NCBI GenBank assembly: GCA_000092065.1
Contig: CP000591.1
Length of the DNA: 64,000 nucleotides
Direction: 5' to 3' (one strand)
Source: Ostreococcus lucimarinus
Taxonomy: Eukaryota
A program made the translations under genes and the position numbers. This document shows positions 1-64,000 of the stretch, piece by piece; within the stretch, counting starts at the first letter, position 1; the number at the start of each line of letters is the position of its first letter. The notes beneath the pieces were generated by a model. That model searched no databases. It was not told the origin of the DNA and saw only the letters and a program-made list of their open reading frames with translations.

Positions 1-3000
1 GCGGCGGCGATTGGTTCGAGCTCGGTGATCTTTGGTACCGCTTTGGCGCTGAAAGTGATTCCGAGGCCGATGATGCAAGTGTTGGCCATCTTGCTCGCGT
101 CGACGGTGGCGCCGCTGTTGGGCGTATACGTCGAAGAGTTGCGTTTGCACCGTACGTCGACGAGGCGTACGAGACTGATGATATTGTCGGACTGCTCGCT
201 TTACGGTTCGTGGGACGCCGTCGCCGGCACTGTGGCGTGGGCATGCGCCTTCAACCAGTCCGCTGACGCCTTCGGCCCCGCGCTAGCGCAGAGTTCATTT
301 GTCGCGTTTATCGTCGCCGCCGCGTGTCGTTGGATGCGAGCCATGTACGTATTGTACGTTATCGATCACTGGATCATTCAGACGGTCGCCGCGATGTCGC
401 AAGAGTTCACAGAGACGGTGTCGCGAGCGACCGTTGTCGTTATGGAAGAAGTTTCGCGAGCGCCGATCGTCGTTAAGGAAACAGTTTCGCGAGTTTCTGT
501 CGCGATTGCGGAAACGGTGACCCAAACGCCCGACGTGGTTTCGCACAATGACGAATCTCCGCAACCAGTCGCAGAGCCGAAGATGCACGAACGCTCGGAC
601 AATAACGAAGCCGCCGTCGCGAGCGTAAAAATGCGGGTTGCGAGAGAACCTCAGCCAGTTGTCATGGAGTCGGCGCCTTCATCCGACGCCGCGCCTGTAG
701 CAGGCGAAAGCGTGAGTGTCACTCAGCAGCCCGATGAACGGCGTATTGAGTACGCGCCTCCGTATACCGCGGTAATTCGTGAGCAGGATCCTCGTCCAGA
801 ACCGCCGCGTGTCGTATACGCGCCCGCGTTTGTCGTGGTGGAAGAGGCATCGACGTCGTCTTCTACGGAATCCGACGTCACTCAACCGCTCGAGTCAAAG
901 CGTCGCCGTCGACAGCGGAAGCGACAGTATCGCCGCCGTGAGTCGCTGGCGAAGAATACTATAGACATGAGCGAGATTGTGTCGAAAGAAGTTAACATAG
1001 CGCTGAACATGGGCGTTTCGATTGAGGCGGAGCTTCAGCGCATGTTGGATCGACGTCAATCGACGCTGAACGACATGAAAAACCAGCAAGCGAATCCAAT
1101 TTCTATCGCGCAAGTGGAAGCGGATATTGCCGCGCTGCGTGCTGAGCTGAGACGAGCCACGACATCACGCGAACAATTTCAACGAGCTCAAACGTCGTAT
1201 GAGAGCGATCTAGAGATGTGGATGGAATCGATACGCGCGGCGGCGGCGGTCTCGCGATTGGACTACGCAATCGATTCACTAAAAAACGCATCGGTCGCCG
1301 ACGACCCGCAGGTCAAGGAACTCATTGATCAAAGGGCTGTTTGGGGGTTGCGTTTGGTCAGCTCTCAAATATTTACGATTGTTGAATTGCAGGATTCACT
1401 TGACTCTGGGGAAGCACGTTCTTCCGCGCGCATAGCAGAATTACGAGGAGCTATAGAAAGTTTGGAGCTCAAATTGACTCGTTTGCAAGAAGAAAAGACG
1501 CAGAGCGTCGATAACCGTATTCTTTTGGAGGATCGTCTGCAGAAATTGAATCTTGAAATCGATTCTGTTCGGGAAAGAGAGCGCGTTGCGCAAGAAGACT
1601 GGCAAAGAGAGCGCCTGCGCCTGGAAGTTGAGCTCGAAGCTTCAGTCAAGGAACTTCAAACTGCCACGAGAACCGTCGACGACGCTCTCAAGGCGAAGTT
1701 AGAACTCCTTGCTAAGCTGCAGACCGCTCAAGATCAGAGCGACACTGATGCAGAGGCGATTCGGCGTCTCGAACATGAAACTGAAACTCTGCAAACGAAG
1801 CTCAAGTCCCTCACCGAGCAGCTATCTGTCGCAAATGCTAGTGTTGAACAAATCAATTCGCGTCGATTTGACTTAGAATCGCAACTGCGAGCAAAGGCAA
1901 CTGAGTTAGACTTGGCAAACGCCAATCGTGCCGATACTTCATTAGTTGAAGAGCTGAGGCGTCAAGTGAAGAATCTATCTACGGAGATCTGTTGGCTCAG
2001 AGATCAAAAATCGAGAGAAGGAAGCGAAGCAGAAGCAGTACTTCAAAAGCAACTCGCAGAGGCTCGTACGCAACTCGAAATCCAGCGAAATGAATTAGAA
2101 ATCGAAGCCAAGGCTGAAATTTCCGAATTGAAGCGATCCATGGATGTTATCCGCGAGGAGATGGAACGTCTAACGTCGGAGATGTCAGAGAAGACTGAAA
2201 AGAGTTTAGAGTATCAACGAATAGTTCAAGAGCGTCAAAAAGAGATTGAAAGTCTTACGAAAAACAAAGAGTTGGCCGCTCGCGCAATCGATGAGTCAAA
2301 GAAAAACTTGGCTCAGGCTCAGGAAGCGCTGGAGACGAAGCAAAAAGCACTAGATGACCGTGTTTCTCAGGTTGCAAGCTTATCTTTGGATCTTGCAGCG
2401 AGTGAGGAGAAAACGCTCACTCTTGAGCGCGAACTCTCAGCATCATGTCAACGCTCACAAGAGCTCGAAGAACTCATCTCCAGTCTTCGCTCGTACTCAG
2501 AATCACGCGATGCCTTGCTTGCTGACATAGATTTACTTCTCGGCAACGAAAACGACGAGCGCGAAGCGATGTTACGAGGCAGTAAGAACGCATCTGACCT
2601 CGTTGAGCGCATACAGAAACGTCTTCGAAGAGAAGTTGTCCTCGAGAAGAAGCTTGACCAAGCTCAGCTGCTCGAACAGGTAGGTCTCACAGTCGAAGAA
2701 TTGAAAACACGTGAAGCCGCATCACTTTGGTGGAAGGATCTAGTTCAAATTGGTTCTAAGGCTCTGGAAACGATTCAGAGCACCGCAGTGGATCTATCTA
2801 AGGGGACAGTCACGGCTTCATTGTTAGAGCGATCGATCAGTCTACGAGCGAAAGAGCTGCAGAATATCACCAGCGAACCGCAATACCAGAGATTGCAAAA
2901 AAGCTTCAATGATCTGAAGCGTCTTTCCGAAGCCGCAGAGCGAAAGTTGCAAGAAAAAGAGCGAAAGATAAAATCATTGAAGGCCGATAGCAAAGAGTCA

Positions 3001-6000
3001 GCTGCGGAATTGAAGGCGCTTACCTCAGAATTGGCCTCCGTGAAAGAAGATCTTAAATACATCAGAGATATTGCAAAAGAAGAGCGTGATGAACAGATTC
3101 AGCGCATAGAATCTCTCATGTTAGAGGTTGATTCATTCGAAAACGCCAAATTTGATGGTGAAGAGGCAGTACGCTTTAGAAACGAAGCAGCGAAGCTTCG
3201 AGGGATGAAAATTCGGTTGGAAGCTGAGCTCAAGTTGAGTCAAGATCTCGCAGAGACAGCGAGCAGCGAACTGGCTCGAGCTCGCGAAGAGCACGATGTC
3301 GTCATCACGCAGTTGAGTGAAGAAATAGCAGCTCTTGAACTCGACATCACAGTTAAATCTGAAGCGATCGAAAAGTTGGAGTCAAAGACGAATAATATTG
3401 AGGTCAAGTTGGGCTCCGATCTTGAGAGCGCGTTAGCAAAACTGAACACCACGCTCGAAGAACTCGATAAAAAGTCCACGGATTTTGCATCTCTTGAAAG
3501 CGCATCGGTTGAACAAAAGCGAAACTTTGAGAAGCACGTGGACGAGCTTGAAAAGCGCCTGGGTGCTTCCGAGGCTGAAGTGCAAAGATTGATACAAGAT
3601 AGAGATCTGGCTATTGAGGCCAAAGACAACGAAATGGTTTCGAAAATTCTTTCGCAGTCCGCTATCGTGTCCGATCTCGAGTCTGAGCGCGACGCGCTGC
3701 GTTCGCAGCTCGCCGACCTTTCGTCCGCTCGCGACTCTGAGCTGGCGTCTGTGCGCGCGGATCTTGAGTCCCAGCTTCGCGAGCGCGAGGAGGACATCGA
3801 GCGCGTGCGTTCTGAGCTCGACGAGTCCAAGGCGGCACTTGAGTCTGAGCGCGACGCGCTGCAGTCGGAGCTCGAGCGCGTGCTTTCTCAGGTGCCCGAG
3901 GTTGACGCGTCGCAGTCCGCTATCGTGTCCGATCTCGAGTCTGAGCGCGACGCGCTGCGTTCGCAGCTCGCCGACCTTTCGTCCGCTCGCGACTCTGAGT
4001 TGGCGTCTGTGCGCGCGGATCTTGAGTCCCAGCTTCGCGAGCGCGAGGAGGACATCGAGCGCGTGCGTTCTGAGCTCGACGAGTCCAAGGCGGCACTTGA
4101 GTCTGAGCGCGACGCGCTGCAGTCGGAGCTCGAGCGCGTGCTTTCTCAGGTGCCCGAGGTTGACGCGTCGCAGTCCGCTGCCGTGTCCGATCTCGAGTCT
4201 GAGCGCGACGCGCTGCGTTCGCAGCTCGCCGACCTTTCGTCCGCTCGCGACTCTGAGTTGGCGTCTGTGCGCGCGGATCTTGAGTCCCAGCTTCGCGAGC
4301 GCGAGGAGGACATCGAGCGCGTGCGTTCTGAGCTCGACGAGTCCAAGGCGGCACTTGAGTCTGAGCGCGACGCGCTGCAGTCGGAGCTCGAGCGCGTGCT
4401 TTCTCAGGTGCCCGAGGTTGACGCGTCGCAGTCCGCTATCGTGTCCGATCTCGAGTCTGAGCGCGACGCGCTGCGTTCGCAGCTCGCCGACCTTTCGTCC
4501 GCTCGCGACTCTGAGTTGGCGTCTGTGCGCGCGGATCTTGAGTCCCAGCTTCGCGAGCGCGAGGAGGACATCGAGCGCGTGCGTTCTGAGCTCGACGAGT
4601 CCAAGGCGGCACTTGAGTCTGAGCGCGACGCGCTGCAGTCGGAGCTCGAGCGCGTGCTTTCTCAGGTGCCCGAGGTTGACGCGTCGCAGTCCGCTGCCGT
4701 GTCCGATCTCGAGTCTGAGCGCGACGCGCTGCGTTCGCAGCTCGCCGACCTTTCGTCCGCTCGCGACTCTGAGTTGGCGTCTGTGCGCGCGGATCTTGAG
4801 TCCCAGCTTCGCGAGCGCGAGGAGGACATCGAGCGCGTGCGTTCTGAGCTCGACGAGTCCAAGGCGGCACTTGAGTCTGAGCGCGACGCGCTGCAGTCGG
4901 AGCTCGAGCGCGTGCTTTCTCAGGTGCCCGAGGTTGACGCGTCGCAGTCCGCTATCGTGTCCGATCTCGAGTCTGAGCGCGACGCGCTGCGTTCGCAGCT
5001 CGCCGACCTTTCGTCCGCTCGCGACTCTGAGTTGGCGTCTGTGCGCGCGGATCTTGAGTCCCAGCTTCGCGAGCGCGAGGAGGACATCGAGCGCGTGCGT
5101 TCTGAGCTCGACGAGTCCAAGGCGGCACTTGAGTCTGAGCGCGACGCGCTGCAGTCGGAGCTCGAGCGCGTGCTTTCTCAGGTGCCCGAGGTTGACGCGT
5201 CGCAGTCCGCTGCCGTGTCCGATCTCGAGTCTGAGCGCGACGCGCTGCGTTCGCAGCTCGCCGACCTTTCGTCCGCTCGCGACTCTGAGTTGGCGTCTGT
5301 GCGCGCGGATCTTGAGTCCCAGCTTCGCGAGCGCGAGGAGGACATCGAGCGCGTGCGTTCTGAGCTCGACGAGTCCAAGGCGGCACTTGAGTCTGAGCGC
5401 GACGCGCTGCAGTCGGAGCTCGAGCGCGTGCTTTCTCAGGTGCCCGAGGTTGACGCGTCGCAGTCCGCTGCCGTGTCCGATCTCGAGTCTGAGCGCGACG
5501 CGCTGCGTTCGCAGCTCGCCGACCTTTCGTCCGCTCGCGACTCTGAGTTGGCGTCTGTGCGCGCGGATCTTGAGTCCCAGCTTCGCGAGCGCGAGGAGGA
5601 CATCGAGCGCGTGCGTTCTGAGCTCGACGAGTCCAAGGCGGCACTTGAGTCTGAGCGCGACGCGCTGCAGTCGGAGCTCGAGCGCGTGCTTTCTCAGGTG
5701 CCCGAGGTTGACGCGTCGCAGTCCGCTGCCGTGTCCGATCTCGAGTCTGAGCGCGACGCGCTGCGTTCGCAGCTCGCCGACCTTTCGTCCGCTCGCGACT
5801 CTGAGTTGGCGTCTGTGCGCGCGGATCTTGAGTCCCAGCTTCGCGAGCGCGAGGAGGACATCGAGCGCGTGCGTTCTGAGCTCGACGAGTCCAAGGCGGC
5901 ACTTGAGTCTGAGCGCGACGCGCTGCAGTCGGAGCTCGAGCGCGTGCTTTCTCAGGTGCCCGAGGTTGACGCGTCGCAGTCCGCTGCCATGTCCGATCTC

Positions 6001-9000
6001 GAGTCTGAGCGCGACGCGCTGCGTTCGCAGCTCTCTGAGCTTCGTCAAATGTCCTCCGAATCCATCGCAGGACTCCAGCAGCAATTAGTCGCATTTTCGG
6101 CGGAGGCGGACTCTGCGGCTTCCTTGAGAAAAACAGTTAAAGAGTTGAAGGCAACTATCAGACAGCGCGAAAATTTGCTTTCTGAAACGGTGTTCGATCC
6201 GATGTTGAATGATGACTTGGACCGTATGAACGATGAGCTTGCATCGAAGAGTGCGGAACTAGATTCTGCACGGACGAAGTTGCAGTCGACTCTTAATAAG
6301 TTAAAAGAACGCGAGGAGCAGGCTGAATCTTCGCAAGCTGTTGCAAGTGCTGTCATAGATGAGATCCGCGCCGAGCTTTTGAATGCAAACGAAAAGTTGG
6401 CTGCTCGTGAGTCATACGCCAACGCTGTTGAGTTGGCGCTGCGGTCAGAACTCACAGAAAGAGAGAAAGAAATTGCGCTTTTGCGTGTCAAGGTAGCTAA
6501 AATTCTCGATGACAGCACGAACAAGCAGACAAGTCTCACCACTGCGCTCGATTCTGCGCAGTCTGAGATTGAGCGCCTCACTCGCGAGCTCGAGGATGTT
6601 GAGCAGAGCAAGCAAGTGGCCATGAAGGAGTCATTTGAGCGCAACGAATCGCAGATTGCGTCTCTGAACGCCGCGCACCGCGAGTTGGATCAGCGCCTGC
6701 GAGACGAGCTCGACGCGGCGCTCAAAGCGAAGGCAAGTCTTGAGAAGGAGCTCAGCGACCGCGCGGAATCCACCGCTGCTACCGAAACAGCGAAGCGCAA
6801 CGCCGAAGCACTGAGCGAAAGCTTGCAATCGCAGCTTGATGCACTGTCCACGCAGCGTGCTGAGCTCGAGCAGCGGCTGGTCAAGCGCGAGGAGGAGCTC
6901 GTCGCTGAGCTTGACGCAGCCAAGCATGAAGCCACAGCGCAGGCCGCACGTTTTGCACAACTTGGCGAGGCGGCCTCAGATCACGCACACGACGAGGTTG
7001 ATAAACTTAAGTCCGAAGTGGAACGACTCGAGTTTGAGCTCGGCGCTGTGAAAAACGAGCTGACAAGCGCGACGTCGACTGCGAAAGCGGACATTGCGAG
7101 GCTTACGGATGAACTTGCAAGCGCCAGCGCCGCGCGAGACGCCGTGGCTGAAACCGCTCATCCAGAAGAAGACGGGTCATCGGAGTCCGCATCGGCGTTC
7201 GAAGCCATGAGACGCGACATGACTCGTCTCGAGTCGGAGCTTGCCGCCGCTCTCGCGGAGCTTGCGGAGCTCGAATCGCCTCGCGAGTCAGAGTCCTCAG
7301 ATACTGAAGCTATTCGCGAGTTCACCACTGCGCTCGATTCTGCGCAGTCTGAGATTGAGCGCCTCACTCGCGAGCTCGAGGATGTTGAGCAGAGCAAGCA
7401 AGTGGCCATGAAGGAGTCATTTGAGCGCAACGAATCGCAGATTGCGTCTCTGAACGCCGCGCACCGCGAGTTGGATCAGCGCCTGCGAGACGAGCTCGAC
7501 GCGGCGCTCAAAGCGAAGGCAAGTCTTGAGGAGCGCAGCGACCGCGCGGAATCCACCGCTGCTACCGAAACAGCGAAGCGCAACGCCGAAGCACTGAGCG
7601 AAAGCTTGCAATCGCAGCTTGATGCACTGTCCACGCAGCGTGCTGAGCTCGAGCAGCGGCTAGTCAAGCGCGAGGAGGAGCTCGTCGCTGAGCTTGACGC
7701 AGCCAAGCATGAAGCCACAGCGCAGGCCGCACGTTTTGCACAACTTGGCGAGGCGGCCTCAGATCACGCACACGACGAGGTTGATAAACTTAAGTCCGAA
7801 GTGGAACGACTCGAGTTTGAGCTCGGCGCTGTGAAAAACGAGCTGACAAGCGCGACGTCGACTGCGAAAGCGGACATTGCGAGGCTTACGGATGAACTTG
7901 CAAGCGCCAGCGCCGCGCGAGACGCCGTGGCTGAAACCGCTCATCCAGAAGAAGACGGGTCATCGGAGTCCGCATCGGCGTTCGAAGCCATGAGACGCGA
8001 CATGACTCGTCTCGAGTCGGAGCTTGCCGCCGCTCTCGCGGAGCTTGCGGAGCTCGAATCGCCTCGCGAGTCAGAGTCCTCAGATACTGAAGCTATTCGC
8101 GAGTTCACCACTGCGCTCGATTCTGCGCAGTCTGAGATTGAGCGCCTCACTCGCGAGCTCGAGGATGTTGAGCAGAGCAAGCAAGTGGCCATGAAGGAGT
8201 CATTTGAGCGCAACGAATCGCAGATTGCGTCTCTGAACGCCGCGCACCGCGAGTTGGATCAGCGCCTGCGAGACGAGCTCGACGCGGCGCTCAAAGCGAA
8301 GGCAAGTCTTGAGAAGGAGCGCAGCGACCGCGCGGAATCCACCGCTGCTACCGAAACAGCGAAGCGCAACGCCGAAGCACTGAGCGAAAGCTTGCAATCG
8401 CAGCTTGATGCACTGTCCACGCAGCGTGCTGAGCTCGAGCAGCGGCTAGTCAAGCGCGAGGAGGAGCTCGTCGCTGAGCTTGACGCAGCCAAGCATGAAG
8501 CCACAGCGCAGGCCGCACGTTTTGCACAACTTGGCGAGGCGGCCTCAGATCACGCACACGACGAGGTTGATAAACTTAAGTCCGAAGTGGAACGACTCGA
8601 GTTTGAGCTCGGCGCTGTGAAAAACGAGCTGACAAGCGCGACGTCGACTGCGAAAGCGGACATTGCGAGGCTTACGGATGAACTTGCAAGCGCCAGCGCC
8701 GCGCGAGACGCCGTGGCTGAAACCGCTCATCCAGAAGAAGACGGGTCATCGGAGTCTGCATCGGCGTTCGAAGCCATGAGACGCGACATGACTCGTCTCG
8801 AGTCGGAGCTTGCCGCCGCTCTCGCGGAGCTTGCGGAGCTCGAATCGCCTCGCGAGTCAGAGTCCTCAGATACTGAAGCTATTCGCGAGTTCACCACTGC
8901 GCTCGATTCTGCGCAGTCTGAGATTGAGCGCCTCACTCGCGAGCTCGAGGATGTTGAGCAGAGCAAGCAAGTGGCCATGAAGGAGTCATTTGAGCGCAAC

Positions 9001-10632
9001 GAATCGCAGATTGCGTCTCTGAACGCCGCGCACCGCGAGTTGGATCAGCGCCTGCGAGACGAGCTCGACGCGGCGCTCAAAGCGAAGGCAAGTCTTGAGA
9101 AGGAGCTCAGCGACCGCGCGGAATCCACCGCTGCTACCGAAATAGCGAAGCGCAACGCCGAAGCACTGAGCGAAAGCTTGCAATCGCAGCTTGATGCTTC
9201 TCGCGCTGAAGAGGCGAAGCTCCGTGATGAGCTCAATCATTTTCAGGAGCTTGCACGAGAGGAGATTTCAGCACTCCATAATGAAATTACCGAAATAAAA
9301 TTCACGTCGCAAGAAAGTCAAGCGTCGCTTGGAGAATCACCGTGGCCGAGTATCACAATTTCCACCCTTGCGGGTCTTAACGAGATGATGTCTCGGGGAT
9401 CTGAATTCGGGAGTGAAGGCTTAGATTGGCTTGAGCACGCCGCACACGAAGTACAAGCGCTTGAAAAGTCCGTGTTGGATGCGACGGCTGAGCTCGAGTT
9501 ACGAGAGAATGAATATGAACAAACTATTGCACAGTTGCAAGATAGTGTTCGTGACGCGGAAACTGACCTCAACTCGCAGAAGAGTCTGGCTAGCGCAGCT
9601 TTGAGCGACGTCGAGCATCTGAATGATAAATTGGCCGAACGCGATGAGGAGCTGGCATCACTCCGGCTCGAACTCGCGAACTTGGTTTCAGATGACGTCA
9701 CACGCGAGCTTGAATTAACGATCAGTAATTTGAGGATACAGCTGACCGCAAAAGATAACGAGTTGAATGGAGCTGTCGCGTCGTTGAATGATTTGGAAAA
9801 CGACAAGAGAGCTATAGAAGAAGCAATGTCCGAACTACAAGCTGCAGCTGACATGCAAGCAGCTCGAGTGCAAACATCGATTGAGCAAATATCAAGTTTG
9901 AATGTTGAGCTGGCCAAGCGCTCTGCAGCTCTTGATGCTAGTTGGGATAATCTTTCTCACGCTGAATCACGCGCACGTTTTGCCGAGCAAGAGCGAGACG
10001 ACGTTCGCCGGCTTTTTGAGGAGCGACTTGCTGTGAAAGAGCGAGCACTACGCGAGACACAAGGAGATGTTGAACATCTTCGTCAGACGGTGCGTAATCT
10101 TCAGGATAAATTGAAAGCACATAGATATGCACGTTCTGAGACCGAAGCTGGTCATCCAGAAGAAGACGGGTCATCGGAGTCTGCATCGGCGTTCGAAGCC
10201 ATGAGACGCGACATGACTCGTCTCGAGTCGGAGCTTGCCGCCGCTCTCGCGGAGCTTGCGGAGCTCGAATCGCCTCGCGAGTCAGAGTCCTCAGATACTG
10301 AAGCTATTCGCGAGTTCACCACTGCGCTCGATTCTGCGCAGTCTGAGATTGAGCGCCTCACTCGCGAGCTCGAGGATGTTGAGCAGAGCAAGCAAGTGGC
10401 CATGAAGGAGTCATTTGAGCGCAACGAATCGCAGATTGCGTCTCTGAACGCCGCGCACCGCGAGTTGGATCAGCGCCTGCGAGACGAGCTCGACGCGGCG
10501 CTCAAAGCGAAGGCAAGTCTTGAGAAGGAGCTCAGCGACCGCGCGGAATCCACCGCTGCTACCGAAACAGCGAAGCGCAACGCCGAAGCACTGAGCGAAA
10601 GCTTGCAATCGCAGCTTGATGGAAAAACTTGA
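1..10632 (+). CDS. Giant coiled-coil repeat protein, 5' portion. The frame-1 ORF is open from the window edge, so the gene is truncated at its 5' end. It carries N-terminal hydrophobic segments and long heptad-rich repeats, and ends at a 1-nt frame break that probably joins it to the 10619..17740 ORF.
   Basis: There is no stop in frame 1 from nt 1. The start at 25 in the ORF track is a GTG, so the ORF continues upstream. Translation is E/L/R/A/S/Q-rich with heptad periodicity, as expected for coiled coil. It contains the 258-bp and about 783-bp in-frame tandem repeat arrays. The same repeat units continue in frame in the downstream ORF. Confidence 0.8.
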   Translation, partial: AAAIGSSSVIFGTALALKVIPRPMMQVLAILLASTVAPLLGVYVEELRLHRTSTRRTRLMILSDCSLYGSWDAVAGTVAWACAFNQSADAFGPALAQSSFVAFIVAAACRWMRAMYVLYVIDHWIIQTVAAMSQEFTETVSRATVVVMEEVSRAPIVVKETVSRVSVAIAETVTQTPDVVSHNDESPQPVAEPKMHERSDNNEAAVASVKMRVAREPQPVVMESAPSSDAAPVAGESVSVTQQPDERRIEYAPPYTAVIREQDPRPEPPRVVYAPAFVVVEEASTSSSTESDVTQPLESKRRRRQRKRQYRRRESLAKNTIDMSEIVSKEVNIALNMGVSIEAELQRMLDRRQSTLNDMKNQQANPISIAQVEADIAALRAELRRATTSREQFQRAQTSYESDLEMWMESIRAAAAVSRLDYAIDSLKNASVADDPQVKELIDQRAVWGLRLVSSQIFTIVELQDSLDSGEARSSARIAELRGAIESLELKLTRLQEEKTQSVDNRILLEDRLQKLNLEIDSVRERERVAQEDWQRERLRLEVELEASVKELQTATRTVDDALKAKLELLAKLQTAQDQSDTDAEAIRRLEHETETLQTKLKSLTEQLSVANASVEQINSRRFDLESQLRAKATELDLANANRADTSLVEELRRQVKNLSTEICWLRDQKSREGSEAEAVLQKQLAEARTQLEIQRNELEIEAKAEISELKRSMDVIREEMERLTSEMSEKTEKSLEYQRIVQERQKEIESLTKNKELAARAIDESKKNLAQAQEALETKQKALDDRVSQVASLSLDLAASEEKTLTLERELSASCQRSQELEELISSLRSYSESRDALLADIDLLLGNENDEREAMLRGSKNASDLVERIQKRLRREVVLEKKLDQAQLLEQVGLTVEELKTREAASLWWKDLVQIGSKALETIQSTAVDLSKGTVTASLLERSISLRAKELQNITSEPQYQRLQKSFNDLKRLSEAAERKLQEKERKIKSLKADSKESAAELKALTSELASVKEDLKYIRDIAKEERDEQIQRIESLMLEVDSFENAKFDGEEAVRFRNEAAKLRGMKIRLEAELKLSQDLAETASSELARAREEHDVVITQLSEEIAALELDITVKSEAIEKLESKTNNIEVKLGSDLESALAKLNTTLEELDKKSTDFASLESASVEQKRNFEKHVDELEKRLGASEAEVQRLIQDRDLAIEAKDNEMVSKILSQSAIVSDLESERDALRSQLADLSSARDSELASVRADLESQLREREEDIERVRSELDESKAALESERDALQSELERVLSQVPEVDASQSAIVSDLESERDALRSQLADLSSARDSELASVRADLESQLREREEDIERVRSELDESKAALESERDALQSELERVLSQVPEVDASQSAAVSDLESERDALRSQLADLSSARDSELASVRADLESQLREREEDIERVRSELDESKAALESERDALQSELERVLSQVPEVDASQSAIVSDLESERDALRSQLADLSSARDSELASVRADLESQLREREEDIERVRSELDESKAALESERDALQSELERVLSQVPEVDASQSAAVSDLESERDALRSQLADLSSARDSELASVRADLESQLREREEDIERVRSELDESKAALESERDALQSELERVLSQVPEVDASQSAIVSDLESERDALRSQLADLSSARDSELASVRADLESQLREREEDIERVRSELDESKAALESERDALQSELERVLSQVPEVDASQSAAVSDLESERDALRSQLADLSSARDSELASVRADLESQLREREEDIERVRSELDESKAALESERDALQSELERVLSQVPEVDASQSAAVSDLESERDALRSQLADLSSARDSELASVRADLESQLREREEDIERVRSELDESKAALESERDALQSELERVLSQVPEVDASQSAAVSDLESERDALRSQLADLSSARDSELASVRADLESQLREREEDIERVRSELDESKAALESERDALQSELERVLSQVPEVDASQSAAMSDLESERDALRSQLSELRQMSSESIAGLQQQLVAFSAEADSAASLRKTVKELKATIRQRENLLSETVFDPMLNDDLDRMNDELASKSAELDSARTKLQSTLNKLKEREEQAESSQAVASAVIDEIRAELLNANEKLAARESYANAVELALRSELTEREKEIALLRVKVAKILDDSTNKQTSLTTALDSAQSEIERLTRELEDVEQSKQVAMKESFERNESQIASLNAAHRELDQRLRDELDAALKAKASLEKELSDRAESTAATETAKRNAEALSESLQSQLDALSTQRAELEQRLVKREEELVAELDAAKHEATAQAARFAQLGEAASDHAHDEVDKLKSEVERLEFELGAVKNELTSATSTAKADIARLTDELASASAARDAVAETAHPEEDGSSESASAFEAMRRDMTRLESELAAALAELAELESPRESESSDTEAIREFTTALDSAQSEIERLTRELEDVEQSKQVAMKESFERNESQIASLNAAHRELDQRLRDELDAALKAKASLEERSDRAESTAATETAKRNAEALSESLQSQLDALSTQRAELEQRLVKREEELVAELDAAKHEATAQAARFAQLGEAASDHAHDEVDKLKSEVERLEFELGAVKNELTSATSTAKADIARLTDELASASAARDAVAETAHPEEDGSSESASAFEAMRRDMTRLESELAAALAELAELESPRESESSDTEAIREFTTALDSAQSEIERLTRELEDVEQSKQVAMKESFERNESQIASLNAAHRELDQRLRDELDAALKAKASLEKERSDRAESTAATETAKRNAEALSESLQSQLDALSTQRAELEQRLVKREEELVAELDAAKHEATAQAARFAQLGEAASDHAHDEVDKLKSEVERLEFELGAVKNELTSATSTAKADIARLTDELASASAARDAVAETAHPEEDGSSESASAFEAMRRDMTRLESELAAALAELAELESPRESESSDTEAIREFTTALDSAQSEIERLTRELEDVEQSKQVAMKESFERNESQIASLNAAHRELDQRLRDELDAALKAKASLEKELSDRAESTAATEIAKRNAEALSESLQSQLDASRAEEAKLRDELNHFQELAREEISALHNEITEIKFTSQESQASLGESPWPSITISTLAGLNEMMSRGSEFGSEGLDWLEHAAHEVQALEKSVLDATAELELRENEYEQTIAQLQDSVRDAETDLNSQKSLASAALSDVEHLNDKLAERDEELASLRLELANLVSDDVTRELELTISNLRIQLTAKDNELNGAVASLNDLENDKRAIEEAMSELQAAADMQAARVQTSIEQISSLNVELAKRSAALDASWDNLSHAESRARFAEQERDDVRRLFEERLAVKERALRETQGDVEHLRQTVRNLQDKLKAHRYARSETEAGHPEEDGSSESASAFEAMRRDMTRLESELAAALAELAELESPRESESSDTEAIREFTTALDSAQSEIERLTRELEDVEQSKQVAMKESFERNESQIASLNAAHRELDQRLRDELDAALKAKASLEKELSDRAESTAATETAKRNAEALSESLQSQLDGKT
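408..545 (+). repeat. Imperfect 33-39 bp coding mini-repeats encoding E(T/E)VSRA.(V/I)VV, about 4 units
   Basis: Direct reading shows acagagacggtgtcgcgagcgaccgttgtcgtt / gaagtttcgcgagcgccgatcgtcgtt / acagtttcgcgagtttctgtcgcgatt. Translation shows ETVSRATVVV / EEVSRAPIVV / ETVSRVSVAI. Confidence 0.5.
3652..6033 (+). repeat. Tandem array of about 9.2 copies of a 258-bp (86-aa) in-frame coding repeat, here called repeat A. Copies are more than 99% identical.
   Basis: The period of 258 nt was read directly; for example tccgct(a/g)(t/c)cgtgtccgatctcgagtctgagcgcgacgcgctgcg recurs at 3659, 3917, 4175, 4433 and so on. Each unit encodes SQSA(I/A)VSDLESERDALRSQLADLSSARDSELASVRADLESQLREREEDIERVRSELDESKAALESERDALQSELERVLSQVPEVDA. 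Copies differ only by an atc/gcc (I/A) codon, and the last copy has A->M. Confidence 0.9.
6538..9190 (+). repeat. Tandem array of about 3.4 copies of a 783-786 bp (261/262-aa) in-frame coding repeat, here called repeat B
   Basis: Unit starts (accactgcgctcgattctgcgcagtctgagattgagcgc) lie at about 6538, 7324, 8107 and 8893. Copies are near-identical apart from an in-frame 3-nt indel (KELSDR versus EERSDR/KERSDR) and T/I substitutions. The array ends where the sequence diverges after cagcttgatgc at about 9190. Confidence 0.85.
10150..10619 (+). repeat. Partial copy of repeat B (about 470 bp, the 3' 60% of a unit), separated from the main B array by about 960 bp of unique coding sequence
   Basis: catccagaagaagacgggtcatcggagtc ... 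gcttgcaatcgcagcttgatg is nearly identical to 7157-7626, 7940-8409 and 8723-9192. Confidence 0.8.
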
Positions 10633-13600
10633 GTCATTGCGCCGTGAGCACGAAACAAAACTGAACGACATGCGTGAGTCTGCAACACAACAACGCGCGG
10701 ATCTTGAGTCCCAGCTTCGCGAGCGCGAGGAGGACATCGAGCGCGTGCGTTCTGAGCTCGACGAGTCCAAGGCGGCACTTGAGTCTGAGCGCGACGCGCT
10801 GCAGTCGGAGCTCGAGCGCGTGCTTTCTCAGGTGTCTGAGTCTGAGTCTCTGCAGTCCGCTGCCGTGTCCGATCTCGAGTCTGAGCGCGACGCGCTGCGT
10901 TCGCAGCTCGCCGACCTTTCGTCCGCTCGCGACTCTGAGTTGGCGTCTGTGCGCGCGGATCTTGAGTCCCAGCTTCGCGAGCGCGAGGAGGACATCGAGC
11001 GCGTGCGTTCTGAGCTCGACGAGTCCAAGGCGGCACTTGAGTCTGAGCGCGACGCGCTGCAGTCGGAGCTCGAGCGCGTGCTTTCTCAGGTGTCTGAGTC
11101 TGAGTCTCTGCAGTCCGCTGCCGTGTCCGATCTCGAGTCTGAGCGCGACGCGCTGCGTTCGCAGCTCGCCGACCTTTCGTCCGCTCGCGACTCTGAGTTG
11201 GCGTCTGTGCGCGCGGATCTTGAGTCCCAGCTTCGCGAGCGCGAGGAGGACATCGAGCGCGTGCGTTCTGAGCTCGACGAGTCCAAGGCGGCACTTGAGT
11301 CTGAGCGCGACGCGCTGCAGTCGGAGCTCGAGCGCGTGCTTTCTCAGGTGTCTGAGTCTGAGTCTCTGCAGTCCGCTGCCGTGTCCGATCTCGAGTCTGA
11401 GCGCGACGCGCTGCGTTCGCAGCTCGCCGACCTTTCGTCCGCTCGCGACTCTGAGTTGGCGTCTGTGCGCGCGGATCTTGAGTCCCAGCTTCGCGAGCGC
11501 GAGGAGGACATCGAGCGCGTGCGTTCTGAGCTCGACGAGTCCAAGGCGGCACTTGAGTCTGAGCGCGACGCGCTGCAGTCGGAGCTCGAGCGCGTGCTTT
11601 CTCAGGTGTCTGAGTCTGAGTCTCTGCAGTCCGCTGCCGTGTCCGATCTCGAGTCTGAGCGCGACGCGCTGCGTTCGCAGCTCGCCGACCTTTCGTCCGC
11701 TCGCGACTCTGAGTTGGCGTCTGTGCGCGCGGATCTTGAGTCCCAGCTTCGCGAGCGCGAGGACGACATCGAGCGCGTGCGTTCTGAGCTCGACGAGTCC
11801 AAGGCGGCACTTGAGTCTGAGCGCGACGCGCTGCAGTCGGAGCTCGAGCGCGTGCTTTCTCAGGTGCCCGAGGTTGACGCGTCGCAGTCCGCTGCCGTGT
11901 CCGATCTCGAGTCTGAGCGCGACGCGCTGCGTTCGCAGCTCGCCGACCTTTCGTCCGCTCGCGACTCTGAGTTGGCGTCTGTGCGCGCGGATCTTGAGTC
12001 CCAGCTTCGCGAGCGCGAGGAGGACATCGAGCGCGTGCGTTCTGAGCTCGACGAGTCCAAGGCGGCACTTGAGTCTGAGCGCGACGCGCTGCAGTCGGAG
12101 CTCGAGCGCGTGCTTTCTCAGGTGCCCGAGGTTGACGCGTCGCAGTCCGCTGCCGTGTCCGATCTCGAGTCTGAGCGCGACGCGCTGCGTTCGCAGCTCG
12201 CCGACCTTTCGTCCGCTCGCGACTCTGAGTTGGCGTCTGTGCGCGCGGATCTTGAGTCCCAGCTTCGCGAGCGCGAGGAGGACATCGAGCGCGTGCGTTC
12301 TGAGCTCGACGAGTCCAAGGCGGCACTTGAGTCTGAGCGCGACGCGCTGCAGTCGGAGCTCGAGCGCGTGCTTTCTCAGGTGCCCGAGGTTGACGCGTCG
12401 CAGTCCGCTGCCGTGTCCGATCTCGAGTCTGAGCGCGACGCGCTGCGTTCGCAGCTCGCCGACCTTTCGTCCGCTCGCGACTCTGAGTTGGCGTCTGTGC
12501 GCGCGGATCTTGAGTCCCAGCTTCGCGAGCGCGAGGAGGACATCGAGCGCGTGCGTTCTGAGCTCGACGAGTCCAAGGCGGCACTTGAGTCTGAGCGCGA
12601 CGCGCTGCAGTCGGAGCTCGAGCGCGTGCTTTCTCAGGTGCCCGAGGTTGACGCGTCGCAGTCCGCTGCCGTGTCCGATCTCGAGTCTGAGCGCGACGCG
12701 CTGCGTTCGCAGCTCGCCGACCTTTCGTCCGCTCGCGACTCTGAGTTGGCGTCTGTGCGCGCGGATCTTGAGTCCCAGCTTCGCGAGCGCGAGGAGGACA
12801 TCGAGCGCGTGCGTTCTGAGCTCGACGAGTCCAAGGCGGCACTTGAGTCTGAGCGCGACGCGCTGCAGTCGGAGCTCGAGCGCGTGCTGGGAGAGTTGAG
12901 TCAGTCGACTTCGGCGCTTCGGCGCGTTGAGGAGGATCTCAATGCCGCTTTAAGCGACCGCGATGAGTTCGAAGAAGAGAGTGATCGTTTGCGTCGGCGT
13001 CTACCACGACTTGAACGAGAGCATAACGAGTTGGAGGATGCAATGCGCTTGGAAATGGACGAATTGGCTTCAAAGCTTGCAGCGATGTCAAAAGCGCGCG
13101 ATGATCTCGAGAAGGACATGATTGAGCAGAGTGATGGTCTGTACAAGGCACTTGGCAGTAGCCGCGAGGATCTGCAGCGAGAACTAAACGAGGGCAAGAA
13201 GTTACTTGCTCAACGTGAGGCCGAGCTAAAGCGTTTAACTGCCGATTTTTCGTTGAAAGAGCACGCAATTGAGTCTGAGCGAGAAGCACTTGCGACCGAA
13301 TTGGATCGACTGATACACAAGGTGCCAGCCTTGGAGTTGACTACGGCTGAACTAGAGGCTGAACGCGCGGAGTTGCGCGAAAAGCTTGATGATTTGATAG
13401 CAAATCGTGATCAGCTGGCGGCCAATCTGCGAACCGAGAACGATTCGATGTCAGCAGAACTGTCCATGACTCGAGAAGCTCTTGATGAACAATTCAATGC
13501 CGTTACAACACAGCTCCTTGAAACCGATGAGATCATCGACAAGATGCGCAAGGATAACGAAGCTGCAAAGGAAGCAGCAGAGAACGACCGCTTAGCGCTA

Positions 13601-16600
13601 CAAGGTGAGCTTGAGCGCGTGGTGTCGGAATCAAATAAGCTGCGGGCAGCTCAAGCCACGGCCGAGTCTCTTCTACGCGCAGAGCGTGATGATCTCGAAG
13701 ACAAGGTCGAAAAACTTGAGTCATTGCGCCGTGAGCACGAAACAAAACTGAACGACATGCGTGAGTCTGCAACACAACAACGCGCGGATCTTGAGTCCCA
13801 GCTTCGCGAGCGCGAGGAGGACATCGAGCGCGTGCGTTCTGAGCTCGACGAGTCCAAGGCGGCACTTGAGTCTGAGCGCGACGCGCTGCAGTCGGAGCTC
13901 GAGCGCGTGCTTTCTCAGGTGTCTGAGTCTGAGTCTCTGCAGTCCGCTGCCGTGTCCGATCTCGAGTCTGAGCGCGACGCGCTGCGTTCGCAGCTCGCCG
14001 ACCTTTCGTCCGCTCGCGACTCTGAGTTGGCGTCTGTGCGCGCGGATCTTGAGTCCCAGCTTCGCGAGCGCGAGGAGGACATCGAGCGCGTGCGTTCTGA
14101 GCTCGACGAGTCCAAGGCGGCACTTGAGTCTGAGCGCGACGCGCTGCAGTCGGAGCTCGAGCGCGTGCTTTCTCAGGTGCCCGAGGTTGACGCGTCGCAG
14201 TCCGCTGCCGTGTCCGATCTCGAGTCTGAGCGCGACGCGCTGCGTTCGCAGCTCGCCGACCTTTCGTCCGCTCGCGACTCTGAGTTGGCGTCTGTGCGCG
14301 CGGATCTTGAGTCCCAGCTTCGCGAGCGCGAGGAGGACATCGAGCGCGTGCGTTCTGAGCTCGACGAGTCCAAGGCGGCACTTGAGTCTGAGCGCGACGC
14401 GCTGCAGTCGGAGCTCGAGCGCGTGCTGGGAGAGTTGAGTCAGTCGACTTCGGCGCTTCGGCGCGTTGAGGAGGATCTCAATGCCGCTTTAAGCGACCGC
14501 GATGAGTTCGAAGAAGAGAGTGATCGTTTGCGTCGGCGTCTACCACGACTTGAACGAGAGCATAACGAGTTGGAGGATGCAATGCGCTTGGAAATGGACG
14601 AATTGGCTTCAAAGCTTGCAGCGATGTCAAAAGCGCGCGATGATCTCGAGAAGGACATGATTGAGCAGAGTGATGGTCTGTACAAGGCACTTGGCAGTAG
14701 CCGCGAGGATCTGCAGCGAGAACTAAACGAGGGCAAGAAGTTACTTGCTCAACGTGAGGCCGAGCTAAAGCGTTTAACTGCCGATTTTTCGTTGAAAGAG
14801 CACGCACTTGAGTCTGAGCGAGAAGCACTTGCGACCGAATTGGATCGACTGATACACAAGGTGCCAGCCTTGGAGTTGACTGCGGCTGAACTAGAGGCTG
14901 AACGCGCGGAGTTGCGCGAAAAGCTTGATGATTTGATAGCAAATCGTGATCAGCTGGCGGCCAATCTGCGAACCGAGAACGATTCGATGTCAGCAGAACT
15001 GTCCATGACTCGAGAAGCTCTTGATGAACAATTCAATGCCGTTACAACACAGCTCCTTGAAACCGATGAGATCATCGACAAGATGCGCAAGGATAACGAA
15101 GCTGCAAAGGAAGCAGCAGAGAACGACCGCTTAGCGCTACAAGGTGAGCTTGAGCGCGTGGTGTCGGAATCAAATAAGCTGCGGGCAGCTCAAGCCACGG
15201 CCGAGTCTCTTCTACGCGCAGAGCGTGATGATCTCGAAGACAAGGTCGAAAAACTTGAGTCATTGCGCCGTGAGCACGAAACAAAACTGAACGACGTGCG
15301 TGAGTCTGCAACACAACAACGCGCGGATCTTGAGTCCCAGCTTCGCGAGCGCGAGGAGGACATCGAGCGCGTGCGTTCTGAGCTCGACGAGTCCAAGGCG
15401 GCACTTGAGTCTGAGCGCGACGCGCTGCAGTCGGAGCTCGAGCGCGTGCTTTCTCAGGTGTCTGAGTCTGAGTCTCTGCAGTCCGCTGCCGTGTCCGATC
15501 TCGAGTCTGAGCGCGACGCGCTGCGTTCGCAGCTCGCCGACCTTTCGTCCGCTCGCGACTCTGAGTTGGCGTCTGTGCGCGCGGATCTTGAGTCCCAGCT
15601 TCGCGAGCGCGAGGAGGACATCGAGCGCGTGCGTTCTGAGCTCGACGAGTCCAAGGCGGCACTTGAGTCTGAGCGCGACGCGCTGCAGTCGGAGCTCGAG
15701 CGCGTGCTTTCTCAGGTGTCTGAGTCTGAGTCTCTGCAGTCCGCTGCCGTGTCCGATCTCGAGTCTGAGCGCGACGCGCTGCGTTCGCAGCTCGCCGACC
15801 TTTCGTCCGCTCGCGACTCTGAGTTGGCGTCTGTGCGCGCGGATCTTGAGTCCCAGCTTCGCGAGCGCGAGGAGGACATCGAGCGCGTGCGTTCTGAGCT
15901 CGACGAGTCCAAGGCGGCACTTGAGTCTGAGCGCGACGCGCTGCAGTCGGAGCTCGAGCGCGTCATGGACGACGTTCTGAACGCAGAAGCGCTTGCGGAG
16001 CAAGCTGAGCTTATACGCTCGCAGATGCAGGCGGACATGGAGCAACTTGTTGAAGCGCGACAAAGTGTTGAGCAGCGTTTGCAGGATGTGGACAGTGCTC
16101 TTCAGATTTCTTTGAACAAGGTTGCCACGCTTGAGATTGAGCAAGAAAGATTGCGACTCGAACTCTCCGCTTCCGAGAAAGCCTTAGCCGAAAGTGAACG
16201 TGCTAGGTCAGAATCAGACGCAGAAATTCTGGCGCTTAGCGACGAGCTGTCGGACGCTTTGAATGCACGGTTACTTATTGAGCAACGACTTCGTGCGCGC
16301 GACGAGGAACTGGAGACCGCGCGCATCAAACAATCTGAATTAATTACGGAGAATTCAAAGCTCCGAGCTGAACTCATGGATGCCAAAGCAATGGCAGACG
16401 ATTACACTCGGCAGTTGTCTTCAGGGCTATTCGGCGATGAAAAGCGTGTCGAGGCTGGAATTCAACGATTTGACTCTTTCGAGGCGTCGGACACTGGTAT
16501 ATTTGCCACAGACGAAGCAGACGAAGCTTTCGTGACCGCCTGCAATATGGTGCAACGAATTGAAATCTTAGTTCGTCGACAAAAGCAAACGGGCGAAGAA

Positions 16601-17740
16601 TTAAAGCGACTAGATGACACTGGCGCGGCTGAATCAGACGATGCGCGCTTATTGCGCTCCGAGCTCGCCGCTATGGGTTCTCAACTCGACTCGTGCAGAG
16701 AAACTCTCGCTGCGTGCTCGCACGGTCTCAGCGTGCTTGAATCGCGCATGGCCGAAGAATTCGCGGCGATGGGCAAGTCGCCAATGTTCGCAGAAGGCAT
16801 GGACACTACTCGCAGTCGCGTACGCGATCTAGAAAAGTCACTCGCGGCGGCGAATGCCCAGTCCGACGTCACCTTCAAGAATCTGCAAATCGCGCTCGAC
16901 GCATCGACGATGGATGTCGGAAGGGATATTCCTGTCGAGTTTAAAATCCCGTTTCAATCAATCCCAGGACAACGTATTTTAGTCGTTGGTACTTGGTGCG
17001 ATTGGATCACTCAAAACGGCTTGCAGTTGACGTGGACCGAGGGGAACATATGGAAAGGCACGATGACACTGCACACAGGCTCAAATTACGAGTACAAGTA
17101 CGTCGTTGTGGAGGAAGTCCTCGGCGGAGTGCCTGGGGAAGCACCGCCGTACTTTCCGCCCTGGGGCACAACCGAGCCAAAGATTGAGCAGATGTTCGAC
17201 GGACGGGCGTACATGCTCGTCTGGCAGCCAGGAAACAACAAGGCGATGGCGCTCGACAACATTCACACGGATGGCGTCGCGCAAATTAAAGTTTCAGACG
17301 ACTGGATCGCCAATCCCAAGAAATCACCGATCACACTCTTCGCCGCGGATGGAGAAGTGCTTGAGATCGTCGGCTCGACGGCACTGCTCGGTGAAACGGT
17401 CGATCGCGCCGATCACGCCCTCGCCGAGGCTCGAAAGCAAGTCCAAATGATGGCCGACTTGGCGAGCGCCGCGTTGGCTGAAGTCGATACCCAGCTCGCG
17501 AGACGAATCGCCACGCAACTGGACGATATTCGTCACAAAGGAACTTTGTCTACCGACAGCGACGGTAAGCATCACCGTGGAACAAAGGCGCTTCCCTCGA
17601 GCGTTGAGGCCGGCTCGCCAAGGTCTAATCTTAACTGGATGAATATTGGATTCGGGTTGGAAGCCCAAGACGATGGCGAAGATTCAACATCGGCTTCGAC
17701 TGACGCGGAAGACGCCGGCGATGGCATCGACTACGCGTAA
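10619..17740 (+). CDS. Giant coiled-coil repeat protein, 3' portion. It contains more repeat-A arrays, two 1539-bp higher-order repeats, unique coiled-coil sequence and a C-terminal CBM20-like starch-binding domain. It is probably the same gene as 1..10632.
   Basis: The ORF is in frame 2 to a TAA at 17738-17740. Its first codons (gaaaaacttgagtcattgcgccgtgagcacgaa) are homologous to 13710-13745 and 15249-15284, which are internal to the repeat. The C-terminus has a CBM20-like motif. Convergent 3' ends follow. Confidence 0.8.
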   Translation: MEKLESLRREHETKLNDMRESATQQRADLESQLREREEDIERVRSELDESKAALESERDALQSELERVLSQVSESESLQSAAVSDLESERDALRSQLADLSSARDSELASVRADLESQLREREEDIERVRSELDESKAALESERDALQSELERVLSQVSESESLQSAAVSDLESERDALRSQLADLSSARDSELASVRADLESQLREREEDIERVRSELDESKAALESERDALQSELERVLSQVSESESLQSAAVSDLESERDALRSQLADLSSARDSELASVRADLESQLREREEDIERVRSELDESKAALESERDALQSELERVLSQVSESESLQSAAVSDLESERDALRSQLADLSSARDSELASVRADLESQLREREDDIERVRSELDESKAALESERDALQSELERVLSQVPEVDASQSAAVSDLESERDALRSQLADLSSARDSELASVRADLESQLREREEDIERVRSELDESKAALESERDALQSELERVLSQVPEVDASQSAAVSDLESERDALRSQLADLSSARDSELASVRADLESQLREREEDIERVRSELDESKAALESERDALQSELERVLSQVPEVDASQSAAVSDLESERDALRSQLADLSSARDSELASVRADLESQLREREEDIERVRSELDESKAALESERDALQSELERVLSQVPEVDASQSAAVSDLESERDALRSQLADLSSARDSELASVRADLESQLREREEDIERVRSELDESKAALESERDALQSELERVLGELSQSTSALRRVEEDLNAALSDRDEFEEESDRLRRRLPRLEREHNELEDAMRLEMDELASKLAAMSKARDDLEKDMIEQSDGLYKALGSSREDLQRELNEGKKLLAQREAELKRLTADFSLKEHAIESEREALATELDRLIHKVPALELTTAELEAERAELREKLDDLIANRDQLAANLRTENDSMSAELSMTREALDEQFNAVTTQLLETDEIIDKMRKDNEAAKEAAENDRLALQGELERVVSESNKLRAAQATAESLLRAERDDLEDKVEKLESLRREHETKLNDMRESATQQRADLESQLREREEDIERVRSELDESKAALESERDALQSELERVLSQVSESESLQSAAVSDLESERDALRSQLADLSSARDSELASVRADLESQLREREEDIERVRSELDESKAALESERDALQSELERVLSQVPEVDASQSAAVSDLESERDALRSQLADLSSARDSELASVRADLESQLREREEDIERVRSELDESKAALESERDALQSELERVLGELSQSTSALRRVEEDLNAALSDRDEFEEESDRLRRRLPRLEREHNELEDAMRLEMDELASKLAAMSKARDDLEKDMIEQSDGLYKALGSSREDLQRELNEGKKLLAQREAELKRLTADFSLKEHALESEREALATELDRLIHKVPALELTAAELEAERAELREKLDDLIANRDQLAANLRTENDSMSAELSMTREALDEQFNAVTTQLLETDEIIDKMRKDNEAAKEAAENDRLALQGELERVVSESNKLRAAQATAESLLRAERDDLEDKVEKLESLRREHETKLNDVRESATQQRADLESQLREREEDIERVRSELDESKAALESERDALQSELERVLSQVSESESLQSAAVSDLESERDALRSQLADLSSARDSELASVRADLESQLREREEDIERVRSELDESKAALESERDALQSELERVLSQVSESESLQSAAVSDLESERDALRSQLADLSSARDSELASVRADLESQLREREEDIERVRSELDESKAALESERDALQSELERVMDDVLNAEALAEQAELIRSQMQADMEQLVEARQSVEQRLQDVDSALQISLNKVATLEIEQERLRLELSASEKALAESERARSESDAEILALSDELSDALNARLLIEQRLRARDEELETARIKQSELITENSKLRAELMDAKAMADDYTRQLSSGLFGDEKRVEAGIQRFDSFEASDTGIFATDEADEAFVTACNMVQRIEILVRRQKQTGEELKRLDDTGAAESDDARLLRSELAAMGSQLDSCRETLAACSHGLSVLESRMAEEFAAMGKSPMFAEGMDTTRSRVRDLEKSLAAANAQSDVTFKNLQIALDASTMDVGRDIPVEFKIPFQSIPGQRILVVGTWCDWITQNGLQLTWTEGNIWKGTMTLHTGSNYEYKYVVVEEVLGGVPGEAPPYFPPWGTTEPKIEQMFDGRAYMLVWQPGNNKAMALDNIHTDGVAQIKVSDDWIANPKKSPITLFAADGEVLEIVGSTALLGETVDRADHALAEARKQVQMMADLASAALAEVDTQLARRIATQLDDIRHKGTLSTDSDGKHHRGTKALPSSVEAGSPRSNLNWMNIGFGLEAQDDGEDSTSASTDAEDAGDGIDYA
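10690..12886 (+). repeat. Second repeat-A array, about 8.5 copies of the 258-bp unit: four copies of a SQVSESESLQSAAVSD variant followed by four or five copies of the SQVPEVDASQSAAVSD variant
   Basis: The same 258-bp period is present. Variant-specific tgtctgagtctgagtctctgcag appears at 10833, 11091, 11349 and 11607. The gtgcccgaggttgacgcgtcgcag variant appears at 11865, 12123, 12381 and 12639. One copy has a gaggacgac (E->D) change at about 11761. Confidence 0.9.
12887..15963 (+). repeat. Two tandem copies of a 1539-bp (513-aa) higher-order coding repeat, here called repeat C. Each copy is about 900 bp of unique coiled-coil sequence plus 2.5 repeat-A units.
   Basis: ctgggagagttgagtcagtcgacttcggcgcttcggcgcgttgaggag occurs at 12887 and 14426, a spacing of 1539. 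The copies differ by only a few substitutions (T/A, I/L, M/V). A partial third copy (the 3' end of the unique part plus a repeat-A array) begins at 10620. Confidence 0.9.
16927..17250 (+). other. CBM20-like (CBM20/48-superfamily) starch- or glucan-binding domain at the C-terminus of the giant coiled-coil protein
   Basis: Translation reads IPVEFKIPFQSIPGQRILVVGTWCDWITQNGLQLTWTEGNIWKGTMTLHTGSNYEYKYVVVEE. It carries the conserved CBM20 pattern V.F.....GQ.v.vvG....W......L.W....W...l.l..g...EYKyv. Confidence 0.6.
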
Positions 17741-17820
17741 GGAATGCATGCGATCACGGCAAACGATCGCCATAGCGCGCACCATAGCATTTAGATGTAC
17801 ACGATGAATGTGTCTAGAAA

Positions 17821-18552
17821 TCAAATCGCGCCCGATTCGCCGACGTGAAATTTCTTCGCCCCCAACTCCCTCGCCGCCACGCGCTGTTCCACGGCTCGCG
17901 CGTCACTGACGGGCGGTACCGCGCGCGCGTAATGTCGCATCGCGCGTCCAATATCACGCTCCTCTTCTTCCGCGTCGTCCCCCACCCCATAAAAACCCAC
18001 GAGCTCTAACAAACGATCCGGCTGCTTCGCCACCGCGTCTCTCGCCTCCGCCGCGCCGAGCGTCTCCTCCAACCCGCGCATCGCTTCTTCCAGCGCTCGC
18101 CCATCGCACAGCAGCAGTCCCGGTGCGAGCGTTATCTGCCGCCCTGAGATCCCCGCCACGCATCGTTTCACCATCAACACGCGCTTTACGAATTCGTCCT
18201 CGCGCAGCGCCAACAGCCTCGGCTCTCGCGCCGCGGACGCCGGCACGTCCAACCCGTGCGAGCCGCAATTTCCGTCGCCATCCACCGGGAACACGCGCAA
18301 CAGCGCGCGCACTTTCGATTCCAATCGCGCTGGATCGCGATACAGCGATTCGCGCGATGATTTCGTGACGATTTGTCGGCAGTGCGCGGCGCCCGTCCAA
18401 TTTCTCCAAAACTTTTCAACCGCGCGGTCGTTCGCGTCGGTGAACGCGCACTCGCCGTCGCCCGCGCTGCGCGCGCGCGCCGCGCGACTCGCCGCGCCCG
18501 AAGTCGACGTCGACGGCCCGCGCGACGGCGCGCGCGTGAAGTTTGCGCGCAT
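17821..18552 (-). CDS. Hypothetical protein (243 aa). It contains a VDGDGNC motif; any OTU-like cysteine protease relationship is speculative.
   Basis: The ATG at 18552 was verified (plus-strand cat at 18550-18552). The gene is convergent with the giant gene. Amino-acid composition looks like a real protein in the C-terminal two-thirds, but I recognise no confident homology. Confidence 0.35.
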   Translation of the reverse strand: MRANFTRAPSRGPSTSTSGAASRAARARSAGDGECAFTDANDRAVEKFWRNWTGAAHCRQIVTKSSRESLYRDPARLESKVRALLRVFPVDGDGNCGSHGLDVPASAAREPRLLALREDEFVKRVLMVKRCVAGISGRQITLAPGLLLCDGRALEEAMRGLEETLGAAEARDAVAKQPDRLLELVGFYGVGDDAEEEERDIGRAMRHYARAVPPVSDARAVEQRVAARELGAKKFHVGESGAI

Positions 18553-18578
18553 CTGAATGACGGCGTAACGTCTTCGCG

Positions 18579-19766
18579 ATGGCGCCGGTCGCGGTCGCCG
18601 CGAACGTTGAAATCGCGGCGCCGCTCGCGGTGGAAGACACGGCCACGCTTTGCGACCTCGTGCGCGGCGCGCTGTGCTTCTGGCGGTGCGAGAGGGATTA
18701 TTTCTTCGCGGAAGGGTCGAAGTGCGCGAGGGCGCGAGACGCGTGCGCGGCGGCGTGTCGCCTGCCGCCGGAATGGGTCACGCGAGCGCTCGGCACGACG
18801 CGAGAACGAGAAATCGCGAAGCACACGGACCCTTTGGAACGGAAAGAATATTTGGGGACGCTCACGGAGGAGGAGGCGCGGACGTTGAGGCGGAGACGGG
18901 CGGAGGCGGCGCGCTTCGTGAGACGAAGAGCGATGGCCGCGGCGCCGGAGAGACAGAGCATGACGAAGCGGGCGGGGGAACGACGGAGACGGGAGCGAGC
19001 GTGGACCTCGTCAAAGTTGAGAAAGGATGGGGACGACGCGTCGGTGAGCGCGAGCGATGAGTTCGGGAAGGCGGAGGCGCTCGAGGCCGAGCTAGCGGAG
19101 GCGAACGCTCGGCGGTATCGCCGCGCCTACGACGGCGCCGATGAATCGGGGTATTCGTCGCGATCGTCGTCGTATTACTCGGACGAATCGTCGTATTCGT
19201 CGTACACCGGGTCGTCGTATTCGTCGTACACCGGGTCGTCGTATTCGTCGTACGCCTCGGACGCAGACGCCGAGCGGGAGCGTCGGCGCGCGTTGGCGCT
19301 CGACGCAATGAAGCCCCCGAACGACGCCACGGCGATGACCGTCTCGCGCAAGGATGCGCTCGGCAAACCATTAATCGTCGGCAAGCACTTGGCGTTCGCC
19401 ACCGAAGGTTTACTCCCCGAAGGCTTGACGCGCTGGGAGGCGTACATCGCCGAAGCCGAACGCGCCGGCGAGCTTCGCGACGCCAAAATGCGTCGCCGCG
19501 CCGAGCGTCGCGATCGATCCCTCCACCGCGAGCTCGATGCTCTGAAACTCTACGCCGACAGGGTCAAGCTCAGCGAGCAAGACGTGCAAATCCGTCGTCA
19601 AGCGTTGATCGACGCGCACGACGCGCGCGTTCGCGAATCCGTCGAGCGCGAAGTCAAAATAGCCGCCCGCGCGCGTCGCAAGCGCAACGTCCTGCTCAAT
19701 CTCGACCACGACGCGCGCTCTAGATTATTAAAGCGCTGGGCTCTCCGCCCCAGCGCTCAGAAATAG
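18579..19766 (+). CDS. Hypothetical protein (395 aa) with an SSYSSYTG/SSYSSYAS low-complexity repeat and a C-terminal charged coiled-coil
   Basis: The ATG at 18579 was verified. Repeated tcgtcgta(t/c)tcgtcgtacaccgggtcg occurs around 19170-19260. No homology recognised. Confidence 0.4.
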   Translation: MAPVAVAANVEIAAPLAVEDTATLCDLVRGALCFWRCERDYFFAEGSKCARARDACAAACRLPPEWVTRALGTTREREIAKHTDPLERKEYLGTLTEEEARTLRRRRAEAARFVRRRAMAAAPERQSMTKRAGERRRRERAWTSSKLRKDGDDASVSASDEFGKAEALEAELAEANARRYRRAYDGADESGYSSRSSSYYSDESSYSSYTGSSYSSYTGSSYSSYASDADAERERRRALALDAMKPPNDATAMTVSRKDALGKPLIVGKHLAFATEGLLPEGLTRWEAYIAEAERAGELRDAKMRRRAERRDRSLHRELDALKLYADRVKLSEQDVQIRRQALIDAHDARVRESVEREVKIAARARRKRNVLLNLDHDARSRLLKRWALRPSAQK

Positions 19767-19879
19767 CACCGATTCAGAGTCGTGCCGCGCGTCCGGCGCG
19801 CTCGTTCGCGCGCCGTCGCCGCCTCGCCAGTCTCACACCGCGCCGCGCCGCTTCGCGTCGCCGCCGCCGCGCGCGCGTC

Positions 19880-20656
19880 ATGTCTCGCGCCGGACTCACG
19901 CCCGCCGCGCGCCGCGCGATGGACCGCGCGCTCGACGGCGCGCCCGACGCCGTCGAGCGCGTCGCGCAGAAACCGCCCGCGCCCGCGACGCGCCGCCGCG
20001 CGCGCGGTCGCTCGCTCGCGCGCGCCGTCCCGCTCGTCGCGTTCCTCGACGACCGACCGCGATTGAAACACTTCTCGCTCGGCTTCCTCGCGGGCGCGTG
20101 CGCGATGGCGGCGATCGCGATGGAGGAGGTGAAGAGGATGGTGGCGGCGCGCGACGACGAGCGGCGGCGCGAGCGAGACGCGAGACGACGCGCGAGGATT
20201 GAGAAAAAGGCGGTGAATAAATTGAACTCGGTGCCGATAATCGTGGAGATGAGCGATGAAGAGGCGGGCGACGGGATCGGGGGGGACGTCGGGACGAGGG
20301 ACGAAGAGCACAAGATGGCGCTGCTGGTGCGAGAGGACGTGGCGATGGGGGCGGGGAAGTTGGCGGCGCAGGCGGGACACGCGGCGGTTGGCGCGGCGAT
20401 GGCGACGCGGGATCGATCGCCGATGCTGATGGGAAGATGGGAGTGCGATGGGCAAAAGAAGGTGACGCTGGGGGTGAAGAATCTGAGGGTGATGAATGAA
20501 CTGTTGGGAGAGGCGAAGACGGCGCGGTTGACGACGTTTGTCGTGGAGGACGCCGGCCGCACGGAGGTGGAACCGGGCACGGTGACGGTCGCCGCCATCG
20601 GACCGGCGGCGGCGTCCGACATTGATAAAATCACGGGACACCTGCGTTTGTACTAG
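19880..20656 (+). CDS. PTH2: Peptidyl-tRNA hydrolase 2 (PTH2 family) with an N-terminal hydrophobic anchor
   Basis: The ATG at 19880 was verified. The C-terminal domain reads ALLVREDVAMGAGKLAAQAGHAAVGA ... VTVAAIGP ... KITGHLRLY, which matches the conserved PTH2 core (GK.AAQ..HA) and C-terminal KLY/RLY ending. The N-terminal segment FLAGACAMAAIAM is TM-like. Confidence 0.8.
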   Translation: MSRAGLTPAARRAMDRALDGAPDAVERVAQKPPAPATRRRARGRSLARAVPLVAFLDDRPRLKHFSLGFLAGACAMAAIAMEEVKRMVAARDDERRRERDARRRARIEKKAVNKLNSVPIIVEMSDEEAGDGIGGDVGTRDEEHKMALLVREDVAMGAGKLAAQAGHAAVGAAMATRDRSPMLMGRWECDGQKKVTLGVKNLRVMNELLGEAKTARLTTFVVEDAGRTEVEPGTVTVAAIGPAAASDIDKITGHLRLY

Positions 20657-20753
20657 CGTTTCGTCGATCGTTCCGGGACTAGATTATCATCAATGAGAAA
20701 TTCAATTATTGTTTTACAAATCTTTCGTCGTCGGACGGTCTTGTAAGTCTCGA

Positions 20754-22386
20754 TCAAGAAAAGACGTCTTCCCGATCCATCGGTGCCGTTTCTTCCGGTT
20801 TCTCCGCCTCGAGCGCGGCGAACTCGAGGAAGTGCGTCGGTCTGTGTCGCTCGTGGTAAAATTCGAGCGGATTCCCGAGCTTGAGTGCGTACTTCATGCC
20901 CGCCGAGTGCTTGACGCCTTGGAAAGAATAGTTCCACGACCCGCCGTCGGGAACCATGTAGTAACCCAAGAAACGATCGGAGAGTAACATTTGAACCTTT
21001 TCGAAATGTCCGGGTCCATATCCTTGCGGATTTGTGCTCGTCATGTCCTTGTTCGCGCGGCCCCATTCGTACCCTGCGGGCGTGATCTTGTACGCCGTCA
21101 ACGAGCACGAACCCGGGGTGAACGAGCACGTCAAGATGATGCTCTTTTCTCCATCCCAGGACGAATTTTGCTCGAGAATCTTGGCGTGCTGCGTGCAATC
21201 CTGCGGTTGCAATTGAGAGCTCTCGTTCGGTTGCGTGTGAATCCACCCCAACGGCTCGAGATCGCTCAAGTAGTCGTGCTCCGGGAGCGTCGACGGTAAA
21301 TTCACCGAGCTGTGGTTGCCCCACTGAGGCGGCATCACGACGCAACGGATCTCCTTCACTTGAGGGTTGTCCGGCGGCGAAACGCCGTACATGTAACCCG
21401 CAATCTGCGTACGCAAATCGGCGATAGTGATGAACTTTTTCAACACGTTCTTGGGCATGATGTATGTGTATCCAGTCTCCTTCAAGTCGTCGCTGTTGAC
21501 GTAAATGTGGTTCACGCGCAAATGTAAATTTGTCGCGCTGATGGCTCGAATACGCCAATCGGTCTTACTACCGAACGTTGATTGTTCGTACGGACTCGTA
21601 GTGGTGACGATGAGCTCGTCTCCGTGCACATTCGTAGTCTTGGTCGTGACGGCAATCTGCTGGTTGGCATCTTGCCCACGTTTTTCGATTTCGGCAATCT
21701 CTTGTCGCTGCACAGACGGCGGCGTGATTTCAGCGCCAAGAATGATGTCGCGAACCTCGCTTTGCGTCAACGCCGAGACGTTGACGTTGTTCTTCGCAGA
21801 ATAATCCGCCAAGATCAAGTCTTTCAAAGCGATTTCAACCTTGATCCATTGCTCATCGGTGAGATCTGGCCACACGTGATGCGGTAGCGTCACGACACTC
21901 TTGTCAGGACGCAACATCATCTTTGCCTTTTCGTTGTTGACGTGCAACGCTCGTAAAATCAAAATCAAACGACTAAAGGCTGTGTAACTCGAAATTGTCT
22001 TCAACCAATCGTCGTAGATGTTGAACAACACCATTTGCGGCTCAGTGGCTTTCAAGATGAGATCGCCAAACTTTTCGATCTTCATGCACGCTTGGAACGG
22101 CAGTTGCAACTCGCTTCCCTTGATGACGATGTTCGGGTAATCGAGCATGTGCGTCTCCAACGGGTCGAGCATACCCTTTCTCGTCACGATGATTTGTTTG
22201 GGTTGCTCTTCGATCGGGAGAGAGCGAATCAAGGCCGCGACTTCTTCTGCTGTCTTCCACTTGGCCAACTGCGCGAGACGCTTCTGCCCAGCCCACACGC
22301 TCGTGTGAATGATCTTCAAAAAGAGTTGACCAGTGCGCGGGTTGAAGATGAAAATAGCACCGTTGATTGGTTTTGTCACCAAGTTA

Positions 22387-22427
<41 letters not shown>

Positions 22428-25400
22428 ATCGTCCACGAACCAAATTGTTTGGTTGCTGAACAACTCGCCGTAGTTTTGAGAGTTGAGATACGGTTCGGTG
22501 GGCTCAGAGGAGTACAACTGCAAACCCTTACGAATGCGCTCGCGCAATACGTAAAGCGCCGGGTTAGCTTTCATGATCTTCGCCATCGCTTGTTGCACCA
22601 AAGGTTTGCACCCAGGGAACCAGTTACCGTAGGCTGAGTGCAAGTTGTACGCCAAGTCGATGCCTATCATCACCCCAGTCGGCGACGGGTAAATGGACAT
22701 GTTGTCCGTGGTGTAATCCAAAAACTTTGCGCGCGTGTAACGCTCAATGTCATGAGAATCAAAGTCACCCCAGCGAAGCTGCACGTCGACCCAGAACTTG
22801 TTCGAACTCTTTTGATCGAAAGAATCGTTTGTCTCGCCCATGAGCGACGGCTTGCAAATCGACCACTTGTACGCGGCGAAGAGCAAAATGTCGGCGCAAG
22901 AGCTGTTCATCTTGTACGACTTTCTCGGGTGAATCGTTTCCTTTTGAACCGTTTCAATCTCTAGCGCGTCGAGTTCTTGGTCGAAAACGTTGCACATATC
23001 CATGACGACGGACTCGTGGATCTTTTGCCACAAGTGCGCTCGGAAGATTTGAATCAACGAAATCTTCAGCGTAGGAATTTTACCGTGCATGAAGATGCCT
23101 GTCAAGTCAAGTTGGACTTGGAATCCGACGTAGACATTAGCGCGGTTGATCGTAGGCGACCACCAGAGCGTGAATCGACGATTCGGAATTTGGTTTAAGC
23201 CACTGCGCTGCGCGTTCGTCAATTTCTTGTACTGCATCGATTGCTCGAATCCACTTGCTTTCTCCCAGAACAAACCTTCCCAAGTGGGAAAGTACGTTCC
23301 CTTGAAGAGCGTGTGCTCGAGGATACCCTCGACGCCACCGAGCGCCTGAATGACGTCGGTGCGGTAGTTGTTCAAGTTCCAGAGTTTGCCGTCGTGTCGC
23401 TGATGCGTCCACCAGAACGGATTTTGTCTGGTGAGATTGTACTCTTTGAAAGTCAATCGCACGCGCCAACCCTTATCGTACGCGAGCGTGTGTCGATCCT
23501 TTTGGAACAAGGTGTTGATGCGCGGAATACCGCGATCCCACGAGTCTTCCAAGTCCTCCAATGTGAGACGACGATTCTGCGCCTGCGCTTCTTGACGCTT
23601 CAACGCGTACTCAGCCCACACGCGTTGGGAATCGTTAAATTCAGCCTCCCAAGGTTGGATGTAGCGGAACAGGTTCGGAATGAGTTGATCTTCTTCGTGC
23701 GTCATTCCCGAGCGGAAGTGCGTGATGCCAGAGTCGGTCTGCACGCTGTACCGCAAGTCGCTCTGGGGGATGAGAATGTGACCCATCGAGAGCATACCCA
23801 AACCACCGATTTCTTTCGGTGCGGCGAACACGCACGGCGGGAAACGGCTCGGCATCTTCGAATTCAAACCAATTTTCACGCGAGTCTGAATCTTATTCTC
23901 ACACTTCACCAACAAATCAAGCAACTCCGAGGTGTGAATTGTTGCCTCTCGGTAGTACGTCATCAAGCCGATGAGTGCCGTGTTCCACTTGTTGACAATC
24001 TTGGAAAACGTCGTCGCACCGGATGACATGAGCACTTGCCGGATACGGTTTTCGAATGACTTAAGCGCTTCATCATCGACACGCAAGAATGCCTGCGCCG
24101 TTCGCTCCTTGGTTTGCTCGTTGTGCAAGTTCCAGACGCCGTCCTTGTTGGCAAAGTACTCAGTCGCCATGCGAATCTTTGGCAAAATACGCACTTCAAA
24201 GCCGCTCATGGCAAAGAGCAAGTTGGGGTTGTCGCGAGAGTACACGCTGACGAAACCATTATCCCATTCCAACGTCGTTAACGAGCGCGGAAGACGGTTT
24301 TTGATATCCCAGAATACTGCGCGACCCAAGTTGACGTCGTGCTTCATCAAGCGCATGCGCGCATCGCGAGGCCAGCACTTCTTGTTGTTGTAACCAACCA
24401 TGTTTTCGTTGTTTGGATCGGGATGCTCGGTGAGATAACGCTGAATCAAGTCTTTTGACTCATCAGCGGTGAATCTGAACAGAACGTGCACTCGATCGAT
24501 GTAACGAGAGTACAAACGAATCGGGTGTCGCGTCTCTGTCTCCACGTCTCGATATGAAATGAATTCATTCGGCATGTTCGCCGGACCAGCAATCTCTGAG
24601 GCGCGAGTTAAGCCGAGCAGCAACAAATCTAAAACTAAACCGTAGTACTGCGTCATGAACGATGCGAATTGCAAGCCACGGATCATACCGTAGCTGTTCG
24701 TGTGACTCATGTCCTTGTATGAAATCACCACGTTGTTCTTTGCCGTGCAATAATCAGCGATGTTGTGATCGACAATCAAACGCATCAAACGGTTGAGCAG
24801 GGTGAGGTCAACCTTTTCAAACATTTTCTCGAAGCGCGTTTGCAACATTACCACACATTCGCCCTCGTTCGTGTCCCAAACATCCGTCAAGTTGTTGATG
24901 CCTTGGCACCACTTGTACACCAAGAGCGGCGCCGGCTCGGTGTCTGAAGGCTTGATCCAGTTGGGGAACAGTTGGCGTTTGTCCGCTTCGTACCAGATGT
25001 ACTGATCGAGATACGCGTCAGAAATCTTTTCCAAAGGTTCGATTTCGTACACCGGTATCAAGTGAGAGTACAAATCCATGAACTCGATGTTCACCTCCTT
25101 GAACGCGCGTTGAGTTAGCAAGTGACGCTTGATTCGGCTGAGCGCCTCGTGCGGGTTGTCGAAGGCTTGCTCAATTAAGCCGAGCTCTTCACGCTGATTT
25201 TGATTCAAGCGAGCGTTCACTGAGTAGTTCTCTTTCAAACGCTCGAGCGCCAAGATGAGCAGCTTGCGATCGTGCTTGTACGACAACGGCGGGAAAGGAA
25301 TCGGCGAGAATCTGCGAGATTCAAGCCAGTGCACCGTGGTGGTGTAAATGGCGACTGCTTCTTCTGGAGTGACGTAAGGACCGTCTTTCAGGTAGTTGTG

Positions 25401-27746
25401 CTGTCGCTCTTGTTCCGCTTTCAAGTATAAACGCGTCAAACGGCCGAGATTCTTGCGGCACACCGTCTTGTCCACTGTCGCGCCGCGGCGAATGCGCTCG
25501 CGGTTGTAGTGCGCGACGTTGGTCCACCAATCAGCTTTGCTCTTGACGTATCTCAAGATCATGTTTTCTATAGGTGTCGGCATGCCCGGAACCTTCCACG
25601 GGATGTTCGCCTTGAAGCATCTCCACGCCTCTGAAAGATGCGCGAGAATCGTGCGAGCTTTGTTTTGCTTGACGCCCTCTGGCATGGAATCTAAGATGTC
25701 GTGCATCACGGCTGCGCGTAATTCAAGATCAAAGTGCGACTCGATGCGTTGCTTCGTCACAGTCTTGGCGATGCCCTTGTTGTTACGACCTTCAAATTGA
25801 CGCGCGAGCAAGTTGCCGAGCCATCGTTCGAGTAAAGGCACAATGCCGCGCAAGAAGAAGAGCCACACGCGCCACATGGGGGCCCAGAAGCCCACGCCCG
25901 GCCCTTTACCCACCGGACCCGTATTGAAACGATAGTAAATCAGGTGCTTGAGATCCTTGCACATTCTAATCTGACGCATGAGCTTGTATTTGTATCTGTA
26001 CATCCCAGTCAATTGACCGACGTGCGAGAACACGTATTGCAATCCATCGGCGAGTTGATACGCGTCGATGTTACCGAGACGGAACTGCACGTTGGAATCC
26101 ACCACGAGCTTGGTGAGACGCAAGACTTCGCGGCAGAGGTGGAACGCGTTCCCAAATCGACTCTTCTTACGCTCCTTTGTCGTCAGCGTTTTCACGGGCT
26201 TCAAGTTGAAGTTGTAGTCCAAGTGCAAGTAGTTCAAGTTCTTTCGATGAATCAAGAGATTGAGCATGTTGTAACCTTGCCTACACACTTGCAAACCGAC
26301 TTCGACCCAGTCGAGCTCGGTGCACTGGAAGAATTTCGTCTTCTTCAGCGCGACGAACAAGTTTCGGCGCTTCATCGGCTTCGGCGGGCGCTTATGCAAT
26401 TGGTTCAACACGAAACCTTTCAACAGCTTTTGATACGACACGCGAACCTTGACCGGGTAGCCCGACGGGCAGTGCTCGTGAAACCAGTTGTTCACCAAGG
26501 GCACGTCCATCGCGCGACGCGTCTTCCCGCTCCTCAGGTTGAACGGTCGAGGTGCATAGAGAAGTGCGATCCCACCCGCAGTGTTGTCCGTGTAAAGCGG
26601 GGTGTCTTCTAAAAACGGCTCGATACCATCCGGCAACTGAAAGTCGTCCTCGCCGTCGTCTTCTTCTCGCGGCGTCGTCTTCTGCTTGTTTGACCTATAA
26701 AACGCAATCGGATGAATCAATGGGTCGTAGTAATACGCCGGTAAATCGGGATCTTCCGTCTTGATGAACATCACCATGGGCGTGTGATACACCGCGAGCG
26801 ACACTTTGCGCGGCCGGTTGTTGTACAAGTACGGAAACGCCACCTTGTACTCGGTGCGCAGCGCGCTGCGAATGATGAGCTTGTTGATGTCGTTGAACTC
26901 ATTCCAATCCTCGTCCGCGCGATCCATGTCTCGAAATAACGGCTCAAACTTTGGTCCACCCGGGATGCACATGCCCAAAGCCTTGGCGGTGAAGAAAGAT
27001 TTGTGATCAAAGAGGTAAAAGTAATTTTTATCCGTCAAGTCGCTCAGGAGCTGCGACGACAGTCTGTGCAGGTTCGCCATCACCGGTAGCGGCAACTGCC
27101 ACTTGCGGTAACTCGGTCCGTTGACGAATTTCGTCCACTTCAGCGGGTTATGATCGTAGAACCACTCCGCCACCGCGCCGTCTTCCTCTTCGTCTAACTC
27201 CAGCGCGATCGCCTCCAGCGGGTCCACGTCGAGCAAGTTGTCGGCGTAATCCAACGGCGGTTCTTCGTCGTCAAACGGTGGAAACCGCATGCGCTTAAAA
27301 TGTTTCCTATCCCTCTTCTCCCGTCGCATCATGATCCACATCGTCCCCCACTGCGCGATGAACACCGGCTCGATCACCCTCGGCGTCTCGTTCACAAACG
27401 TAATCGCCCCCGTGATGTGGTAAATCACCTCGCAGTGCCGCACCTGTTCCCACGGCATCGGCATGTTCTCCAACAGTTTATACACCGCGTGCGGCACGAA
27501 TTTCAACGCTCCCAAGTACACCCTCTTATCGTGTCGAAACTTTCGGCTCGACATGTCGCCGTGATCCTTGATAATCTTCCGCACGTGCTCCGGCGGCATC
27601 TCCTCCTTCGGCGGTTCCTGGTACCCAAACTTGCGCCGCGCGCCGTACCGCTTCGCGTTCAGCGCTCGCCACTTCCGCGCCTTCTCCATCACTTCCTCCG
27701 ACACACCGACGTCCATATCATCCCGCGCCGTCGTTTCCTCGTCCAT
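20754..27746 (-). CDS. PRP8: Pre-mRNA-processing-splicing factor 8 (PRP8), 2330 aa, in a single uninterrupted ORF
   Basis: The ATG at 27746 was verified. The N-terminus has [20 protein letters not shown]...[28 protein letters not shown]. Length is about 2330 aa and there is a C-terminal MPN/JAB-type domain. These are hallmark PRP8 sequences. Confidence 0.95.
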
Positions 27747-28194
27747 CGTCTCCGCGTCGTCGTCGCGTCGTCCCGCGCGCGTCGTCGTCGTCGCGATCGT
27801 CCCGCCGCCGCCCTCGCCGGTCGTCGTCTCGCGCGTCGCGTCTCGCGCGCGTCGCGCGCGCGCGTCCGGTCGACGGTTCGCGTCTCACGCGCGTCGCGCG
27901 CGCGTCGCTCGCGTCGCGTCGTCCCGCGCGCGCGCGTCGACGACCGCGCGTCGCGGATTGCGGCGCGGGACGGGACGGAATGCGACGTGGCGCCCGACAA
28001 AGTGGTGCCTCACTGAATGCCCATACGAAGCATCGATGCACTCGTCGACGCGACGACGACGACGCGCGAGACGACATGGGCGATCTCGAGGGACGAAAAG
28101 AACGCGAACGACGCGCGGGACGTCGCGGGCGGGCGCGGGGGGGGTCGGCGCGCGCGGTTCGGGTCGTCGCGGCGTGGAGCCTCGTCGCGGCGGC

Positions 28195-28199
28195 GCGCG

Positions 28200-28243
<44 letters not shown>

Positions 28244-28251
28244 TGTCGAGA
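28195..28251. repeat. (GAC)19 trinucleotide microsatellite
   Basis: A perfect gacgac... run was read directly at 28195-28251. Confidence 0.9.
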
Positions 28252-28770
28252 ATGCCTGGCGGAGGGCGGCGAACGGGTGGGGAGAGTTTGGTGCGCGAGC
28301 ACGCAGACGTGCGAGTCGTTGGAGTTCGCGGGAGGGTGCGACGCGGCGGCGCGAGACGCGAGCGCGTGCGCGACGACGCGAGAACGACTGGCGCGCGCCG
28401 CGGCGCTGGGAGTGCCGAAGATTCGGGTTTTATACGACGCGTACGGGAGAATGAGACGAATTTTGGACGATGCGCTGGCGTTCATGGCGCGGCGACGCGA
28501 GGCGAGGCGCGCGAAGAGGGACGAGATGCGTTAGGGCGTCTTCGCGTCGCGTCGGAACTCTCGGCGACGACGTCGCGATTCCTTGTACGCGGCGGCGCAA
28601 GTACAGATTGTGTGTATATTCAAAGTACGTGTACGGGTGAGTAACTAAGATGCTTAATGCCGCGGGCCGATCGTGTTCGCGTCAACTGAAGGTGAGCTGA
28701 CTTCGAGACGAATTTTATGAGAGCGCGCGCGCGCCAGGTGGAATCGTCAACGGGTGGCCGGTCGCATCGC

Positions 28771-31707
28771 TCACTTTCTTTCCGGAACAGTGCACGGCTT
28801 AATGCCCCAAATCTCCTTCGCGTACTGGTCGATGGTACGATCGGAGTTGAACTTACCGCTGAACGCGGTGGAGATGATGGAGGACTCGGTCCAGCCCATG
28901 GAATCGGCGTACGCCACGTCGACGCGCTCTTGCGCTTCGAGGTAAGACGCGAAATCCTTACCGACGAGGAAGTAGTCACCGCGACCGAAGCCCTCGTTGC
29001 CTTCGAGAGAGCCCAACAACTCCTCGAACTTGTCGCCGAAGACGCCAGATCGAACGTATTCCAACGTTTCCGTGAAGCGCGCATCCGGAACAAACTTACC
29101 CGCGGCGCGCTCGGCTCTCGCCGGTTCGACTTCGGGATCGGTGATACCGAACAAGAAGAAGTTGTCGTCGCCGACGCACTCACGAATTTCGACGTTAGCA
29201 CCATCGAGAGTACCGATGATCAAGCAACCATTCATTTGGAACTTCATGTTGGAAGTACCAGACGCCTCGGTACCGGCGGTGGAGATGTGCTGAGACAACT
29301 CGGACGCCGGGATCAAGGTTTCAGCCAAAGAAACGTTGTAATCCGGAACGAAGACGACCTTGAGCAGATCACCGATCTCCGGATCGTTGTTCACGACGCT
29401 ACCGACGTTGTTGATGAGACGAACGATGCGCTTGGCTTGCGTGTAGGTCGCGTACGCCTTGCCGCCAAAGATGCACACGCGCGGCACGCACTTGGCGCGC
29501 TCCTCCGGAGTCATCGCCTTCATCTGCTTGTATCGGTAAATAATGCCTAAGATGTTCAAGAACTGACGCTTGTACTCGTGGATGCGCTTGACTTGGATGT
29601 CAAACATGGAATCGATGGGAACGTCGATGTCCGTAACCTTCTTGATGTAGTCCTTGCAAATTTTCTTGCGAGCCAACTTCGCCGCTTTCCATTCGGCTTG
29701 GAGCTCCGGGTTAGTGGCGTGTTCGGCCAGCTTGCGGAGCTCGTCGGTATCCGTGACCCACTTGTCGTTACCCACCCATTTGGTGATCACCGCAGAGAGT
29801 TGCGGGTTGCAGAACGCCAACCAACGGCGCGGCGTGACGCCGTTCGTCTTGTTTTGGAACTTCTCCGGGAAGAGCTTGTAAAAGTCGTTGAAGGTGAAAT
29901 CCTTGACGATTTCAGAGTGAATGGCGGCGACGCCGTTGATGGCCATGCCAGAGATGCAGCATAAGTTGGCCATGCGAACCATCGCGGGCTTTTCTTCTTC
30001 CGACTCCTTCTTCTTCTTGTCATCCTTCTTCTTGTCATCCTTCTTGGCCGCCTTGGCCGCCTTGGCCTTGGCCGCCTTTTCTTCCGGAGACACGTAGTTT
30101 TCGAGGATGCTCATCACGCCGATGGAGCGCTCGAGCTCGGCCGCCGGCATGTCGGCGTACTTGGCTCGAACAGACGCGATGAATTCTTCGTCGATGCGCT
30201 TGATGATTTCCATGTGGCGCGGGAGGAGCTCCTCGACCAAATCGAGCGGCCACTTTTCGAGCGCCTCCGGCATGACGGTGTGGTTCGTGTACGCCACGGT
30301 CTTCTTCGTGACGGCCCACGCGTCGTCCCAGCTCAAGCCTTCGTCATCCATCAAGATGCGCATGAGTTCCGGCGCGGCAAGCGTCGGGTGCGTGTCGTTC
30401 ATTTGAATCGCAACCTTTTCGTGGAGCTTGCTCCAGTCAGAGTTGCCACGCTCCTTCCAGCGCGCCAAAATGTCTTGCACGGACGCGGAGCAGAGCATGT
30501 ATTGTTGGCTCAAGCGCAACGCCTTACCTTCGCGCGTGCCATCACCCGGGTAAAGCACGGCGCACAACATGGATGCCAAGTTCGTCGGCCCCATGGAGGT
30601 TTCGTAGTCGCTCGCGTTGAACGCGGCCAAATCGAATTCCACGGCGGACGGTTGAGCGTCCCACATGCGAAGAGAGATGCAGTTGCGCGTCTTGTAACCC
30701 GGAATCGGGGAATCGTACGCGACCGCGCGCACTTGCTTGCCCGGCGCCCACTTGCCGTTGACAACCTTACCGTAGAAAGAAATCGGGTAGCTCACTTGCG
30801 GGCGAGCGACTTCCCACGGGTTGCCGACTTCGAGCCAGTCATCAGCGTACTCGAGCTGCTCCCCGGTCGCCTTGTCGACACCTTGCTTGAACAAACCGTA
30901 CTTGTAACGCAAACCGTAGCCCCAAGCCGGAAGGTCGAGGGTGGCGATGGAGTCCAAAAAACACGACGCCAAGCGACCCAAACCGCCGTTGCCGAGACCG
31001 GCATTGCGTTCGACGCTCATGACGTCTTCCAACGTGTAACCGAGCGAGCGAAGCGCCTCAGAGTACTCGCCGGTGAGACCCATGTTACCGATGGCGTTCG
31101 TCAACGCGCGCCCTTGCAAGTACTCCATGGAAAGGTAGTACGCCTGCTTCGGGTTCTCCTTGTGGAAGTGCGCGTACGTGTCGTTCCATCGCTCCACCAA
31201 CCCTTCGCGAACGCTTTGAGCGGTGGCTTGGTACATTTCCGGCACGCCAAACTCAATCGGAAGCGCGCTCGTGGACTTCGCCGCGTGGTACTGCACGTTC
31301 TCCTTGACCGACTCGGACGTCTTACCGACGTCGGCGGCGACGGCGCGAATCGTCGGCTTGTTCGCCGAAGCTATTAGAGCGTTCAAAATCAACAGTCTCG
31401 TCAGTCTCGCGTTCGTCGCGTTCGAAACCCAAACCTCCGCGTCGGCGGCCGCCGCCAGATCGTCGATCGCCCGCCGTCCACGCCGTCGCGTCGCGTCCCT
31501 CGAGCGCCGAGCCTCGCCCAACGCCGTCGCGCCGTCCCGCCGTCGCCTCCGCCGTCGCGTCCGTCGCGCTCGCGTCGTCCTCGTCGCTCGATCGTCAAAA
31601 AGATGTCCGCCTCGACCGCCAGGCCATGCGGACGGTTGCCCATCGGACGATGACGACGGCGACGTCGCGTCGTCGCGCGGTCGCGCGCACCGTTCGTTCG
31701 CGCGCAT
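28771..31707 (-). CDS. Alpha-1,4-glucan (starch/glycogen) phosphorylase, GT35, plastid-type with a lysine-rich internal insertion. The 5' end is uncertain.
   Basis: The C-terminus ends ...IDQYAKEIWGIKPCTVPERK. Core motifs are MANLCCISGMAINGVAAIHSEIVK, TNGVTPRRWL and EASGTSNMKFQMNGCLIIGTLDGANVEI, the last being the PLP-lysine region. An insertion KAAKAKAAKAAKKDDKKKDDKKKKESEEEKP sits at the position of the plant Pho1 L80 insert. The ORF start at 31977 in the track is GTG, so the first in-frame ATG (31707) was used. The N-terminal extension is basic. Confidence 0.85.
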   Translation of the reverse strand: MRANERCARPRDDATSPSSSSDGQPSAWPGGRGGHLFDDRATRTTRARRTRRRRRRRDGATALGEARRSRDATRRRGRRAIDDLAAAADAEVWVSNATNARLTRLLILNALIASANKPTIRAVAADVGKTSESVKENVQYHAAKSTSALPIEFGVPEMYQATAQSVREGLVERWNDTYAHFHKENPKQAYYLSMEYLQGRALTNAIGNMGLTGEYSEALRSLGYTLEDVMSVERNAGLGNGGLGRLASCFLDSIATLDLPAWGYGLRYKYGLFKQGVDKATGEQLEYADDWLEVGNPWEVARPQVSYPISFYGKVVNGKWAPGKQVRAVAYDSPIPGYKTRNCISLRMWDAQPSAVEFDLAAFNASDYETSMGPTNLASMLCAVLYPGDGTREGKALRLSQQYMLCSASVQDILARWKERGNSDWSKLHEKVAIQMNDTHPTLAAPELMRILMDDEGLSWDDAWAVTKKTVAYTNHTVMPEALEKWPLDLVEELLPRHMEIIKRIDEEFIASVRAKYADMPAAELERSIGVMSILENYVSPEEKAAKAKAAKAAKKDDKKKDDKKKKESEEEKPAMVRMANLCCISGMAINGVAAIHSEIVKDFTFNDFYKLFPEKFQNKTNGVTPRRWLAFCNPQLSAVITKWVGNDKWVTDTDELRKLAEHATNPELQAEWKAAKLARKKICKDYIKKVTDIDVPIDSMFDIQVKRIHEYKRQFLNILGIIYRYKQMKAMTPEERAKCVPRVCIFGGKAYATYTQAKRIVRLINNVGSVVNNDPEIGDLLKVVFVPDYNVSLAETLIPASELSQHISTAGTEASGTSNMKFQMNGCLIIGTLDGANVEIRECVGDDNFFLFGITDPEVEPARAERAAGKFVPDARFTETLEYVRSGVFGDKFEELLGSLEGNEGFGRGDYFLVGKDFASYLEAQERVDVAYADSMGWTESSIISTAFSGKFNSDRTIDQYAKEIWGIKPCTVPERK

Positions 31708-31973
31708 CGCGCGTTCGCGCGTCGCGCCGTCGCTCCCGCGGGCGCTCGCGCGCGCATCGTCACCACGCGCGTCGTGCGCGCGGACATGGTCGATCGGTCG
31801 GCGCGTTCTGCGGGCGCGCGGCGGCGTCGCGCGCAACGAGTGGCGCGCGCTCGCGCGTCGCTCGATGGGGTTCGACGTGTGCGGAATACGACGTTTGTGA
31901 AATGTTTGGTTTTTTATGCGCAACGCGATATTTTTGAAACGCGACGCCGCGGCGGCGGCGGCGGAGGCGACGA

Positions 31974-33179
31974 TCACTTGACCACGGCCTCGAAAGCGTC
32001 GCCCGCGATCGCGTCGTCGTCGGAGGAGACGTTGATGACTTCGTAACGCCAGACGACGGCGGGACCGTAGGCGGCGAAGACGTGGCGGCAGTGATCGACG
32101 ACGGCGGCGGCGTGCACGACGCCAACGACGCGGAGGGGCTGGAGTTCGACGATGTTTTCGCCTGTGCGGGCGTCGTAGACGTAGACGACGCCAGAATCCG
32201 TGCCGTCACCGCACGCGAGGAACTTGCCGTCGCTGGAGACGCCGAATCGGCACGCGGGACCGGTGTACTTGTGGTCGCGATACTTTTCGTTCGGCAGCGT
32301 CCAACTGGCGATGGATTCGTTTCGCTTCAAATCGCACGTCTCGATTCGCCCGTCTCGCGTTTTGGCGAACAACACGTCGTCGACGATGCGCACGCATTCC
32401 ACGGCGAAACGCGGCTTGAACGTGGCCAGCGGTAACGCCTTGGACTTTTGCGAGACGGCGCCCGAGAGATTCCACCTTCGCGCGACGCCGTCGGCGTGAC
32501 CGGTGACGGCGAACGCGCCGTTCGCGTCGCACGCCACCGAACGCGCGTTCGTACCGACGTCAAACGTCCCTACGCACTCTCCCTCGCCGTCGGGCCCACC
32601 GAAAACGTCCCAAGCCTTTAAAAATCCATCCTCGCCCACGGAGACGACGAATCCGTCTCGCGCGCACGCGCCGTCCGCGTCGACGACGCGCGATCCTGGA
32701 TGCGCGTTCAATCGCCCCACCACGCGATTTTCCGCCACGCTAATCACACTTATCCACCCATGTTCATCTCCCGCGGTCACGATCGCGTCCCCGAACTCGT
32801 GCCCCCCCCCCCTCGTCGTCGCCGTCTCGTTTTCCTTCTCGTCGTCCTCGCCCCGCGCGAAGCACACGCACGTAATCTCCCCCCCCGTCTGATGCGCCGT
32901 CGTCTCGTGCGCGTACTGCGCCACGATCGCCGTGTGATCGCCGAAGTGCGCGTCATCGTACACCGTCACCGCGCTCCCGCCGCACGTCGCGTACAGATTC
33001 GACGTCCTCGCGCTTCCGCGCGCGAACTCCACGCGCGTCGTCCGCGCCGCGCCGTGGTTTTCGCGAATCACCGTCTTGAGTCGCAGCGCCCGGAGCGCGT
33101 CTCGCTTCGCGGCGTCGCGCGCGGCCTCGGTGAGGTCGTCGCCCTCGAGCGCCGCGCGCCGCTTCTTCAGCGAGTGCAT
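31974..33179 (-). CDS. WD40-repeat protein, WDR82/Swd2-like (401 aa)
   Basis: The ATG at 33179 was verified. VIRENHGAARTTRVEF...LYATCGGSAVTVYD and the C-terminal FLACGDGTDSGVVYVYDARTGENIVEL...AAYGPAVVW align in pattern with WDR82 (VFRENSDKINCFDF... / FIMIGSEDGKIHVW...). The upstream 340-aa extension of the long ORF is low-complexity antisense of SF1 and was rejected. Confidence 0.55.
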   Translation of the reverse strand: MHSLKKRRAALEGDDLTEAARDAAKRDALRALRLKTVIRENHGAARTTRVEFARGSARTSNLYATCGGSAVTVYDDAHFGDHTAIVAQYAHETTAHQTGGEITCVCFARGEDDEKENETATTRGGGHEFGDAIVTAGDEHGWISVISVAENRVVGRLNAHPGSRVVDADGACARDGFVVSVGEDGFLKAWDVFGGPDGEGECVGTFDVGTNARSVACDANGAFAVTGHADGVARRWNLSGAVSQKSKALPLATFKPRFAVECVRIVDDVLFAKTRDGRIETCDLKRNESIASWTLPNEKYRDHKYTGPACRFGVSSDGKFLACGDGTDSGVVYVYDARTGENIVELQPLRVVGVVHAAAVVDHCRHVFAAYGPAVVWRYEVINVSSDDDAIAGDAFEAVVK

Positions 33180-33503
33180 CGCGGGCGTCGCGCGTCGCCG
33201 TGCGCGGCGTCGCGACAGCTCGGCGATTTGAATCGATCGGCGGGGCGAAGACCCGGTCGGTGCCGTCGAGTCATGACTCGTGACGTATGCGTAAACAGTG
33301 CGGTGTATGAAAAGGGACCGAATCGCGCGGCGCGCCGCGCCGTTCGACGGCCGACGCGCCGGCGCGCGACTCGGAGACGCGCGCGCGAAGGGCCGTCGCG
33401 CGTGAATCCCGATCGCGCGCGGGCGTCGTCGAGACGCGACGCCGGGCGTCGCGAGACGAACGCGGCGACGCTCGGAAAAGGATTCGCGAAGGCGGCGATC
33501 GGC
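33180..33503. promoter_or_regulatory. Putative bidirectional promoter region between the divergent WD40 and SF1 genes
   Basis: The 324-bp spacer between divergent ATGs is inferred from gene arrangement only. Confidence 0.3.
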
Positions 33504-35189
33504 ATGGGCGACGGCGGCGGCGACGACGACGACGCGCGGGGACGGAAGCGCGCGCGAAAGTCGCGATGGGACACGACGGAGAGCGATGGTGGCGCGGACG
33601 CGGCGAACGCGAGCGCGAGGTTCGGGACGGGGAGCGGGGTGGTGCTGCCGGACGCGGCGGCGATTCACGCGCACCTGGCGTCCAAGGGCGTGGTGACGGC
33701 GAACGCGTTTCGAGCGCTGGAGACGGATGATCCGGAGACGGCGCGGAGGTACGCGAAATATCAAGACGTGCAGCAAAGGCTGACGATGCGGGATTTCGTG
33801 GATGAACGGCCGGAGAGCGATCGGAGTCCGTCGCCGCCGCCGAAGTATAACCGGTTCGGCGTCAAGGTGAACACGCGCGAGGCGCGGATGAAGGATAAGT
33901 TGTATCGCGAGCGCGACGAGCTCATCGAGTGGTTGATGGCGAACACGAAACCCGGGCAGTTTCAACCGCCGCACGATTGGCGGCCGAGGAAAAAGGAGAG
34001 AAAGTTGTACGTGCCAGAGGACGAGTATCCGGGGTATAACTTTATCGGGCTGATTTTGGGGCCGCGCGGGAACACGCAAAAGCGCATGGAACGAGAGACG
34101 AACACGCGCATCATGTTGCGAGGGAAAGGAAGCGTTAAACCGGGCGCGCATCGCGACCATAAGACGGATTATAAAGAGGATGAACCCCTGCACGTGGTGA
34201 TTTTAGGCGAGACGTGGGAAGGCGTGGACGCCGCGGCGGAGATGGTCGGACACATCTTGCGTCCGATCGACGAAGAGGCAAACGTGCACAAGCGCATGCA
34301 GCTTCGAGAATTGGCTTCGATCAACGGTACTTTCGTTGAGACGTTCGGGGCATGCAGATTCTGCGGCGTGCAAGGGCACGTGCAAGCGAACTGCCCCGAG
34401 TACGAAAAAGCCGTTTCCGAGGGCTATCGCGCGCCCGTGGAGCTCGTGACGTGTAAGATATGCGGTAACGGCGGGCACCCGACGCGAGATTGCCCGCTCG
34501 CCGGAAATACCGAGGCCGTGGGCGCGGCGAAGCAGGAAATGAATGAGGAGTACTCCGCATTTTTGAATGAAATTGGCGTGAGCAAGGACGACCTTCGCCA
34601 AGGCGGCGGCGCCGCGGGCGCTCCACCGATGCAACACCAGGGCGTTGGCGCACCGCAACGTGGAAACTACAACGCGCGACCGGGTGATTGGACGTGTGAA
34701 CCGTGTGGATACTCAAACTACGCATCGAGACAGTTTTGCAAACGGTGCAACGAGACGCGACCAGGCGTCGGCGGAGGCGGAGCGCCGCCGCTGCACGGGG
34801 GCGGGCATCACGGTCAACAAAACTACGGCGGCGCGCCGCCGCAATTCGGAGGTGGGTATCAACAACAAGCACCGCCGCCGCGCCGCGCGCCGCCGCCCCC
34901 GCCTCCGATCCCGGCCGGCATGCAGGTGCAAGGTGGATACGTGGTGCCCGCGGATGTGCCGCCTCCGCCTCCGGAGGACGGCTCCGCGGGCATGCCTCCG
35001 CCTCCGCCACCCGAGGATGGCTCCGCGGGCGTACCACCGCCCGCGATGGTGATGCAAGTGCCGCCACCGCCGGTGCAAAACGTCGCGGCGGTACCGGCAC
35101 CTCGAGCGGTCGCCGTTCCGCGGCCGCACGCCCCGATCGAAGAACCAGAGGAGGGCGAAGTCGGCGAGGTGCCTCCGCCGCCGCCATGA
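33504..35189 (+). CDS. SF1: Splicing factor 1 / branchpoint-binding protein (KH domain, two CCHC zinc knuckles, RanBP2-like ZnF, Pro-rich C-terminus)
   Basis: The ATG at 33504 was verified. The KH domain reads YVPEDEYPGYNFIGLILGPRGNTQKRMERETNTRIMLRGKGS. Zinc knuckles are CRFCGVQGHVQANCP and CKICGNGGHPTRDCP. The N-terminal RKRARKSRWD matches the conserved basic motif of SF1. Confidence 0.85.
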   Translation: MGDGGGDDDDARGRKRARKSRWDTTESDGGADAANASARFGTGSGVVLPDAAAIHAHLASKGVVTANAFRALETDDPETARRYAKYQDVQQRLTMRDFVDERPESDRSPSPPPKYNRFGVKVNTREARMKDKLYRERDELIEWLMANTKPGQFQPPHDWRPRKKERKLYVPEDEYPGYNFIGLILGPRGNTQKRMERETNTRIMLRGKGSVKPGAHRDHKTDYKEDEPLHVVILGETWEGVDAAAEMVGHILRPIDEEANVHKRMQLRELASINGTFVETFGACRFCGVQGHVQANCPEYEKAVSEGYRAPVELVTCKICGNGGHPTRDCPLAGNTEAVGAAKQEMNEEYSAFLNEIGVSKDDLRQGGGAAGAPPMQHQGVGAPQRGNYNARPGDWTCEPCGYSNYASRQFCKRCNETRPGVGGGGAPPLHGGGHHGQQNYGGAPPQFGGGYQQQAPPPRRAPPPPPPIPAGMQVQGGYVVPADVPPPPPEDGSAGMPPPPPPEDGSAGVPPPAMVMQVPPPPVQNVAAVPAPRAVAVPRPHAPIEEPEEGEVGEVPPPPP

Positions 35190-35310
35190 ACAACCTTTAG
35201 TTTCGCCTAGTTAAGTTTGTCATTGGATTGTTTAGCGTCATGCTTGTTACATCACCCGTTCTCACACGTCTATGAGCTACATCTAAAGTGCCTAGGCCTA
35301 TCTATCTATC

Positions 35311-36455
35311 TTATCTCCCTCGCCGCATCTCGGCGTATTCGTCTTCGCTCGCGCGAAGCAGCGTTAGCATTCTCTTCGCGTTTTCGCCGCCGTCGTTGTT
35401 GACGTGCGGGAAAATGAACTTTGGGTTCATGAAGCGCACAAACTCGCGTAACTCGTTCAGGCTCGAGTGTTCGGAGTACGGCAAACCGTATTGAATCAGC
35501 CTCCCGCGCTGCCTTCGCGACGTTGCTCTCGCCGTTTTCTTCTGCGCGCTAAACGTCCAACCCGTCGGACGAAACGCGATAACGGTGTCGAATCGACTTT
35601 TATAATACTTCAAAATGGACGCCATCTTCATGAAACTCGTCGAGCCCATCGGAACGACGTGCAAGTTTGTTTTCGAGTCGTCGTGCGTCATGGCGCTTCT
35701 CTCCTCGGGATCGAGCGCTATGGCGTCCATGACGCTTCGCTTCGCCTTTCCGATGTACACCTTGCGATTCAACACCTTTGCAGCTTCTAAAAACACTTTC
35801 TCTTTTCCGATCGTGTACGTCCCGAACAAGAACAACTTGCGCGTCGAGAGCAAGTCCTCGTGCACCACGGCGTCGCGAACGGCTTTCAACACGCGCTCTT
35901 GCGTCGGAAAATCGTCGTGTTCGAGCGAACAATACGTCGTGTCGAGGATCAATATCGGCCTCGGCGCCGAAGGATCGCTCGTGATCCGCAAAAGCGTCGG
36001 ATCGTTCCGCATGCCGTCGTGAAATCTAAAATCTCCCGTGTGCAACACCGGCGACGCGTCGCGCCGATGCGGAAACTCGAAACAAATCATCGCCGCTCCC
36101 GGGCAATGATTCGCGCGCAAGAACGTCACGTCCACGCCATCCACGCGCACGACGACGCCGAACTCAACCACGCGCAACCGTTCGCGCGGCACCCCGATCT
36201 TCGTTCGCACCAACTCCGTCGTCGTCCGCGTTCCGTACACGACGCCGCGATCGAACGTTCGCGTCAACCCGCGGTGATGATCCGCGTGAAAGTGCGTCAG
36301 AAACCAGTGTTCGCACCGCGCTTCGCTCGACGCCGCGTACTCGAACCCATCGACGATGAACATCGTTCCCGGCGGCCGTATCCACGCCGGCGGTTTCGCC
36401 TTCGCCTTCGCCTTCGCCGGCGGTTTCGGTTTCGGTTTCGGTTTCGGTTTCGCCT

Positions 36456-36495
<40 letters not shown>

Positions 36496-36756
36496 GCCCG
36501 TCTCGCGCGCCGTCCCCGACGCGAACACCGGCGCGACGCGCGTCGCCTCGTCTCGCGCCTCCGATCGCGCCTCGCGCGCGATCCGAACCCGCGCGCCGAG
36601 CGTCTTCCCCCAACCGATCGCGCCCAGCGTCGTCGTCGCGTCCTTCGCGCGCAGCGCGTCCATCGTCGCTCGCGCGTCGCGCAGTCGCCCTCGAACGAGC
36701 TCGGTCGCGCCGCGCGCGCGCGCGAACGCGACGCACCGCGCGACGTCGTCGTCCAT
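35311..36756 (-). CDS. SNM1/PSO2/Artemis-family DNA cross-link repair nuclease (metallo-beta-lactamase plus DRMBL), with a poly-Thr and (KP/AK)n low-complexity insert
   Basis: The motifs are HFHADHHRGL, MBL-type HxHxDH, and the downstream DRMBL region ...VIAFRPTGWTF...YGLPYSEHSSLNEL. The start was set at the ATG at 36756 (verified) to avoid overlap with the inhibitor-2 gene. The ORF extends to 36906. Confidence 0.75.
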
Positions 36757-36904
36757 CACGGCGCGCGCGTCGACGCGATCATCGACGATTCGGCGTCGCG
36801 GAGTGCCACACGCCGACGCGCCGTTTGAAAGCGCCCGCGCGCGCTCGGCCCGCCGCGCGACGCGAAAAAACGGTCGACGAACCGACGCGATCGAGCGCGA
36901 GGGC

Positions 36905-37399
36905 ATGACGCCGCGCCGCGACGACGCGGCGTCGCCGAAGCGCGCGAAACGCGCGGTGGAGTGGGACGAGGCGAACCTGGCGAAAAACTTTGCCGAGCGG
37001 AGCGCGACGATGAAGATCGAGGAGATCGAGACGCCGTGGCACAGCCCGCCGAGGGAACTGTTTCATGACCTGCGCGCGGAGGACGAGGGGGAGGTGGCGC
37101 GGCGGGAGCGGGCGCACGAGGAGGTGATGCGGCGACTCGAGGCGTTGATTCGAGCGGACGCGCGAGGCGAGACGTCGACGCCGCCGACGACGAAGGATGC
37201 GGACGCGACGATGGGGGACGAGGGAAGCGAGGATGGGACGTCGAGGGTGGCGTTTCACGATCCGGACGCGAGGGACGAGGATTTCGAGGACGACGCGGAG
37301 GAGGTGGTGAAGAAGAGACTGTTCGACGCGAAGCGAAAGGCGTTTCAGTGCAAGGGACGGGCGACGGCGAGGTTTCTCGCGGACGAGGCGGGCGATTGA
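36905..37399 (+). CDS. Protein phosphatase 1 inhibitor-2 (IPP-2) homologue, 164 aa
   Basis: The ATG at 36905 was verified. VEWDEANLAKNFAERSATMKIEEIETPWHSPP matches the I-2 signature WDEMNILATYH...MKIDEPSTPYHS. The C-terminus is acidic. Confidence 0.6.
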   Translation: MTPRRDDAASPKRAKRAVEWDEANLAKNFAERSATMKIEEIETPWHSPPRELFHDLRAEDEGEVARRERAHEEVMRRLEALIRADARGETSTPPTTKDADATMGDEGSEDGTSRVAFHDPDARDEDFEDDAEEVVKKRLFDAKRKAFQCKGRATARFLADEAGD

Positions 37400-37450
37400 T
37401 CGCGCGGGGCGCGAGCGTTGTAATGATGAAAATTTTACTGCTAGTAATTC

Positions 37451-40400
37451 TTAGGCGGAGGCGCGCGCGGCGAGGTCGACGAGATCGGCGTCGTCGCCGG
37501 CGCTGACGACGACGCCCGAGCCGAAGTCGGATTTGACAACCTTGTCAACGACGTCGAATAAGTGCGCGGTCGCGCTGTCGGCTTGACTCGTGAGTAATAC
37601 CGTACGCTTAGGGAGCGCGCGGAGGAGGGATGTGACTCGCGCGATGCCCTCGGCGTCGAGGTGCTGGAGAACTTCGTCGAGGACGAGGGCGTCGCACGCG
37701 ACGCCGCATCGCTCCGAGGCGAGATCGGCGTACGCCAAAGCGAGCGCCAAAGCGGCGCGTCGGCGTTCTCCGCCAGATAATTGTCGAAGCGAACGGGCGA
37801 TCAAACTGCCGTCGGGGCGACGGGCGTGGATCACGCGCTCGATGCGTTCGGCGGCGCTCGCGCTCGCGGGCGCCTTGGCCGATTTGCTCTTCGTCTTTCT
37901 CGTCGCCGTCTCGTCCGCGTCGACGTCGCTCTGCACGACGTCGTTATCGTCCCCGGTGAACGCCGCTCCCGCGGGACGAAGCTCGAGCGTCAAGGCACCG
38001 CCGGTGAGGGCGTCCATGTATTGACCCACGCGCGCGCTCAAATCTCCGAGCGCGCCTTCAAACAGATAACTCTGAATGCCCTTCGTGCTAAACGCTGTGT
38101 CTGCGGCTTGAGCGACGCCAAGGAGCTCTTTTGCGCCATTCAAGGATTCGATTCTCGCGCCGAGAGATTCGCTTTCACCCGCGAGTTGCGCGTCGAGCTC
38201 TTCGAGCGCGCTCGTGTGTGGATTTGAACGCGCCGAACGCGAGAACTCATTCAGCTCTTGCAAGCGTCGTGCCGCGTCACGCCCGGCGCGTTCGCCATCC
38301 ATGATGGCGTCTTCTGCACCTTTGACCAACTGTCGAACGAAATCCGCGTCGGCGACGTTCATTTGTTCGTCGCGAAGGAGCTGGATTTGCGGAGAGGCGT
38401 TCGACAAAGACGCAGACGACATCGATCCTCGCGTCAAGTCGGGATCGAGGCCCGCAAGCACGTTCGAGGACGCGCCGGATATACTGATCGTCGACTCGCT
38501 CATCGCAAATGCATCATCGATTGACATTGTCAGCGCTTCGTGGACGACGTCCTCGGGCGCTGAGTTTAACAACATTTCCGCCCTCGCCACCGCATTGCCG
38601 ATGAGGCTCAACGACCTCTGAGAATGTCGCAACTGATCTGTCGCGTTTGCGGAAGCTGTCGCGGTGGTTTCCGCGCGCATGCGTTCGGCTTTGCGTGCAA
38701 GCGCGGCTGCTTCGGTGAGATTGCGTCTATCATCCATTGCCTTGTTCAGAGCCGCCGTGGCGCGCTTGAGTTGCTCGATGGCGTTCCCGTGCTCAATCGC
38801 CGTCTTTCGCGCTTCATCCTTCAATTTTATGAGCGTTTCTTTGTGATGCGTCGGGTCGATGGCTTGTAAGCAACGATCGCACGTACCGACACCATCTGGA
38901 TGCGAGTGTGTGCCTCCAGCGCCCGCGAACATACCGACTGCGGCGTGACTTTGACGTCCGATGGCGCCCGCGCTCGCCTCCTTGGATTGCCACTCGCGTA
39001 CGACACCGTTAAGTCGTTCGATTTCGCCTTCGATGACGGACGTTTTGTGCTCGAACTCGGATTCTTTCACTTCAAAGCGACGTGCCGCATCATCAGAGTC
39101 ATTTCGTGACGAGTCTAGCACGCGTTCGGCGTGACTCGACGTCACTTCAAGTGCCTCGCTCGCGCGACTCAATCGTTGGAGGAAATGATTTGTCCTCGCT
39201 AAATACTTCGTGAAGGTTGTTGAAACCGCGCTCGAGCTCGTCTCAAGCTCGCTCACGCGGCGCCTGTACTCGAATTCCCACTTCTCACTCTCCACGTGCG
39301 CTTGATCGCGTCGAAGGCGCGTTCGAGCGATGTACTCTTCCCGCGCCTTGACTTCGGCGGCGATGGCGTTGACGTTTCCTCTCGCCTCGGTAACTCGCTT
39401 GCGAGAAATGTCCTTCGCCTTCGTCCACGTGTCCGCCTCGACGAGTTTACCCAGCGCCGCTTTCAACGAAGCGTCGTTCGCGTCGAGCAAAGCTCCTACA
39501 GTGTGCTGACCGTGAAACGTCGTGTTCGCGATGACGTCGGCGCCGAGATCATCGTTCAAGCCTTGCTGCGTCAGTTTTGACTCAGCCATCGTCTTTTCTT
39601 CGCCATCAATGGCGTACTTTAAGCTCACTAATTTCGTTCTGTTCACTTTACGTTCCACCCAAAACGGCGTGCCACCGTTCAAGAACCCTTCTAAGCGAAC
39701 GCGGCCGAATTTCGACGAATCGTTGACGACGTCCGACTTTGTGAGCGACTTGCCCGATCCCGCGCCGTCGATTCGCAAATCACTCTGTCCCGTAAGCGCC
39801 CACATCGGGGACATCACTAACGTCGTCTTCCCCGCACCATTAGAATCCGAACACGTGTCGGATTTGTTCTCTCCCACGACCACGCACACTCCTCTGGCGC
39901 CGAGCGGGTAACGCGTCGCCGACTGAAACGTTCCAAATCCCTCTACTTCCACCGTCTCAAAAGAAACGCTCACACCTTTCGATTGTCGGCGCGTTTCGGG
40001 CGCATCATCAGACGCGGCGACTTCTTGTAAAACTTTGCGCCCGAAAGCGCTGACGCTCGGTGCCATCTCGCTGGCGACGGCGTATGCATCGAACAGTCCC
40101 GCGGGCCCGAGCTCCTCCGCCTTTGGTATGCGCGCCGTGAGATCCTTGGTGACGTAGCACACCTCTACGATGAACCCCTGGTCCCGAGCTTTCTGCACCA
40201 CTGACGGTACGGCGTCGGAAACCGCATCCATGGCTTCGATCGGAAGCGTCCAGCGGATGATGTCTCCCGGACGCGCCGTCGGCGGCGCGCTCGCATCGAC
40301 GCCCTCGACGGCGAAATGTTTCGGCCCGATGTCCAAACTCACGCGCGCATTCGCGCCTTCGACCCACGTCTGCGAGTCAAGAACGATGAACTCTTTCTTT

Positions 40401-41452
40401 TGTCCAGCTTCAGACCGCGAGACTTCGTATGGCGACCCGACGTACGTAATGTTTGTGTTCGGAACGACGTGCGGTTTGTGATAGTGTCCCGTGTACGTGT
40501 TCGCGCCGCCGAAGAGCGCGGGGTCTAATCCATCTCGCGCTTGGAACGTCTCGTTCATGCTAGCTCCGACGACATCGGCGTGACAAAATATCGCGTTGAA
40601 CTCGCCTCGCGTGTCCTCGATCGCGCGCTTGAGTTCATCCGAGTTTCGGCGATACGGCAACCACAACGCGCCGCCGTAAAGCGTCGGCCCGTCAAAGACG
40701 ACGATGTTCGGATTAGCCTTCGCCAGCGGCGTGAGCGCGTGAGATAACCCTCCGGCGGTGACTTGATCGTGGTTCCCCGGAATCATGATCGTCGGCGCCG
40801 TCCACTTCGCGCTCGACATCAACGCCAGCGCCTCGTTGAGCGGTTCGACTGGAATCGCTCCGCGCGCGTGCCAAAAGTCTCCCAAAAATACCACTCCCGC
40901 CTCGCGTTTCAGCGCCTCTGCGTGCACGCGCTCGAGCACCCGTCGACACGTTTCCATGGTGCGTTTACTGACGTGCAAGTCACTGAACACGATCCATCGC
41001 TCGACGCTCGAGTGCGCCGGCGACAGCTCGCTCGCGCGAATCGTCGCGCCCCCACCCTCGCCGCCGACGTCCGCCACCGCGCGCGCAGGCGCCGCCCGCA
41101 CGACGCGCGGATCGATCACACGCCCGCGTCCGCCTCGCGCGGGCGTCGTCAACGCGCGCGCGCGCGCCGCACGCGCGATGGCAGTTTTCCCGCCAGAATG
41201 ATTGTTAGCGATCGATGACGACAGTTTCCTCGCGCCCTGCGTCGTCGTCATCGATGCCGCCCACGCGCGCGCGCCGAGCGTCACGAAACGCGTGTACGTA
41301 TCACTCGACGACGCGGTCGTGGACGCGAGGCGCAGCGCGTGCGTCACGCCGCGTCGCATTCTGATGTTGTCTTGACTTTTAAGCGTGCGGACGCGCCATC
41401 TTGCGCCGCGACGCGGCGCGGCGCGCGTCGTCGCGACCGCGCGCGCTGCCAT
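37451..41452 (-). CDS. Fused Mre11/SbcD-like metallophosphoesterase plus Rad50/SbcC-like ABC ATPase (coiled-coil with CxxC zinc hook) in one polypeptide, with a roughly 150-aa A/R/S/T-rich presequence-like N-terminus
   Basis: The ATG at 41452 was verified; the ORF runs upstream to 41965 through low-complexity sequence. Phosphoesterase motifs are IVFSDLHV, LGDFWHARG, GNHDQ, CHADVVG and GHYHKPH. Walker A is VVVGENKSDTCSDSNGAGKTTL. The hook is GTCDRCLQAI. The signature is LSGGERRRAALALALAY and Walker B/D-loop is LVLDEVLQHLD. Confidence 0.75.
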   Translation of the reverse strand: MAARAVATTRAAPRRGARWRVRTLKSQDNIRMRRGVTHALRLASTTASSSDTYTRFVTLGARAWAASMTTTQGARKLSSSIANNHSGGKTAIARAARARALTTPARGGRGRVIDPRVVRAAPARAVADVGGEGGGATIRASELSPAHSSVERWIVFSDLHVSKRTMETCRRVLERVHAEALKREAGVVFLGDFWHARGAIPVEPLNEALALMSSAKWTAPTIMIPGNHDQVTAGGLSHALTPLAKANPNIVVFDGPTLYGGALWLPYRRNSDELKRAIEDTRGEFNAIFCHADVVGASMNETFQARDGLDPALFGGANTYTGHYHKPHVVPNTNITYVGSPYEVSRSEAGQKKEFIVLDSQTWVEGANARVSLDIGPKHFAVEGVDASAPPTARPGDIIRWTLPIEAMDAVSDAVPSVVQKARDQGFIVEVCYVTKDLTARIPKAEELGPAGLFDAYAVASEMAPSVSAFGRKVLQEVAASDDAPETRRQSKGVSVSFETVEVEGFGTFQSATRYPLGARGVCVVVGENKSDTCSDSNGAGKTTLVMSPMWALTGQSDLRIDGAGSGKSLTKSDVVNDSSKFGRVRLEGFLNGGTPFWVERKVNRTKLVSLKYAIDGEEKTMAESKLTQQGLNDDLGADVIANTTFHGQHTVGALLDANDASLKAALGKLVEADTWTKAKDISRKRVTEARGNVNAIAAEVKAREEYIARTRLRRDQAHVESEKWEFEYRRRVSELETSSSAVSTTFTKYLARTNHFLQRLSRASEALEVTSSHAERVLDSSRNDSDDAARRFEVKESEFEHKTSVIEGEIERLNGVVREWQSKEASAGAIGRQSHAAVGMFAGAGGTHSHPDGVGTCDRCLQAIDPTHHKETLIKLKDEARKTAIEHGNAIEQLKRATAALNKAMDDRRNLTEAAALARKAERMRAETTATASANATDQLRHSQRSLSLIGNAVARAEMLLNSAPEDVVHEALTMSIDDAFAMSESTISISGASSNVLAGLDPDLTRGSMSSASLSNASPQIQLLRDEQMNVADADFVRQLVKGAEDAIMDGERAGRDAARRLQELNEFSRSARSNPHTSALEELDAQLAGESESLGARIESLNGAKELLGVAQAADTAFSTKGIQSYLFEGALGDLSARVGQYMDALTGGALTLELRPAGAAFTGDDNDVVQSDVDADETATRKTKSKSAKAPASASAAERIERVIHARRPDGSLIARSLRQLSGGERRRAALALALAYADLASERCGVACDALVLDEVLQHLDAEGIARVTSLLRALPKRTVLLTSQADSATAHLFDVVDKVVKSDFGSGVVVSAGDDADLVDLAARASA

Positions 41453-42440
41453 GGCGTCGATGCGACCGCTAGAAGCGCGCTCGCCGGACGTCGATCGCGC
41501 GAACGCGGCGCTGGAGCGGGAAATCGCGGCGCTGCAAAGACAGTCCGCGACGGCGACGACGCCGTCGTCGAAAGCGACGCCGTCGAACGACGCCGTCGTC
41601 GAGCGATCGCGCGCGAGGGTGCGCGCGCTCGAACGCGAGCTCGCGCTGGCGAACGAAGAGCGCGAGCGCGAGCGGGAGATGTGGATTTCGAGGTGCGAAC
41701 GGCAGGCGACGGAGCTTCGAGCGCTCGCGGCGAGCGCGGAGTCGCGAGCGCGAATCGCGAGCGAGGACGCCGAGGCGGCGATGCTCGAGCGAGATGAGAT
41801 TTTGAGAGAATTGAAAGCGTTGCGCGCGGAGGCGGCGAGACGGGCGATGCAGGACGCGGAGATTGAGCTGGAACGAGCGGCGTTCGCGAACGCGAAACGT
41901 TTCGCGGACGCGCGAACGATGAGACGCGCGCTCGTTCGGTGGATCGAAGGGTGCGTGTTCAACATCGCGGCTCGGCATGTGATTCAAAAGATGGACGTGA
42001 GACGAAAGCGAGATACGCTGATGGAGTGGCGCGATGCGGCGGCGTTTGAGCGACGCCTCCGCGAGACGCGTGCGCGCGGCGACCTTCGTCTCGCCGCGCG
42101 CGTGTTTCGACATTGGAGTTTGTTCGTGGAGGTCAGTGGAATGTGTGAGCGCTCTCGTCTCGCGCGCGCGCTAGCGCGGTGGAAATCATACGACGCGACG
42201 GATGAGGGTACATTAGATGACGTCGAGATACCGTCGATGCGAGAAAAGTATCTCGCGCTAGTCAATCGCGTCCGGCGGAGAGAAATCATGCGCGGCGCCT
42301 TCACCGCGTGGATAGTCGTGTTAGCGAACGCGAAGAGCGCGCGCGCACTGGCGATGGAAATTCTGCGCGATCGTGAGCGCGGCGAGGTGCGGTCGTCGCT
42401 CGCGAAATTAAAGGCGCGTCGCGTGGGCGCGATAGAATAG
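41451..42440 (+). CDS. Coiled-coil protein (329 aa) with regularly spaced Trp-containing repeats, possibly Sfi1-like
   Basis: The first ATG is at 41451; the track start at 41385 is GTG. There is an N-terminal charged coiled-coil. Repeats are ALVRWIEGCVF, LMEWRDAAAFERR, VFRHWSLFVEV, ALARWKSYDA and AFTAWIVVLANAK, spaced about 23-33 aa apart. Confidence 0.45.
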   Translation: MASMRPLEARSPDVDRANAALEREIAALQRQSATATTPSSKATPSNDAVVERSRARVRALERELALANEEREREREMWISRCERQATELRALAASAESRARIASEDAEAAMLERDEILRELKALRAEAARRAMQDAEIELERAAFANAKRFADARTMRRALVRWIEGCVFNIAARHVIQKMDVRRKRDTLMEWRDAAAFERRLRETRARGDLRLAARVFRHWSLFVEVSGMCERSRLARALARWKSYDATDEGTLDDVEIPSMREKYLALVNRVRRREIMRGAFTAWIVVLANAKSARALAMEILRDRERGEVRSSLAKLKARRVGAIE

Positions 42441-42522
42441 CCGATTAGTCGCGACGGAACTGCTTGTCGTTTATTTAACATAAGAATTGTTGCTCTACTG
42501 CGCAGCTTTCACGTGCGGCACC

Positions 42523-43521
42523 TCACGCGCGCGAGAAACCGCCGGCCGTTTCAATGAGACGCTTGGGTCTGTTCAACGTGCACTTCGTGCCGCAGGCGGA
42601 GCACTTGTGTTCAAACGTCTCCGCGGGCGACTCGCCGCCAAAGAATTGCTTGATCGGCATCTCGCAGCACGGGCATGCCCCGATCAAGATTTCAGCGTTT
42701 TGCAGGTTGGTGTAGTTGACTAACTTGTACGTCAAGCCCGCGCAAAGCGTCGCCGCGAACCCGAGCGAAAGGCCCGAGGGAACGTGCACGCCGAAAAAGC
42801 CGAGCAAGATGCTCGGAGACAATCCGAGCAACAACGGGACCGTGGCGAGCGCGGCGTACATGGTAAAGACCCCACTCGTGTCGGAGATGAGTTCCGTGCT
42901 CGTCTGCGACAACGTGCACGTCGCACCCTTCATGCCCACCTCGATTCCTAACTTTTTCATCTCCGCTCCCAAGAGTTCAAACTCCGCCTCGTCGAGGAGT
43001 TCCTTCCCCTTGGTGTAGAGCAACAGCGCAGTCACGTCCGTGCGCTTGCCTTCCGCCTTCACTCGTCGCTTCAACTCTTCGTACTTGTCGTCGTCCACGA
43101 CCGATTCCCCTCGCGAGTAAGAAATCGCCGCTTGCACGAATTCAATCTCATACCTTCGCAGCGTCGGGAACCCGCTCCCTTGCCAATTCAACTCCTCTCT
43201 CAATCGATCGTAATCCTCGTCGCTCAGCGTGAACTTACCACCGTTATAGTAATTCCACAGCGCGTCGACGTACATGAGCTCGAGATCGGCCAGCGAGCAC
43301 GAGCTCGGGTCGTCGATCGAGCACGAGACGCCGATGTCGGGGTTCACGTTGCTCCCTTCGCTCTTCATCACGATCTTTTGCGCCCGCGCACCGCCTTCGC
43401 GTCCGCCTCTGCGCATCACCACCGCGACGCGCGTTTCACGCATAGTCGCGCCGCGTCGCAAGCGCGTTTGACGCGCTGAAGCGCGCGTCAGCGTCGGCAT
43501 CTTGCTCGACGTCGTCATCAT
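42523..43521 (-). CDS. PGRL1: PGR5-like protein 1 (PGRL1), a cyclic electron flow component, with a transit-peptide-like N-terminus
   Basis: SDEDYDRLREELNWQGSG...SYSRGESVVDDDKYEELKRRVK matches the PGRL1 pattern DEEYDKLKEEL.WEGS...YV.G.P.LSDEEYDKLK. It has two TM-like segments and the C-terminal cysteine pairs GACPCCEM and CSACGTKC. The start was set at the ATG at 43521; the ORF extends to 43707. Confidence 0.75.
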   Translation of the reverse strand: MMTTSSKMPTLTRASARQTRLRRGATMRETRVAVVMRRGGREGGARAQKIVMKSEGSNVNPDIGVSCSIDDPSSCSLADLELMYVDALWNYYNGGKFTLSDEDYDRLREELNWQGSGFPTLRRYEIEFVQAAISYSRGESVVDDDKYEELKRRVKAEGKRTDVTALLLYTKGKELLDEAEFELLGAEMKKLGIEVGMKGATCTLSQTSTELISDTSGVFTMYAALATVPLLLGLSPSILLGFFGVHVPSGLSLGFAATLCAGLTYKLVNYTNLQNAEILIGACPCCEMPIKQFFGGESPAETFEHKCSACGTKCTLNRPKRLIETAGGFSRA

Positions 43522-43897
43522 GGCGTCGGATCTCGTCGCGCGACTTTTCGTCGTTCGCGTCGCTCGCGCGCGTCGATTCGCGCGTCGGTTCGCGGCGTCG
43601 AGGCGTTCGGGCGCGTGCGCGTTCGATCGCGCGCGTCGTGCGTGCGCGCGCGCGTCGCGTCGGCGTGTGCGGGACAGATCGCGACGGCCGGATAAACAAG
43701 CCCCCACGTGCCCGTAGGGTTTGGGCGCGCGAAGGCGGACGGCGTGAAGCGCGACGAGCGCGTCGCGTTACAACTGGAAACTAAACGTGATTGGGAGCGA
43801 AACGCTCGATGGAACGAATGCGGATCATGCGACGACGACGACGTCGCGCGAGGGCGGGCGAACGGGCGGAGACGGGGGACGAGCGGCGGCGAGGAGG

Positions 43898-44596
43898 TCA
43901 CGCGCCGCCGTCGGCGGGATCGGCCGGCGGCGGCGCCGGCGGCGGCGCGCCCAGGACGTTTGGAAACCCCGGAACGCCCGGAAATCCCGGGAACACGGGA
44001 GGCATGGCGATCGCGGCGCCGAGCGCGGGCATATGATCCGCGTCGCCGCCGTCGCCGGGCTCTCGCGGGACTATGTCGACGAGAAAGTCGAAAATATCTG
44101 TCTTCGTGATCGCCGCCGCGACGTCGCTGCGTTGTAAAGTCCGCCGCTTATTCTCCTGCGCGTGCGCCCACGCGCGAGTGGTGAGCTCTAGAACGAACAT
44201 CTCGCACGCCTTGGCGAAGAGCACGGGCGCCTCGCTCGAAATCATCCGCACGTCCTCGTCGCTCTTCATAATCTTTTTAATCCTCGCCAGCGGTAACAAA
44301 TGATTCTTAAAATCGTTCGTCTGTTGAATCTCGATCATCATTTCCCTCCAGAACTGTCTCAACGCCACCTGTTGCGCCGCGTACGCGGGATTCGCCGCCG
44401 CCTGTGCCGCGTTCATCGCCACCGCGTGCGCGATTTGCGCTTGATGTTGCCGCAACTGCGCGCCGTACTGCTCTTGAAACTGTTCCGGCGTCAGCACCGG
44501 CGCCCCCGGCGGCGGTGCGAACGGCAGCGCCACGCCAGGGATTCCATGATACGTCGGCACGTTCGGGTGTTCGTTCGATCCGGGCGCGCCGCTCAT
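43898..44596 (-). CDS. NFYC: Nuclear transcription factor Y subunit C (NF-YC/HAP5), histone-fold
   Basis: The ATG at 44596 was verified. [79 protein letters not shown] is the canonical NF-YC histone-fold core. The N-terminus is Gln/Ala-rich. Confidence 0.9.
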
Positions 44597-45053
44597 CTGC
44601 GTCGTCGTTTCGCCCGCGTTCGCGTCGTCGTCAGTCTCGCGCCTAACCGCCGCGGTCGATCATCATCTCCGCGTCCCTCACGCGCCCGTCCGAGCGCCGC
44701 TCGCGCCGCCGCTTCCCTCACCGCGCGCGCGCGAAACCTTACGCCTTCGCCTTTCGCGCGCGCGCGCCTCGCGCGCGTCGAATCGCGCGTCGAATCGCGT
44801 CACTCTCCCTCGCGCGCGACGATTCTCGTTCGAACGCGCGACGACCGCGTTCGTCTCGTCGCGCGTCGTCGCGCGTCGCGCGCGCGCGACCGCGCGACGC
44901 ACCTCGCGGACCGTCGCTCGCGCGCGTCGCTCGCGTGCGCGAGGCGATCGTTCGCGCGCCCGCGACGCGCGTCGTCGAGTGCGGCGCGGCGCGGTCGACC
45001 GAGGGCGACGACGCGGCGCGCGCGTCGAGACGAACGCGCTCGCGACGCGCGCG

Positions 45054-45488
45054 ATGCGGTGGACGATTTTATTCGTCGCGATCGCGGCGCGCGCGATCGG
45101 CGCGGGCGCGAGCGCGGACGGACGGTTCGAGGCGGCGCTCGCGCTCGCGCGGCGGTTGGCGCGAAGCGTCGGCGGCGGCGACGACGAGAGGATCGCGCCG
45201 GTGAACGGACGCCTGTACGACGTGTTCGGCGTCGTCGCGGTGCCGAAGTGCTTTCCGAGATGCGCGGCGGCGGACGCGCCGAGGCCGGAGGTTCGAGAGA
45301 CGTGGGCGGCGACGCGCGACGATTTGCTCGCGTCGGCGCCGAACGAAATCGAGGCGGCCGTCGAACGATTTTTGTCGCGCTTCGAGACGGCGAAGGAACC
45401 GACGGGCGCGCACGGGGACGCGCTGTTGGTGAACGACGAGCGCGTGCGCGCGTTTTTTGCCGACGCGGTGGACGTTGAGAGTGTCTAG
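45054..45488 (+). CDS. Possible small secreted or organellar protein (144 aa) with a hydrophobic N-terminus
   Basis: The first ATG is at 45054. The N-terminus is MRWTILFVAIAARAIGAGASADG. No homology recognised. It could also be GC-driven noise. Confidence 0.25.
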   Translation: MRWTILFVAIAARAIGAGASADGRFEAALALARRLARSVGGGDDERIAPVNGRLYDVFGVVAVPKCFPRCAAADAPRPEVRETWAATRDDLLASAPNEIEAAVERFLSRFETAKEPTGAHGDALLVNDERVRAFFADAVDVESV

Positions 45489-45498
45489 AGGGTGCGAA

Positions 45499-47316
45499 TT
45501 AAATTTCTCCGTTTCGCGCGTCCTTGGGCGCGCGCCTCGAGCGATTTTTTCTGCCGCCGGAGCCCGACGCGCGCGAGGCGTGCCGCTGAACGCGCGGGTG
45601 TCCACCGCCGGCGACGGGAGCGTTCGCGACCGACGACAAGTCTTCGGTGGAGCCGAATTCGGCGCCTAGACTGGATGGTAAATCTCCCAAGCGTTCCGCC
45701 AGGTGCGAGACGTCCGCCGCCGCGCCGTACGTACCCGTGGCGTTTATGTCAAACGGCGCGTTCGCGGGAACGGTGACCGGCGCTTGATACGGATACGATG
45801 CGGCCGCGGACGCCGACGCGTCGGAGGCGGCCGACGCGGCTTCTTGCGTCCACGTCGCCGACGGCGGCGCGCTCGCGTAGCCGTAGTATCCGCTGTAACC
45901 GGCGGGATACCCCGCCGCGAACGTCGGGAACAATCCCGAGCCGTCGGCGAACGCCATTCCATACGCCGGCACGGCGCCTTCGACCGACGCGCCGTAGCCT
46001 CCGCCGTACTGTGAGCCGACCCAGTCGTTGTAGTTTGCCGCGGGCGGCGGCGCGTTTTTCATCCGCGACGCCGCCGTTTTATCCGAATCATTTTTCGACG
46101 ATCGCAGCACCCGGCGCTCTTCGCGCTCGCGAACGCGACGCCCACCGCGCTTTTTCCGCGCCTTATCTTCGCTCTCGGTCTCGTCCATTCGCTCGTCCGA
46201 CTCCGCGTCCTCGACCGGCGGCGGCGGTTTCCTGCGCAACACCATCGGCGCGGTGGCGCCGCGCGATTGCAACCAATCGCTCCCCGGCGTGTCGACCACG
46301 CGCGCGTCCTTCTCGCTCACGCTCTCATCCGGGGCGTTTCTCGCGGCGAGCAACGCCGACGATGGCAAAATCTTCGGCGGCGCGCGAGGATCGAATTTCT
46401 CGCGTCTCGCCGACGCCGTCGGCGGCGCCGCTTTCGCCCCCCCGCGCGTCTCGCGCACCGTTTCGCCGCGCGATCGCGCCCTTTCCGCCATCACGCGCGC
46501 GATTTCATCCTCGTACGCCGCGCGCGCTTCCGCGCTCGCGTCGTCGTCGTCTTCGTCTTCGCCGTCGTCCGCGCCCGCGCCTTCGTCTCGCCGCGGCGTC
46601 ATCCCCGGAATCGTCCCATCGCTCCCGATCCCTCCCTCGCGCGGCCGCGCGAGCACGCGCGGCGCGTACCCCTCTGCTCCTTTCCTCTGCCCTCGCCGCG
46701 CCGTCCCCGCCGCGCCTCCGAGCCCTCGTCCGCGTTCGTCCTCCGCCGGCGACGGCCCGACGTACCGCTCGTCCTCATCCTCCCGCGTCGTCCCCGCGCG
46801 TCGCCGCGCGCTCGCGTCGCCGTCCACGTACCGTCGCACCGCGCCCACGACCTCTCGCGCCACCCCTCGCGCGTCGTCGTCGTCGTCGTCTCGCGCTCGC
46901 GTCGTCCGTCCCCACGTCGCGCCCGCCGCGCGCAGCGTCTCCCGTTCGCCGTCGCTCTCCCGCGCCTCGCGCGCGTCGTCGCCCCACGTCCGCGCGCTCG
47001 CGAACGTCGTCGTCGTCGTCGTCGCGCTCGCGCCGGTCTCCTTGCGCACGCTCGGCAGCGCGACGGGCGCGAACACGGCGACGCGCTGCCGATGATGATT
47101 CGTCGTCGTCGCGCGCGCGCCCGCGCCGCGCGCGCCGCGCCCGCGCGCGCCCGCGACGCCGGCGCCGCGCCCGCGCGCGCTCGTTCGCGCGCGATCGTCG
47201 CGCTCGCGCGACATGACGCGACGAAGCGCGCGACGACGACGCGACGACGCGATGTGCCGCACATCGCGATGCGCGACGACGACGACGACGACGCGTGGAG
47301 CGACGACGACGCGCAT
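45499..47316 (-). CDS. Low-complexity protein (605 aa), Arg/Asp/Gly-rich with a Tyr/Gly/Ala/Ser-rich C-terminal region
   Basis: The ATG at 47316 was verified. The C-terminal half (YNDWVGSQYGGGYGAS..., DTPGSDWLQSRGATAPMVLRRKPPPP) has protein-like composition, while the overlapping plus-strand ORFs are Arg/Ser/Pro-rich noise. No confident homology. Confidence 0.4.
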   Translation of the reverse strand: MRVVVAPRVVVVVVAHRDVRHIASSRRRRALRRVMSRERDDRARTSARGRGAGVAGARGRGARGAGARATTTNHHRQRVAVFAPVALPSVRKETGASATTTTTTFASARTWGDDAREARESDGERETLRAAGATWGRTTRARDDDDDDARGVAREVVGAVRRYVDGDASARRRAGTTREDEDERYVGPSPAEDERGRGLGGAAGTARRGQRKGAEGYAPRVLARPREGGIGSDGTIPGMTPRRDEGAGADDGEDEDDDDASAEARAAYEDEIARVMAERARSRGETVRETRGGAKAAPPTASARREKFDPRAPPKILPSSALLAARNAPDESVSEKDARVVDTPGSDWLQSRGATAPMVLRRKPPPPVEDAESDERMDETESEDKARKKRGGRRVREREERRVLRSSKNDSDKTAASRMKNAPPPAANYNDWVGSQYGGGYGASVEGAVPAYGMAFADGSGLFPTFAAGYPAGYSGYYGYASAPPSATWTQEAASAASDASASAAASYPYQAPVTVPANAPFDINATGTYGAAADVSHLAERLGDLPSSLGAEFGSTEDLSSVANAPVAGGGHPRVQRHASRASGSGGRKNRSRRAPKDARNGEI

Positions 47317-47499
47317 CGCGCGACGCTCGACGACGGCGACGACGGGTGGGGACGCGCGGGCGCGCGCGCGTCGACGCGCGATTCGTGGGACGACGACGAC
47401 GACGACGACGACGAAGACGACGGGACGACGACGACGACGACGCGGGACGCGGCGCGGTGCTCGAGCGAGGACGACGACGACGACGACGACGACGAATTG

Positions 47500-48138
47500 A
47501 TGGACGACGATGCGTTGGCGCGACCGGCGGTGTTCGTGGAGGCGGAGCGACGGGCGAGCGCGGAGGCGGAGCGACGCGCGCGCGAGGCGCGCGCTCGACG
47601 AGAAGAAGCAGAAGCGGAAGAAGAAGCAGAAGCAGAAGACGACGACGAGATAGATTCAGACGCGACGGACGACGAGGAAGCGTTCGATTGGCGCGCGGTG
47701 CGCGCGAACGGGGACGGGAACGACGGGACGACGGCGCGCGAGGTCGAGGCGGACGCGGAGGCGAGCGCGCGGCGGTCGGCGACGCTCCCGACGCGAAACC
47801 TCGCGAAGACGCAGCCGTGGCGCGCGCGGTTGCCGAATTTCACGCCCGTGCGCGAGCTTCCGCCGCAGAGTTTTCACGACGGCGAGCTCGTGTTCGTGGA
47901 TTACGAGGCCCAGTTCGGCGGGCCGCGGAGCGCGGCGTCGAAGGCGTTCGCGAGGCGCGAGGCGAGGGCGTTCGGCGGCGTCGGCGCGCGAGACCGCGCG
48001 GCGGCGTCGACCGCGCCGACCGCCGCCGTCCCGCGCTGGTTCACGGACGAGCGCGGTCGCAAAACCTTCGTCGACGCGCGCGGGAAATCGCTCGTGGGCA
48101 AAGCCGCGTACGCGGCGTCGCAAAGGCTTCGCGCGTGA
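47500..48138 (+). CDS. Hypothetical protein (about 212 aa) with an acidic N-terminus. The C-terminal 3' part of the long + ORF 46267..48138 looks coding.
   Basis: The ATG at 47500 begins MDDDALARPAVFVEAERRA.... The C-terminus FTPVRELPPQSFHDGELVFVDYEAQFGGP...PRWFTDERGRKTFVDARGKSLVGKAAYAASQRL has ordinary protein composition. Upstream of 47500 the ORF is antisense to the minus-strand gene. Confidence 0.35.
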   Translation: MDDDALARPAVFVEAERRASAEAERRAREARARREEAEAEEEAEAEDDDEIDSDATDDEEAFDWRAVRANGDGNDGTTAREVEADAEASARRSATLPTRNLAKTQPWRARLPNFTPVRELPPQSFHDGELVFVDYEAQFGGPRSAASKAFARREARAFGGVGARDRAAASTAPTAAVPRWFTDERGRKTFVDARGKSLVGKAAYAASQRLRA

Positions 48139-48366
48139 CGCCGCGAGCCGAGCGTTCGACCGATCGACGCGCGCCGTCGTCGCGCGAGCGCAAACCTCCG
48201 CGCGCGCGTTCTCGTCTCGTCTCGTCTCGTCTCGTCTCTCATTCATTCATTCAATATTCACACGCAAAAGTATTCCTACTAAAAACCCGCGCGTCGACCG
48301 CGCCGCGCTCGCCCCGCGCCCTAACGCGTCTCTTCGGTCTCTCGGTCGCCCGACGACTTCCGGCCC

Positions 48367-48582
48367 TCACGCGTCGTCCACGCGCTCGAGCGTGTTATAC
48401 CTCAGCAATTTCTCGATCAGATCGACGTGACACATCACCATTCGTCGACAGCAGTACCGATTCAGCCCGAGCGCGTCCAGCGCGTCGCGCTCGCTGTAGT
48501 CCGCCTGCAGCAGGTCGAGGTACGTGTCCCACTTGTTCCCGATCACCTTCCCGCACGTGAAGCATCGCACGGGAATGATCAT
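48367..48582 (-). CDS. RPB10: DNA-directed RNA polymerases I/II/III subunit RPABC5 (RPB10), 71 aa
   Basis: [63 protein letters not shown] is the canonical RPB10 sequence including the CxxC...CC zinc-bundle. The ATG at 48582 was verified (plus-strand gggaatgatcat). Confidence 0.95.
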
Positions 48583-48944
48583 CGCGCGTCGTCGCGGCGC
48601 GACGGACGGCGACCGCGCGCGCGACGACGCGTCGCGAAGTGCGATCGAGCGCGAGGCGGCGCGAATCGTCGACGACGCGATTCGCCCGCGCGTCGCCTCG
48701 CCGATGCGGGACGAGCGCGGGACGACGCGCGGGACCGAGCCCGCGCGCGTCGCGCGACCGGCGACGCGCTTGAGCGCGCGCGCGCGACCGCTGACGAAGG
48801 TTTTGAGGATCGAATTGATCAAGAGGCTCGATCGGTCGACGCGCGCGGTCGACGACGCGTTCGCGCGGTACGCGCGAAAGCTCGGGCGGTTGTTCGACGC
48901 GCCGGCGAACGGGAAGTGAGCGGACCGCGGCTCGACGACGTGCG

Positions 48945-50189
48945 ATGGAGGCGGACGACGCGGCGGCGGCGCGACGGCGAGGCGACGACGACGAAGCCGC
49001 GCGGCTGTACGCGGCGCGGCTGGGAGACGCGCGCGCGTCGTCGACGACGCACGTGCGGTACGCGCTCGCGGCGAAGGCGTGCGGACGCGCGGCGAGCGAC
49101 GCGGCGGCGTTCGAGGCGACGCTTCGTCAGGGACTCGAGCGAGCGATGCGCGAGGCGGCGGAGGACGGCGTCGAAGACGTCGGCCGGGACGCGCGCGCGC
49201 GCGCGATCGGAGGGCAGTTGGCGCTGAGTCTGTGTCAACGAGGGGCGAACGAAGACGCGAGCGATCTGTTGGAGTTTTTGGGGTACTCGCGAAGGCTTTC
49301 CGAGGAGGTGTTGAGGTACGCGGAGGAGGGCGCGCGCGAGCGAGCGCCGGAGGACGTCGCGCGCGTCTACGACGACGCGCTGGACGCGCGCGCGCTGCGG
49401 TTTCTCGGCGACGCGTTCGCGAGACGCGGCGCGTCGACGTTTTGGATCGAGCACGATTACTACGCGCCGGAGACTGGATTCTTTTCGTACGTGCACGACG
49501 TGCCGTCGCGGAGAGAGAATAAGATGGACGCCGTCGTGGACATGGTCAAAGACGTCGCGTCGCGCGCGTTTCCGGGCGTGAAACGCGCGAGGTACGCCGA
49601 GTGGTGGGCGCACTCGCGTCCGCACACCGACGGGCACCAACTCCACTTCGATTCGCACGACGAAGGGCTGGGCGAGGTGAGGCATCCGATTTGTTCCGCC
49701 GTCGTCTTCGTCGACGGATGTTGCGGCGGGCCGACGCTCGTGACGAATCAAAAGGACACGAGCGCCGAGCTCGCGAGCCGCGCGTGGCTCGTGTACCCCA
49801 AAACCGGGAGAGTCGCCGTTTTTAACGGCGACTATCTTCACGGCGTGGTTCCGGGACGCGTCGCGGACGACGGGTTCGATCCCGAGTTCGCGTCGCGCCG
49901 GCGAATCACGCTCATGATTTCGTTTTGGGAAGACACGGACGTGCACCACTCTTGGACGCCCGCGGGAAGCGCGCGACCGTTCCCTCCGCGAGACGCCCCG
50001 GGCGTCTCGTGGCGTTCGCGTTTCGATTTCGCCGCCGACGACGACTTCGCCGCCGAAGCCGCCGTCGGCGTGGAGGTCCTCCCCGTCGTCGTCGAGCGCC
50101 CGTGGGATCGCGTGCGCCGCGACGACGGCGACGACGACGACGACGCGTCCGCGCTCCCCGCCTACGACGACTGTTTTCAAGGCTTTTGA
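48945..50189 (+). CDS. 2-oxoglutarate/Fe(II)-dependent oxygenase-like protein (414 aa)
   Basis: The ATG at 48945 was verified. It has a putative HxD...H triad context ([14 protein letters not shown] ... [14 protein letters not shown]) with a beta-strand-rich core. Homology assignment is tentative. Confidence 0.4.
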
Positions 50190-50265
50190 TTCGCTCGCGT
50201 TGTAACAAAAATCAAACCAGCGCGCGAGCCGCCGCTCGACGTCACATCGCCCCGCGAGCGTCGAC

Positions 50266-52215
50266 ATGCCGGACGACGACGGCGACGGCGACGACGACGG
50301 CGACGTGATAATAGTGCGCTCGAAATATTTCGCCTCCACCGCGTCGGCGTCCCCGCGCGAGCGCACCGACGCGAAAACAGTCGCGATTACCGGAACAGAC
50401 GATGACTACAAACTGTCGACGCGACACGCGACGCTGCTCGACGCCGTGGACGCGGCGTCGGTCGCGTTGGAATCCTTCTTCGCGACCGCAAAGGTGAAGA
50501 ACGCGCACGAGGCGCACGAGCGCGCGGCGCACGAGGTGTTGCGGCATTTCAGAGGGACGCTCGGGACGCTCGGGACGCCGCGAGAAGAGACGACGGACGC
50601 TTTCGATGATCCACCGGAGAAACGAACGAAGACGGAGGACGGAGAGGCGGGGAAAAAGAAAAAGGACGAAGAGATGGACGCGGAGGCGCGCGAGGACGCG
50701 ATCGGACGGGCGGGAGATGTGTTGCAAAACATGTTGCGAGAGACGCATCGTTTGCACGTCAACGCGAGCTGTCGGGTGAACACGCGAGCGCCCGAGGTGA
50801 AGCGCGCGCGGGATAATTTGACGCGCATACGACGAGAGGCGAGGGAATTGTATAAGAAGATTGATCCGCGAGGGTACGAGCGCGATCGCGAACGAGTGCG
50901 GATGATGGCTGAGGAGACGCAGGCGGCGCTGGATTTTAAAATTACGCGATTCGAGACGCCGCCGAAGGATTTGGCCGAGCTTCGCGCGAAATGCCCGGTA
51001 ATGTCCAGCACCGGATCACCGCATCACTTGTGCGCACACTTGTGCTATTACCGCGAGTACGAGCCCGCGCGGCAGATGTACGTGTTGCGATGCCGCGCCG
51101 CCGAGGCAAACGGCAACGCCGCGGCGCTAGACGGTTGGCGCGCCGAGCTCGCGGTGCGGCCCGCGGAAGATATTCCCGCCTTCAATCGCTCTCGCGCAGA
51201 CACGCGCGGCACGGCGTCGGGAGCTTGCTCGCTCAAACACTTACCGTGGATGGTGGAGTTCATAGGCCCGGGCGGCGAGCGGTTCAAGGATGGCATGGAC
51301 GTGTTGAACTTTGTCGCCGTCGAGTGCGACAAGCTTTCGTGGCCACGGGCCAGTCACGGTGGTAACGGCGTTCGTGAGGCAAGAGTGAGCGAAGACGGGT
51401 TGAACGACCAGACCGAGCTCCTACGCGCGGCGTTGTGGGACGAAGACACCGACGGTACGGCCGGAACGACGCCCGTGCGTCGAAGCTTCACGCGCATCGC
51501 GCGATGCGTCGATGAGACGCGCACGCCGTTGCGTCTCGCTCCCGATCCGCTCGCGAACGAAAACGACGAGAACGATGACGGCGAGAAAATAAATGAGTCC
51601 GTCGTTCTTGCGGCGGCAAACGCGTTCGACGACGAAACGCCGGGGCAAACGCCGACGAAAACGCCGCTCAAAGACCAACAAGGCGGCGACGCCGCCGCGT
51701 CGCCGCCCGGAAGCGGCCCCGAACCCGTCCGTCATTGGTGGGCGCCGCCATTATCGCCATTCGGTTTACTAGAAGAAATTCTCTGGCAGGACGAGTGGAA
51801 ACTTCTCGTGTCGTGCATGATGCTCAACTGTACGACGCGTTTGCAAGTCGATCGCGTGCTTTGGCGTCTCTTCCTCCTGGCGCCCACGGCGGCGGCCGCC
51901 GTCGAGCTCGGCGACACGCACGAAGGACTCGAAGCCCTCGAGCGCATCATCGCCCCGCTCGGATTACACCGCAAACGCACGAATGCGTTCGTCAAGCTCT
52001 CGCGAGACGTCGAGGCACAGCGCGCAAAGTACGGAGGTCGCATTAAAAACGTCTCCGCGTGTCACGGCGTCGGCGTCTACGCCGCCGACGCCCACGCCCT
52101 CTTCGTCGACGGCGTCCTCGCCGGTCCACCGCGCGACCACGCGCTGCGTTGGTATCACGCCTGGGCGCACGAACGTCGCGAGAACGCGGCGAAAAGCGCC
52201 CCAAAGCGCACTTAG
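50266..52215 (+). CDS. MBD4-like HhH DNA glycosylase (C-terminal domain) with a roughly 450-aa N-terminal extension
   Basis: The ATG at 50266 was verified. The C-terminus WKLLVSCMMLNCTTRLQVDRVLWRLF...LGLHRKRTNAFVKLSRDV...GGRIKNVSACHGVGVYAADAHALFVDGVL...HALRWYHAW parallels the MBD4 glycosylase domain ([26 protein letters not shown]...LGLYDLRAKTIVKFS...LHGIGKYGNDSYRIFC...HKLNKYHDW). Confidence 0.65.
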   Translation: MPDDDGDGDDDGDVIIVRSKYFASTASASPRERTDAKTVAITGTDDDYKLSTRHATLLDAVDAASVALESFFATAKVKNAHEAHERAAHEVLRHFRGTLGTLGTPREETTDAFDDPPEKRTKTEDGEAGKKKKDEEMDAEAREDAIGRAGDVLQNMLRETHRLHVNASCRVNTRAPEVKRARDNLTRIRREARELYKKIDPRGYERDRERVRMMAEETQAALDFKITRFETPPKDLAELRAKCPVMSSTGSPHHLCAHLCYYREYEPARQMYVLRCRAAEANGNAAALDGWRAELAVRPAEDIPAFNRSRADTRGTASGACSLKHLPWMVEFIGPGGERFKDGMDVLNFVAVECDKLSWPRASHGGNGVREARVSEDGLNDQTELLRAALWDEDTDGTAGTTPVRRSFTRIARCVDETRTPLRLAPDPLANENDENDDGEKINESVVLAAANAFDDETPGQTPTKTPLKDQQGGDAAASPPGSGPEPVRHWWAPPLSPFGLLEEILWQDEWKLLVSCMMLNCTTRLQVDRVLWRLFLLAPTAAAAVELGDTHEGLEALERIIAPLGLHRKRTNAFVKLSRDVEAQRAKYGGRIKNVSACHGVGVYAADAHALFVDGVLAGPPRDHALRWYHAWAHERRENAAKSAPKRT

Positions 52216-52541
52216 CACCGTTAGTCGATAGAAATGTAGAACGCGCGCCGCGCGCCGAATGTCGGCGCGAGCGACGAAGCCGAACCACTCAACGCGTCCC
52301 AATAATCCACCTCACACGACGACTCGCGCGCGCCGCGCCCGCCGCGCGACGCGCCGAGCGCTCGACGCGAAGCGAACGCACCGCGCGATCGACAGCGGTA
52401 GCTCTCTCTCCCGCGCGCGACCGCGTCGACGTTCCGCGGCGCGTGAAAGTCGCGCCAAAAATAGTTGCGCGCGACACAGAAGACGCGCTCGCGGCGCGCG
52501 CCGACGCGCGCTCGGCTCGAGATCGCGAACAGACGCTCGTG

Positions 52542-55500
52542 ATGGACGCCTCGACGCGGGCGTACGCGCCGGGAGACGACGCGATCGCGGCGGCGAGCGC
52601 GCTGAGCGAACGGTTTCAGTTGGACTCGAGGACGAGCGGCGGGCGGGGAGGATTCTTCTCGCGCGTCGCGTCGAACGTGAAACGATCGCCGGGAGGGACG
52701 TCGAGTGGGGCGTCGAGTCCCGCGAGCTCGCCCGCGGGTGGATCAGGGCGAGGGATGACGATGGCGGACGCGCTATCGGTGGACGGCGCGCTGACGACGT
52801 CGCTGTTACGTTTGACGTCGGATCAAACGAATAAAAGCGTCAAGCTGCACGCGCTGCTCGTGGTGCTCGTGAGCGATACGGATGATGTGACTGGGGAGAC
52901 GTTCGCAGCGGGGGTGCAAAAGATTGCGAAGGAGGTGATCAAACGAGAGGAGTTGGCGGACGAGATGTACTTGCAGATTATTCGGGCGACGCGCTCGGCT
53001 GCTTCGGATCGCGGGCGTCGAAAGGCGTGGGAACTCGTGCGCGTGATCGCGGCATTGTTTGCGCCGTCGCGTGATTTCATTGGCTTCGTGTCAGAGTACA
53101 TAAACGAAGTCGCCGCGCGTGGTTCGAGTGACATTCAGCCCCTCGCGCGGAGCGCCTTGCAAACGATGAAGCGAACGAGCAAGAGCGCAATGCGCCGTCA
53201 CGAACCAACGGCTGAGGAAATCATCGCGTTTGCGCGTGGTGAAAAGCTCAGAGTGGTGATAACTTTCCTCGACGGCACGTTCGAAGATTTACCGTACGAC
53301 ATGTCGACCACGGCGAAGGAAGCTGTCGTTGCGCTCGCCACGTCGATCAATCTGCAAAACTACAGCACATTTTCGTTGTTCACGGTGCGCAAGTTCTTCG
53401 GTAAAGTCGCCCCGCTCATCAAGGAAGGATTACTTTCGGAAGAACACCATGAACTAGGCGATGTCTCGTTTCTCAGCGACGCCCTCGGCGATATTCGGGC
53501 GATGAAAACGGAGTCGACGCCGAGCAAGGCGACGTCGATGCAAACTGGATTGTTGTTCAAAAAGCGTATGTTCAGAGATGCAGATGAAACCATCGACGAG
53601 ACGACCTTCGTGCTTTTGTCGTACGTACAGGCGAAGCACGATTTTATGATGGGTAATTACCCAATCTCGCGTGACGACGCGGCGTTGCTCGCGGCATTGC
53701 AAGTGCAGGCGGAGGAGGGCCCGAGACTCGGTGAAGATCAAGCCGCGCTTGGCCTTGTGTTGGCGAAGTATCTGCCGCGCACAATGTGTAATACGCGCCC
53801 CACAAAGGAGTGGACCGAACACATCGCTGGGCAACACGCCTCGATACGCGGGTTGAGTGGCGACGAAGCGCGTCAGGCGTTGTTGCGCATGATTCGATCG
53901 CTTCCATACGGCAACTCCGCGTTTTTCCGCGCCAAACGCGTCGACGATCCAATCGGTTTGCTTCCTGGCAAGCTCATGATTGGAGTCAATAAGCGAGGCG
54001 TGCACTTTTTCCGCGAGACGCCGATGGAGTACTTATACACTGCAGATTTACGGGACATCATGCAGTTTGGTTCGGCACCGCACGCCATCTTTTTTAAGAT
54101 GCGCGTCTCGGGTGCGCTCCACGTCTTTCAATTCGAAACGAGCGACGGGGAGAATATTTGCATGGCGCTTCAAACGCACATCAACGATGTGATGATGAAG
54201 AAAATGGCGGATAAGAAGGCGGCGATGATGGCGGTGGAAGCGGTGACGCCGAGCAAAAAACCCGTGAGTTCGTCGTCTGACGCAGAGCTCGCAAACGCTT
54301 CAAACAAAGCCTTTGCGAACCAGACGAAACGCGGCGACATAGATGCCTCCGACGCGCAGAAAGAAATCAAAACGCTGAATGAAAAGTTGGCCAATATGAG
54401 GAACGAGCGTGCGGAATTGCGCGCGCAACTGGACCAAGCAAACGAGGCGTTTCACGAAGCGAACGATCGATTGGAAAGCGAAAGAGCGAGTAAAGCCGAC
54501 ATCGTGGATACCATTCAGATGCTCGAGCGACAGCTCAAGGAGTCGAAAGAAGCAGCAATCGCGAGCGACAACGCGACGACAGACAAGCTCGACGACTTGA
54601 CCGCGATTCAGTTGCAAGAGCTACGAGACGAGTTGGTGATTGAAACAGAACGCGCGAGATCGACAGAGGCACAGACGCACGAGTTGCAGCAGCAAGTGGT
54701 GGTTTTGGAGCAAAAACTCAAACGCGCGGAAGCGGCGCACGCGGAAGAGTTGAAAGAAACGGCGGAGCAAAATGGTGCCGACATTAGCGAATGGCAAAAC
54801 AAATTGCACGAAGCGGACTCAAGAGCTGGCGAGCTTGAGGCGGAAATTAGGGCGCTTCGGCTTGAGTACGAAGAGCAAAAGGCGATGGTGACGAAGGAGA
54901 TGCTCGACGAGCTCGAGCAATTGCGCGAGATGAAAAACACGTTTGAGGGACAGCAAGCAACAGCTCGCGAACTCATGGCGGGCCAGACGCAAAAGATCAA
55001 AGAGTTGGAAGAAAAGTACACTTCCGAGGTGACGCTGCGTCGACGCTACTTCAACATGCTGGAGGATCTGAAGGGTAAGATTCGAGTCTACGCCAGAACG
55101 CGTCCGCTGACGGAAATCGAAACGAGTCAAAATCAACAAGCTATACTCGCGACTCCGGATGAGTTCACGTGTTCGCATCCTTGGCGAGGAGAAAAGAAGG
55201 ATCGCTCGTACGAATTTGATGAAGTTTTTCCGGCAAACTCGACGCAAGAACAAGTCTTCGAAGACACCAAGTATCTCGTTCAAAGCGCCATGGACGGATA
55301 TAACGTGTGTATTTTCGCATACGGACAAACGGGGAGTGGGAAAACGTTCACGATTTACGGCGACGATGCGAACCCGGGATTGACGCCGCGCGCTATCGCC
55401 GAAGTGATGCGGTGCGTGCATCGCGACTCAAACAAGTCCTCGGTGAAGATGGAGTGTTACATGCTCGAATTGTACAGGGACGATTTGATTGATTTACTCC

Positions 55501-56204
55501 TGCCGGTCGGAACGTCTGATGCGCCTCGCCTGGACATCAAAAAGGACAAGAAAGGGTGGGTAACGGTGCCTAACGCTACTATCGTGCCGGTGACGTCTGA
55601 AGATGAGATCATCGAGGTCATTCACACGGGTTTGAAGGTTCGCAAAACCGCCGGGACGAAGATGAATGTCGAATCGAGTCGATCGCACTTGATCTTCTCG
55701 CTCGTCATGGAGACGACAGATTTGCAAACTGGGGCTTTGACGAAAGGAAAACTATCTTTCGTGGATTTAGCCGGAAGTGAGCGCGTGAAAAAGTCGGGTG
55801 CGGAAGGCGATACGCTCAAGGAGGCGCAAGCAATCAACAAATCGCTTTCCGCGCTCGGCGACGTCATTTCCGCCTTGGCGTCCGAACAACAGCACATTCC
55901 GTACAGAAATCACAAGCTGACGATGCTCATGAGCGATTCCCTGGGTGGTAACGCAAAGACGCTGATGTTTGTGAACGTCTCCCCGACGGACGGTAACGTT
56001 GAAGAAACACAAAACTCCTTGACGTACGCCACACGTGTTCGCACCATTAAGAACGACAACGGTAAGAGCGTGGAGAGTAAGGAAGTACAACATCTGAAGC
56101 AGCAAGTCGCGCATTGGCGTCAAAAAGCGGGCGAGGTAGAAGAATCGCACGTTGACATTGAAGATGAGCGCGTGGGCTTGGACCAGTTGAGCCTCAACCA
56201 GTGA
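52542..56204 (+). CDS. KCBP: Kinesin-14 of the KCBP type (kinesin-like calmodulin-binding protein): N-terminal MyTH4 plus FERM, central coiled-coil, C-terminal motor
   Basis: The first ATG is at 52542; the track start at 52059 overlaps the previous gene. The motor motifs IRVYARTRP, FAYGQTGSGKTFTIYG, SSRSHLIF and VDLAGSE lie at the C-terminus. An N-terminal MyTH4-like block (LQIIRATRSAASDRGRRKAWELVRVIAALFAPS) is followed by a FERM-like region. Confidence 0.85.
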   Translation: MDASTRAYAPGDDAIAAASALSERFQLDSRTSGGRGGFFSRVASNVKRSPGGTSSGASSPASSPAGGSGRGMTMADALSVDGALTTSLLRLTSDQTNKSVKLHALLVVLVSDTDDVTGETFAAGVQKIAKEVIKREELADEMYLQIIRATRSAASDRGRRKAWELVRVIAALFAPSRDFIGFVSEYINEVAARGSSDIQPLARSALQTMKRTSKSAMRRHEPTAEEIIAFARGEKLRVVITFLDGTFEDLPYDMSTTAKEAVVALATSINLQNYSTFSLFTVRKFFGKVAPLIKEGLLSEEHHELGDVSFLSDALGDIRAMKTESTPSKATSMQTGLLFKKRMFRDADETIDETTFVLLSYVQAKHDFMMGNYPISRDDAALLAALQVQAEEGPRLGEDQAALGLVLAKYLPRTMCNTRPTKEWTEHIAGQHASIRGLSGDEARQALLRMIRSLPYGNSAFFRAKRVDDPIGLLPGKLMIGVNKRGVHFFRETPMEYLYTADLRDIMQFGSAPHAIFFKMRVSGALHVFQFETSDGENICMALQTHINDVMMKKMADKKAAMMAVEAVTPSKKPVSSSSDAELANASNKAFANQTKRGDIDASDAQKEIKTLNEKLANMRNERAELRAQLDQANEAFHEANDRLESERASKADIVDTIQMLERQLKESKEAAIASDNATTDKLDDLTAIQLQELRDELVIETERARSTEAQTHELQQQVVVLEQKLKRAEAAHAEELKETAEQNGADISEWQNKLHEADSRAGELEAEIRALRLEYEEQKAMVTKEMLDELEQLREMKNTFEGQQATARELMAGQTQKIKELEEKYTSEVTLRRRYFNMLEDLKGKIRVYARTRPLTEIETSQNQQAILATPDEFTCSHPWRGEKKDRSYEFDEVFPANSTQEQVFEDTKYLVQSAMDGYNVCIFAYGQTGSGKTFTIYGDDANPGLTPRAIAEVMRCVHRDSNKSSVKMECYMLELYRDDLIDLLLPVGTSDAPRLDIKKDKKGWVTVPNATIVPVTSEDEIIEVIHTGLKVRKTAGTKMNVESSRSHLIFSLVMETTDLQTGALTKGKLSFVDLAGSERVKKSGAEGDTLKEAQAINKSLSALGDVISALASEQQHIPYRNHKLTMLMSDSLGGNAKTLMFVNVSPTDGNVEETQNSLTYATRVRTIKNDNGKSVESKEVQHLKQQVAHWRQKAGEVEESHVDIEDERVGLDQLSLNQ

Positions 56205-56248
56205 TCGTCTTTGTGTTTTATAGCCCGTTCCTTGGGGAGCGTTGCAAT

Positions 56249-59053
56249 CTAATCAAACGTGAGCACGCGCGTATTATAGCTTCTACAGTGCGCGCACGCG
56301 TGGTATACAAAATGAAACTTTGCATCCGAATCCTTCGCACAGTCGTTGCACGACACCTTTTGCGTCTTTCCCCGCAGCGCCTCTGGAACGCTGTCGTCGC
56401 TCTCATCCGCTAGGATGGCGTCGAGCATTCTAAAGTACATGGAAAAGTCGCCGAGCGATTTCCGACACAAAGGACACGTGTAGTAGTGCCGCGTATACGT
56501 GGTAAAGCACGTGGCGTGCATGATATGCCCGCACGGAAGCTCCTTAACCGGTGTCTCCGACTCGGCAAGAAATTCTTTGCACACTGGACATTCGCTATCC
56601 ATGCCTCGTTCTGAGCACTCATGCTTGCCGTGCTGTAAGCTCACGCACGCGTTACACTTCATGCAATGGAAGAAGTCAACGCCCAGACCTTTACCGCGTC
56701 GACAGACGTTGCAAAACGGGCAATGATAGATGGCTTCGCTCGAGTCGTCAAACAAGTTGCACACGTTGCAGTGATACTTTGCCATCGACGTCGAGCACCC
56801 CACGCATACCTCGTTCACGGGTTGACGCTTCTTGCACTCGTTACACACCATTTCTTTCACCGCGTAGCGATTCACGGTGTGATCACTCGCGTCGTCGTGA
56901 CAAAATCTGCACGTGAAAGCTTGGTCGCAGCACGGCGCGACGATTTTGCACCGACGCTTGTAATGCTTGCAACCGTCTTTGCCGTTCTCCTCGTCTTCGT
57001 CGACGGGCTGGCACAGAATCGCAGGCGCACCCGATTTTTGTGCGCTACCCACGCTTGACAGCTCCGTCGTCTTATCTTTTTGCGCTTGCAATTGATTTCC
57101 CACGATCCATCGCGACGCGAGCAAGTTTTGAATCAAGTATGCCTTCTTCGTCGGCGCGAGCGTGTCGTCGCGATTCACCGTGCGCACGGCGTCTTCGAGC
57201 TGGATCTGATTCATGCGAAAAATATCTTCCCAACCGGGCTTGAATGTTTCCTTATCCACATCGCCAGATCGACGGCTGAGGTACGCGTGTACCTGTCGCA
57301 TGCCGTCTTGGGACGAAACCGCGGCGGTATCGGCGGCGTTCGTCTTCGTCGTCGTCGCGGACGCGTCGTCGTCGTCCATCGCCGTAGACTTCACCCAATC
57401 GTCTCCGATCGTCTGTAAGTCTTCCACCTTTCCGCTGTACCACGTGTTCATCCACTGCGCGAACCTCGTGTTTTGCGTGGCGTGTCGCATCGATGAAATC
57501 ATCCCCTCGCGCTCGTCTTCGTTGAGCGCGTTTCGCACCCAAATCAACATCGACCGTAAAACTTCCGCCCCCGTGCGTCCGATGATTTGTCCGACAATCT
57601 TTTCTTGCTCTTCAAAACTAAAGTGTTTCTCGAACAAAGGCCAAAGCTCAGCTTCTTCTTTCGCGACGTGCGTCTCCATGGACACGCGCATCGCCACGCA
57701 CGCCTGCTGAATATCGTTGACTAAACCTTCGCGAAACCCGGAATGCGCCTTCTTGTTGTTACCACCCTTTTCCTTCCCTTGACCTTCTCCCGCCGTGGAG
57801 ACGGACGAACGCATCTCCGCGATGAGCTCGACGACGTATTTCATCAGCTCCGCCTCTTGCTTGTGATCGAGCGTGTAAGAGTGCGACACGTTGTGCAACG
57901 CGCTCTTCGCCTCGAGCGCGGGAAATACGATGTCGTCTTCCGACATCGAGTGCGCCTCGTACACGCCTCGCAAGAAGACGAACCGACCGTCAATCATGCG
58001 CACCAAGCGTGCGTCCTCTTCGTCCGTTCCCGTGCTCGAAATGGCCAAGATATCGTGCTCCAACCGACGAAGCTCGTGGCGCAGCGCGTTGTGAAACTGA
58101 AAAATGTGATCGATGGGTAACTTTTGTTGCGTCGTCGTCGTCGACGTCCCCGCGCCTCCGTTCGCAGCTTGTCGTCGTCGCTTCCGCGCGGGCTCCGAAT
58201 CGTTTCGTCGCGCGTTTGACGTCGTCGCGAGTTCGCCGTCATCGTCGTCGTCGTCGCCGCCGCCCGCGCCGTCGACGAAGAGCGCTCGCAAAATCGGCGT
58301 CGATTCCGCGCGTTTCCGATGCGCCCCCCTCAGCGACCGACGCAGCGCGATCGCGGCTTCAGAATCCACCGCGCTCGCCGCCATCGCGCGTTCGAGGTCA
58401 TCGTTCACGCTCGCATCGCTGCACGTCGCCGCCCAGGCGAGCATATCGCACGCCTCCTCCGCCGACAGCGCGCCCACGAATCGCCACACCAACTCCCGCT
58501 GTTCGTCCGCGCCGACCCGCGCCTCCAACATCGGCAGCACGTGTTCGCTCTCCTTCGCCAGGTGCGCCTTCAGCGTCGTCCGCGTCGCGTGCACGATCCT
58601 CGCCGCCTTCGCCGCCGCCCCAGATTCCCCGTCTCCCGCCGCCAGCGTCTCCAGGCATCCCGTCACCTCCTCGAACAACCACTCCTCCGCCTCGTGCTCG
58701 AATTCGTACGCGTACGCCACGTTCTCGATCCTCGACGCGACGAACGGAAACAGCACCTCGTCCTCCGCGCGCGTGTGCGCCGCGTACCGCTTCGCGAACG
58801 CGCGCCACGTCCCGCACAGCGCCATCGCGTCGCCGTCCTCCGCGCGCGCGCTCGCGCCGCCGCCCTCCGCCGCGTCGTCGCGTCGCCGCGCCAACCTCGC
58901 GCACGCGTTCGCGATCGCGTCGATCGATCCCTCGAACGCGCGTCGAAACACGGTGTGAAACTTGGACGCCGCCCCCGTCGCCGGCGCGACGTCGTCCGTC
59001 GCGCGCGCGCGCGCGCGCGTCGTCGGCACCCTTCGATCGCGCGGTTTCGTCAT
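56249..59053 (-). CDS. BTS: BRUTUS/HRZ-like iron-sensing E3 ubiquitin ligase: N-terminal hemerythrin (HHE) domains plus C-terminal CHY zinc finger, CTCHY, RING-H2 and zinc ribbon
   Basis: The C-terminus CKHYKRRCKIVAPCCDQAFTCRFCHD...CNECKKRQ...YHCNVCNLFDD...YHCPFCNVCRRGKG...FHCMKCNACV...CPVCKEFL...PCGHIMHATCF...YTCPLCRKS is the CHY/RING/Zn-ribbon cassette of Pirh2/BRUTUS. Upstream hemerythrin-like segments include HFSFEEQEKIVGQIIGRTGAEVLRSMLIWV and FHTVFRRAFEGSIDAIA. The start was set at the ATG at 59053 (verified); the ORF extends to 59392. Confidence 0.75.
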   Translation of the reverse strand: MTKPRDRRVPTTRARARATDDVAPATGAASKFHTVFRRAFEGSIDAIANACARLARRRDDAAEGGGASARAEDGDAMALCGTWRAFAKRYAAHTRAEDEVLFPFVASRIENVAYAYEFEHEAEEWLFEEVTGCLETLAAGDGESGAAAKAARIVHATRTTLKAHLAKESEHVLPMLEARVGADEQRELVWRFVGALSAEEACDMLAWAATCSDASVNDDLERAMAASAVDSEAAIALRRSLRGAHRKRAESTPILRALFVDGAGGGDDDDDDGELATTSNARRNDSEPARKRRRQAANGGAGTSTTTTQQKLPIDHIFQFHNALRHELRRLEHDILAISSTGTDEEDARLVRMIDGRFVFLRGVYEAHSMSEDDIVFPALEAKSALHNVSHSYTLDHKQEAELMKYVVELIAEMRSSVSTAGEGQGKEKGGNNKKAHSGFREGLVNDIQQACVAMRVSMETHVAKEEAELWPLFEKHFSFEEQEKIVGQIIGRTGAEVLRSMLIWVRNALNEDEREGMISSMRHATQNTRFAQWMNTWYSGKVEDLQTIGDDWVKSTAMDDDDASATTTKTNAADTAAVSSQDGMRQVHAYLSRRSGDVDKETFKPGWEDIFRMNQIQLEDAVRTVNRDDTLAPTKKAYLIQNLLASRWIVGNQLQAQKDKTTELSSVGSAQKSGAPAILCQPVDEDEENGKDGCKHYKRRCKIVAPCCDQAFTCRFCHDDASDHTVNRYAVKEMVCNECKKRQPVNEVCVGCSTSMAKYHCNVCNLFDDSSEAIYHCPFCNVCRRGKGLGVDFFHCMKCNACVSLQHGKHECSERGMDSECPVCKEFLAESETPVKELPCGHIMHATCFTTYTRHYYTCPLCRKSLGDFSMYFRMLDAILADESDDSVPEALRGKTQKVSCNDCAKDSDAKFHFVYHACAHCRSYNTRVLTFD

Positions 59054-59289
59054 CGATTCGATTCGTTTCGTTTCGGCTTTTTCGCGAGTCCCGCGCGCGA
59101 TCGAGCGCTGGGCGCGATGAACGCGATGGACGCGTCGTCGTCGAGCGCGCGCCGGACGCGATGGACGCGCGCGCCGATCGGCGTCGCGCTCTGACACCGC
59201 GACCGCGTCGATGAGTGAATGATTTCGCGTCACGATTTCGCGCCGCCGACGACACACCGCGCCGCGTCGCGCGCCGCGCCGTCGCTCGC
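59054..59289. promoter_or_regulatory. Putative bidirectional promoter region between the divergent BRUTUS-like and helicase genes
   Basis: The 236-bp spacer between divergent first ATGs is inferred from gene arrangement. Confidence 0.3.
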
Positions 59290-62200
59290 ATGTCCGCGAC
59301 GCGTTCGGTCGTCGCGTCCGCGACGCCGCGCCGTCGCGCGTCGCGTCCTCGAGCGACGAATCGTCGTCGACGGCTTCGCGCGCGCGCTTCATCCATCGCG
59401 ACGCGCGACGACGACGACGACGACGACGCGCGATCGAGGACGCGACGCCGACGACGAGGCGACGGCGCCGGACACCAGAGCGACCGCGAGGCGTCCGCGC
59501 GTCCCGACCGCGCGGACGCGTCGGCGCGATGGCGAAGGCTCGAGCGGGACGCGACGACGACGCTCGGGACGCGCGACGCGCTGAGCAAAAGGACGCTGGG
59601 CGCGGACGACGGAGGGTACGAGTGGCTCAGACGCGCGTGCGATGACGTGGCGGAGGACGTCGTGCGAGGGGTGATCGAAGGCGGCGGCGAATGGTCGAGG
59701 GAGGACGGGATGGTGGGGTTCGATTTGACGGCGGCGACGACGGCGGCGGCGAGGCGCGGCGGCGAGGCGCCGAACGCGACGTGCGGCGCGGCGATAGCGC
59801 ATCGAGCGACGACGAATCCGATGTTTTTGCGAGCGGCGTTCGAGCGGTTGGTGAGAGATGGGTTCGACGGGGACGAGGCGCGGGCGAAGGAGAGCGCGGC
59901 GTGGGGGTGGATTCGAGGGGCGATTGCGAAGCGGTCGAGCGGCGGCGATCGCGCGGACGCGGCGCGGGCGAAGAGGATGGCGAAGACGGAGGACGATGGG
60001 ACCGCGGACGTCGCCGAGCGCGCGCGGGAGGCGACGCGTGTGCGTGTGTCGACGTTCGTCGAGCGCGGACGGGAGTTGTTGGCGATAGAGCGCGCGAGGG
60101 AGATGGAGATGGCGGCGGAGACGGCGGTGGATCGCGAAGACGTCGAAGACGTCGACGACGAATCGTCTGGATTCGTTTCCGAAGAGTCGAGCGAGTTCGG
60201 CGCCGCGGTTTCTGGTTTGCGCTTAGTCGGCGCTACGCGCGGGTCGGACGGCAAAGCGCTGGTGGTGTTGCGCGCCGCGGACGGCGAGGCCATCGCGGTG
60301 AACTCGCTCACCGTGGGCGATCGAGTGACGATTTCGGCGTACGGCGACGAATTCGCGAGCGCGGACGAGTCCGCGGATGGGAGCGCGGCGACGTTTTCGA
60401 GCGAGGCCACGGTTCGGTTTATGGGTGACGCTCTGAATGCGACGGCGAAAGGGCGTTACGGAGACGCGTCGTCGATTTCATTAGAGTACGCCGACGACGA
60501 GCAGGCGCTCGTGCGCGCGCTCTCGGGTCTCGAGATTTGTCTCTCGCGGGCGCCGGACGAGACGACGTACGAACGTCAGGCACGCGCCCTGGACATTCTC
60601 GAATCTATTCCAGCGGTGAAACGTTCAAAACCGGCGTGTCTGCGCGTCGTGAAGACGATTTTCAGTGAAGACCGGCCAGCGATGTGGCGCGACGCGCGCG
60701 ATTTTTACGGAGGCGACGGCGCCGGTTTCGCCGCCGTGCCGACGAAGTCGCTCAAACGCGTCGACGCTCAATCGCTCGCGACGAAGACGTCGTTCGACGA
60801 ATCTCAGGTTCTCGCGCTGCGCGCGGCGGCTTCGACAAACTACCCCGTGGTGTGCATTCAAGGCCCACCGGGGACTGGTAAAACGAGCGTGGTGGTGGAA
60901 ATCATCGCCCAAGCCGCGGCGAGGGGCGAGCGCGTACTCGCGTGCGCGCCGAGCAATTTAGCGGTGGATAACCTGGTCGAGCGCCTGGACGGCGTCACCG
61001 ACGTTCGAGCGGTACGTTTCGGCGCACCCGAACGCATCAGCGCCGCCGCGCTCTCGTGCTCGCTCGACGCCAAAGTTTCCGAGGCGACCGAGTTGTTTTT
61101 CCAAACGCAACGCGTGGAATCGAGCGAGACGTCTACGAAACTTCGCGCGTTGATGGACCGCTATCAAAAGGCGACCAACGTGCCGAAAAAGCAAAGGGAA
61201 AAGCTTCAGAGCGAAATAGAGGCGCTGAAAAAGAAGCTCAAAACCACGGTGAGCGCTGGTACGAAGCATCGTAAGGCGTCGCAGGCAAAGATTTTGCGAG
61301 AAGCCAACGTGGTGTTGGCGACGAACGCGGGCGCGGGAATGGACACGGTGCAACAGCTGCCGCCCTTTGATCTCGTCGTCGTAGACGAGGCGGCGCAAGC
61401 GAGCGAACCTTTGAGTTGGATTCCACTCGTGCGCGGCAGACGCGCTGTTTTGATCGGTGATCCGTGCCAGTTGGCGCCCGTCGTGCGCTCGCTCGAAGCC
61501 GTCGAGGCGGGATTGGCTCGCTCGCTCATGTCGAGATTGATGCCCGCACCAGAAAATTTAGACGACGAAGACGACGGATGGAACGCGCGTGCATATGCCT
61601 CATCGGGCGTGCTCACCCTGACGCTCTCGACGCAGTACCGCTCACACGAAACCATTAGCTCGTGGTCGAGTCGTGAGGCGTACGGGGGACGCCTGCGCGC
61701 CGCCGAAAGCGTTCGCGGCGCCTTGCTTCGCGACTTGCCCGGAGTGCAAGATACGCAAATCACGCGCATACCCATGCTCATGATTACTGCTCGTTCGCCT
61801 TACGGGCGCATTCCAGCAGAGTGTAACGAACGTCGCGTTGGTGGCTCCTACATCAACGAAGGCGAGGCGACGACGGCGGCGGCGCACGTACTGATGATGC
61901 TCAAGGCGGGCGTGCGCGCGTCAGACATTGCGGTGATTTCTCCCTACGCCGCCCAAGTTCGCTTGCTTCGAAGCGTTCTCGCGGTCGCGCTCGAGGACGT
62001 TGAAGGCGCTGATGCTGTGGAGATTTCCTCGATCGATTCGTTTCAAGGGCGCGAGGCGGAGTGCGTCATCATCAGCACGGTGCGCTCGAATGCTCGCCGC
62101 GGCGTCGGTTTCTTGTCCGATAACCGACGCATGAACGTAGCGGTGACGCGCGGAAAACGACACGTGACAATCATAGGAGACGACAAGACAATCATGGGAG

Positions 62201-62295
62201 ATGCGTTTTTGCGACGACTCGTCGAGCACATCGAAGCCACCGCCGCCGCCGTAATTCCTCGCGTCGATCTATTCGCGCCGGTTGCCGCGACGTAG
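59290..62295 (+). CDS. Superfamily-1 (UPF1/SMUBP2/DNA2-like) DNA/RNA helicase with a long N-terminal extension
   Basis: The first ATG is at 59290; the track start at 59215 is GTG. Helicase motifs are VVCIQGPPGTGKTSVVVEII, VLACAPSNLAVDNL, LVVVDEAAQASEP, TQYRSHETI, SFQGREAECVIISTVRS and MNVAVTRGKRHVTIIGD. The N-terminus is presequence-like (MSATRSVVASATPRRRASRPR). Confidence 0.8.
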   Translation: MSATRSVVASATPRRRASRPRATNRRRRLRARASSIATRDDDDDDDARSRTRRRRRGDGAGHQSDREASARPDRADASARWRRLERDATTTLGTRDALSKRTLGADDGGYEWLRRACDDVAEDVVRGVIEGGGEWSREDGMVGFDLTAATTAAARRGGEAPNATCGAAIAHRATTNPMFLRAAFERLVRDGFDGDEARAKESAAWGWIRGAIAKRSSGGDRADAARAKRMAKTEDDGTADVAERAREATRVRVSTFVERGRELLAIERAREMEMAAETAVDREDVEDVDDESSGFVSEESSEFGAAVSGLRLVGATRGSDGKALVVLRAADGEAIAVNSLTVGDRVTISAYGDEFASADESADGSAATFSSEATVRFMGDALNATAKGRYGDASSISLEYADDEQALVRALSGLEICLSRAPDETTYERQARALDILESIPAVKRSKPACLRVVKTIFSEDRPAMWRDARDFYGGDGAGFAAVPTKSLKRVDAQSLATKTSFDESQVLALRAAASTNYPVVCIQGPPGTGKTSVVVEIIAQAAARGERVLACAPSNLAVDNLVERLDGVTDVRAVRFGAPERISAAALSCSLDAKVSEATELFFQTQRVESSETSTKLRALMDRYQKATNVPKKQREKLQSEIEALKKKLKTTVSAGTKHRKASQAKILREANVVLATNAGAGMDTVQQLPPFDLVVVDEAAQASEPLSWIPLVRGRRAVLIGDPCQLAPVVRSLEAVEAGLARSLMSRLMPAPENLDDEDDGWNARAYASSGVLTLTLSTQYRSHETISSWSSREAYGGRLRAAESVRGALLRDLPGVQDTQITRIPMLMITARSPYGRIPAECNERRVGGSYINEGEATTAAAHVLMMLKAGVRASDIAVISPYAAQVRLLRSVLAVALEDVEGADAVEISSIDSFQGREAECVIISTVRSNARRGVGFLSDNRRMNVAVTRGKRHVTIIGDDKTIMGDAFLRRLVEHIEATAAAVIPRVDLFAPVAAT

Positions 62296-62398
62296 CACCG
62301 CAATATTATTAGCATGACTAGCTCACACGATGCACGCAACTTAGTGAAAGATTCACTCATCGTAGCTCATTACATGGTGCGCTAATCGTGAATCGCTC

Positions 62399-63643
62399 TT
62401 AAAACTTTCGCGAGAATTCCTGCTCGGCGATTTTCGCTCGCGCGATGACGTCGCCCGTGACGCGCGAAATGGCCACGCGCGCTTCGCGTTGCGTCGTCAC
62501 CAACTTTTCGCGTAAATCCTCGTTTTCGCGCCGCAACTCTCGAAGTGCCTTGCGCATGGCTTCCATGTCACTTCCATGGATCGCAGCGTCGACATCCACA
62601 CTCGACGCGCTCAGCGGCGAGTCAAACTTGAGCTGCGTGCCGCCCATGCGCGGCGAGTTGGAATCAATCGCCGCCAAATTTGCCATCTTTGAAGGCGCTG
62701 GGGACATGGACAGACGCCTGATCGCCTGCTGCACCTTTAAAATCGAATTCGTCACGCTCTCAGCCGTGTCTTCGCTCTTCGTGGGCTCGGGAGATTTCTC
62801 TGGCGCGCGCTTCGTTCCAGGAGGCGGCATGACGTCCCCAGATTTTCGCTTAGCCTTGCTCTTTGCCGCCACGACCGCGGGCGGCGCCGGTGCCGGCGCC
62901 GCGGCCGCCATACCGGGGAGGTTGGCAAACAAGTATCCACCGCCACCGCCGCCGAATCCGTTCAACGCAGCGCCGGACATCGTGGCGAGCGACGCTTGCT
63001 GCTTCGCCGCCTCGTCGAGCTTGGCCTTGTTCGCCGCCGCCGCCGCGTCGTTGGCACCTTGGTGTAATCGCTGCATGTGCGGCGGTCGTTGATTCGGTCG
63101 CGCGGGCGACGGTGACGCCATCTGCGCCATCAATCGCGCGTAGTATCCTTTCCCTTGCCACGACTCTTGCAGTTGCTCGCGCAAGCTCTTGGCGTGCAGC
63201 GATTTCGCCGGCGACGGCGCGTAGTCGGGCAACATTTCATCCGCCGCCTTCATGAGTTCCGCCACGCGACTGTGCACGTCGCTCACCGTGTCTTCGACCG
63301 CATGTCCGTTCGCCTTACGCTCGGCGAGCTCTTCTTCGTACCGAGCCTTGGCGTACGCCTCGAGGTACGCCTGGCGTTGCCTGGGATTCCCGACAAACGC
63401 CGGCGACGGCGGCACTTCATCCGCCGCCACGGATTCCCAGCTCTGAAACTCCCCGAACCGCGTCACGCCTTTGTGCGTCCTCCGGGATGATCTACGCTTG
63501 TTATTATTTCCTCCATCCACCCCCTCCTCGCTCGAATTCGTCATGTGCGAGCTCGTGCTATCGTTAAACGACGCGTCCGCGCGATTTCCCGGCGGCGTGC
63601 GTCCGCTCGACGAAGACCCCGCGCTCAGCTTTCTCCCCACCAT
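62399..63643 (-). CDS. Hypothetical protein (about 414 aa). The N-terminal part is S/G/A/P-rich low-complexity and the C-terminal part is charged coiled-coil.
   Basis: The track start at 63805 is GTG, so the first ATG at 63643 (verified) was used. The C-terminus is MEAMRKALRELRRENEDLREKLVTTQREARVAISRVTGDVIARAKIAEQEFSRKF. The 5' end may lie outside the window or upstream via an unseen intron. Confidence 0.4.
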   Translation of the reverse strand: MVGRKLSAGSSSSGRTPPGNRADASFNDSTSSHMTNSSEEGVDGGNNNKRRSSRRTHKGVTRFGEFQSWESVAADEVPPSPAFVGNPRQRQAYLEAYAKARYEEELAERKANGHAVEDTVSDVHSRVAELMKAADEMLPDYAPSPAKSLHAKSLREQLQESWQGKGYYARLMAQMASPSPARPNQRPPHMQRLHQGANDAAAAANKAKLDEAAKQQASLATMSGAALNGFGGGGGGYLFANLPGMAAAAPAPAPPAVVAAKSKAKRKSGDVMPPPGTKRAPEKSPEPTKSEDTAESVTNSILKVQQAIRRLSMSPAPSKMANLAAIDSNSPRMGGTQLKFDSPLSASSVDVDAAIHGSDMEAMRKALRELRRENEDLREKLVTTQREARVAISRVTGDVIARAKIAEQEFSRKF

Positions 63644-64000
63644 CGACGCCGGCGTCGGCTCCAATCCGGGCGGTGAGTTCGACGCCCCCGAAAATGACGC
63701 ATTCTTGCTCACATCCGGTATCGAGCTAAACGACAGATCCGCCGCGTCTCCCGACGCGCGTCCGCTCGACCGCCGTCTCGGCGCGTCGTCCCCCTTTTGC
63801 GTCACGTCCGAGTTCCGTTTCGCGTTCCCGCGCGTCGCGCGCCCGCTCGACGTCGACGATTTTCCCTGCGCGCGCGCGCGTCAGTCACCGCGTCGCGCGC
63901 GCGCGTCGAGGTTCGAAAACGTTCGTCGCGGGGGAACGTCATCGCGATGCGTCGTCGCGCGCGCATCGTCGCGCGCGCGCGATCCAGCCGTCCGCGCGCG

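What the first reader, a model, noticed from the sequence alone, without database searches (positions are those of the whole stretch)
1..17740. Giant (about 5,900 aa) repeat-built coiled-coil protein with hydrophobic N-terminus and C-terminal starch-binding module
One gene occupies more than a quarter of the window. It is open at the 5' window edge, starts with two to three hydrophobic TM-like segments, and then runs for about 17 kb as almost pure heptad coiled coil, ending in a CBM20-like glucan-binding domain. Known plant coiled-coil plus CBM proteins (PTST2/FLO6, the MFP1 and MRC class) are 10-fold smaller and are not built from near-identical repeats. Mamiellophyceae-type cells carry a single starch granule that must be partitioned at division. 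A membrane-anchored giant coiled-coil tether or ruler with a starch-binding tip is a plausible function. It appears undescribed.
Basis: partly seen in the sequence, partly recalled or inferred. Interest (0 to 1): 0.85.

Follow-up and report, generated by a model that had tools for sequence, protein, structure and literature searches.

The report
Giant membrane-anchored starch-binding coiled-coil protein
The tiny green alga Ostreococcus lucimarinus carries an about 6,000-residue gene for a membrane anchor, a very long helical rod built largely of near-identical repeats, and a starch-binding tip, which makes it an undescribed candidate for holding or partitioning the cell's single starch granule.

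Summary
Window 1-17740 (+) is not one open frame. It is two stop-free ORFs, 1-10632 in frame 1 and 10616-17740 in frame 2. They are separated by a 1-base frame break at a sharp repeat-to-repeat junction (10621|10622).

Both halves align collinearly with a single continuous 4,091-aa ORF in a sister Ostreococcus species. A near-identical strain reads in frame where the window has the break. So this is one gene, and not a chimera of unrelated genes.

The organism is O. lucimarinus CCE9901. About 170 N-terminal residues lie upstream of the window. They include an Arg/Thr/Ala-rich, transit-peptide-like presequence.

The layout is:
- 4-6 hydrophobic segments;
- a conserved module next to the membrane;
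- a helical rod of about 5,300 aa (61% of the DNA lies in repeats at least 95% identical);
- a CBM20 domain with a family-specific extension.

CBM20 identity rests on Pfam (34.7 bits; gathering cut-off 23.3), on fold matches, and on conserved glucan-binding site-1 residues.

Relatives occur only in Mamiellophyceae-like metagenome contigs, as a giant class and a class of about 900 aa. I found no publication on the family.

The likeliest function is a plastid-membrane tether or scaffold for starch, combining what MFP1 and PTST2 or SAGA do. This is inferred, not shown. A precise ruler is unlikely because rod length varies.

The parts
1..354 (+). C-terminal part of the N-terminal membrane domain. 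Hydrophobic segments lie at ORF1 aa 2-20, 24-42 and 91-118. The first ~170 aa of the protein (presequence, acidic patch and two further hydrophobic segments) lie upstream of the window.
   Evidence: Kyte-Doolittle scan. L004/P0049 is identical to the window over the 250 aa compared, and its ORF extends upstream to an ATG.
355..945 (+). Pro/Val/Ser-rich non-helical linker. It contains the conserved 'RVVYAPAF' motif and a basic patch 'KRRRRQRKRQYRRRE'.
   Evidence: Translation. Both motifs are also present in P0014/P0141. Prolines cluster here.
946..1560 (+). Conserved module next to the membrane, at the start of the rod. It includes the motif 'DQRAVWGLRLVSSQI'.
   Evidence: The module is homologous between P0141 aa 383-562 and P0148 aa 682-873 (E = 1e-16). 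It is present in the window translation.
1561..3651 (+). Unique (non-repeated) helical rod segment 1.
   Evidence: No self-repeat hits. Collinear with P0141.
3652..6046 (+). A array 1: 258-bp (86-aa) unit, 9.3 copies, about 99% identical.
   Evidence: Tandem Repeats Finder; unit peptides. AlphaFold2 gives ~78-residue helices separated by 'QVPEVDASQ' linkers.
6047..6531 (+). Unique rod segment between the A and B arrays.
6532..9197 (+). B array: unit of about 786 bp (262 aa), 3.4 copies, about 99% identical.
   Evidence: Self-BLAST.
9198..10143 (+). Unique rod segment (U2).
   Evidence: Single match to L002 1801-2850.
10144..10621 (+). Partial B copy that ends abruptly at the junction.
10621..10632 (+). 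Frame-breaking junction (10621|10622), with the frame-1 stop TGA at 10630-10632. Frame 2 is open from 10616.
   Evidence: L002 lacks this junction and has an in-frame 610-bp linker there instead.
10622..12888 (+). Tail of a C-unit (10622-10693), then A array 2 (10694-12888, 8.5 copies; variants 'SESES' and 'PEVDA').
12889..15963 (+). Two copies of the 1,539-bp C-unit. Each has a unique-type segment (12889-13780; 14428-15319) followed by 2.5 A units (13781-14427; 15320-15963).
15964..16924 (+). Unique C-terminal rod. It includes the conserved module before the CBM20 ('ACNMVQRIEILVRRQKQ').
   Evidence: Alignment A1. ORF2 aa 1529-2359 matches P0141 3201-4081 at 41.6% identity, E = 1e-174.
16925..17305 (+). 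CBM20 starch-binding domain, with an aromatic-rich insertion of about 35 aa ('PPYFPPWG...').
   Evidence: Pfam PF00686, 34.7 bits. Profile hit to PDB entry 1ac0, E = 1.9e-6. Foldseek top hits are all CBM20 domains. Site-1 residues are conserved.
17306..17407 (+). Family-specific conserved extension after the CBM20 ('NPKKSPITLFAADGEVLEIVGSTALLGETVDR').
   Evidence: Invariant columns P156, P160, L163, E172, V174-T177, L179, L180. Two extra beta-strands in the model.
17408..17740 (+). C-terminal helix, 'WMNIGFG' motif, acidic tail and stop codon (17738-17740).

Best explanation
The locus encodes one very large non-enzymatic structural protein of the plastid in Ostreococcus lucimarinus.

A transit-peptide-like presequence (upstream of the window) would send it to the chloroplast. 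There, 4-6 hydrophobic helices anchor it in a membrane, either the inner envelope or the thylakoid. A rod of about 5,300 residues follows. It is alpha-helical with a heptad pattern, and in the A arrays it is broken into ~78-residue helices by short Pro-containing hinges. The rod projects into the stroma. At its far end it carries a CBM20 module whose canonical glucan-binding site 1 is intact.

The protein would therefore tie the cell's single starch granule, or malto-oligosaccharide primers, to a membrane. That could fix where starch is laid down and keep the granule positioned for partition when the plastid divides. In effect, one polypeptide would combine what Arabidopsis does with MFP1 (membrane anchor plus coiled coil) and PTST2 (coiled coil plus CBM).

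Shown here:
- the domain architecture;
- CBM20 identity and conserved site-1 residues;
- the helical rod;
- conservation of the whole layout as single ORFs in relatives.

Inferred:
- plastid targeting;
- which membrane holds the anchor;
- dimeric coiled-coil pairing;
- starch binding in vivo;
- the role in positioning or partition.

The frame break in the reference sequence is most likely a mis-join or collapse inside the repeats, or a deletion specific to the cultured strain.
For: - Two stop-free ORFs of 3,543 and 2,374 codons.
- Both are collinear with the single 4,091-aa ORF P0141 of a sister species: ORF1 aa 9-3485 with P0141 207-3167, and ORF2 aa 1529-2359 with P0141 3201-4081 at E = 1e-174. 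The neighbourhood (PRP8, PTH2) is shared.
- A second giant relative, P0148 (4,842 aa, one ORF), shares both the membrane-proximal module (E = 1e-16) and the CBM20 end (46% identity).
- CBM20: Pfam above the gathering cut-off; profile hit to the A. niger glucoamylase starch-binding domain, E = 1.9e-6; all top Foldseek hits are CBM20 domains, with target-normalised TM-score 0.67-0.77. The residues matching W543, K578, W590 and N595 are invariant across the family.
- Hydrophobic segments and an Arg/Thr/Ala/Gly-rich presequence (15 Arg in 62 aa) occur in three independent family members.
- The P0148 anchor is NCS1-permease-like (35.1 bits against a gathering cut-off of 23.5). The sole Arabidopsis NCS1 member, PLUTO, sits at the inner plastid membrane (PMC3951388).
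- Rod helicity and 3.5-residue periodicity.
- Context from the literature: O. tauri partitions its single granule at division, and the SS4/PTST2/MFP1/MRC initiation machinery is absent from Chlorophyta (10.1101/2024.10.03.616402).
- SAGA1/2 show that a CBM20 plus coiled-coil protein can localise starch (PMC13167743).
Against: - There is no experimental or expression evidence.
- As assembled, the reference genome has a frame break at 10621|10622. That would separate the anchor and rod from the CBM20 end.
- I ran no transit-peptide predictor, so plastid targeting is inferred from composition only.
- Binding site 2 of the CBM20 is only partly kept (Y527 is replaced by Pro).
- The C-terminal model has only moderate confidence (mean pLDDT 59.8).
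- A rod of about 790 nm, if it were one continuous coiled coil, is as long as the roughly 1-um cell (cell size from general knowledge). It must therefore bend, fold back or wrap, and the geometry is unknown.
- Rod length varies from 4,091 aa to about 6,000 aa between species, and copy numbers differ between near-identical assemblies. Length itself is therefore not tightly constrained.
- A class of about 900 aa also exists (P0011, P0149, P0155).
Confidence: 0.6

Rival explanations
1. The molecule is the same, but it works as a scaffold or cage rather than a radial tether. Many hinged helical segments would wrap around or coat the granule surface, or form a stromal meshwork. This would control granule shape and growth, or access by enzymes. 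The membrane anchor would only fix one end.
For: If extended, the rod (~790 nm) far exceeds plastid dimensions. Regular Pro-containing hinges occur every 86 aa. Length is variable, so the exact reach is not critical.
Against: There is only one CBM20 per chain. No other starch-binding module was detected in the parts of the rod that were scanned. The conserved membrane domain and the module next to it argue that anchoring matters.
Confidence: 0.2
2. In strain CCE9901 the gene is broken. The junction at 10621|10622 would be a real microhomology-mediated deletion, so the locus yields a truncated anchor-plus-rod protein without the CBM20. The locus would then be a recent pseudogene, or two separate products.
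For: The frame break is in the finished reference sequence. It lies at a sharp breakpoint between unrelated repeat families that share only 'TG'. The 610-bp linker present in L002 is absent from the whole window.
Against: Both halves remain entirely stop-free over 3,543 and 2,374 codons. Near-identical L002 reads through in frame. Repeat-rich regions are prone to collapse and mis-joins, and the assemblies L001, L002 and L004 each show a different arrangement. The junction 53-mer was not found in metagenome contigs, but neither was the linker, so that test says nothing either way.
Confidence: 0.15
3. The protein is not plastidial. It would be a golgin- or ER-type endomembrane tether whose CBM20 binds a cytosolic or lumenal glycan, or acts in glucan autophagy as STBD1 does.
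For: The architecture (N-terminal membrane anchor, C-terminal CBM20) mirrors STBD1, an ER-resident transmembrane protein (PMC5358331). Foldseek ranks the STBD1 CBM20 among the top hits. There are weak Pfam hits to Golgin_A5.
Against: Starch in green algae is plastidial (general knowledge). The N-terminus in three family members is Arg/Ala/Thr-rich and almost free of acidic residues, followed by an acidic patch, as in organellar presequences. One relative uses an NCS1-like anchor, a family found at the plastid inner membrane in Arabidopsis (PMC3951388). The Golgin hit is below threshold (16.9 against 31.7 bits).
Confidence: 0.05

Closest known systems
Arabidopsis MFP1 plus PTST2 (starch granule initiation and positioning pair)
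   Same: MFP1 is a membrane-bound plastid coiled-coil protein that sets where granules start. PTST2 is a coiled-coil protein with a C-terminal carbohydrate-binding module that binds malto-oligosaccharides (PMC13167743; 10.1101/2024.10.03.616402). The algal protein has both halves: membrane anchor, coiled coil and CBM.
   Different: It is one polypeptide and 6-10 times longer. It has CBM20, not CBM48. No sequence homology was detected beyond general coiled-coil character. MFP1, MRC and PTST2/3 are reported absent from Chlorophyta.
Chlamydomonas SAGA1 / SAGA2 (and BSG1)
   Same: All are non-enzymatic plastid proteins that combine CBM20 with long helical or coiled-coil regions. SAGA1 and SAGA2 localise starch, their CBM20 domains bind starch and maltoheptaose (PMC13167743), and the deletion mutant of BSG1 has abnormal starch granules (cited in 10.1101/2024.10.03.616402).
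   Different: The SAGA proteins have several Rubisco-binding motifs and are reported only in Volvocales (PMC13167743). From general knowledge, not tested here, they lack a membrane anchor, SAGA1 is about 1,600 aa, and Ostreococcus has no pyrenoid. In the O. lucimarinus protein the CBM20 is C-terminal, the pattern W[RK]xx[LIVA] occurs only once, and there is a membrane domain.
[quoted passage not shown]
   Same: An N-terminal transmembrane anchor and a C-terminal CBM20 tether an alpha-glucan particle (glycogen) to a membrane (PMC5358331, PMC11406230). Its CBM20 is among the best structural matches (8x8k, target-normalised TM-score 0.77).
   Different: From general knowledge, STBD1 is about 360 aa. 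It has no coiled-coil rod, sits in the ER and autophagy system, and acts as a glycophagy receptor. The shared feature is the CBM20 fold only (17% identity).
CBM20 of Aspergillus niger glucoamylase (1AC0/1KUL)
   Same: It is the best sequence match in the PDB (E = 1.9e-6 with the family profile). Site-1 residues W543, K578, W590 and N595, and site-2 residues Y556 (as W/Y) and W563, are conserved.
   Different: There it is attached to an enzyme. The Ostreococcus domain has an aromatic-rich insertion of about 35 aa before the W590 strand, a conserved extension of about 35 aa after the domain, and Pro in place of Y527.

Membership tests
CBM20 (starch-binding domain, Pfam PF00686) | Scores above the Pfam gathering cut-off. 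| tested here: met
   34.7 bits against 23.3, E = 1.5e-8. Relatives P0011 (42.1), P0144 (30.9) and P0143 (26.6 bits) also pass.
CBM20 (starch-binding domain, Pfam PF00686) | Beta-sandwich fold superposable on solved CBM20 domains. | tested here: met
   All top Foldseek PDB hits are CBM20 (2z0b, 2vn4, 8x8k, 1cqy, 1kul), with probability 1.0 and target-normalised TM-score 0.61-0.77. Caveat: the model's mean pLDDT is 59.8, with the beta core at 65-87.
CBM20 (starch-binding domain, Pfam PF00686) | Binding site 1 residues (A. niger glucoamylase W543, K578, W590, N595). | tested here: met
   They align to W, K, W and N, which are invariant in the family alignments. The residue numbering and the last 30 residues of the glucoamylase sequence come from memory. 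The first ~78 residues were cross-checked against the HMMER output.
CBM20 (starch-binding domain, Pfam PF00686) | Binding site 2 residues (Y527, Y556, W563). | tested here: inconclusive
   Y556 aligns to W/Y and W563 to W. Y527 is replaced by Pro.
CBM20 (starch-binding domain, Pfam PF00686) | Binds starch, malto-oligosaccharides or cyclodextrin. | not testable with these tools
   Needs a binding assay with the recombinant domain.
PTST family (PTST1/2/3) | C-terminal CBM48 (AMPK-beta-like glycogen-binding module). | tested here: not met
   AMPK1_CBM scores 22.0 bits, below its gathering cut-off of 26.8. CBM_48 scores 16 bits, below 22.4, in P0011. CBM_20 is the better and passing match.
PTST family (PTST1/2/3) | Coiled coil N-terminal to the CBM, in a plastid protein. 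| tested here: inconclusive
   A helical, heptad-patterned rod is present. Plastid location is inferred only.
SAGA1/SAGA2 (Chlamydomonas) | Several copies of the Rubisco-binding motif W[R/K]xx[L/I/V/A]. | tested here: not met
   There is one match in ORF1 ('WWKDLV', aa 911), none in ORF2 and none in P0141.
SAGA1/SAGA2 (Chlamydomonas) | CBM20 plus a long helical region. | tested here: met
   This is shared architecture, not shown homology. SAGA proteins are reported only in Volvocales (PMC13167743).
[quoted passage not shown] | Transit peptide, membrane anchor and long stromal coiled coil, with no CBM. | tested here: inconclusive
   Anchor and rod are present. Transit-peptide character is judged by composition only. 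Here a CBM is present. Direct sequence comparison with MFP1 was not run, and MFP1 is reported only in seed plants.
STBD1 | N-terminal transmembrane anchor and C-terminal CBM20. | tested here: met
   This is an architectural analogy only: 17% identity within the CBM20, and no similarity elsewhere.
New Mamiellophyceae family (this protein, P0141, P0148, P0011 class) | CBM20 followed by the conserved 'NPxxxPIxLxxxDGxVxExVGSTxLLxExV' extension. | tested here: met
   Invariant columns in A1 and A2. About 22 clusters at E < 1e-30, many matching all 165 profile positions.
New Mamiellophyceae family (this protein, P0141, P0148, P0011 class) | Membrane-proximal module with 'AVWGLRLVS(S/A)QI' (giant class). 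| tested here: met
   Window translation. P0141 against P0148, E = 1e-16.

The most novel reading that the evidence does not exclude
The protein is the physical link of a dedicated starch-granule inheritance apparatus. Anchored in the chloroplast inner envelope, it would reach the single granule through its CBM20 tip. It would couple granule position and fission to plastid division, so that each daughter receives a primer for starch synthesis. That would be a chlorophyte solution that replaces the streptophyte SS4/PTST2/MFP1/MRC initiation machinery. The rod would evolve by rapid lineage-specific repeat amplification.
Probability: 0.25. Interest if true: 0.85.

Novelty: new variant of a known kind. 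Interest (0 to 1): 0.66.

Why it matters
How chlorophyte algae start, place and inherit starch granules is an open question. The Arabidopsis machinery (SS4, PTST2/3, MFP1, MRC) is reported absent from green algae (10.1101/2024.10.03.616402). Ostreococcus is the classic case of a single granule that is split between daughters.

This gene gives a concrete, testable candidate. It unites a membrane anchor, a long spacer and a starch-binding module, and relatives with the same layout occur across Mamiellophyceae-like picoplankton, which are abundant in the ocean.

It is also a striking example of a giant protein whose rod has been rebuilt by very recent tandem amplification. That explains why short-read and even finished assemblies get the locus wrong. 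I found no named protein model for it, and its C-terminus and first ~500 window-encoded residues returned only unnamed metagenome proteins.

Tried and rejected
- Exact search for the 53-mer across the 10621|10622 junction in JGI metagenome contigs gave 0 hits. A 29-mer from the L002 linker also gave 0 hits. The pair is uninformative, probably because short unique stretches flanked by repeats do not survive assembly.
- A protein search with the L002 linker peptide gave no hits. The linker against P0141 showed only generic coiled-coil similarity. Whether the linker is ancestral therefore stays open.
- The ORF break in L001 (9505-9902) lies in an error-ridden repeat stretch and says nothing about introns.
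- Cluster look-ups found no NCBI- or UniProt-named member for the family. This does not prove that the reference annotation lacks a model.
- The N-terminal search found only P0014.
- Pfam found nothing significant in the O. lucimarinus or P0141 membrane domain, and it shows no similarity to the NCS1-like anchor of P0148.
- A unique rod segment searched against PDB sequences gave no hits.
- An intron that restores the frame was considered. There is no GT in the 43 bases before the stop (my reading), and L002 reads through in frame. No systematic splice-site scan was run.
- A single-alpha-helix (E/K-rich) domain was considered and rejected. The rod is Leu- and Ala-rich with a 3.5-residue hydrophobic period.
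- Linkage to the alpha-glucan phosphorylase gene 11 kb downstream was judged likely chance.
Full report
**What is in the sequence.** On the + strand the window opens inside a reading frame. Frame 1 runs stop-free from base 1 to a TGA at 10630-10632 (3,543 codons). Frame 2 is open from 10616 to the stop at 17738-17740 (2,374 codons). The two frames meet at 10621|10622. Self-comparison shows that this point is a sharp breakpoint. To its left is a partial copy of a ~786-bp repeat (B, 10144-10621). To its right is the last 72 bp of a different, 1,539-bp repeat (the C-unit), leading into a tandem array. The two sides share only 'TG', and the join shifts the frame by one base.

**The repeats.** The 258-bp A unit (86 aa) occurs in four arrays: 3652-6046 (9.3 copies), 10694-12888 (8.5), 13781-14427 (2.5) and 15320-15963 (2.5). 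Identity is 97-100% in DNA, and the peptides are almost identical. The B unit occurs 3.4 times (6532-9197) plus the partial copy. The C-unit occurs twice. In all, 61% of the 17.7 kb lies in repeats at least 95% identical.

**Organism and gene ends.** A neighbouring 395-aa ORF (18579-19763) is identical to XP_001420240.1 of Ostreococcus lucimarinus CCE9901. A metagenome contig, L004, is identical to the window's N-terminal part over the 250 residues compared. Its repeats are collapsed, so the whole gene reads there as one 2,421-aa ORF, P0049. It shows that the window misses about 170 residues. The frame reaches an ATG that opens 'MERGARTRANDARWTRGTIGARGARERRVVAVRV...'. This stretch has 15 Arg, 9 Ala and 9 Thr in 62 residues and few acidic residues. 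An acidic patch follows, and then the hydrophobic segments. Three of those segments fall inside the window (aa 2-20, 24-42, 91-118), and there are 4-6 in all. Two other family members, P0014/P0141 and P0011, have the same kind of N-terminus. It looks like an organellar transit peptide, but I ran no predictor.

**One gene, or a chimera?**
- A profile of the C-terminal domain, searched against 1.84 billion representative proteins, recovered P0141. This is a continuous 4,091-aa ORF from a sister Ostreococcus-like species.
- Window ORF1 aligns collinearly with P0141 (aa 9-3485 with 207-3167). ORF2 aa 1529-2359 aligns with P0141 3201-4081 (41.6% identity, E = 1e-174).
- P0141's locus has the same neighbours (PRP8, PTH2 and two small ORFs), although they are inverted relative to the giant gene.
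- A second relative, P0148, is one 4,842-aa ORF on a contig of 66-70% GC. It shares the module next to the membrane (E = 1e-16) and the CBM20 end.
- The two ORFs are therefore the two halves of one ancestral gene. The 'assembly chimera of unrelated genes' test fails to refute the finding.

**The frame break.** L002 is an independent long-read contig with 95-100% DNA identity to the window. It follows the window up to the partial B copy, then continues with more B sequence. It then reads in frame through a unique 610-bp (203-aa) helical linker that is absent from the whole window, and goes on into 13 A units, one C-unit and 3.5 A units. The reference therefore either mis-joins or collapses this stretch, or strain CCE9901 carries a real deletion. 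I could not decide between these. Exact searches for the junction and for the linker in metagenome contigs both found nothing, and a protein search with the linker also found nothing. Copy numbers differ among L002, L004 and the window. L001, another species at about 55% C-terminal identity, has its own repeat periods of 153, 162 and 315 bp and at least 4,000 residues. P0141's rod is mostly unique sequence. The near-identical repeats are therefore a recent feature of the O. lucimarinus lineage, and rod length is not fixed.

**The rod.** Over about 5,320 residues the composition is A13, E16.5, L13.6, S12.6, R9.8 and D8.1 (%). Pro is 0.7% and Gly 1.0%. Hydrophobic residues show a 3.5-3.6-residue period at about 2.6 times the power of shuffled sequence. 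An AlphaFold2 model of 344 residues (end of the unique rod plus three A units) gives helices 2-163, 171-249 and 259-336 at mean pLDDT 84. The breaks fall exactly at the 'QVPEVDASQ' linkers, every 86 residues. This fits a coiled-coil-type rod made of ~78-residue (about 11.6 nm) helices with hinges. Whether chains pair in parallel or fold back is not known. Fully extended as one continuous coiled coil, the rod would span about 790 nm. That is about the size of the cell (roughly 1 um, from general knowledge), so it must bend or wrap.

**The C-terminal module.**
- Pfam CBM_20 scores 34.7 bits against a gathering cut-off of 23.3. AMPK1_CBM falls below its own cut-off.
- A profile of seven family members hits the Aspergillus niger glucoamylase starch-binding domain (1ac0) at E = 1.9e-6, and also hits the STBD1 CBM20.
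- An AlphaFold2 model built on ten homologues has mean pLDDT 59.8, with the beta core at 65-87. Its top Foldseek matches are all CBM20 domains: GPCPD1, STBD1, glucoamylases, beta-amylase and CGTases.
- Alignment to glucoamylase places invariant family residues at W543, K578, W590 and N595 (binding site 1), and at Y556 (as W/Y) and W563. Y527 is replaced by Pro.
- The giant class has an aromatic-rich insertion of about 35 aa ('PPYFPPWG').
- All members share a conserved extension after the domain ('NPKKSPITLFAADGEVLEIVGSTALLGETV'). In the model it adds two strands.

**The family.** About 22 clusters (at 50% identity) match at E < 1e-30, many of them over the whole profile. Two classes are visible:
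- a giant class (several Ostreococcus-like species, P0010, P0143/P0144, P0148);
- a class of about 860-1,014 aa (P0011, P0149, P0155), with a presequence, at least one clear hydrophobic anchor segment, a rod of about 450-600 aa, and a CBM20 without the insertion.

All come from metagenome assemblies, and none carried an NCBI or UniProt name. P0148's membrane domain matches the NCS1 permease family (PF02133, 35.1 bits against a gathering cut-off of 23.5). The sole Arabidopsis NCS1 member, PLUTO, is at the inner plastid membrane (PMC3951388). That is a hint, and no more, that the anchor sits in the envelope.

**Comparison with known systems.**
- In Arabidopsis, thylakoid-bound MFP1 recruits PTST2 (coiled coil plus CBM48), which presents malto-oligosaccharides to SS4. 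[quoted passage not shown]
- In Chlamydomonas, SAGA1 and SAGA2 (CBM20, helical regions and Rubisco-binding motifs) localise starch to the pyrenoid and bind maltoheptaose. They are reported to be confined to Volvocales (PMC13167743).
- BSG1 is another Chlamydomonas protein with CBM20 and a coiled coil.
- Metazoan STBD1 is a transmembrane protein with a C-terminal CBM20 that ties glycogen to membranes (PMC5358331).
- The Ostreococcus protein works like a fusion of these ideas but belongs to none of the families. It has CBM20 rather than CBM48, one match at most to the Rubisco-binding pattern, and a membrane anchor that I know of in neither SAGA protein. No similarity was detected outside the CBM20. 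No direct comparison with SAGA1/2, BSG1 or MFP1 sequences was run.
- Searches of the paper library for Ostreococcus or Mamiellophyceae together with CBM20 or coiled coil found no description of it.

**Verdict.** The feature is real and is one gene. The CBM20 call is sound. The membrane-tether or scaffold reading is the best-supported mechanism (about 0.6), with a granule-coating scaffold as a close variant. The 'ruler' idea is weakened by the variable length. Plastid targeting, starch binding in vivo and any role in granule partition remain to be tested. The reference sequence needs long-read verification at 10621|10622. It is a new variant of the known class of non-enzymatic coiled-coil plus CBM starch-organising proteins. 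It is of real interest to starch and picoplankton biologists.

Noticed in passing
window 28771-31974 (-): A 1,067-aa alpha-glucan (starch) phosphorylase (PF00343, 947.6 bits, matched in two stretches, which suggests a large insertion) lies 11 kb downstream of the giant CBM20 gene. I estimate roughly an 8% chance of such proximity in this compact genome, using assumed gene counts from memory, so linkage is probably coincidental.
   Followed up: no
L005 4001-18529 (protein P0148, aa ~100-600): In a GC-rich (66-70%) relative, the giant rod-CBM20 protein is fused in one ORF to an NCS1 nucleobase-permease-like polytopic membrane domain (PF02133, 35.1 bits against a gathering cut-off of 23.5). The Arabidopsis NCS1 protein PLUTO is at the plastid inner membrane (PMC3951388). 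The Ostreococcus anchor shows no similarity to it.
   Followed up: partly
P0148 aa ~1750, 1838, 1933; window ORF1 aa 911 (about nt 2731-2748): P0148's rod is interrupted by three copies of 'EGF(K/R)(W/L)K(N/E)(L/M)VS(R/K)L(R/K)LD(K/R)NE'. Two of them fit the Chlamydomonas Rubisco-binding pattern W[RK]xx[LIVA]. O. lucimarinus has a single 'WWKDLV'. These may be partner-binding motifs.
   Followed up: no
window 3433-6084 (-), 3614-6088 (+), 10470-12842 (-), 10674-12899 (+): Long ORFs (741-883 aa) in other frames and on the opposite strand sit inside the A arrays. They are by-products of tandem units that happen to lack stops in those frames, and are not genes.
   Followed up: partly
L006 1-6648 compared with window 17821-27746: The neighbouring block (PRP8, PTH2 and two small ORFs) lies downstream of the giant gene in O. 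lucimarinus. In the sister species it lies upstream and inverted, with an ion-channel gene in between. This indicates a local inversion.
   Followed up: no
window 20754-27746 (-), 37451-41965 (-), 52059-56204 (+), 56249-59392 (-): Other large ORFs in the window, each read as a single uninterrupted reading frame: PRP8 (2,329 aa), an SMC/RAD50-like ATPase (1,503 aa), a MyTH4-FERM kinesin (1,381 aa), and a hemerythrin/CHY/RING zinc-finger protein (BTS/HRZ-like by domain set, named from memory).
   Followed up: no
window 16925-17305 (CBM20 insertion, aa ~90-124 of window:16850-17737): The giant-class CBM20 carries an insertion with a conserved aromatic pattern ([FYW]-P-x-[WY]-G: PPYFPPWG, PPYWPSWG, FFPEWG, HWPEYG). 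The ~900-aa class lacks it. It may be an extra sugar-contact or partner-contact loop. The model has low confidence there.
   Followed up: no

What the first reader, a model, noticed from the sequence alone, without database searches (positions are those of the whole stretch)
3652..6033. 258-bp coding repeat A at more than 99% identity in four arrays with block-wise variant structure
Array 1 is 3652-6033 (about 9 copies). Array 2 is 10690-12886 (about 8.5 copies). Arrays 3 and 4 are 13783-14425 and 15322-15963 (about 2.5 copies each). In array 1, copies differ only by an atc/gcc codon (I/A) arranged I,I,A,I,A,I,A,A,A. In array 2 a four-copy block of a SESESL variant is followed by a four-copy block of the PEVDAS variant. 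This pattern indicates very recent unequal crossing-over or gene conversion (concerted evolution) rather than ancient duplication. The high identity also means that copy numbers in any assembly are unreliable.
Basis: seen in the sequence. Interest (0 to 1): 0.6.

Follow-up and report, generated by a model that had tools for sequence, protein, structure and literature searches.

The report
Homogenised coding repeats, giant starch-binding protein
The near-identical 258-base repeats are real: they encode 86-residue helical modules of a roughly 6,000-residue, undescribed membrane-anchored starch-binding protein of the tiny green alga Ostreococcus lucimarinus, and they are kept alike by ongoing recombination (concerted evolution), a well-known process seen here in an unusually clear form.

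Summary
Four arrays of a 258-bp unit (9.2, 8.5, 2.5 and 2.5 copies) lie at the stated coordinates, with the stated I/A and SESESL/PEVDAS variants.

The window is nuclear DNA of Ostreococcus lucimarinus CCE9901. The arrays are coding modules of one giant gene. It has an N-terminal multi-pass membrane anchor, about 5,400 residues of helical stalk, and a C-terminal CBM20 starch-binding domain.

Concerted evolution is shown, not only inferred. A sister lineage (L017) has array 1 with the same copy number, and its units are identical to each other. Its unit differs from the window's unit at 11 fixed positions, in 6 synonymous and 4 non-synonymous codons. Another Ostreococcus species (L003) has the same architecture built from a 315-bp unit. 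GC3 rises with repeat copy number (0.78 in A, 0.64 in B, about 0.5 in C and unique sequence).

Copy numbers are not dependable. Ten short-read contigs break at the array edge, others collapse the arrays, and three long contigs give three different structures.

The reference also has a blunt +1 frameshift junction at 10621/10622. It lacks a 205-residue segment found in two other contigs.

The mechanism is ordinary. The protein appears to be undescribed.

The parts
1..3651 (+). U1: the 5' unique part of the giant gene. The start codon lies about 0.33 kb upstream of the window. U1 encodes the last hydrophobic helices of an N-terminal multi-pass membrane anchor, a conserved juxtamembrane segment (RRRRQRKRQYRRR ... 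DLEMWMESIRAAAAVSRLD ... QRAVWGLRLVSSQI), and non-repetitive coiled coil.
   Evidence: Translation. The full N-terminus is seen in P0071, P0268 and P0261. Kyte-Doolittle hydrophobic segments occur in all orthologues.
3652..6033 (+). Array 1 of repeat A: 9.2 copies of 258 bp (86 aa), with the order I,I,A,I,A,I,A,A,A.
   Evidence: L017 has the same copy number.
6034..6531 (+). U2: unique coiled-coil spacer.
   Evidence: It is 13.5% divergent from L017.
6532..9197 (+). Repeat B: 3.4 copies of 783-786 bp (261-262 aa) at about 99.5% identity. The copies differ by one in-frame 3-bp indel and three SNPs.
   Evidence: B is homogenised within the sister lineage too (P0261).
9198..9900 (+). U3: unique coiled-coil segment.
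9901..10621 (+). A fifth, partial copy of repeat B, cut off at ...CAGCTTGATG.
10616..10632 (+). Frame break. A blunt junction at 10621/10622 joins the B unit to the last 72 bp of a C linker, out of frame by +1. ORF 25-10632 stops here and ORF 10616-17740 begins here (ATG at 10619).
10622..10693 (+). C-tail: the last 72 bp of the C linker (EKLESLRREHETKLND...), identical to 13709-13780 and 15248-15319.
10694..12888 (+). Array 2 of repeat A: 8.5 copies, four ending in SESESL followed by four ending in PEVDAS.
12889..13780 (+). C1: an 892-bp linker (297 aa of coiled coil). Together with the A array that follows, it forms a 1539-bp higher-order repeat.
   Evidence: A homologous linker is present in L003.
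13781..14427 (+). Array 3 of repeat A: 2.5 copies.
14428..15319 (+). C2: the second copy of the 892-bp linker.
15320..15963 (+). Array 4 of repeat A: 2.5 copies.
   Evidence: Ten independent short-read contigs end at window 15739-15910.
15964..17740 (+). U4: the unique 3' part. It encodes about 300 aa of coiled coil, a CBM20 starch-binding domain (Pfam match at about 16928-17116; modelled beta-domain at about 16925-17374), a conserved helix and an acidic tail, followed by the stop codon.
   Evidence: Pfam CBM_20 scores 32.6 bits against a cut-off of 23.3. There is a match to the glucoamylase starch-binding domain 1AC0. The AlphaFold model and Foldseek give a best hit to the STBD1 CBM20 domain 8x8k, TM 0.81.

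Best explanation
The 258-bp repeat encodes an 86-residue, highly charged alpha-helical module. The module occurs about 22 times, in four arrays, inside one giant nuclear gene of Ostreococcus lucimarinus CCE9901.

The gene encodes three parts. An N-terminal multi-pass membrane anchor is followed by a helical, coiled-coil-type stalk of roughly 5,400 residues, built from unique segments and three nested repeat families: A (258 bp), B (786 bp), and a C linker that forms a 1539-bp higher-order unit together with an A array. The stalk ends in a C-terminal CBM20 starch-binding domain.

Shown here: the copies are kept almost identical, synonymous sites included, by concerted evolution. This means recurrent unequal exchange or slippage within arrays, plus gene conversion or exchange between arrays. 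New variants either spread through the arrays or are lost.

Inferred: the conversion is GC-biased, which would explain why GC3 rises with copy number.

Also inferred: the protein tethers or spaces the plastid's single starch granule relative to a membrane, and the number of modules sets the stalk length. One module would add about 12.8 nm, and the fully extended stalk would be about 0.8 um.
For: Anatomy.

Organism: the neighbouring 395-aa and 243-aa proteins are exact matches to XP_001420240.1 and XP_001420400.1 of O. lucimarinus CCE9901. PRP8 and other eukaryotic genes flank the locus.

One gene:
- Collapsed assemblies join the N-terminal and C-terminal parts in frame (P0071 of 1994 aa, P0268 of 2421 aa).
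- Orthologues are single ORFs of 4091, 4842, 3783+ and 2923 aa.

Concerted evolution:
- L017 array 1 has the same copy number. Seven of its 9 full units are identical to each other, and its two edge units are more divergent.
- Eleven fixed differences separate it from the window consensus (6 synonymous and 4 non-synonymous codons), against 6.5% divergence in unique U1.
- All window units in all four arrays share one consensus.
- L003 has the same layout but a 315-bp unit at 94-98% identity and a 2517-bp higher-order repeat.
- The O. tauri type has yet another module.
- At the polymorphic codon the sister lineage has GTC (V). That is the single-step intermediate between the window's GCC (A) and ATC (I).

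GC bias: GC3 is 0.77-0.78 in A, 0.64 in B, 0.51 in C and 0.47-0.58 in unique parts. In L003 it is 0.68 in arrays against 0.51-0.54 in linkers, and it is about 0.5 in the L005 orthologue, where no tandem repeat was detected.

Reality in wild populations: ten contigs at 99.9-100% identity all break 55-225 bp inside the last unit.

Domains: CBM20 by Pfam, by PDB sequence match and by fold. Hydrophobic N-terminal helices. A four-unit AlphaFold model is almost entirely helical, mean pLDDT 82.
Against: - The polarity of the 11 fixed differences is unknown because there is no close outgroup. How much of the change happened in the CCE9901 lineage is therefore not known.
- The sister lineage's downstream arrays were not recovered cleanly. 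The L004/L018 contig is a mosaic of two haplotypes.
- The GC3 gradient could partly reflect the composition of whichever unit happened to be amplified. The A units of the two species are homologous, so they are not fully independent cases.
- In the reference the gene is broken by a +1 frameshift at 10621/10622. In this strain or this assembly it is therefore not a single ORF.
- Nothing here shows expression, plastid targeting or starch binding. The N-terminus of the O. lucimarinus model does not look like a typical transit peptide.
- Coiled-coil pairing, as opposed to single helices, was not tested.
Confidence: 0.85

Rival explanations
1. A single recent burst of amplification, with no ongoing homogenisation. 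All copies would descend from one unit that was amplified very recently in CCE9901, and they have simply not had time to diverge.
For: Identity is extremely high and few variants exist. The sorted blocks in array 2 look like local expansions.
Against: The arrays, their positions and, for array 1, even the copy number are shared with a lineage that is 6.5% divergent. The multi-array layout is shared with a more distant species. The arrays are therefore old. Within each lineage the units are identical, yet they differ between lineages at synonymous sites. That requires turnover after the split. A burst that replaced every array in place is itself concerted evolution by unequal exchange.
Confidence: 0.08
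2. An assembly artefact. The near-identical copies, or the four-array arrangement, would have been produced by the assembler or by consensus polishing and would not exist in the genome.
For: No two assemblies agree on the structure. The reference has an out-of-frame blunt junction exactly where array 2 begins. It also lacks a 205-aa segment found in L004 and L017. All units in the first array of L019 are the plain consensus, as polishing would produce.
Against: Ten independent short-read contigs stop at the same array edge. Arrays with the same unit occur in every long contig and in the sister lineage, and array 1 has the same length in L017. Variant positions in the reference (I/A, the SESESL patch, E>D) are discrete and in frame, which fits real sequence. 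The repeats themselves are therefore real. What remains doubtful is the exact copy number and order downstream of 10621.
Confidence: 0.05
3. Purifying selection on the protein sequence alone keeps the units alike, without recombination.
For: The module is a conserved structural element, and the LESERDAL motif is conserved across species.
Against: Selection on the protein cannot keep synonymous sites identical across 22 copies. Nor can it fix six synonymous differences in every unit of one lineage. Most variants that do exist within the genome change the protein (I/A, E/D, SESESL/PEVDAS).
Confidence: 0.02

Closest known systems
Concerted evolution of intragenic coding tandem repeats (textbook cases such as polyubiquitin, involucrin, mucins, spider silk genes, yeast FLO adhesins and nebulin super-repeats; from general knowledge)
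   Same: In-frame head-to-tail units. Near-identity within a genome that includes synonymous sites. Lineage-specific fixed differences, more divergent edge units, higher-order repeat units, and differences in copy number between genomes.
   Different: Here homogenisation operates at three nested levels (258 bp, 786 bp, 1539 bp). It also acts between arrays separated by 4.6 kb of unrelated coding sequence. Related species use units of different length (258 bp against 315 bp) in the same architecture.
SAGA1/SAGA2 of Chlamydomonas (CBM20 plus a long helical region; they localise and shape the pyrenoid starch sheath; PMC6744930, PMC13167743)
   Same: A non-enzymatic protein that combines a CBM20 starch-binding domain with a very long alpha-helical, coiled-coil-like region proposed to span a fixed distance.
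   Different: SAGA1 has 1,626 aa with CBM20 near the N-terminus (residues 214-280) and no membrane anchor. This protein has about 6,000 aa, a C-terminal CBM20 and an N-terminal membrane domain. No Chlamydomonas-type Rubisco-binding motif is present. By general knowledge, Ostreococcus has no pyrenoid. [quoted passage not shown] The earlier paper (PMC6744930) mentions homologues in more distant pyrenoid-containing algae.
STBD1 (genethonin-1) of animals (architecture from general knowledge; CBM20 structure 8x8k)
   Same: An N-terminal hydrophobic membrane anchor with a C-terminal CBM20 that tethers a glucan particle to a membrane. Its CBM20 domain is the best structural match to the model made here (TM 0.81).
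   Different: STBD1 is small (about 360 aa) and has no giant coiled-coil stalk. Sequence identity in the CBM is only 16%. There is no evidence of common descent beyond the domain.
MFP1 together with PTST2/PTST3 of Arabidopsis (a thylakoid-anchored coiled-coil protein that binds a coiled-coil CBM48 protein and so sets the sites of starch granule initiation; described)
   Same: The same three parts in functional terms: a membrane anchor, a coiled coil and a glucan-binding module.
   Different: In Arabidopsis the parts are split over two proteins and the module is CBM48. Here they are fused in one polypeptide with CBM20. The CBM48-type model AMPK1_CBM scores below its cut-off (20.9 against 26.8 bits). 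Homology of the stalk to MFP1 was not tested.

Membership tests
Coding tandem repeat under concerted evolution | Head-to-tail copies that keep the reading frame | tested here: met
   The period is 258 bp (86 codons). All four arrays lie in open frames.
Coding tandem repeat under concerted evolution | Copies within a genome are more alike than orthologous copies between lineages, with fixed differences shared by all copies | tested here: met
   Window units differ by a mean of 0.95 nt outside the patch. Seven of 9 L017 units are identical to each other. Eleven fixed differences separate the two consensus units.
Coding tandem repeat under concerted evolution | Homogeneity extends to synonymous sites, which rules out selection on the protein as the cause | tested here: met
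   Six of the 10 differing codons are synonymous. Among the window's units the only variation outside the variant patch is the I/A codon and two single-copy changes, T>C at 3742 and G>C (E>D) at 11764.
Coding tandem repeat under concerted evolution | Edge units escape homogenisation | tested here: met
   The first two units of L017 differ from the rest by 6 and 2 nt. The window's first unit carries a private T>C change.
Coding tandem repeat under concerted evolution | Copy number and unit order vary between genomes of the same lineage | tested here: inconclusive
   Array 1 has 9.2, 9.2 and 10.2 copies in the window, L017 and L018. Downstream arrays have 8.5/2.5/2.5 copies in the window, 13.2/3.5 in L004, and 3.5/3.5 in L019, where arrays 1 and 2 appear merged into about 17.4 copies. 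However, L004/L018 is a mosaic contig and L019 may be collapsed, so real polymorphism cannot be separated from assembly error.
CBM20 starch-binding domain (Pfam PF00686) | Score above the curated Pfam gathering cut-off | tested here: met
   32.6 bits against a cut-off of 23.3, at residues 322-384 of the C-terminal 591 aa.
CBM20 starch-binding domain (Pfam PF00686) | CBM20 beta-sandwich fold | tested here: met
   The AlphaFold beta-domain (residues 321-470) has pLDDT of about 88. The top Foldseek hits in the PDB are all CBM20 domains: STBD1, GDE5, glucoamylase, beta-amylase and CGTase.
CBM20 starch-binding domain (Pfam PF00686) | Conserved aromatic residues of the glucan-binding sites | tested here: inconclusive
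   In the alignment to the glucoamylase starch-binding domain 1AC0, the W of GDWET aligns with CDWIT, LW with IW, and EYKF with EYKY. These residues are invariant among orthologues: W344, W347, W363 and Y375-Y379. Not all canonical site residues were checked.
CBM20 starch-binding domain (Pfam PF00686) | Binds starch or malto-oligosaccharides | not testable with these tools
   This needs a binding assay.
SAGA1/SAGA2 family (Volvocales) | Rubisco-binding motifs of the Chlamydomonas type | tested here: not met
   The pattern [DN]W[RK]xx[LIVA] does not occur in either ORF.
SAGA1/SAGA2 family (Volvocales) | N-terminal CBM20 followed by the helical region, with no membrane anchor | tested here: not met
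   Here CBM20 is C-terminal and the N-terminus is hydrophobic. SAGA1's layout is taken from PMC6744930.
PTST family (CBM48 with coiled coil) | A CBM48 / AMPK beta-type glycogen-binding module | tested here: not met
   PF16561 scores 20.9 bits, below its cut-off of 26.8. CBM_20 is the better match and passes its own cut-off.

The most novel reading that the evidence does not exclude
The gene encodes a previously undescribed protein that is conserved in Ostreococcus, with a more distant GC-rich homologue (P0082). It fuses the functions of a membrane anchor, a coiled-coil spacer and a starch-binding module. [quoted passage not shown] Its stalk length, comparable to the cell's own diameter if extended, would be tuned by recombination-driven gain and loss of 86-residue modules. 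The repeat arrays would then be an evolvable molecular ruler, and natural alleles of different length, possibly including a deletion allele that lacks the whole B region as in L019, would differ in granule geometry.
Probability: 0.25. Interest if true: 0.7.

Novelty: new member of a known kind. Interest (0 to 1): 0.4.

Why it matters
As a case of repeat evolution this is a clean textbook example, not a new principle. It combines nested repeat levels, homogenisation between separated arrays, lineage-specific fixed synonymous differences, and a GC3 gradient that fits GC-biased conversion, all in a compact haploid genome.

The practical lesson is that this locus is misrepresented in the public assemblies examined. 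It is frameshifted in the reference window. It is collapsed to 1,994-2,421 aa in short-read metagenome assemblies. In an O. tauri annotation it is a 616-aa fragment named 'CBM20 domain-containing protein'. The gene has therefore gone unnoticed.

Its architecture (membrane anchor, very long helical stalk, CBM20) makes it a concrete candidate for an open question. That question is how Ostreococcus positions and divides its single starch granule at cell division (Ral et al. 2004, as cited in the paper read). It is also a candidate functional analogue of the MFP1-PTST2 and SAGA systems.

Tried and rejected
- Two scans of JGI metagenome contigs found nothing: one for the exact frameshift junction, one for the B-unit end that precedes it. 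Because even the control pattern is absent, the result says nothing about the junction.
- A protein search with the 205-aa segment that is absent from the window found nothing. A local tblastn against the window, L003, L005 and L006 also found nothing. The segment later turned up in P0261/L017, a cluster member that is not a representative.
- Exact look-ups failed for the 395-aa neighbour in the contig index and for ORF2 starting at ATG 10619. I therefore could not see how the reference annotation models the gene.
- I first treated L004 as an independent long-read structure of the CCE9901 type. Joining it with L018 and comparing it with L017 showed a mosaic of two haplotypes. Its copy numbers cannot be assigned to one genome.
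- L019 lacks U2, B and U3, and all units of its first array are the plain consensus. It may be an assembler shortcut, so I do not count it as proof of a deletion allele.
- Searches of the fetched proteins for the junction peptide found none, but only one of those proteins covers that region.
- Literature searches for this protein or for repeat evolution in Ostreococcus found nothing specific.
- Rfam and tRNA scans of the window were empty.
- The idea that the PEVDAS patch is a proline hinge and SESESL a rigid variant has only weak support. In a single-sequence model, pLDDT is 47-69 at PEVDA against about 90 at SESES, and both patches are drawn as helix.

Full report
OBSERVATION. Tandem Repeats Finder reports four arrays with a 258-bp period. 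They lie at 3652-6033 (9.2 copies, 99% matches), 10694-12888 (8.5 copies, 99%), 13781-14427 (2.5 copies, 97%) and 15320-15963 (2.5 copies, 100%). I cut every unit in register and compared it with the consensus.
- In array 1 the fifth codon is ATC (I) or GCC (A), in the order I,I,A,I,A,I,A,A,A.
- In array 2, four units end in SESESL and the next four end in PEVDAS. The difference is a patch of 9 nucleotides within 15.
- The only other differences are one T>C in the first unit (window 3742) and one G>C (E>D, window 11764).
- Outside the patch, the 18 full units differ by 0.95 nt on average and by 4 at most.
- Array 1 is interleaved rather than block-wise. It contains (I,A)x3, which 10 of 126 random orders also contain.

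CONTEXT WITHIN THE WINDOW. A self-comparison shows that repeat A is one of three nested repeat families.
- Repeat B (783-786 bp, 261-262 aa) has 3.4 copies at 6532-9197 and a partial fifth copy at 9901-10621. Identity among the copies is about 99.5%.
- An 892-bp linker C occurs twice (12889-13780 and 14428-15319), and its last 72 bp occur a third time (10622-10693).
- C together with the following A array forms a 1539-bp higher-order repeat (12242-14424 versus 13781-15963, 99.1%). Arrays 3 and 4 are therefore two copies of that higher-order unit.
- Everything lies in two long ORFs on the + strand, 25-10632 (3,535 codons) and 10616-17740 (2,374 codons).

WHAT THE GENE IS.
- Organism. The neighbouring 395-aa and 243-aa ORFs are exact matches to XP_001420240.1 and XP_001420400.1 of Ostreococcus lucimarinus CCE9901, on a 593,542-bp record. 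PRP8, PTH2, an alpha-glucan phosphorylase, SF1, RAD50 and a kinesin flank the locus. This is nuclear DNA of a picoeukaryotic green alga.
- C-terminus. The last 591 aa carry a CBM20 starch-binding domain. Pfam scores it at 32.6 bits against a cut-off of 23.3. It matches the glucoamylase starch-binding domain 1AC0. An AlphaFold model has a confident beta-domain whose best PDB matches are all CBM20 domains, first the STBD1 domain 8x8k at TM 0.81.
- N-terminus. It starts about 0.33 kb upstream of the window. Full-length relatives show 3-6 hydrophobic helices there.
- Stalk. The region between the two ends is predicted helical. Its Pfam matches are to coiled-coil families, nearly all below their cut-offs. 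A four-unit model is almost entirely helix, mean pLDDT 82.
- Orthologues. They are single giant ORFs: 4,091 aa (L005), 4,842 aa (L006), 3,783+ aa (L017) and 2,923 aa for the O. tauri type. Synteny is conserved in L003. Short-read assemblies that collapse the repeats join the N-terminal and C-terminal parts in frame (P0071, P0268).
- Conclusion on the gene. I therefore read the two window ORFs as one gene of about 6,000 codons.
- Prior description. I found no named description of it. The closest is a 616-aa C-terminal fragment in an O. tauri annotation, named only 'CBM20 domain-containing protein'. Literature searches were empty.

TEST OF CONCERTED EVOLUTION. L017 is a 148.7-kb metagenome contig of a sister lineage. 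It is colinear with window 1-10563 at 93.4% identity, and the alignment has no gaps in the arrays.
- Its array 1 has the same 9 full units plus a partial one. Seven of the full units are identical to each other. The first two (edge) units differ by 6 and 2 nt.
- The L017 consensus differs from the window consensus at 11 of 258 positions, in 10 codons of which 6 are synonymous. None of these states occurs in any unit of any of the window's four arrays.
- Unique U1 is 6.5% divergent between the two.
- So units are identical within a genome and differ between genomes, synonymous sites included. That is the defining signature of concerted evolution. It excludes selection on the protein as the cause.
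- At the polymorphic codon, L017 has GTC (V), one step from both GCC and ATC.
- The layout is older still. L003, a long pilon-polished contig of another Ostreococcus species with the same flanking genes, has an array directly after U1 (P0074). It then has three or more higher-order repeats of [array + C-type linker] with a period of 2517 bp. Its unit is 315 bp (51+54 aa) at 94-98% identity.
- The O. tauri type uses yet another module.
- Because the multi-array layout predates these lineages while the window's arrays 1 and 2-4 show no fixed difference, homogenisation must also act between arrays that lie 4.6 kb apart.
- Repeat B behaves the same way. The three B copies of the sister lineage share many substitutions that are absent from the window's copies.

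A COMPOSITIONAL SIGNATURE. GC3 is 0.77-0.78 in the A arrays, 0.64 in B, 0.51 in C and 0.47-0.58 in unique parts. In L003 it is 0.68 in arrays against 0.51-0.54 in linkers. In the L005 orthologue, where TRF found no tandem repeat of period up to 500 bp, it is about 0.5 along the stalk. GC3 therefore rises with the amount of repeat turnover, as GC-biased gene conversion predicts. This is an inference, not a demonstration.

HOW RELIABLE ARE THE COPY NUMBERS? The repeats exist in wild populations. Ten independent short-read contigs from Tara and other marine samples are 99.9-100% identical to the window, and all end 55-225 bp inside the last A unit. L002 ends at the same edge. The scaffold L001 and the proteins P0071 and P0268 collapse the arrays to one or two copies. 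Long contigs disagree with one another.
- L017 supports the reference for the first 10.5 kb.
- L018/L004 has 10.2 units in array 1. It then has B x1.8, a unique 205-aa segment, A x13.2, one C linker and A x3.5. This contig switches between 100% window-type and 100% L017-type sequence even within unique U1. It is therefore a mosaic of two haplotypes, either a chimeric consensus or a recombinant.
- L019 is 308 kb and 99.8-100% window-type. It reads U1 - A x17.4 - C - A x3.5 - C - A x3.5 - U4, without U2, B or U3. All units of its first array are the plain consensus. It is either an assembler shortcut between arrays 1 and 2, or a deletion allele produced by recombination between those arrays.
- No two structures agree.

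THE FRAME BREAK. At 10621/10622 a B unit (...CAGCTTGATG) is joined bluntly to the last 72 bp of a C linker (GAAAAACTTGAG...). In intact C copies those bases are preceded by ...GACAAGGTC. The join is out of frame by +1, which is why there are two ORFs. Both L004 and L017 instead continue from the post-U3 B copy into a 205-aa segment (APHGASGD...) that is absent from the whole window. Both ORFs are otherwise intact over 17.7 kb. The lesion is therefore either very recent in strain CCE9901 or an error of the reference assembly, such as a clone deletion or a misjoin. I could not decide between these.

MECHANISM AND FUNCTION.
- Shown: the anatomy, the organism, the CBM20 domain, and concerted evolution within and between arrays.
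- Inferred: unequal sister-chromatid exchange or replication slippage accounts for local expansions, namely the SESESL and PEVDAS blocks and the (I,A) dimers. Gene conversion or exchange between arrays accounts for identity between arrays. The conversion is GC-biased.
- Inferred from architecture only: the protein links a membrane to the starch granule. This resembles STBD1 (membrane anchor plus CBM20) and the MFP1-PTST2 pair (thylakoid anchor, coiled coil, glucan-binding module).
- Taking 0.1485 nm per residue (general knowledge), one module adds about 12.8 nm. The 22 modules add about 290 nm, and the whole stalk would be about 0.8 um. That is of the order of the cell's diameter. The protein more likely wraps the granule or forms a network than stands upright.
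- It is not a member of the SAGA family. The domain order differs, there is a membrane anchor, and there are no Rubisco-binding motifs. It is also not a PTST protein, because the CBM48 model scores below its cut-off.

VERDICT. The evolutionary process is a known one, seen here in a very clear form. The gene that hosts the repeats seems to be undescribed and is poorly represented in public assemblies. That is the more interesting lead.

Noticed in passing
window 10616-10632 (junction at 10621/10622): A blunt, out-of-frame (+1) join of a B repeat unit to the last 72 bp of a C linker splits the giant gene into two ORFs. An ATG sits at 10619. This is either a recent mutation in the strain or an error in the reference assembly.
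   Followed up: partly
L004 4021-4635, and the 3' end of the L017 gene (P0261 residues about 3624-3783): A 205-aa coiled-coil segment (APHGASGD...) follows the post-U3 B copy in two other contigs. Its two alleles are roughly 90% identical by eye. It is absent from the whole 64-kb window.
   Followed up: partly
window 6532-9197 and 9901-10621: A second coding repeat, B (783-786 bp, 261-262 aa), has 3.4 plus 0.9 copies at about 99.5% identity, with an in-frame 3-bp indel. The sister lineage's three tandem copies share many substitutions of their own, so B also evolves in concert. The post-U3 copy in L017 is 100% identical to the window over about 300 bp, which is unexplained.
   Followed up: partly
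window 3652-17740, by segment: GC3 rises with repeat copy number: 0.78 in A, 0.64 in B, 0.51 in C and 0.47-0.58 in unique parts. L003 shows the same contrast (0.68 against 0.51-0.54). This fits GC-biased gene conversion.
   Followed up: partly
L018+L004 (ENA ERZ10646538 contig_11424): This long contig switches between 100% CCE9901-type and 100% sister-type sequence, including a switch inside unique U1 at about 2.0-2.4 kb. It is either a chimeric consensus of two co-occurring strains or a real recombinant between haplotypes that are 6.5% divergent.
   Followed up: partly
L019 about 13850-21930 (ENA ERZ10646592 contig_26746): This CCE9901-type contig reads U1 - A x17.4 - C - A x3.5 - C - A x3.5 - U4, with U2, B and U3 missing. 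The copy number of its first array is close to the sum of arrays 1 and 2. It is either a deletion allele from recombination between arrays or an assembler shortcut.
   Followed up: partly
window unit positions 244-258 plus 1-2, for example 11093-11109: The PEVDAS-to-SESESL patch removes the only proline of the unit and creates a (TCTGAG)x2.5 micro-repeat. In a single-sequence AlphaFold model the PEVDA patches have pLDDT 47-69 and the SESES patches about 90. The proline patch might be a hinge.
   Followed up: partly
window 28771-31977 (- strand): An alpha-glucan (starch) phosphorylase gene (Pfam PF00343, E-value 6e-285) lies 11 kb from the CBM20 gene, with PRP8, PTH2 and two small genes in between. 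The proximity may be coincidence.
   Followed up: no
window 19188-19253: A perfect 24-bp x2.8 coding repeat lies in the 395-aa gene. Several wild contigs carry a 387-aa form of that gene (8 aa shorter), which matches the loss of one 24-bp unit.
   Followed up: partly
window 44750-47500 and 59260-59600: Dense CG-rich low-complexity repeats (CG, CGA/GAC and 13-51-bp periods) lie in regions of 69-73% GC. Many long antisense ORFs in the window are side effects of this composition.
   Followed up: no
P0007 versus P0076 (L005-type species): Two assemblies of the same orthologue differ by about 130 aa of extra, moderately diverged repeat (NGARDELEQNLRAQIDAISGARNDIETQLREREAEL...) in the region homologous to repeat A. 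That region seems prone to expansion across the genus.
   Followed up: no

What the first reader, a model, noticed from the sequence alone, without database searches (positions are those of the whole stretch)
6538..10619. About 783-bp coding repeat B with in-frame 3-nt indel alleles and a displaced partial copy
About 3.4 tandem copies lie at 6538-9190. Unit lengths are 786, 783 and 786 bp, differing by one in-frame codon (KELSDR versus EERSDR/KERSDR). A further 0.6 copy at 10150-10619 follows about 960 bp of unique sequence. That partial copy ends precisely at the frame-break junction, tying the rearrangement and the frame break together.
Basis: seen in the sequence. Interest (0 to 1): 0.5.

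Follow-up and report, generated by a model that had tools for sequence, protein, structure and literature searches.

The report
Repeat block and broken join in giant gene
The 786-bp repeat is a real, recently homogenised building block of a giant membrane-anchored, starch-binding rod protein gene of the tiny green alga Ostreococcus. The frame break after the partial copy is a deletion-type join that skips several kilobases of conserved coding sequence seen in related assemblies, and is either an assembly fault or a strain-specific gene disruption.

Summary
Repeat B occupies 6532-9197 with units of 786, 783 and 786 bp plus 311 bp. A 470-bp partial copy lies at 10152-10621 and ends exactly where the reading frame breaks.

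The window is Ostreococcus lucimarinus nuclear DNA. B is a helical module inside one giant gene of about 6,000 codons. That gene has N-terminal transmembrane helices, a long coiled coil and a C-terminal CBM20 starch-binding domain. Relatives encode it as one continuous ORF.

B copies are 99.2-100% identical within a genome but only 95% identical to a sister lineage, which indicates concerted evolution. B on both sides of the unique segment U2 is ancestral, so the partial copy is not really "displaced".

The abnormal part is what follows it. Two related assemblies continue in frame from B into a conserved 614-nt segment (U3), a long 258-bp array and segment D. The window instead jumps with no homology, and one base out of frame, into the last 72 nt of the D-C unit. 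At least 3.4 kb is missing.

I lean towards an assembly collapse or forced join (about 0.5) over a genuine strain-specific deletion (about 0.37). Reads or PCR would settle it. As a finding it is ordinary; the gene family itself is uncharacterised and mildly interesting.

The parts
1..3651 (+). N-terminal unique part of the giant gene. The start codon lies about 117 codons upstream of the window. Contains transmembrane-like helices followed by non-repetitive coiled coil.
   Evidence: ORF 25-10632. P0067 extends the same protein 117 aa upstream. There are at least four hydrophobic 19-residue stretches in the first 230 aa.
3652..6046 (+). First 258-bp (86-codon) repeat array A, 9.2-9.3 copies, all of the 'PEVDAS' type.
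   Evidence: TRF; module map.
6047..6531 (+). Unique segment U1.
   Evidence: Self-blastn. Homologous at the same relative position in L013 and P0073.
6532..7317 (+). B unit 1 (786 nt; sub-modules h, m, t; KELSDR).
7318..8100 (+). B unit 2 (783 nt; lacks one AGA codon between 7528 and 7529; E-ERSDR).
8101..8886 (+). B unit 3 (786 nt; KERSDR).
8887..9196 (+). B unit 4, sub-module h only (310 nt; KELSDR; carries a private C-to-T change giving Thr-to-Ile).
9197..10151 (+). Unique segment U2 (955 nt). It occupies the place of sub-module m between an h and a t.
   Evidence: Homologues in L013 (32% aa), P0073 (41% aa), L023 (94% nt) and L024 (91% nt).
10152..10621 (+). Distal partial B copy (t + h, 470 nt), 99.8% identical to 8727-9196. 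It is the start of the conserved second B block.
10619..10632 (+). Junction. B ends at 10621 and segment C starts at 10622, with no microhomology and a +1 frame offset. An ATG at 10619-10621 is created in the downstream frame, and TGA at 10630-10632 ends the upstream frame.
10622..10693 (+). Orphan segment C: the last 72 nt of the D-C unit, here without its D.
   Evidence: In every other copy, C is preceded by D: window 13709 and 15248, and all C copies in L006, L007, L023 and L025.
10694..12888 (+). 258-bp array A', 8.5 copies (four 'SESESL' units followed by four 'PEVDAS' units).
12889..15963 (+). Two copies of the 1539-bp higher-order unit, D (820 nt) - C (72 nt) - A' (2.5 units).
15964..17740 (+). 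Unique C-terminal region, with a CBM20 starch-binding domain at about 16928-17116 and a stop codon at 17738-17740.
   Evidence: Pfam PF00686, E 7e-8, 32.6 bits against a cut-off of 23.3.

Best explanation
**What B is.** Repeat B is a 262-residue alpha-helical module of one giant gene of Ostreococcus lucimarinus. As written in the window the gene is about 18 kb (about 6,000 codons). It encodes an N-terminal multi-pass membrane anchor, a very long coiled coil built from amplified modules (A, B, D-C), and a C-terminal CBM20 starch-binding domain.

**How the repeat behaves.** The B copies are kept nearly identical within a genome by unequal crossing-over or gene conversion. This includes the copy on the far side of the unique segment U2. 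The one-codon indel and four point differences are young variants that have not yet been homogenised.

**The partial copy.** The copy at 10152-10621 is the beginning of the conserved second B block. In related assemblies this block runs in frame into unique segment U3, then a long A array, then D-C.

**The junction.** In the window that continuation is missing. Depending on which relative is the model, the missing stretch is at least 3.4 kb and probably 5-7 kb. B is butted without homology, one base out of frame, onto the last 72 nt of a D-C unit. As written, the locus cannot make the intact protein.

**My lean.** I think the join is most likely an assembly fault, either a contig end trimmed at a repeat boundary and then joined, or a collapsed path, rather than the organism's true sequence.

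**Shown:** the anatomy, concerted evolution, the conserved architecture, the absence of U3, and the non-homologous +1 junction.

**Inferred:** the homogenisation mechanism, artefact rather than real deletion, and the protein's role as a membrane-to-starch tether.
For: **Species and gene**
- The window's Prp8 is 100% identical over 2320 aa to O. lucimarinus CCE9901 XP_001420401.
- The gene carries CBM20 above the Pfam threshold and TM-like stretches.
- A single-sequence AlphaFold2 model of t-h-m-t gives helices 7-38, 47-197, 199-261 and 270-301. Breaks fall at the Pro/Ser-rich linkers.
- The distant orthologue P0073 is one uninterrupted 4091-aa ORF with the same module order.

**Concerted evolution**
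- B copies are 99.2-100% identical within the window, within L024 and within L013.
- Window versus L024 is 95%. Window versus L013 is not alignable as DNA.

**Second B block and its continuation**
- L023 is colinear with window 7351-10621, then continues m-t-h'(1-249)-U3-A(x13)-D-C-A'-tail in one ORF.
- L024/P0099 reads U2-t-h'-U3 in one 3783-aa ORF starting at the Met.
- U3 has a positional homologue in L013 (E 9e-16) and no match anywhere in the window.

**Junction**
- It shows zero microhomology and a +1 frame offset.
- C is preceded by D in every other copy.
- In L006, which is 99.9% identical to the window over 17.3 kb with no gaps, the equivalent C is preceded by D and the ORF stays open for 14,964 nt.

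**Support for an artefact**
- The left breakpoint falls within 1 nt of the point where h is followed by either m or U2. That is a branch point of the repeat graph, and a random deletion end would land there about 1 time in 260-790.
- Every independent assembly of this gene has a different, often collapsed, structure (L001, L004, L005, L025, L006, L007).
Against: - No reads or independent same-strain assembly across 10621|10622 could be obtained, so an artefact is not demonstrated.
- An overlap-based assembler normally cannot create a junction with no homology unless a read, clone or manual join supports it.
- The rest of the window is indel-free against two independent assemblies: 0 gaps in 17.3 kb versus L006 and 0 gaps in 12.6 kb versus L004. 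The assembly is otherwise accurate.
- L023 and L024 are diverged sister lineages, shown by the third-codon-position bias of their mismatches. They come from error-prone long-read metagenome assemblies.
- Their consensus in repeats may be artificially homogenised. They prove the ancestral layout, not the layout of this strain.
- The right breakpoint (D|C) is not a repeat-graph branch point, which the artefact model does not explain.
Confidence: 0.5

Rival explanations
1. The junction is real. The sequenced strain carries a non-homologous (end-joining type) deletion of m-t-h'-U3-A array-D. This truncates the protein after about 3,650 residues, removing the CBM20 end, and makes the gene a strain-specific null or hypomorphic allele.
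For: - The junction is abrupt with no homology, as expected of an illegitimate deletion.
- Two deletions in three would be out of frame.
- The window is otherwise indel-free against independent assemblies.
- The gene is structurally hypervariable among same-species contigs. L006 has four D units, L007 has two, and L025 lacks U1-B-U2-U3 entirely. Real structural alleles are therefore plausible.
- A long-cultured clonal strain could tolerate loss of such a gene (inference).
Against: - The left breakpoint coincides to within 1 nt with the h|m / h|U2 branch point, which a random deletion would hit less than 0.5% of the time.
- The gene is conserved as an intact ORF from distant relatives (P0073) to sister lineages (P0099).
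- No independent contig or protein in the searched collections carries the junction, although those searches were uninformative.
Confidence: 0.37
2. The layout is native and only a single-base sequencing error (an extra G, or an extra A in GGAAAAA) breaks the frame. The true sequence would read ...SQLD(E/G)KLESLRREHE... in frame.
For: Removing one base at 10621-10627 restores a continuous ORF. Long-read assemblies of the orthologues do carry such errors: L013 at about 21600 is out of frame where the short-read protein P0074 is in frame.
Against: - The junction joins non-homologous modules and skips conserved U3 and D, which every informative relative has. A one-base fix would still leave a derived, deleted layout.
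- The window shows no indels in about 30 kb of comparison with other assemblies.
Confidence: 0.04
3. The break is real and functional. One possibility is +1 recoding at ACU-UGA (10627-10632), which would give ...SQLDGKT-ESLRREHE... Another is that the two halves are made separately, the second starting from the ATG created at 10619. A third is that an intron removes 3n+1 nt.
For: The stop lies only three codons after the junction, and any +1 shift in 10621-10632 restores the frame. An ATG lies exactly at the junction in the downstream frame.
Against: - No relative has this junction, so there is no conservation of a shift site.
- The flanking sequences are ordinary coding sequence in their other copies, which argues against an intron.
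- Eukaryotic translation of a downstream ORF after 10 kb is unlikely (established knowledge).
- The one apparent 'conserved frame break' in L013 proved to be an assembly indel.
Confidence: 0.04

Closest known systems
Chlamydomonas coiled-coil + CBM20 starch proteins (BSG1; SAGA1)
   Same: Both are non-enzymatic proteins that combine long predicted coiled coil with a CBM20 starch-binding module in a chlorophyte. BSG1 is described in this way in bioRxiv 10.1101/2024.10.03.616402. SAGA1 is cited from my own knowledge.
   Different: The Ostreococcus protein is several times longer (about 4,100-6,000+ aa). It has an N-terminal multi-pass membrane anchor, and most of its length is built from recently amplified tandem modules.
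Arabidopsis MFP1 / PTST2 starch-granule initiation proteins
   Same: Functional analogy only. MFP1 is a thylakoid-anchored coiled-coil protein and PTST2 is a coiled-coil protein with a carbohydrate-binding module. Together they position starch granule initiation (summarised). The Ostreococcus protein combines an anchor, a coiled coil and a CBM in one chain.
   Different: MFP1, PII1 and the SS4 complex are reported absent from chlorophytes. PTST2 carries CBM48, not CBM20. The AMPK1_CBM/CBM48-like Pfam model scores below threshold here (20.9 bits against 26.8). No homology is claimed.
Coding tandem and higher-order repeats kept uniform by concerted evolution (unequal crossing-over or gene conversion), as in many giant coiled-coil and surface-antigen genes
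   Same: - Units are more alike within a genome than between lineages.
- Copy number differs between lineages and assemblies.
- Indels are in frame and units are codon-multiple lengths (786, 783 and 258 nt).
- Higher-order units are present (1539 nt).
   Different: Nothing unusual. The one notable feature is that homogenisation spans a 955-nt non-repeat spacer (U2), seen in at least two lineages (window; L013 Ba versus Bb 100% identical).
Repeat-boundary misjoins or collapses in genome assemblies
   Same: - The left end of the junction sits at a repeat-graph branch point.
- Conserved unique sequence (U3) is missing.
- All other assemblies of this gene disagree in structure.
- Short-read scaffolds collapse it to 2-2.4 kb of repeats.
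   Different: Typical collapses join homologous repeat copies seamlessly and in frame, as in L025. This junction has no homology, which is atypical for an automatic assembler.

Membership tests
CBM20 starch-binding domain proteins (Pfam PF00686) | A match to the CBM_20 profile above Pfam's gathering score. | tested here: met
   E 7e-8, 32.6 bits against a cut-off of 23.3, residues 323-385 of window:15962-17737. Homologues P0001-P0013 also carry PF00686.
Tandem coding repeat under concerted evolution | Paralogous units within a genome are more similar to each other than to orthologous units in a related lineage. | tested here: met
   Within-genome identity is 99.2-100% in the window, L024 and L013. 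Window versus L024 is 95%. Window versus L013 is unalignable as DNA. Caveat: long-read consensus may over-homogenise the copies in L013 and L024.
Tandem coding repeat under concerted evolution | Units are contiguous, head to tail, with lengths that are multiples of three and an open frame throughout. | tested here: met
   Spacings are 786, 783 and 786. There is no stop in 6532-10629 in the ORF1 frame.
Chlamydomonas BSG1/SAGA1-type coiled-coil CBM20 proteins | Architecture of long coiled coil plus CBM20. | tested here: met
   This is architecture only.
Chlamydomonas BSG1/SAGA1-type coiled-coil CBM20 proteins | Sequence homology outside the CBM20 domain, and plastid or starch localisation. | not tested
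Localisation needs an experiment.
SMC / 'chromosome segregation ATPase' (JGI's name for orthologue P0070) | Walker A/B ATPase head domains flanking the coiled coil. | tested here: not met
   Pfam finds no SMC_N, AAA or ABC domain in 25-3651, 6046-10629 or 15962-17737. The name reflects coiled-coil composition only.
Programmed +1 ribosomal frameshift site | A shift site and frame arrangement conserved in relatives. | tested here: not met
   No relative has the B|C junction. L023 and P0099 read on in frame into U3, and P0073 is a single ORF.
Spliceosomal intron bridging the frames | A splice junction supported by transcripts. | not testable with these tools
   No RNA data were available. The flanks are coding in their paralogous copies.
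Assembly misjoin or collapse | Absence of read support for the junction, and presence of the skipped sequence in the strain's reads. | not testable with these tools
   There was no access to reads. Indirect evidence only: the breakpoint sits at a repeat branch point, U3 is missing, and assemblies are discordant.

The most novel reading that the evidence does not exclude
The gene family is a previously undescribed Mamiellales-specific tether. It is conserved from distant relatives (P0073) to O. lucimarinus. Its architecture is a multi-pass membrane anchor, then 4,000-6,000+ residues of coiled coil, then a CBM20.

At about 0.15 nm per residue its contour length (0.6-0.9 um) would equal the diameter of the cell. 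It could position or partition the single starch granule of Ostreococcus. Copy number of the A, B and D-C modules would then set the tether length and vary between strains.

Under this reading the structural differences among contigs are real alleles, and the window's junction is a natural truncating allele.
Probability: 0.2. Interest if true: 0.65.

Novelty: new member of a known kind. Interest (0 to 1): 0.3.

Why it matters
The repeat itself is an ordinary example of concerted evolution in a repetitive coiled-coil gene.

Two practical points follow:
- The reference-type sequence of this locus probably does not represent an intact gene. Any gene model here (two ORFs, or models that bridge the break with an invented intron) should be treated with suspicion. 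Copy-number or selection analyses on it would be unsafe until long reads confirm the structure.
- The gene is conserved, is the largest in its neighbourhood, and combines a membrane anchor with a starch-binding domain. Chlorophytes lack the streptophyte granule-initiation complex, and Ostreococcus partitions a single granule at division. The gene is therefore a reasonable candidate for that unexplained process, but this is inference only.

Tried and rejected
- **TRF:** it cannot see a period of 786 because its maximum is 500. I used the repeat finder and blastn instead.
- **Protein word-index search with U2+t+h:** it returned nothing. It was probably swamped by coiled-coil words, since the exhaustive HMMER search later found P0072-P0076.
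- **JGI metagenome scans:** the junction pattern with 0-4 nt of slack gave 0 hits. The 20-mer from the B end gave only 8 unrelated chance hits. That collection holds no B sequence, so the zero says nothing about the junction.
- **Exact-product look-ups:** ORF2 from ATG 10619 is not on record. The NCBI-length Prp8 model returned only a metagenome scaffold. The window's own assembly could not be identified or re-fetched.
- **IMG/VR scan with U2+B:** nothing.
- **Same-species long contigs L006 and L007:** the 10-kb flank limit stops short of B. Their 4988-aa and 5216-aa products could not be retrieved.
- **A conserved frame break:** L013 has an ORF break just after a post-U2 B head. This was rejected. 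B simply continues in another frame there, and the short-read protein P0074 reads through in frame. It is a long-read indel.
- **A single-base error at a native junction:** rejected as the main explanation once U3 and D were shown to be skipped.
- **NAHR as the cause of the junction:** rejected, because there is no homology at the breakpoints. Protein-level similarity between the start of U2 and the end of D plus C is weak and out of register (my own inspection).
- **L023 as the same strain with sequencing errors:** rejected, because its mismatches are biased to third codon positions (74/17/242 in Prp8).
- **The O. lucimarinus genome paper:** not held in the library, so the finishing method is unknown to me beyond memory.
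Full report
**1. The observation**

Self-comparison of window 1-18500 and the repeat finder show a head-to-tail array at 6532-9197. Start-to-start spacings are 786, 783 and 786 nt, with a final 311-nt partial unit, giving 3.39 copies. TRF did not report it only because its longest period is 500.

In a MAFFT alignment the units differ at five positions plus one missing AGA codon in unit 2.

After 955 nt of unique sequence (9197-10151) there is a 470-nt copy at 10152-10621. It differs from 8727-9196 by one base. B homology stops at G10621. From G10622 the sequence is that found at 13709 and 15248.

The upstream ORF (25-10632) meets TGA at 10630. The downstream ORF (10616-17740, 2374 codons) is in the +1 frame.

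**2. What the sequence belongs to**

The neighbouring genes are eukaryotic and intron-free: Prp8, a MyTH4-FERM kinesin-14 and a Rad50-like protein. The window's Prp8 is 100% identical over 2320 residues to O. lucimarinus CCE9901 XP_001420401, and 95.7% identical to O. mediterraneus. The window is O. lucimarinus or an essentially identical strain.

The two long ORFs are halves of one gene. Its start lies about 117 codons upstream of the window (P0067). Its N-terminus has at least four transmembrane-like stretches. Its C-terminus carries a CBM20 starch-binding domain above Pfam's threshold. Nothing else in it matches a Pfam family above threshold.

A distant orthologue, P0073, is a single 4091-residue ORF. 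Its module order is the same: N-terminus, U1, B-like x2, U2, A/D-like, CBM20 tail.

**3. Anatomy**

I divided the B unit into three sub-modules by where copies start and stop: h (nt 1-310), m (311-626) and t (627-786). The window then reads:

N-term - A(x9) - U1 - (h m t)x3 - h - U2 - t - h | C - A'(x8.5) - D - C - A'(2.5) - D - C - A'(2.5) - tail.

U2 sits where an m would be. A single-sequence AlphaFold2 model of t-h-m-t (mean pLDDT 82) is almost entirely helical. It has helices 7-38, 47-197, 199-261 and 270-301. The breaks fall at the two Pro/Ser/acidic linkers of t, ESPRESES and HPEEDGSS. B is thus about 215 residues of near-continuous helix plus a short helix between two flexible linkers.

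**4. Why the copies are so alike**

| Comparison | Identity |
|---|---|
| B copies within the window | 99.2-99.5% |
| B copies within sister-lineage contig L024 | 99.9-100% |
| B copies within more distant Ostreococcus contig L013 | 99.4-100% |
| Window versus L024 | 95% |
| Window versus L013 | not alignable as DNA (42-60% at protein level) |

Paralogues that are more alike than orthologues are the signature of concerted evolution. In L013 the copy before U2 and the copy after it are 100% identical over 527 nt, so homogenisation crosses the U2 spacer there too.

One caveat applies. L013, L023 and L024 are long-read metagenome contigs, and their consensus may over-homogenise repeats. The window itself keeps copy-specific variants.

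**5. The partial copy is not displaced**

B-type sequence follows U2 in every Ostreococcus lineage I could examine:
- L013 has B - U2 - B - B.
- L023 has U2 - t h m t h'.
- L024/P0099 has U2 - t h'.

Only the most distant relatives (P0073, P0075) lack B after U2. The pre-U2 count, three units plus a partial one, is the same in L024 as in the window, which supports the window's copy number there.

**6. What is abnormal**

L023 is colinear with window 7351-10621. It then continues with m, t and a truncated h' that ends at ...SDRAESTAA. Next comes a unique 614-nt segment, U3, starting PHGASGDDEELRRQLHSALAAIEESEAKRMEL... After that come thirteen A units, D, C, A' and the tail. All of this lies in one ORF (L023 2740-9876).

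P0099 is a 3783-residue ORF from the start codon of a sister lineage. It shows the same h'|U3 junction. U3 also has a homologue at the corresponding place in L013 (34% aa, E 9e-16), but it has no match in the window by blastn or tblastn.

In the window, C (72 nt) is the tail of the D-C unit, and every other C in all contigs is preceded by D. Relative to the conserved layout, the window therefore lacks m-t-h'-U3, an A array and a D. That is at least 3.4 kb using the shortest observed array and about 5.6 kb using L023's. The two ends are joined with no microhomology and a +1 frame offset. One base fewer would restore a frame, but it would not restore the missing conserved sequence. A simple base-call error is therefore not the explanation.

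**7. Real or artefact?**

I could not obtain reads or a same-strain assembly across the junction.

For a real deletion:
- The junction is abrupt, as illegitimate deletions are.
- The window shows no indels against L006 (17.3 kb) or L004 (12.6 kb).

For an artefact:
- (a) The left breakpoint lies within 1 nt of the place where h is followed by either m or U2. That is the branch point of the repeat graph, and also the point at which a walk U2 - t - h would begin to re-enter U2. A random deletion end would land there less than 0.5% of the time.
- (b) In L006, the same-species contig closest to the window, the equivalent C is preceded by D and the ORF stays open 14,964 nt upstream of the stop.
- (c) No two assemblies of this gene agree.
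  - Short-read scaffolds collapse it to one or two A units (L001, L004, L005, P0067, P0096).
  - The long-read contig L025 merges the two A arrays and drops U1-B-U2-U3 entirely.
  - L006 breaks inside the gene.
  - L007, L013 and L023 carry indel errors.

Against an artefact: automatic assemblers rarely create homology-free joins, and the right breakpoint is not a branch point.

I put an assembly fault at about 0.5, a genuine strain-specific truncating deletion at about 0.37, and the remainder on a base error or some functional recoding, splicing or two-ORF arrangement.

**8. Comparison with what is known**

The repeat behaviour is standard for repetitive coiled-coil genes. The protein architecture resembles the Chlamydomonas coiled-coil + CBM20 proteins. 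BSG1 is described that way in bioRxiv 10.1101/2024.10.03.616402; SAGA1 I cite from memory. Functionally it resembles the Arabidopsis MFP1/PTST2 pair, which chlorophytes lack.

It differs in three ways: it carries its own membrane anchor, it is several-fold longer, and it is built from young tandem modules. I did not test sequence homology to those proteins. JGI's label 'chromosome segregation ATPase' for orthologue P0070 is not supported, because no ATPase domain is present.

**9. Verdict**

The repeat is an ordinary concerted-evolution module. The frame break is a deletion-type junction that most likely reflects a fault in the assembly, or else a strain-specific lesion. Nothing points to a new mechanism.

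Interest is low to moderate. The main value is a warning about this locus in the reference-type sequence. It also points to an uncharacterised, conserved, very long membrane-to-starch coiled-coil protein in the smallest free-living eukaryotes.

Noticed in passing
window 3652-6046, 10694-12888, 13781-14427, 15320-15963: A 258-bp (86-codon) coding repeat occurs in four arrays. It has two unit types, 'SQVPEVDAS' and 'SQVSESESL'. The last arrays are embedded in a 1539-bp higher-order unit (D-C-A'). Numbers of units and of D-C modules differ in every same-species contig: L006 has four D, L007 two, L025 two and L023 one.
   Followed up: partly
L025 10001-23700 (ENA ERZ10646592 contig_26746): This O. 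lucimarinus-type long-read contig is 99.7-100% identical in the N-terminal region. Its gene goes N-term - A(x16) - D - C ... and has no U1, B, U2 or U3 at all. It is either an in-frame natural deletion allele produced by recombination between the two A arrays, or an assembly collapse.
   Followed up: partly
L024 20473-20881 and L023 2826-4020: In sister lineages the unique DNA is 5-9% diverged from the window, yet the post-U2 B pieces are 99.2-100% identical to the window's B units. The A, D and C modules of L023 are also about 99.5% identical. Their own pre-U2 B copies are only 94-96% identical. Possible causes are a chimeric metagenome consensus, introgression, or an unusual constraint.
   Followed up: no
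window 37454-41965 (-): A 1504-aa ORF combines a calcineurin-like phosphoesterase match (Metallophos, residues 325-407) with Rad50/SbcC-type ATPase head motifs (SMC_N, AAA_23, SbcC Walker B). It looks like a nuclease-ATPase fusion in one chain.
   Followed up: no
window 52059-56201 (+): A kinesin-14 with an N-terminal MyTH4-FERM domain and a C-terminal motor (KCBP-like architecture), apparently intron-free.
   Followed up: no
window 421-493 and 19188-19253: Two short in-frame tandem repeats. One has a 33-bp unit in 2.2 copies in the N-terminal region of the giant gene (ETVSRA-type motif). The other has a 24-bp unit in 2.8 copies inside the 395-aa ORF at 18579-19766.
   Followed up: no
L003 9505-9900; L013 about 21600 and several other sites; L023 Prp8 region: The nanopore/pilon-type metagenome contigs of related Ostreococcus carry many single-base indels that fragment long ORFs. 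Prp8 in L023 is split into seven or more pieces. ORF breaks in those records should not be read as biology.
   Followed up: yes
P0072 (ENA, 617-nt contig): This is the only high-identity B-containing protein in the 1.84-billion representative library. It ends in 'LSLIHI', which to my knowledge is the translation of a Nextera adapter remnant. The contig carries untrimmed adapter.
   Followed up: no

What the first reader, a model, noticed from the sequence alone, without database searches (positions are those of the whole stretch)
10612..10632. Single-nucleotide frame break exactly at a repeat junction splits the giant gene
The partial repeat-B copy ends ...caatcgcagcttgatg and is followed by gaaaaacttgagtcattgcgc, the tail of the repeat-C unique part. 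Without the extra g the junction would read CAG CTT GAT GAA AAA CTT GAG (QLDEKLE) and the 1..10632 and 10619..17740 ORFs would be one continuous frame. As written, a TGA follows after 4 codons. A 1-nt indel at a junction between more than 99%-identical repeats is the classic signature of an assembly or polishing error, or less likely a very recent pseudogenising mutation.
Basis: seen in the sequence. Interest (0 to 1): 0.6.

Follow-up and report, generated by a model that had tools for sequence, protein, structure and literature searches.

The report
Frame break inside one giant starch-binding gene
The frame break is real in this sequence, but it is an ordinary defect in one giant alga gene: two different repeat blocks are butted together where wild relatives carry several more kilobases of coding DNA. 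It is either an assembly fault or a strain-specific deletion, not a designed split.

Summary
Frame 1 runs from base 1 to a TGA at 10630-10632. Frame 2 is open from ATG 10619 to 17740. Deleting G10621 gives one 5,912-codon frame.

The window is Ostreococcus lucimarinus CCE9901. The two ORFs are halves of one gene of at least 6,020 codons: an N-terminal membrane anchor, a huge repetitive coiled coil and a C-terminal CBM20 starch-binding domain. A related genome encodes it as a single 4,091-aa ORF. Wild conspecific contigs carry continuous ORFs of up to 4,988 aa ending in the same C-terminus.

The 'extra g' is not extra relative to either parent repeat. G10621 is the first base of the Ala codon that follows GAT in every other B copy, and GAAAAA starts the C-unit tail. 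The joint is blunt, between codon phase 1 and phase 0.

An independent long-read contig (L024) carries the same post-D B copy. After GATG it continues into more B sequence, a 0.6-kb unique segment missing from the window, an A array and a full C unit, all in one ORF. So this looks like a deletion-type joint, not a stray base in an intact gene.

Whether the joint exists in the living strain or only in the assembly cannot be decided without reads; I put it at about even. Nothing supports recoding, an intron or two designed genes. Interest is low.

The parts
1..10632 (+). ORF1 (frame 1), cut at its 5' end by the window. It encodes the N-terminal membrane anchor plus coiled coil and ends QSQLDGKT*. 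The true start lies 109 codons upstream of the window.
   Evidence: The N-terminus is seen in P0050.
10619..17740 (+). ORF2 (frame 2, +1 relative to ORF1), 2,373 codons from an ATG that is an out-of-frame triplet present in every B copy. It encodes coiled-coil repeats plus the C-terminal unique region.
10621..10622 (+). The joint. G10621 is the last base of B-type homology and the first base of B's Ala codon. G10622 is the first base of the C-unit tail (codon GAA). The join is blunt, with no microhomology used, between codon phase 1 and phase 0.
10630..10632 (+). TGA that ends frame 1. It is the CTT GAG of the C tail read out of frame.
10595..10629 (+). Stretch open in both frames. The frame-2 stop upstream is at 10592-10594. 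Loss of any single base between here and the TGA at 10630-10632 would fuse the ORFs.
3652..6033 (+). A array: a 258-nt unit (86 aa), 9.2 copies, 99% matches.
6529..9196 (+). B array with a period of 783/786 nt. The unit is b1 (470 nt) plus b2 (316 nt). The last copy (B4) is b1 only. The only length variant is an in-frame 3-nt deletion in copy 2.
9197..10151 (+). D, a single-copy coiled-coil segment. It is 41% identical to aa 2792-3084 of P0051.
10152..10621 (+). b1', the B-type module after D. It matches B4 at 469 of 470 bases and L024 2826-3295 at 99.8%.
10622..10693 (+). C tail: the last 72 nt of a C unit, without the 820 nt that precede it in every full C unit.
10694..12888 (+). A' array, 8.5 copies: four S-type units then four P-type units.
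12889..15963 (+). Two higher-order units, each an 892-nt C unique part plus about 2.5 A' units. The period is 1,539 nt.
15964..17740 (+). C-terminal unique region. The CBM20 starch-binding domain lies at about 16928-17116.
   Evidence: Pfam PF00686, 32.6 bits against a cut-off of 23.3. It is 99.9-100% identical in wild contigs.

Best explanation
ORF1 and ORF2 are one gene of Ostreococcus lucimarinus CCE9901, at least 6,020 codons long. The protein has a polytopic N-terminal membrane anchor, a giant hierarchically repeated coiled coil and a C-terminal CBM20 starch-binding domain.

The frame break at 10621/10622 is the scar of a deletion-type joint. The end of a B-type module (b1', ...CAG CTT GAT G) is joined bluntly to the last 72 nt of a C unit (GAA AAA CTT GAG...). 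The left end stops one base into a codon and the right end starts on a codon boundary, so everything downstream is shifted by +1. No base has been inserted.

Relative to wild relatives, the joint skips at least b2, a partial b1 and a 0.6-kb unique segment. It probably also skips an A array and one or two C units, several kb in all.

The split is not functional. If it is real, the strain makes a 3,652-aa anchor and coiled-coil fragment without the starch-binding end, and ORF2 is untranslated.

Shown here: the one-gene status, the anatomy of the joint and the missing sequence. Inferred: the direction of change (a deletion in this sequence). Undecided: whether the joint exists in the strain's DNA or only in the assembly. 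I put 'segments abutted with sequence missing' and 'real out-of-frame deletion allele' at about even. Adding the single-base-error rival, the frame break is artefactual with a probability of about 0.55 and real with about 0.4.
For: One gene:
- P0051 is a single 4,091-aa ORF with the same anchor and CBM20. ORF1 segments map to its aa 207-3084 and ORF2 segments to aa 3279-4081, in order.
- P0050 and L009 give a single 2,421-aa ORF from the N-terminus to CBM20 in a repeat-collapsed contig of the same species.
- L012 has a 4,988-aa ORF that is open to the contig end and finishes in a 99.9% identical C-terminus.
- A units are read in the same phase in both ORFs.

Joint anatomy:
- All five B copies end in GATG. 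Both full C copies read GTC|GAAAAA. There is no shared sequence at the joint.

Missing sequence:
- The L024 alignment to window 7351-10621 stops exactly at 10621.
- L024 then continues GATG|CACTGTCC (b2), a partial b1, the unique segment E, 13 A units, a full C unit and the C tail. All of this lies inside one called ORF of 2,378 aa.
- E is absent from the window.
- In L012 the C tail in front of the equivalent S-S-P-P-P-P array is preceded by a full C unit.

Strain identity:
- The 395-aa protein encoded at 18579-19766 matches XP_001420240.1 exactly, and that sequence is recorded on a single contig.
- PRP8 is 100% identical.

Not a random base error:
- There is no frame-breaking indel in about 40 kb compared with 11 wild contigs.
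Against: - L024 is a noisy long-read contig. Its PRP8 is broken into seven or more pieces. It is only about 96% identical to the window in unique flanks. Segment E could therefore be specific to its lineage, or its repeat path could be wrong.
- E has no clear counterpart in P0051.
- P0051 has about 195 aa between D and the first A-like unit. That is close to the window's 180 aa, which would fit an old, short, in-frame arrangement.
- The L012 difference could also arise by unequal crossing-over between A units, and its held DNA does not reach the post-D region.
- The left breakpoint coincides, to within one base, with the point where B4 diverges into D. This is unlikely for a random deletion (roughly 1 in several hundred). 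It hints at an assembly cause or at an old module boundary.
- No read data, and no second assembly of this strain, could be examined.
Confidence: 0.66

Rival explanations
1. The b1'|C-tail contiguity is genuine and in frame in the organism (CTT GAT GAA AAA, with the G shared by both modules). The assembly carries one spurious G, from a consensus, stitching or polishing error. Less likely, a real and very recent 1-nt insertion sits at exactly that spot.
For: - Deleting one G gives a clean 5,912-codon frame.
- The in-frame version satisfies both parental repeats with a 1-nt overlap. Duplicating a shared base is what a stitch at a repeat boundary would produce.
- The left end lies at the natural end of b1 homology.
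- P0051 has a similar spacing between D and the first A-like unit.
- ORF2 shows no secondary decay and is 99.9-100% identical to wild sequences in its unique part.
- The window carries one private homopolymer difference, A4 against A3, at 37429.
Against: - No independent sequence shows this contiguity. There were 0 hits for either form in JGI metagenome, viral or prokaryote collections, although the positive control also failed.
- The only contig that reaches the region (L024) continues differently.
- The window otherwise shows no frame-breaking indels over about 40 kb.
- GG is not a long homopolymer.
- A C tail lacking its 820-nt body is best explained as a truncated unit.
Confidence: 0.25
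2. The split is designed. Either two proteins are made (anchor plus coiled coil, and coiled coil plus CBM20), with ORF2 starting at ATG 10619 by termination-reinitiation, or one protein is made by programmed +1 frameshifting at ACU UGA G.
For: - The ATG at 10619 lies 11 nt upstream of the ORF1 stop, and skipping the U of UGA puts the ribosome into ORF2.
- CBM20-ending gene calls of 631-956 aa are seen in several related genomes.
Against: - The joint is absent from L024 and L012, and P0051 is a single ORF. The arrangement is therefore not conserved.
- The ATG is an out-of-frame triplet present in all B copies.
- ACU UGA G matches no known +1 shift site (my own knowledge).
- The RNA downstream folds no better than shuffled sequence, z = -0.11.
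- Breaks in the related assemblies lie at different places inside error-ridden repeats.
- Reinitiation after a 3,652-codon ORF is not expected in a eukaryote.
Confidence: 0.03
3. A spliceosomal intron of 3n+1 nt removes the stop and restores the frame.
For: Ostreococcus genes can contain introns (PMC2367439). GT...AG pairs of a suitable length formally exist.
Against: - Only two GT donors (10378, 10396) have the right phase. Both have poor context, and both would remove more than 230 nt that is coding in the other B copies.
- Both flanks are >99% identical to sequence that is read as coding elsewhere in the same gene.
Confidence: 0.01

Closest known systems
Frame breaks and lost sequence at repeat boundaries in genome assemblies of giant repetitive genes
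   Same: A single frame break lies exactly where two near-identical repeat families meet. The downstream frame is perfectly preserved. Other assemblies of the same gene are also broken, at other places (L013, L007, L008, L024).
   Different: The window is otherwise of high base accuracy. The two sides share no overlap that an overlap-based assembler could have used. The problem is not a homopolymer-length error inside a repeat.
Strain-specific loss-of-function deletion alleles (blunt end-joining deletions) in cultured microalgal strains
   Same: The joint is blunt and non-homologous. It removes internal coding sequence and shifts the frame. Orthologues and wild conspecifics are intact. The locus varies in structure between wild contigs.
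   Different: The left breakpoint coincides with a module boundary. There is no read, transcript or phenotype evidence.
Plant starch-granule proteins that combine a coiled coil with a carbohydrate-binding module or membrane anchor (Arabidopsis PTST2/PTST3, MFP1, MRC/PII1; own knowledge)
   Same: Long coiled coil plus a C-terminal starch- or glycogen-binding module, and a membrane anchor as in MFP1. The gene lies 11 kb from a starch phosphorylase gene. In L008 the orthologue lies next to a glucan-water-dikinase-like gene.
   Different: The module here is CBM20, not CBM48 (PF16561 scores 20.9, below its cut-off of 26.8). The protein is 10 to 20 times longer. No sequence homology outside the binding module was tested or claimed.
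Programmed +1 ribosomal frameshifting (antizyme, RF2, Ty1)
   Same: ORF2 is in the +1 frame, and the ORF1 stop lies inside the overlap.
   Different: There is no known shift motif, no conservation and no stimulatory structure.

Membership tests
Single-base assembly or polishing indel | One base more or fewer than the homologous copies of the repeat | tested here: not met
   Both flanks match their parental repeats to the last base. GATG occurs in all 5 B copies and GAAAAA in all 3 C tails.
Single-base assembly or polishing indel | Homopolymer context, and similar indel errors elsewhere in the same assembly | tested here: inconclusive
   The run is only GG. Over about 40 kb compared with 11 wild contigs, the one private 1-nt homopolymer difference is A4 against A3 at 37429, which is intergenic. 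All other indels are multiples of 3 or lie in low-complexity or intergenic DNA.
Single-base assembly or polishing indel | Raw reads disagree with the consensus | not testable with these tools
   No reads are available.
Deletion-type joint (real allele or assembly gap) | Related sequences carry additional sequence between the two joined ends | tested here: met
   L024 continues from the same b1' into b2, a partial b1, unique segment E, an A array and a full C unit. L012 has a full C unit where the window has only the 72-nt tail.
Deletion-type joint (real allele or assembly gap) | The joined ends are non-homologous | tested here: met
   There is no similarity between B after GATG and C before GAAAAA. 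The breakpoint placement is unambiguous and uses zero microhomology.
Recent pseudogene or loss-of-function allele | Orthologues and conspecifics are intact across the region | tested here: met
   P0051 is a single 4,091-aa ORF. L012 has a 4,988-aa ORF. The L024 ORF of 2,378 aa spans the region.
Recent pseudogene or loss-of-function allele | The lesion is present in the organism's DNA and transcripts | not testable with these tools
   There are no reads, and no second assembly of CCE9901 could be retrieved.
Programmed +1 ribosomal frameshift or coupled two-ORF design | The overlap and shift site are conserved in relatives | tested here: not met
   The joint is absent from L024 and L012, and P0051 is a single ORF.
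Programmed +1 ribosomal frameshift or coupled two-ORF design | A stimulatory RNA structure lies downstream | tested here: not met
   Window 10633-10752 folds at -38.8 kcal/mol against a shuffle mean of -38.4, z = -0.11.
CBM20 starch-binding domain protein | Pfam PF00686 match above the gathering score | tested here: met
   32.6 bits against a cut-off of 23.3, at aa 323-385 of the C-terminal 592 aa. Homologues carry PF00686.

The most novel reading that the evidence does not exclude
The GG joint is genuine in the living strain and the cell still produces the CBM20-bearing part. This would happen either by +1 recoding at ACU UGA G or by starting ORF2 at the ATG that overlaps the ORF1 stop. A giant tether would then have been converted into two separately made proteins.
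Probability: 0.02. Interest if true: 0.7.

Novelty: new member of a known kind. Interest (0 to 1): 0.25.

Why it matters
For annotation, the two ORFs should be treated as one disrupted gene. Simply deleting the g would produce an open frame, but probably not the native protein. The locus needs re-sequencing with long accurate reads.

If the deletion is real, CCE9901 is a natural truncation mutant of a conserved, unannotated giant protein that joins a membrane anchor to a starch-binding domain. Comparing its single starch granule with wild strains would then be a cheap functional test.

The case also shows that all available assemblies of this gene disagree in repeat structure.

Tried and rejected
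- Junction-bridging peptide search in the 5.8-billion-protein collection. It returned only two ordinary B-repeat fragments.
- D+b1' protein search. No hit, because the candidate list was saturated.
- Representative search with D+b1'. It gave P0051 and fragments from other species, but no conspecific long protein.
- DNA scans for the joint, in both G and GG forms, in JGI metagenomes, viral contigs and prokaryote genomes. All gave 0 hits. The control scan for the C tail in JGI metagenomes also gave 0, so these negatives say nothing.
- Exact look-ups of ORF2 and of seven ORF1/ORF2 start variants. None is on record.
- Attempts to fetch the NCBI record through the PRP8 and 395-aa genes. These failed or returned short contigs.
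- Look-up of an L013 piece to walk further upstream.
- L012 and L013 are good conspecific contigs, but the 10-kb flank limit stops short of the post-D region.
- Intron model, rejected.
- Frameshift-stimulating RNA structure, rejected.
- Homology of segment E, or of the joint, to P0051, L007 and L008. Only generic coiled-coil similarity was found.
- Literature searches for a re-assembly of CCE9901 or for this protein. Nothing relevant was found.
Full report
**1. Observation**

The sequence at 10606-10642 reads caatcgcagcttgatg|gaaaaacttgagtcattgcgc. Frame 1 is open from window base 1 and reads ...QSQLDGKT*, with TGA at 10630-10632. Frame 2 has a stop at 10592-10594. It is then open from TTG 10616 / ATG 10619 to 17740, which is 2,373 codons from the ATG. 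Deleting G10621 yields one 5,912-codon frame that reads QLDEKLE at the joint.

The two flanking motifs occur 5 and 3 times in the window, against about 0 expected by chance.

**2. What the gene is**

The window comes from a eukaryote. It encodes PRP8, starch phosphorylase, SF1, a MyTH4-FERM kinesin and other eukaryotic proteins.

- PRP8 is 100% identical over 2,320 aa to XP_001420401.1 of Ostreococcus lucimarinus CCE9901.
- The 395-aa protein encoded at 18579-19766 is an exact match to XP_001420240.1. That sequence is recorded on a single 593,542-nt contig, while wild variants differ from it.

So the window is CCE9901, either the reference or a re-assembly.

The gene starts 109 codons upstream of the window, as seen in P0050. 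It has several hydrophobic segments in its first ~230 residues. It ends in a CBM20 starch-binding domain (PF00686, 32.6 bits against a cut-off of 23.3).

Its architecture, is:

| Segment | Coordinates | Note |
|---|---|---|
| N-unique | 1-3651 | |
| A array | 3652-6033 | 258 nt x 9.2 |
| Spacer | 6034-6528 | unique sequence between the A and B arrays |
| B array | 6529-9196 | unit = b1 (470 nt) + b2 (316 nt); last copy is b1 only |
| D | 9197-10151 | unique |
| b1' | 10152-10621 | 469/470 identical to B4 |
| C tail | 10622-10693 | last 72 nt of a C unit |
| A' array | 10694-12888 | 8.5 copies |
| Two higher-order units | 12889-15963 | each an 892-nt C body plus ~2.5 A' units |
| C-terminal unique region | 15964-17740 | contains CBM20 |

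**3. One gene, not two**

- P0051, from a related genome, is a single 4,091-aa ORF with the same anchor and the same CBM20 end. Segments of ORF1 map to its aa 207-3084 and segments of ORF2 to aa 3279-4081, in order.
- P0050 (locus L009) is a single 2,421-aa ORF running from the N-terminus to CBM20. It comes from a short-read contig of the same species in which the repeats are collapsed.
- L012, a 550-kb JGI contig, is 99.9% identical in the C-terminal region. It carries a 4,988-aa ORF that stays open up to the contig end.
- The A units give the same peptide in ORF1 and in ORF2.

**4. Anatomy of the joint**

An alignment of all copies shows that every B copy reads ...CAG CTT GAT G. In the other copies this is followed by CA or CT, giving an Ala codon. 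Both full C units read ...AAG GTC|GAA AAA CTT. B and C are unrelated on the far sides of the joint.

So G10621 belongs to B at codon position 1, and G10622 belongs to C at codon position 1. The breakpoint placement is unambiguous and uses no microhomology. The +1 shift follows from the phases of the two ends. Nothing is 'extra' relative to either parent. An in-frame product would need the two Gs to be merged, which amounts to 1 nt of microhomology.

**5. Comparison with other assemblies**

Short-read metagenome contigs stop one k-mer into the A' array or collapse the repeats. Three long contigs are informative.

- **L012.** Its repeat barcode is ...PA PA PI S C Ct S C Ct SS PAx4 C Ct S PA C Ct SS END. 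The window's barcode is Ct SSSS PAx4 C Ct S PA C Ct SS END. The C tail in front of the equivalent array is preceded by a full C unit.
- **L013.** This contig is broken at two other places.
- **L024.** This is a 100.8-kb ENA contig. It is noisy, with PRP8 in fragments, and is about 96% identical to the window in unique flanks. It contains B units, D, and a b1' that is 99.8% identical to the window's.
  - Its alignment to window 7351-10621 ends exactly at 10621.
  - It then continues GATG|CACTGTCC, that is, into b2.
  - After that come a partial b1, a ~0.6-kb unique coding segment 'E' (PHGASGDDEELRRQLHSALAAIEE...), 13 A units, a full C unit, the C tail, A' units and the C-terminus.
  - One called ORF of 2,378 aa spans b1' to the last A' unit.
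  - E is absent from the window and from every other locus held.

Relative to these contigs, the window's joint skips at least 1.3 kb and probably several kb. A C tail without its 820-nt body is most simply read as a truncated unit. I therefore read 10621|10622 as a deletion-type joint, not as a stray base in a complete gene.

Caveats:
- L024 is noisy and is not the same strain.
- E has no clear counterpart in P0051.
- The spacing between D and the first A-like unit is similar in P0051 (~195 aa) and the window (180 aa).
- The difference from L012 could come from unequal crossing-over alone.

**6. Real or artefact?**

In favour of high base accuracy: over about 40 kb compared with 11 wild contigs (99.5-99.8% identity), every indel is a multiple of three or lies in intergenic or low-complexity DNA. 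The exception is one private A4-versus-A3 difference at 37429, which is intergenic. There are no Ns in the window. No other gene in the window is frame-broken relative to the wild gene calls. This lowers the prior for a random polishing error.

Against an overlap-based misassembly: the two sides share nothing that an assembler could overlap.

In favour of an assembly-related cause:
- The left end falls, to within a base, at the point where b1 copies diverge into b2 or D. This is where a repeat consensus would naturally end. For a random deletion it would be a coincidence of about 1 in several hundred.
- The lesion breaks a gene that is intact in all relatives.
- ORF2 shows no secondary decay.

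In favour of a real lesion:
- The locus varies in structure among wild contigs.
- Blunt joints are typical of end joining.
- A cultured strain may tolerate the loss.

I cannot decide between these. My estimates are:

| Scenario | Probability |
|---|---|
| Segments abutted in assembly or finishing, with sequence missing | ~0.33 |
| Real out-of-frame deletion allele | ~0.33 |
| Genuine in-frame joint plus a one-base error (or, rarely, a real 1-nt gain) | ~0.25 |
| Designed split or recoding | ~0.03 |
| Intron | ~0.01 |
| Not assigned to any named scenario | ~0.05 |

**7. Rejected readings**

- **Intron.** Only two GT donors have the right phase. Both have poor context, and both would delete sequence that is coding in the other B copies.
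- **Programmed +1 frameshift or reinitiation.**
  - The joint is not conserved.
  - The ATG is an out-of-frame triplet found in all B copies.
  - ACU UGA G matches no known shift site (own knowledge).
  - The downstream RNA has no unusual fold, z = -0.11.
- **A conserved two-gene layout.** The short CBM20-ending gene calls in related genomes sit next to error-ridden repeat sequence, and their breaks lie at different places.

**8. Comparison with what is known, and novelty**

This is an ordinary kind of event. It is either an assembly defect in a nest of near-identical repeats or a strain-specific loss-of-function deletion. Neither is new in kind.

The protein itself appears to lack an annotated model. 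No NCBI or UniRef protein was returned for its C-terminus, and no source gives a name more specific than 'hypothetical protein'. It combines a membrane anchor, thousands of residues of coiled coil and a CBM20 domain. Functionally it resembles the plant starch-granule proteins PTST2/3, MFP1 and MRC (own knowledge). It is not a member of those families: the binding module is CBM20 rather than CBM48, and no further homology was tested.

**9. Verdict**

One gene and a defect: yes. A stray base in an intact gene: probably not.
- Interest is low (0.25).
- The practical message is that this locus needs long accurate reads. Deleting the g is not a safe fix.

Noticed in passing
window 1-17740; also P0051, L007, L008, L012, L013: The gene encodes a giant protein conserved across Ostreococcus-like genomes (4,091 to more than 6,000 aa). 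It has a polytopic N-terminal anchor, a hierarchically repeated coiled coil and a C-terminal CBM20. No source gives it a name more specific than 'hypothetical protein'. It may tether the single starch granule to a membrane.
   Followed up: partly
window 28771-31977 (-); L008 14553-17678: A starch phosphorylase gene lies 11 kb from the giant CBM20 gene. In the more distant relative L008 the orthologue sits next to a glucan-water-dikinase-like gene (GWD1_pHisD / PPDK_N). This suggests loose clustering with starch metabolism.
   Followed up: no
L012 (rc 1-9920), L013 (rc 1-9920), L024 1-11612, compared with window 10622-17740: Every long contig of this species has a different repeat layout, with 1, 2 or 4 C units and A arrays of 2 to at least 18 units. 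This is either extreme copy-number polymorphism or unresolved assembly of the locus.
   Followed up: partly
L024 4021-4635: A ~0.6-kb unique in-frame coiled-coil segment 'E' (PHGASGDDEELRRQLHSALAAIEE...) lies between the second B block and the A array. It is absent from the window and from all other loci held, and it has no clear counterpart in P0051.
   Followed up: partly
window 37429: The window has GAAAATTTT where all 11 wild contigs have GAAATTTT. The site is 22 nt downstream of the stop of the Rad50/SbcC-like gene. It is the only private 1-nt homopolymer difference found in about 40 kb.
   Followed up: yes
window ~7520-7540 (B copy 2): B copy 2 carries an in-frame 3-nt deletion, and copies 2 and 3 carry a T>G change (LEKELSDR / LEERSDR / LEKERSDR). 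Length variation among B copies therefore respects the reading frame.
   Followed up: yes
L013 rc ~5932-5937 and ~7317-7640; L007 9380-9900; L024 PRP8 region 14629-21320: Other long-read assemblies of this gene or its neighbourhood carry their own frame breaks at different places. Some lie in visibly degraded repeat sequence, which is typical of consensus errors.
   Followed up: partly
window 36440-36900 and 43695-43710: Low-complexity coding stretches (poly-Thr/KP in the SNM1/DRMBL-like gene) and a 5' gene end are indel hot spots between this strain and wild contigs. The net length changes are mostly multiples of three.
   Followed up: no
window 9197-10151 compared with B units: D begins and ends like b2 (ASRAEEAKLRDEL against ALSTQRAELEQRL; ETEAG|HPEEDG against VAETA|HPEEDG). 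D may be an old, diverged and expanded b2-type spacer. This would explain why b1 copies flank it on both sides.
   Followed up: no
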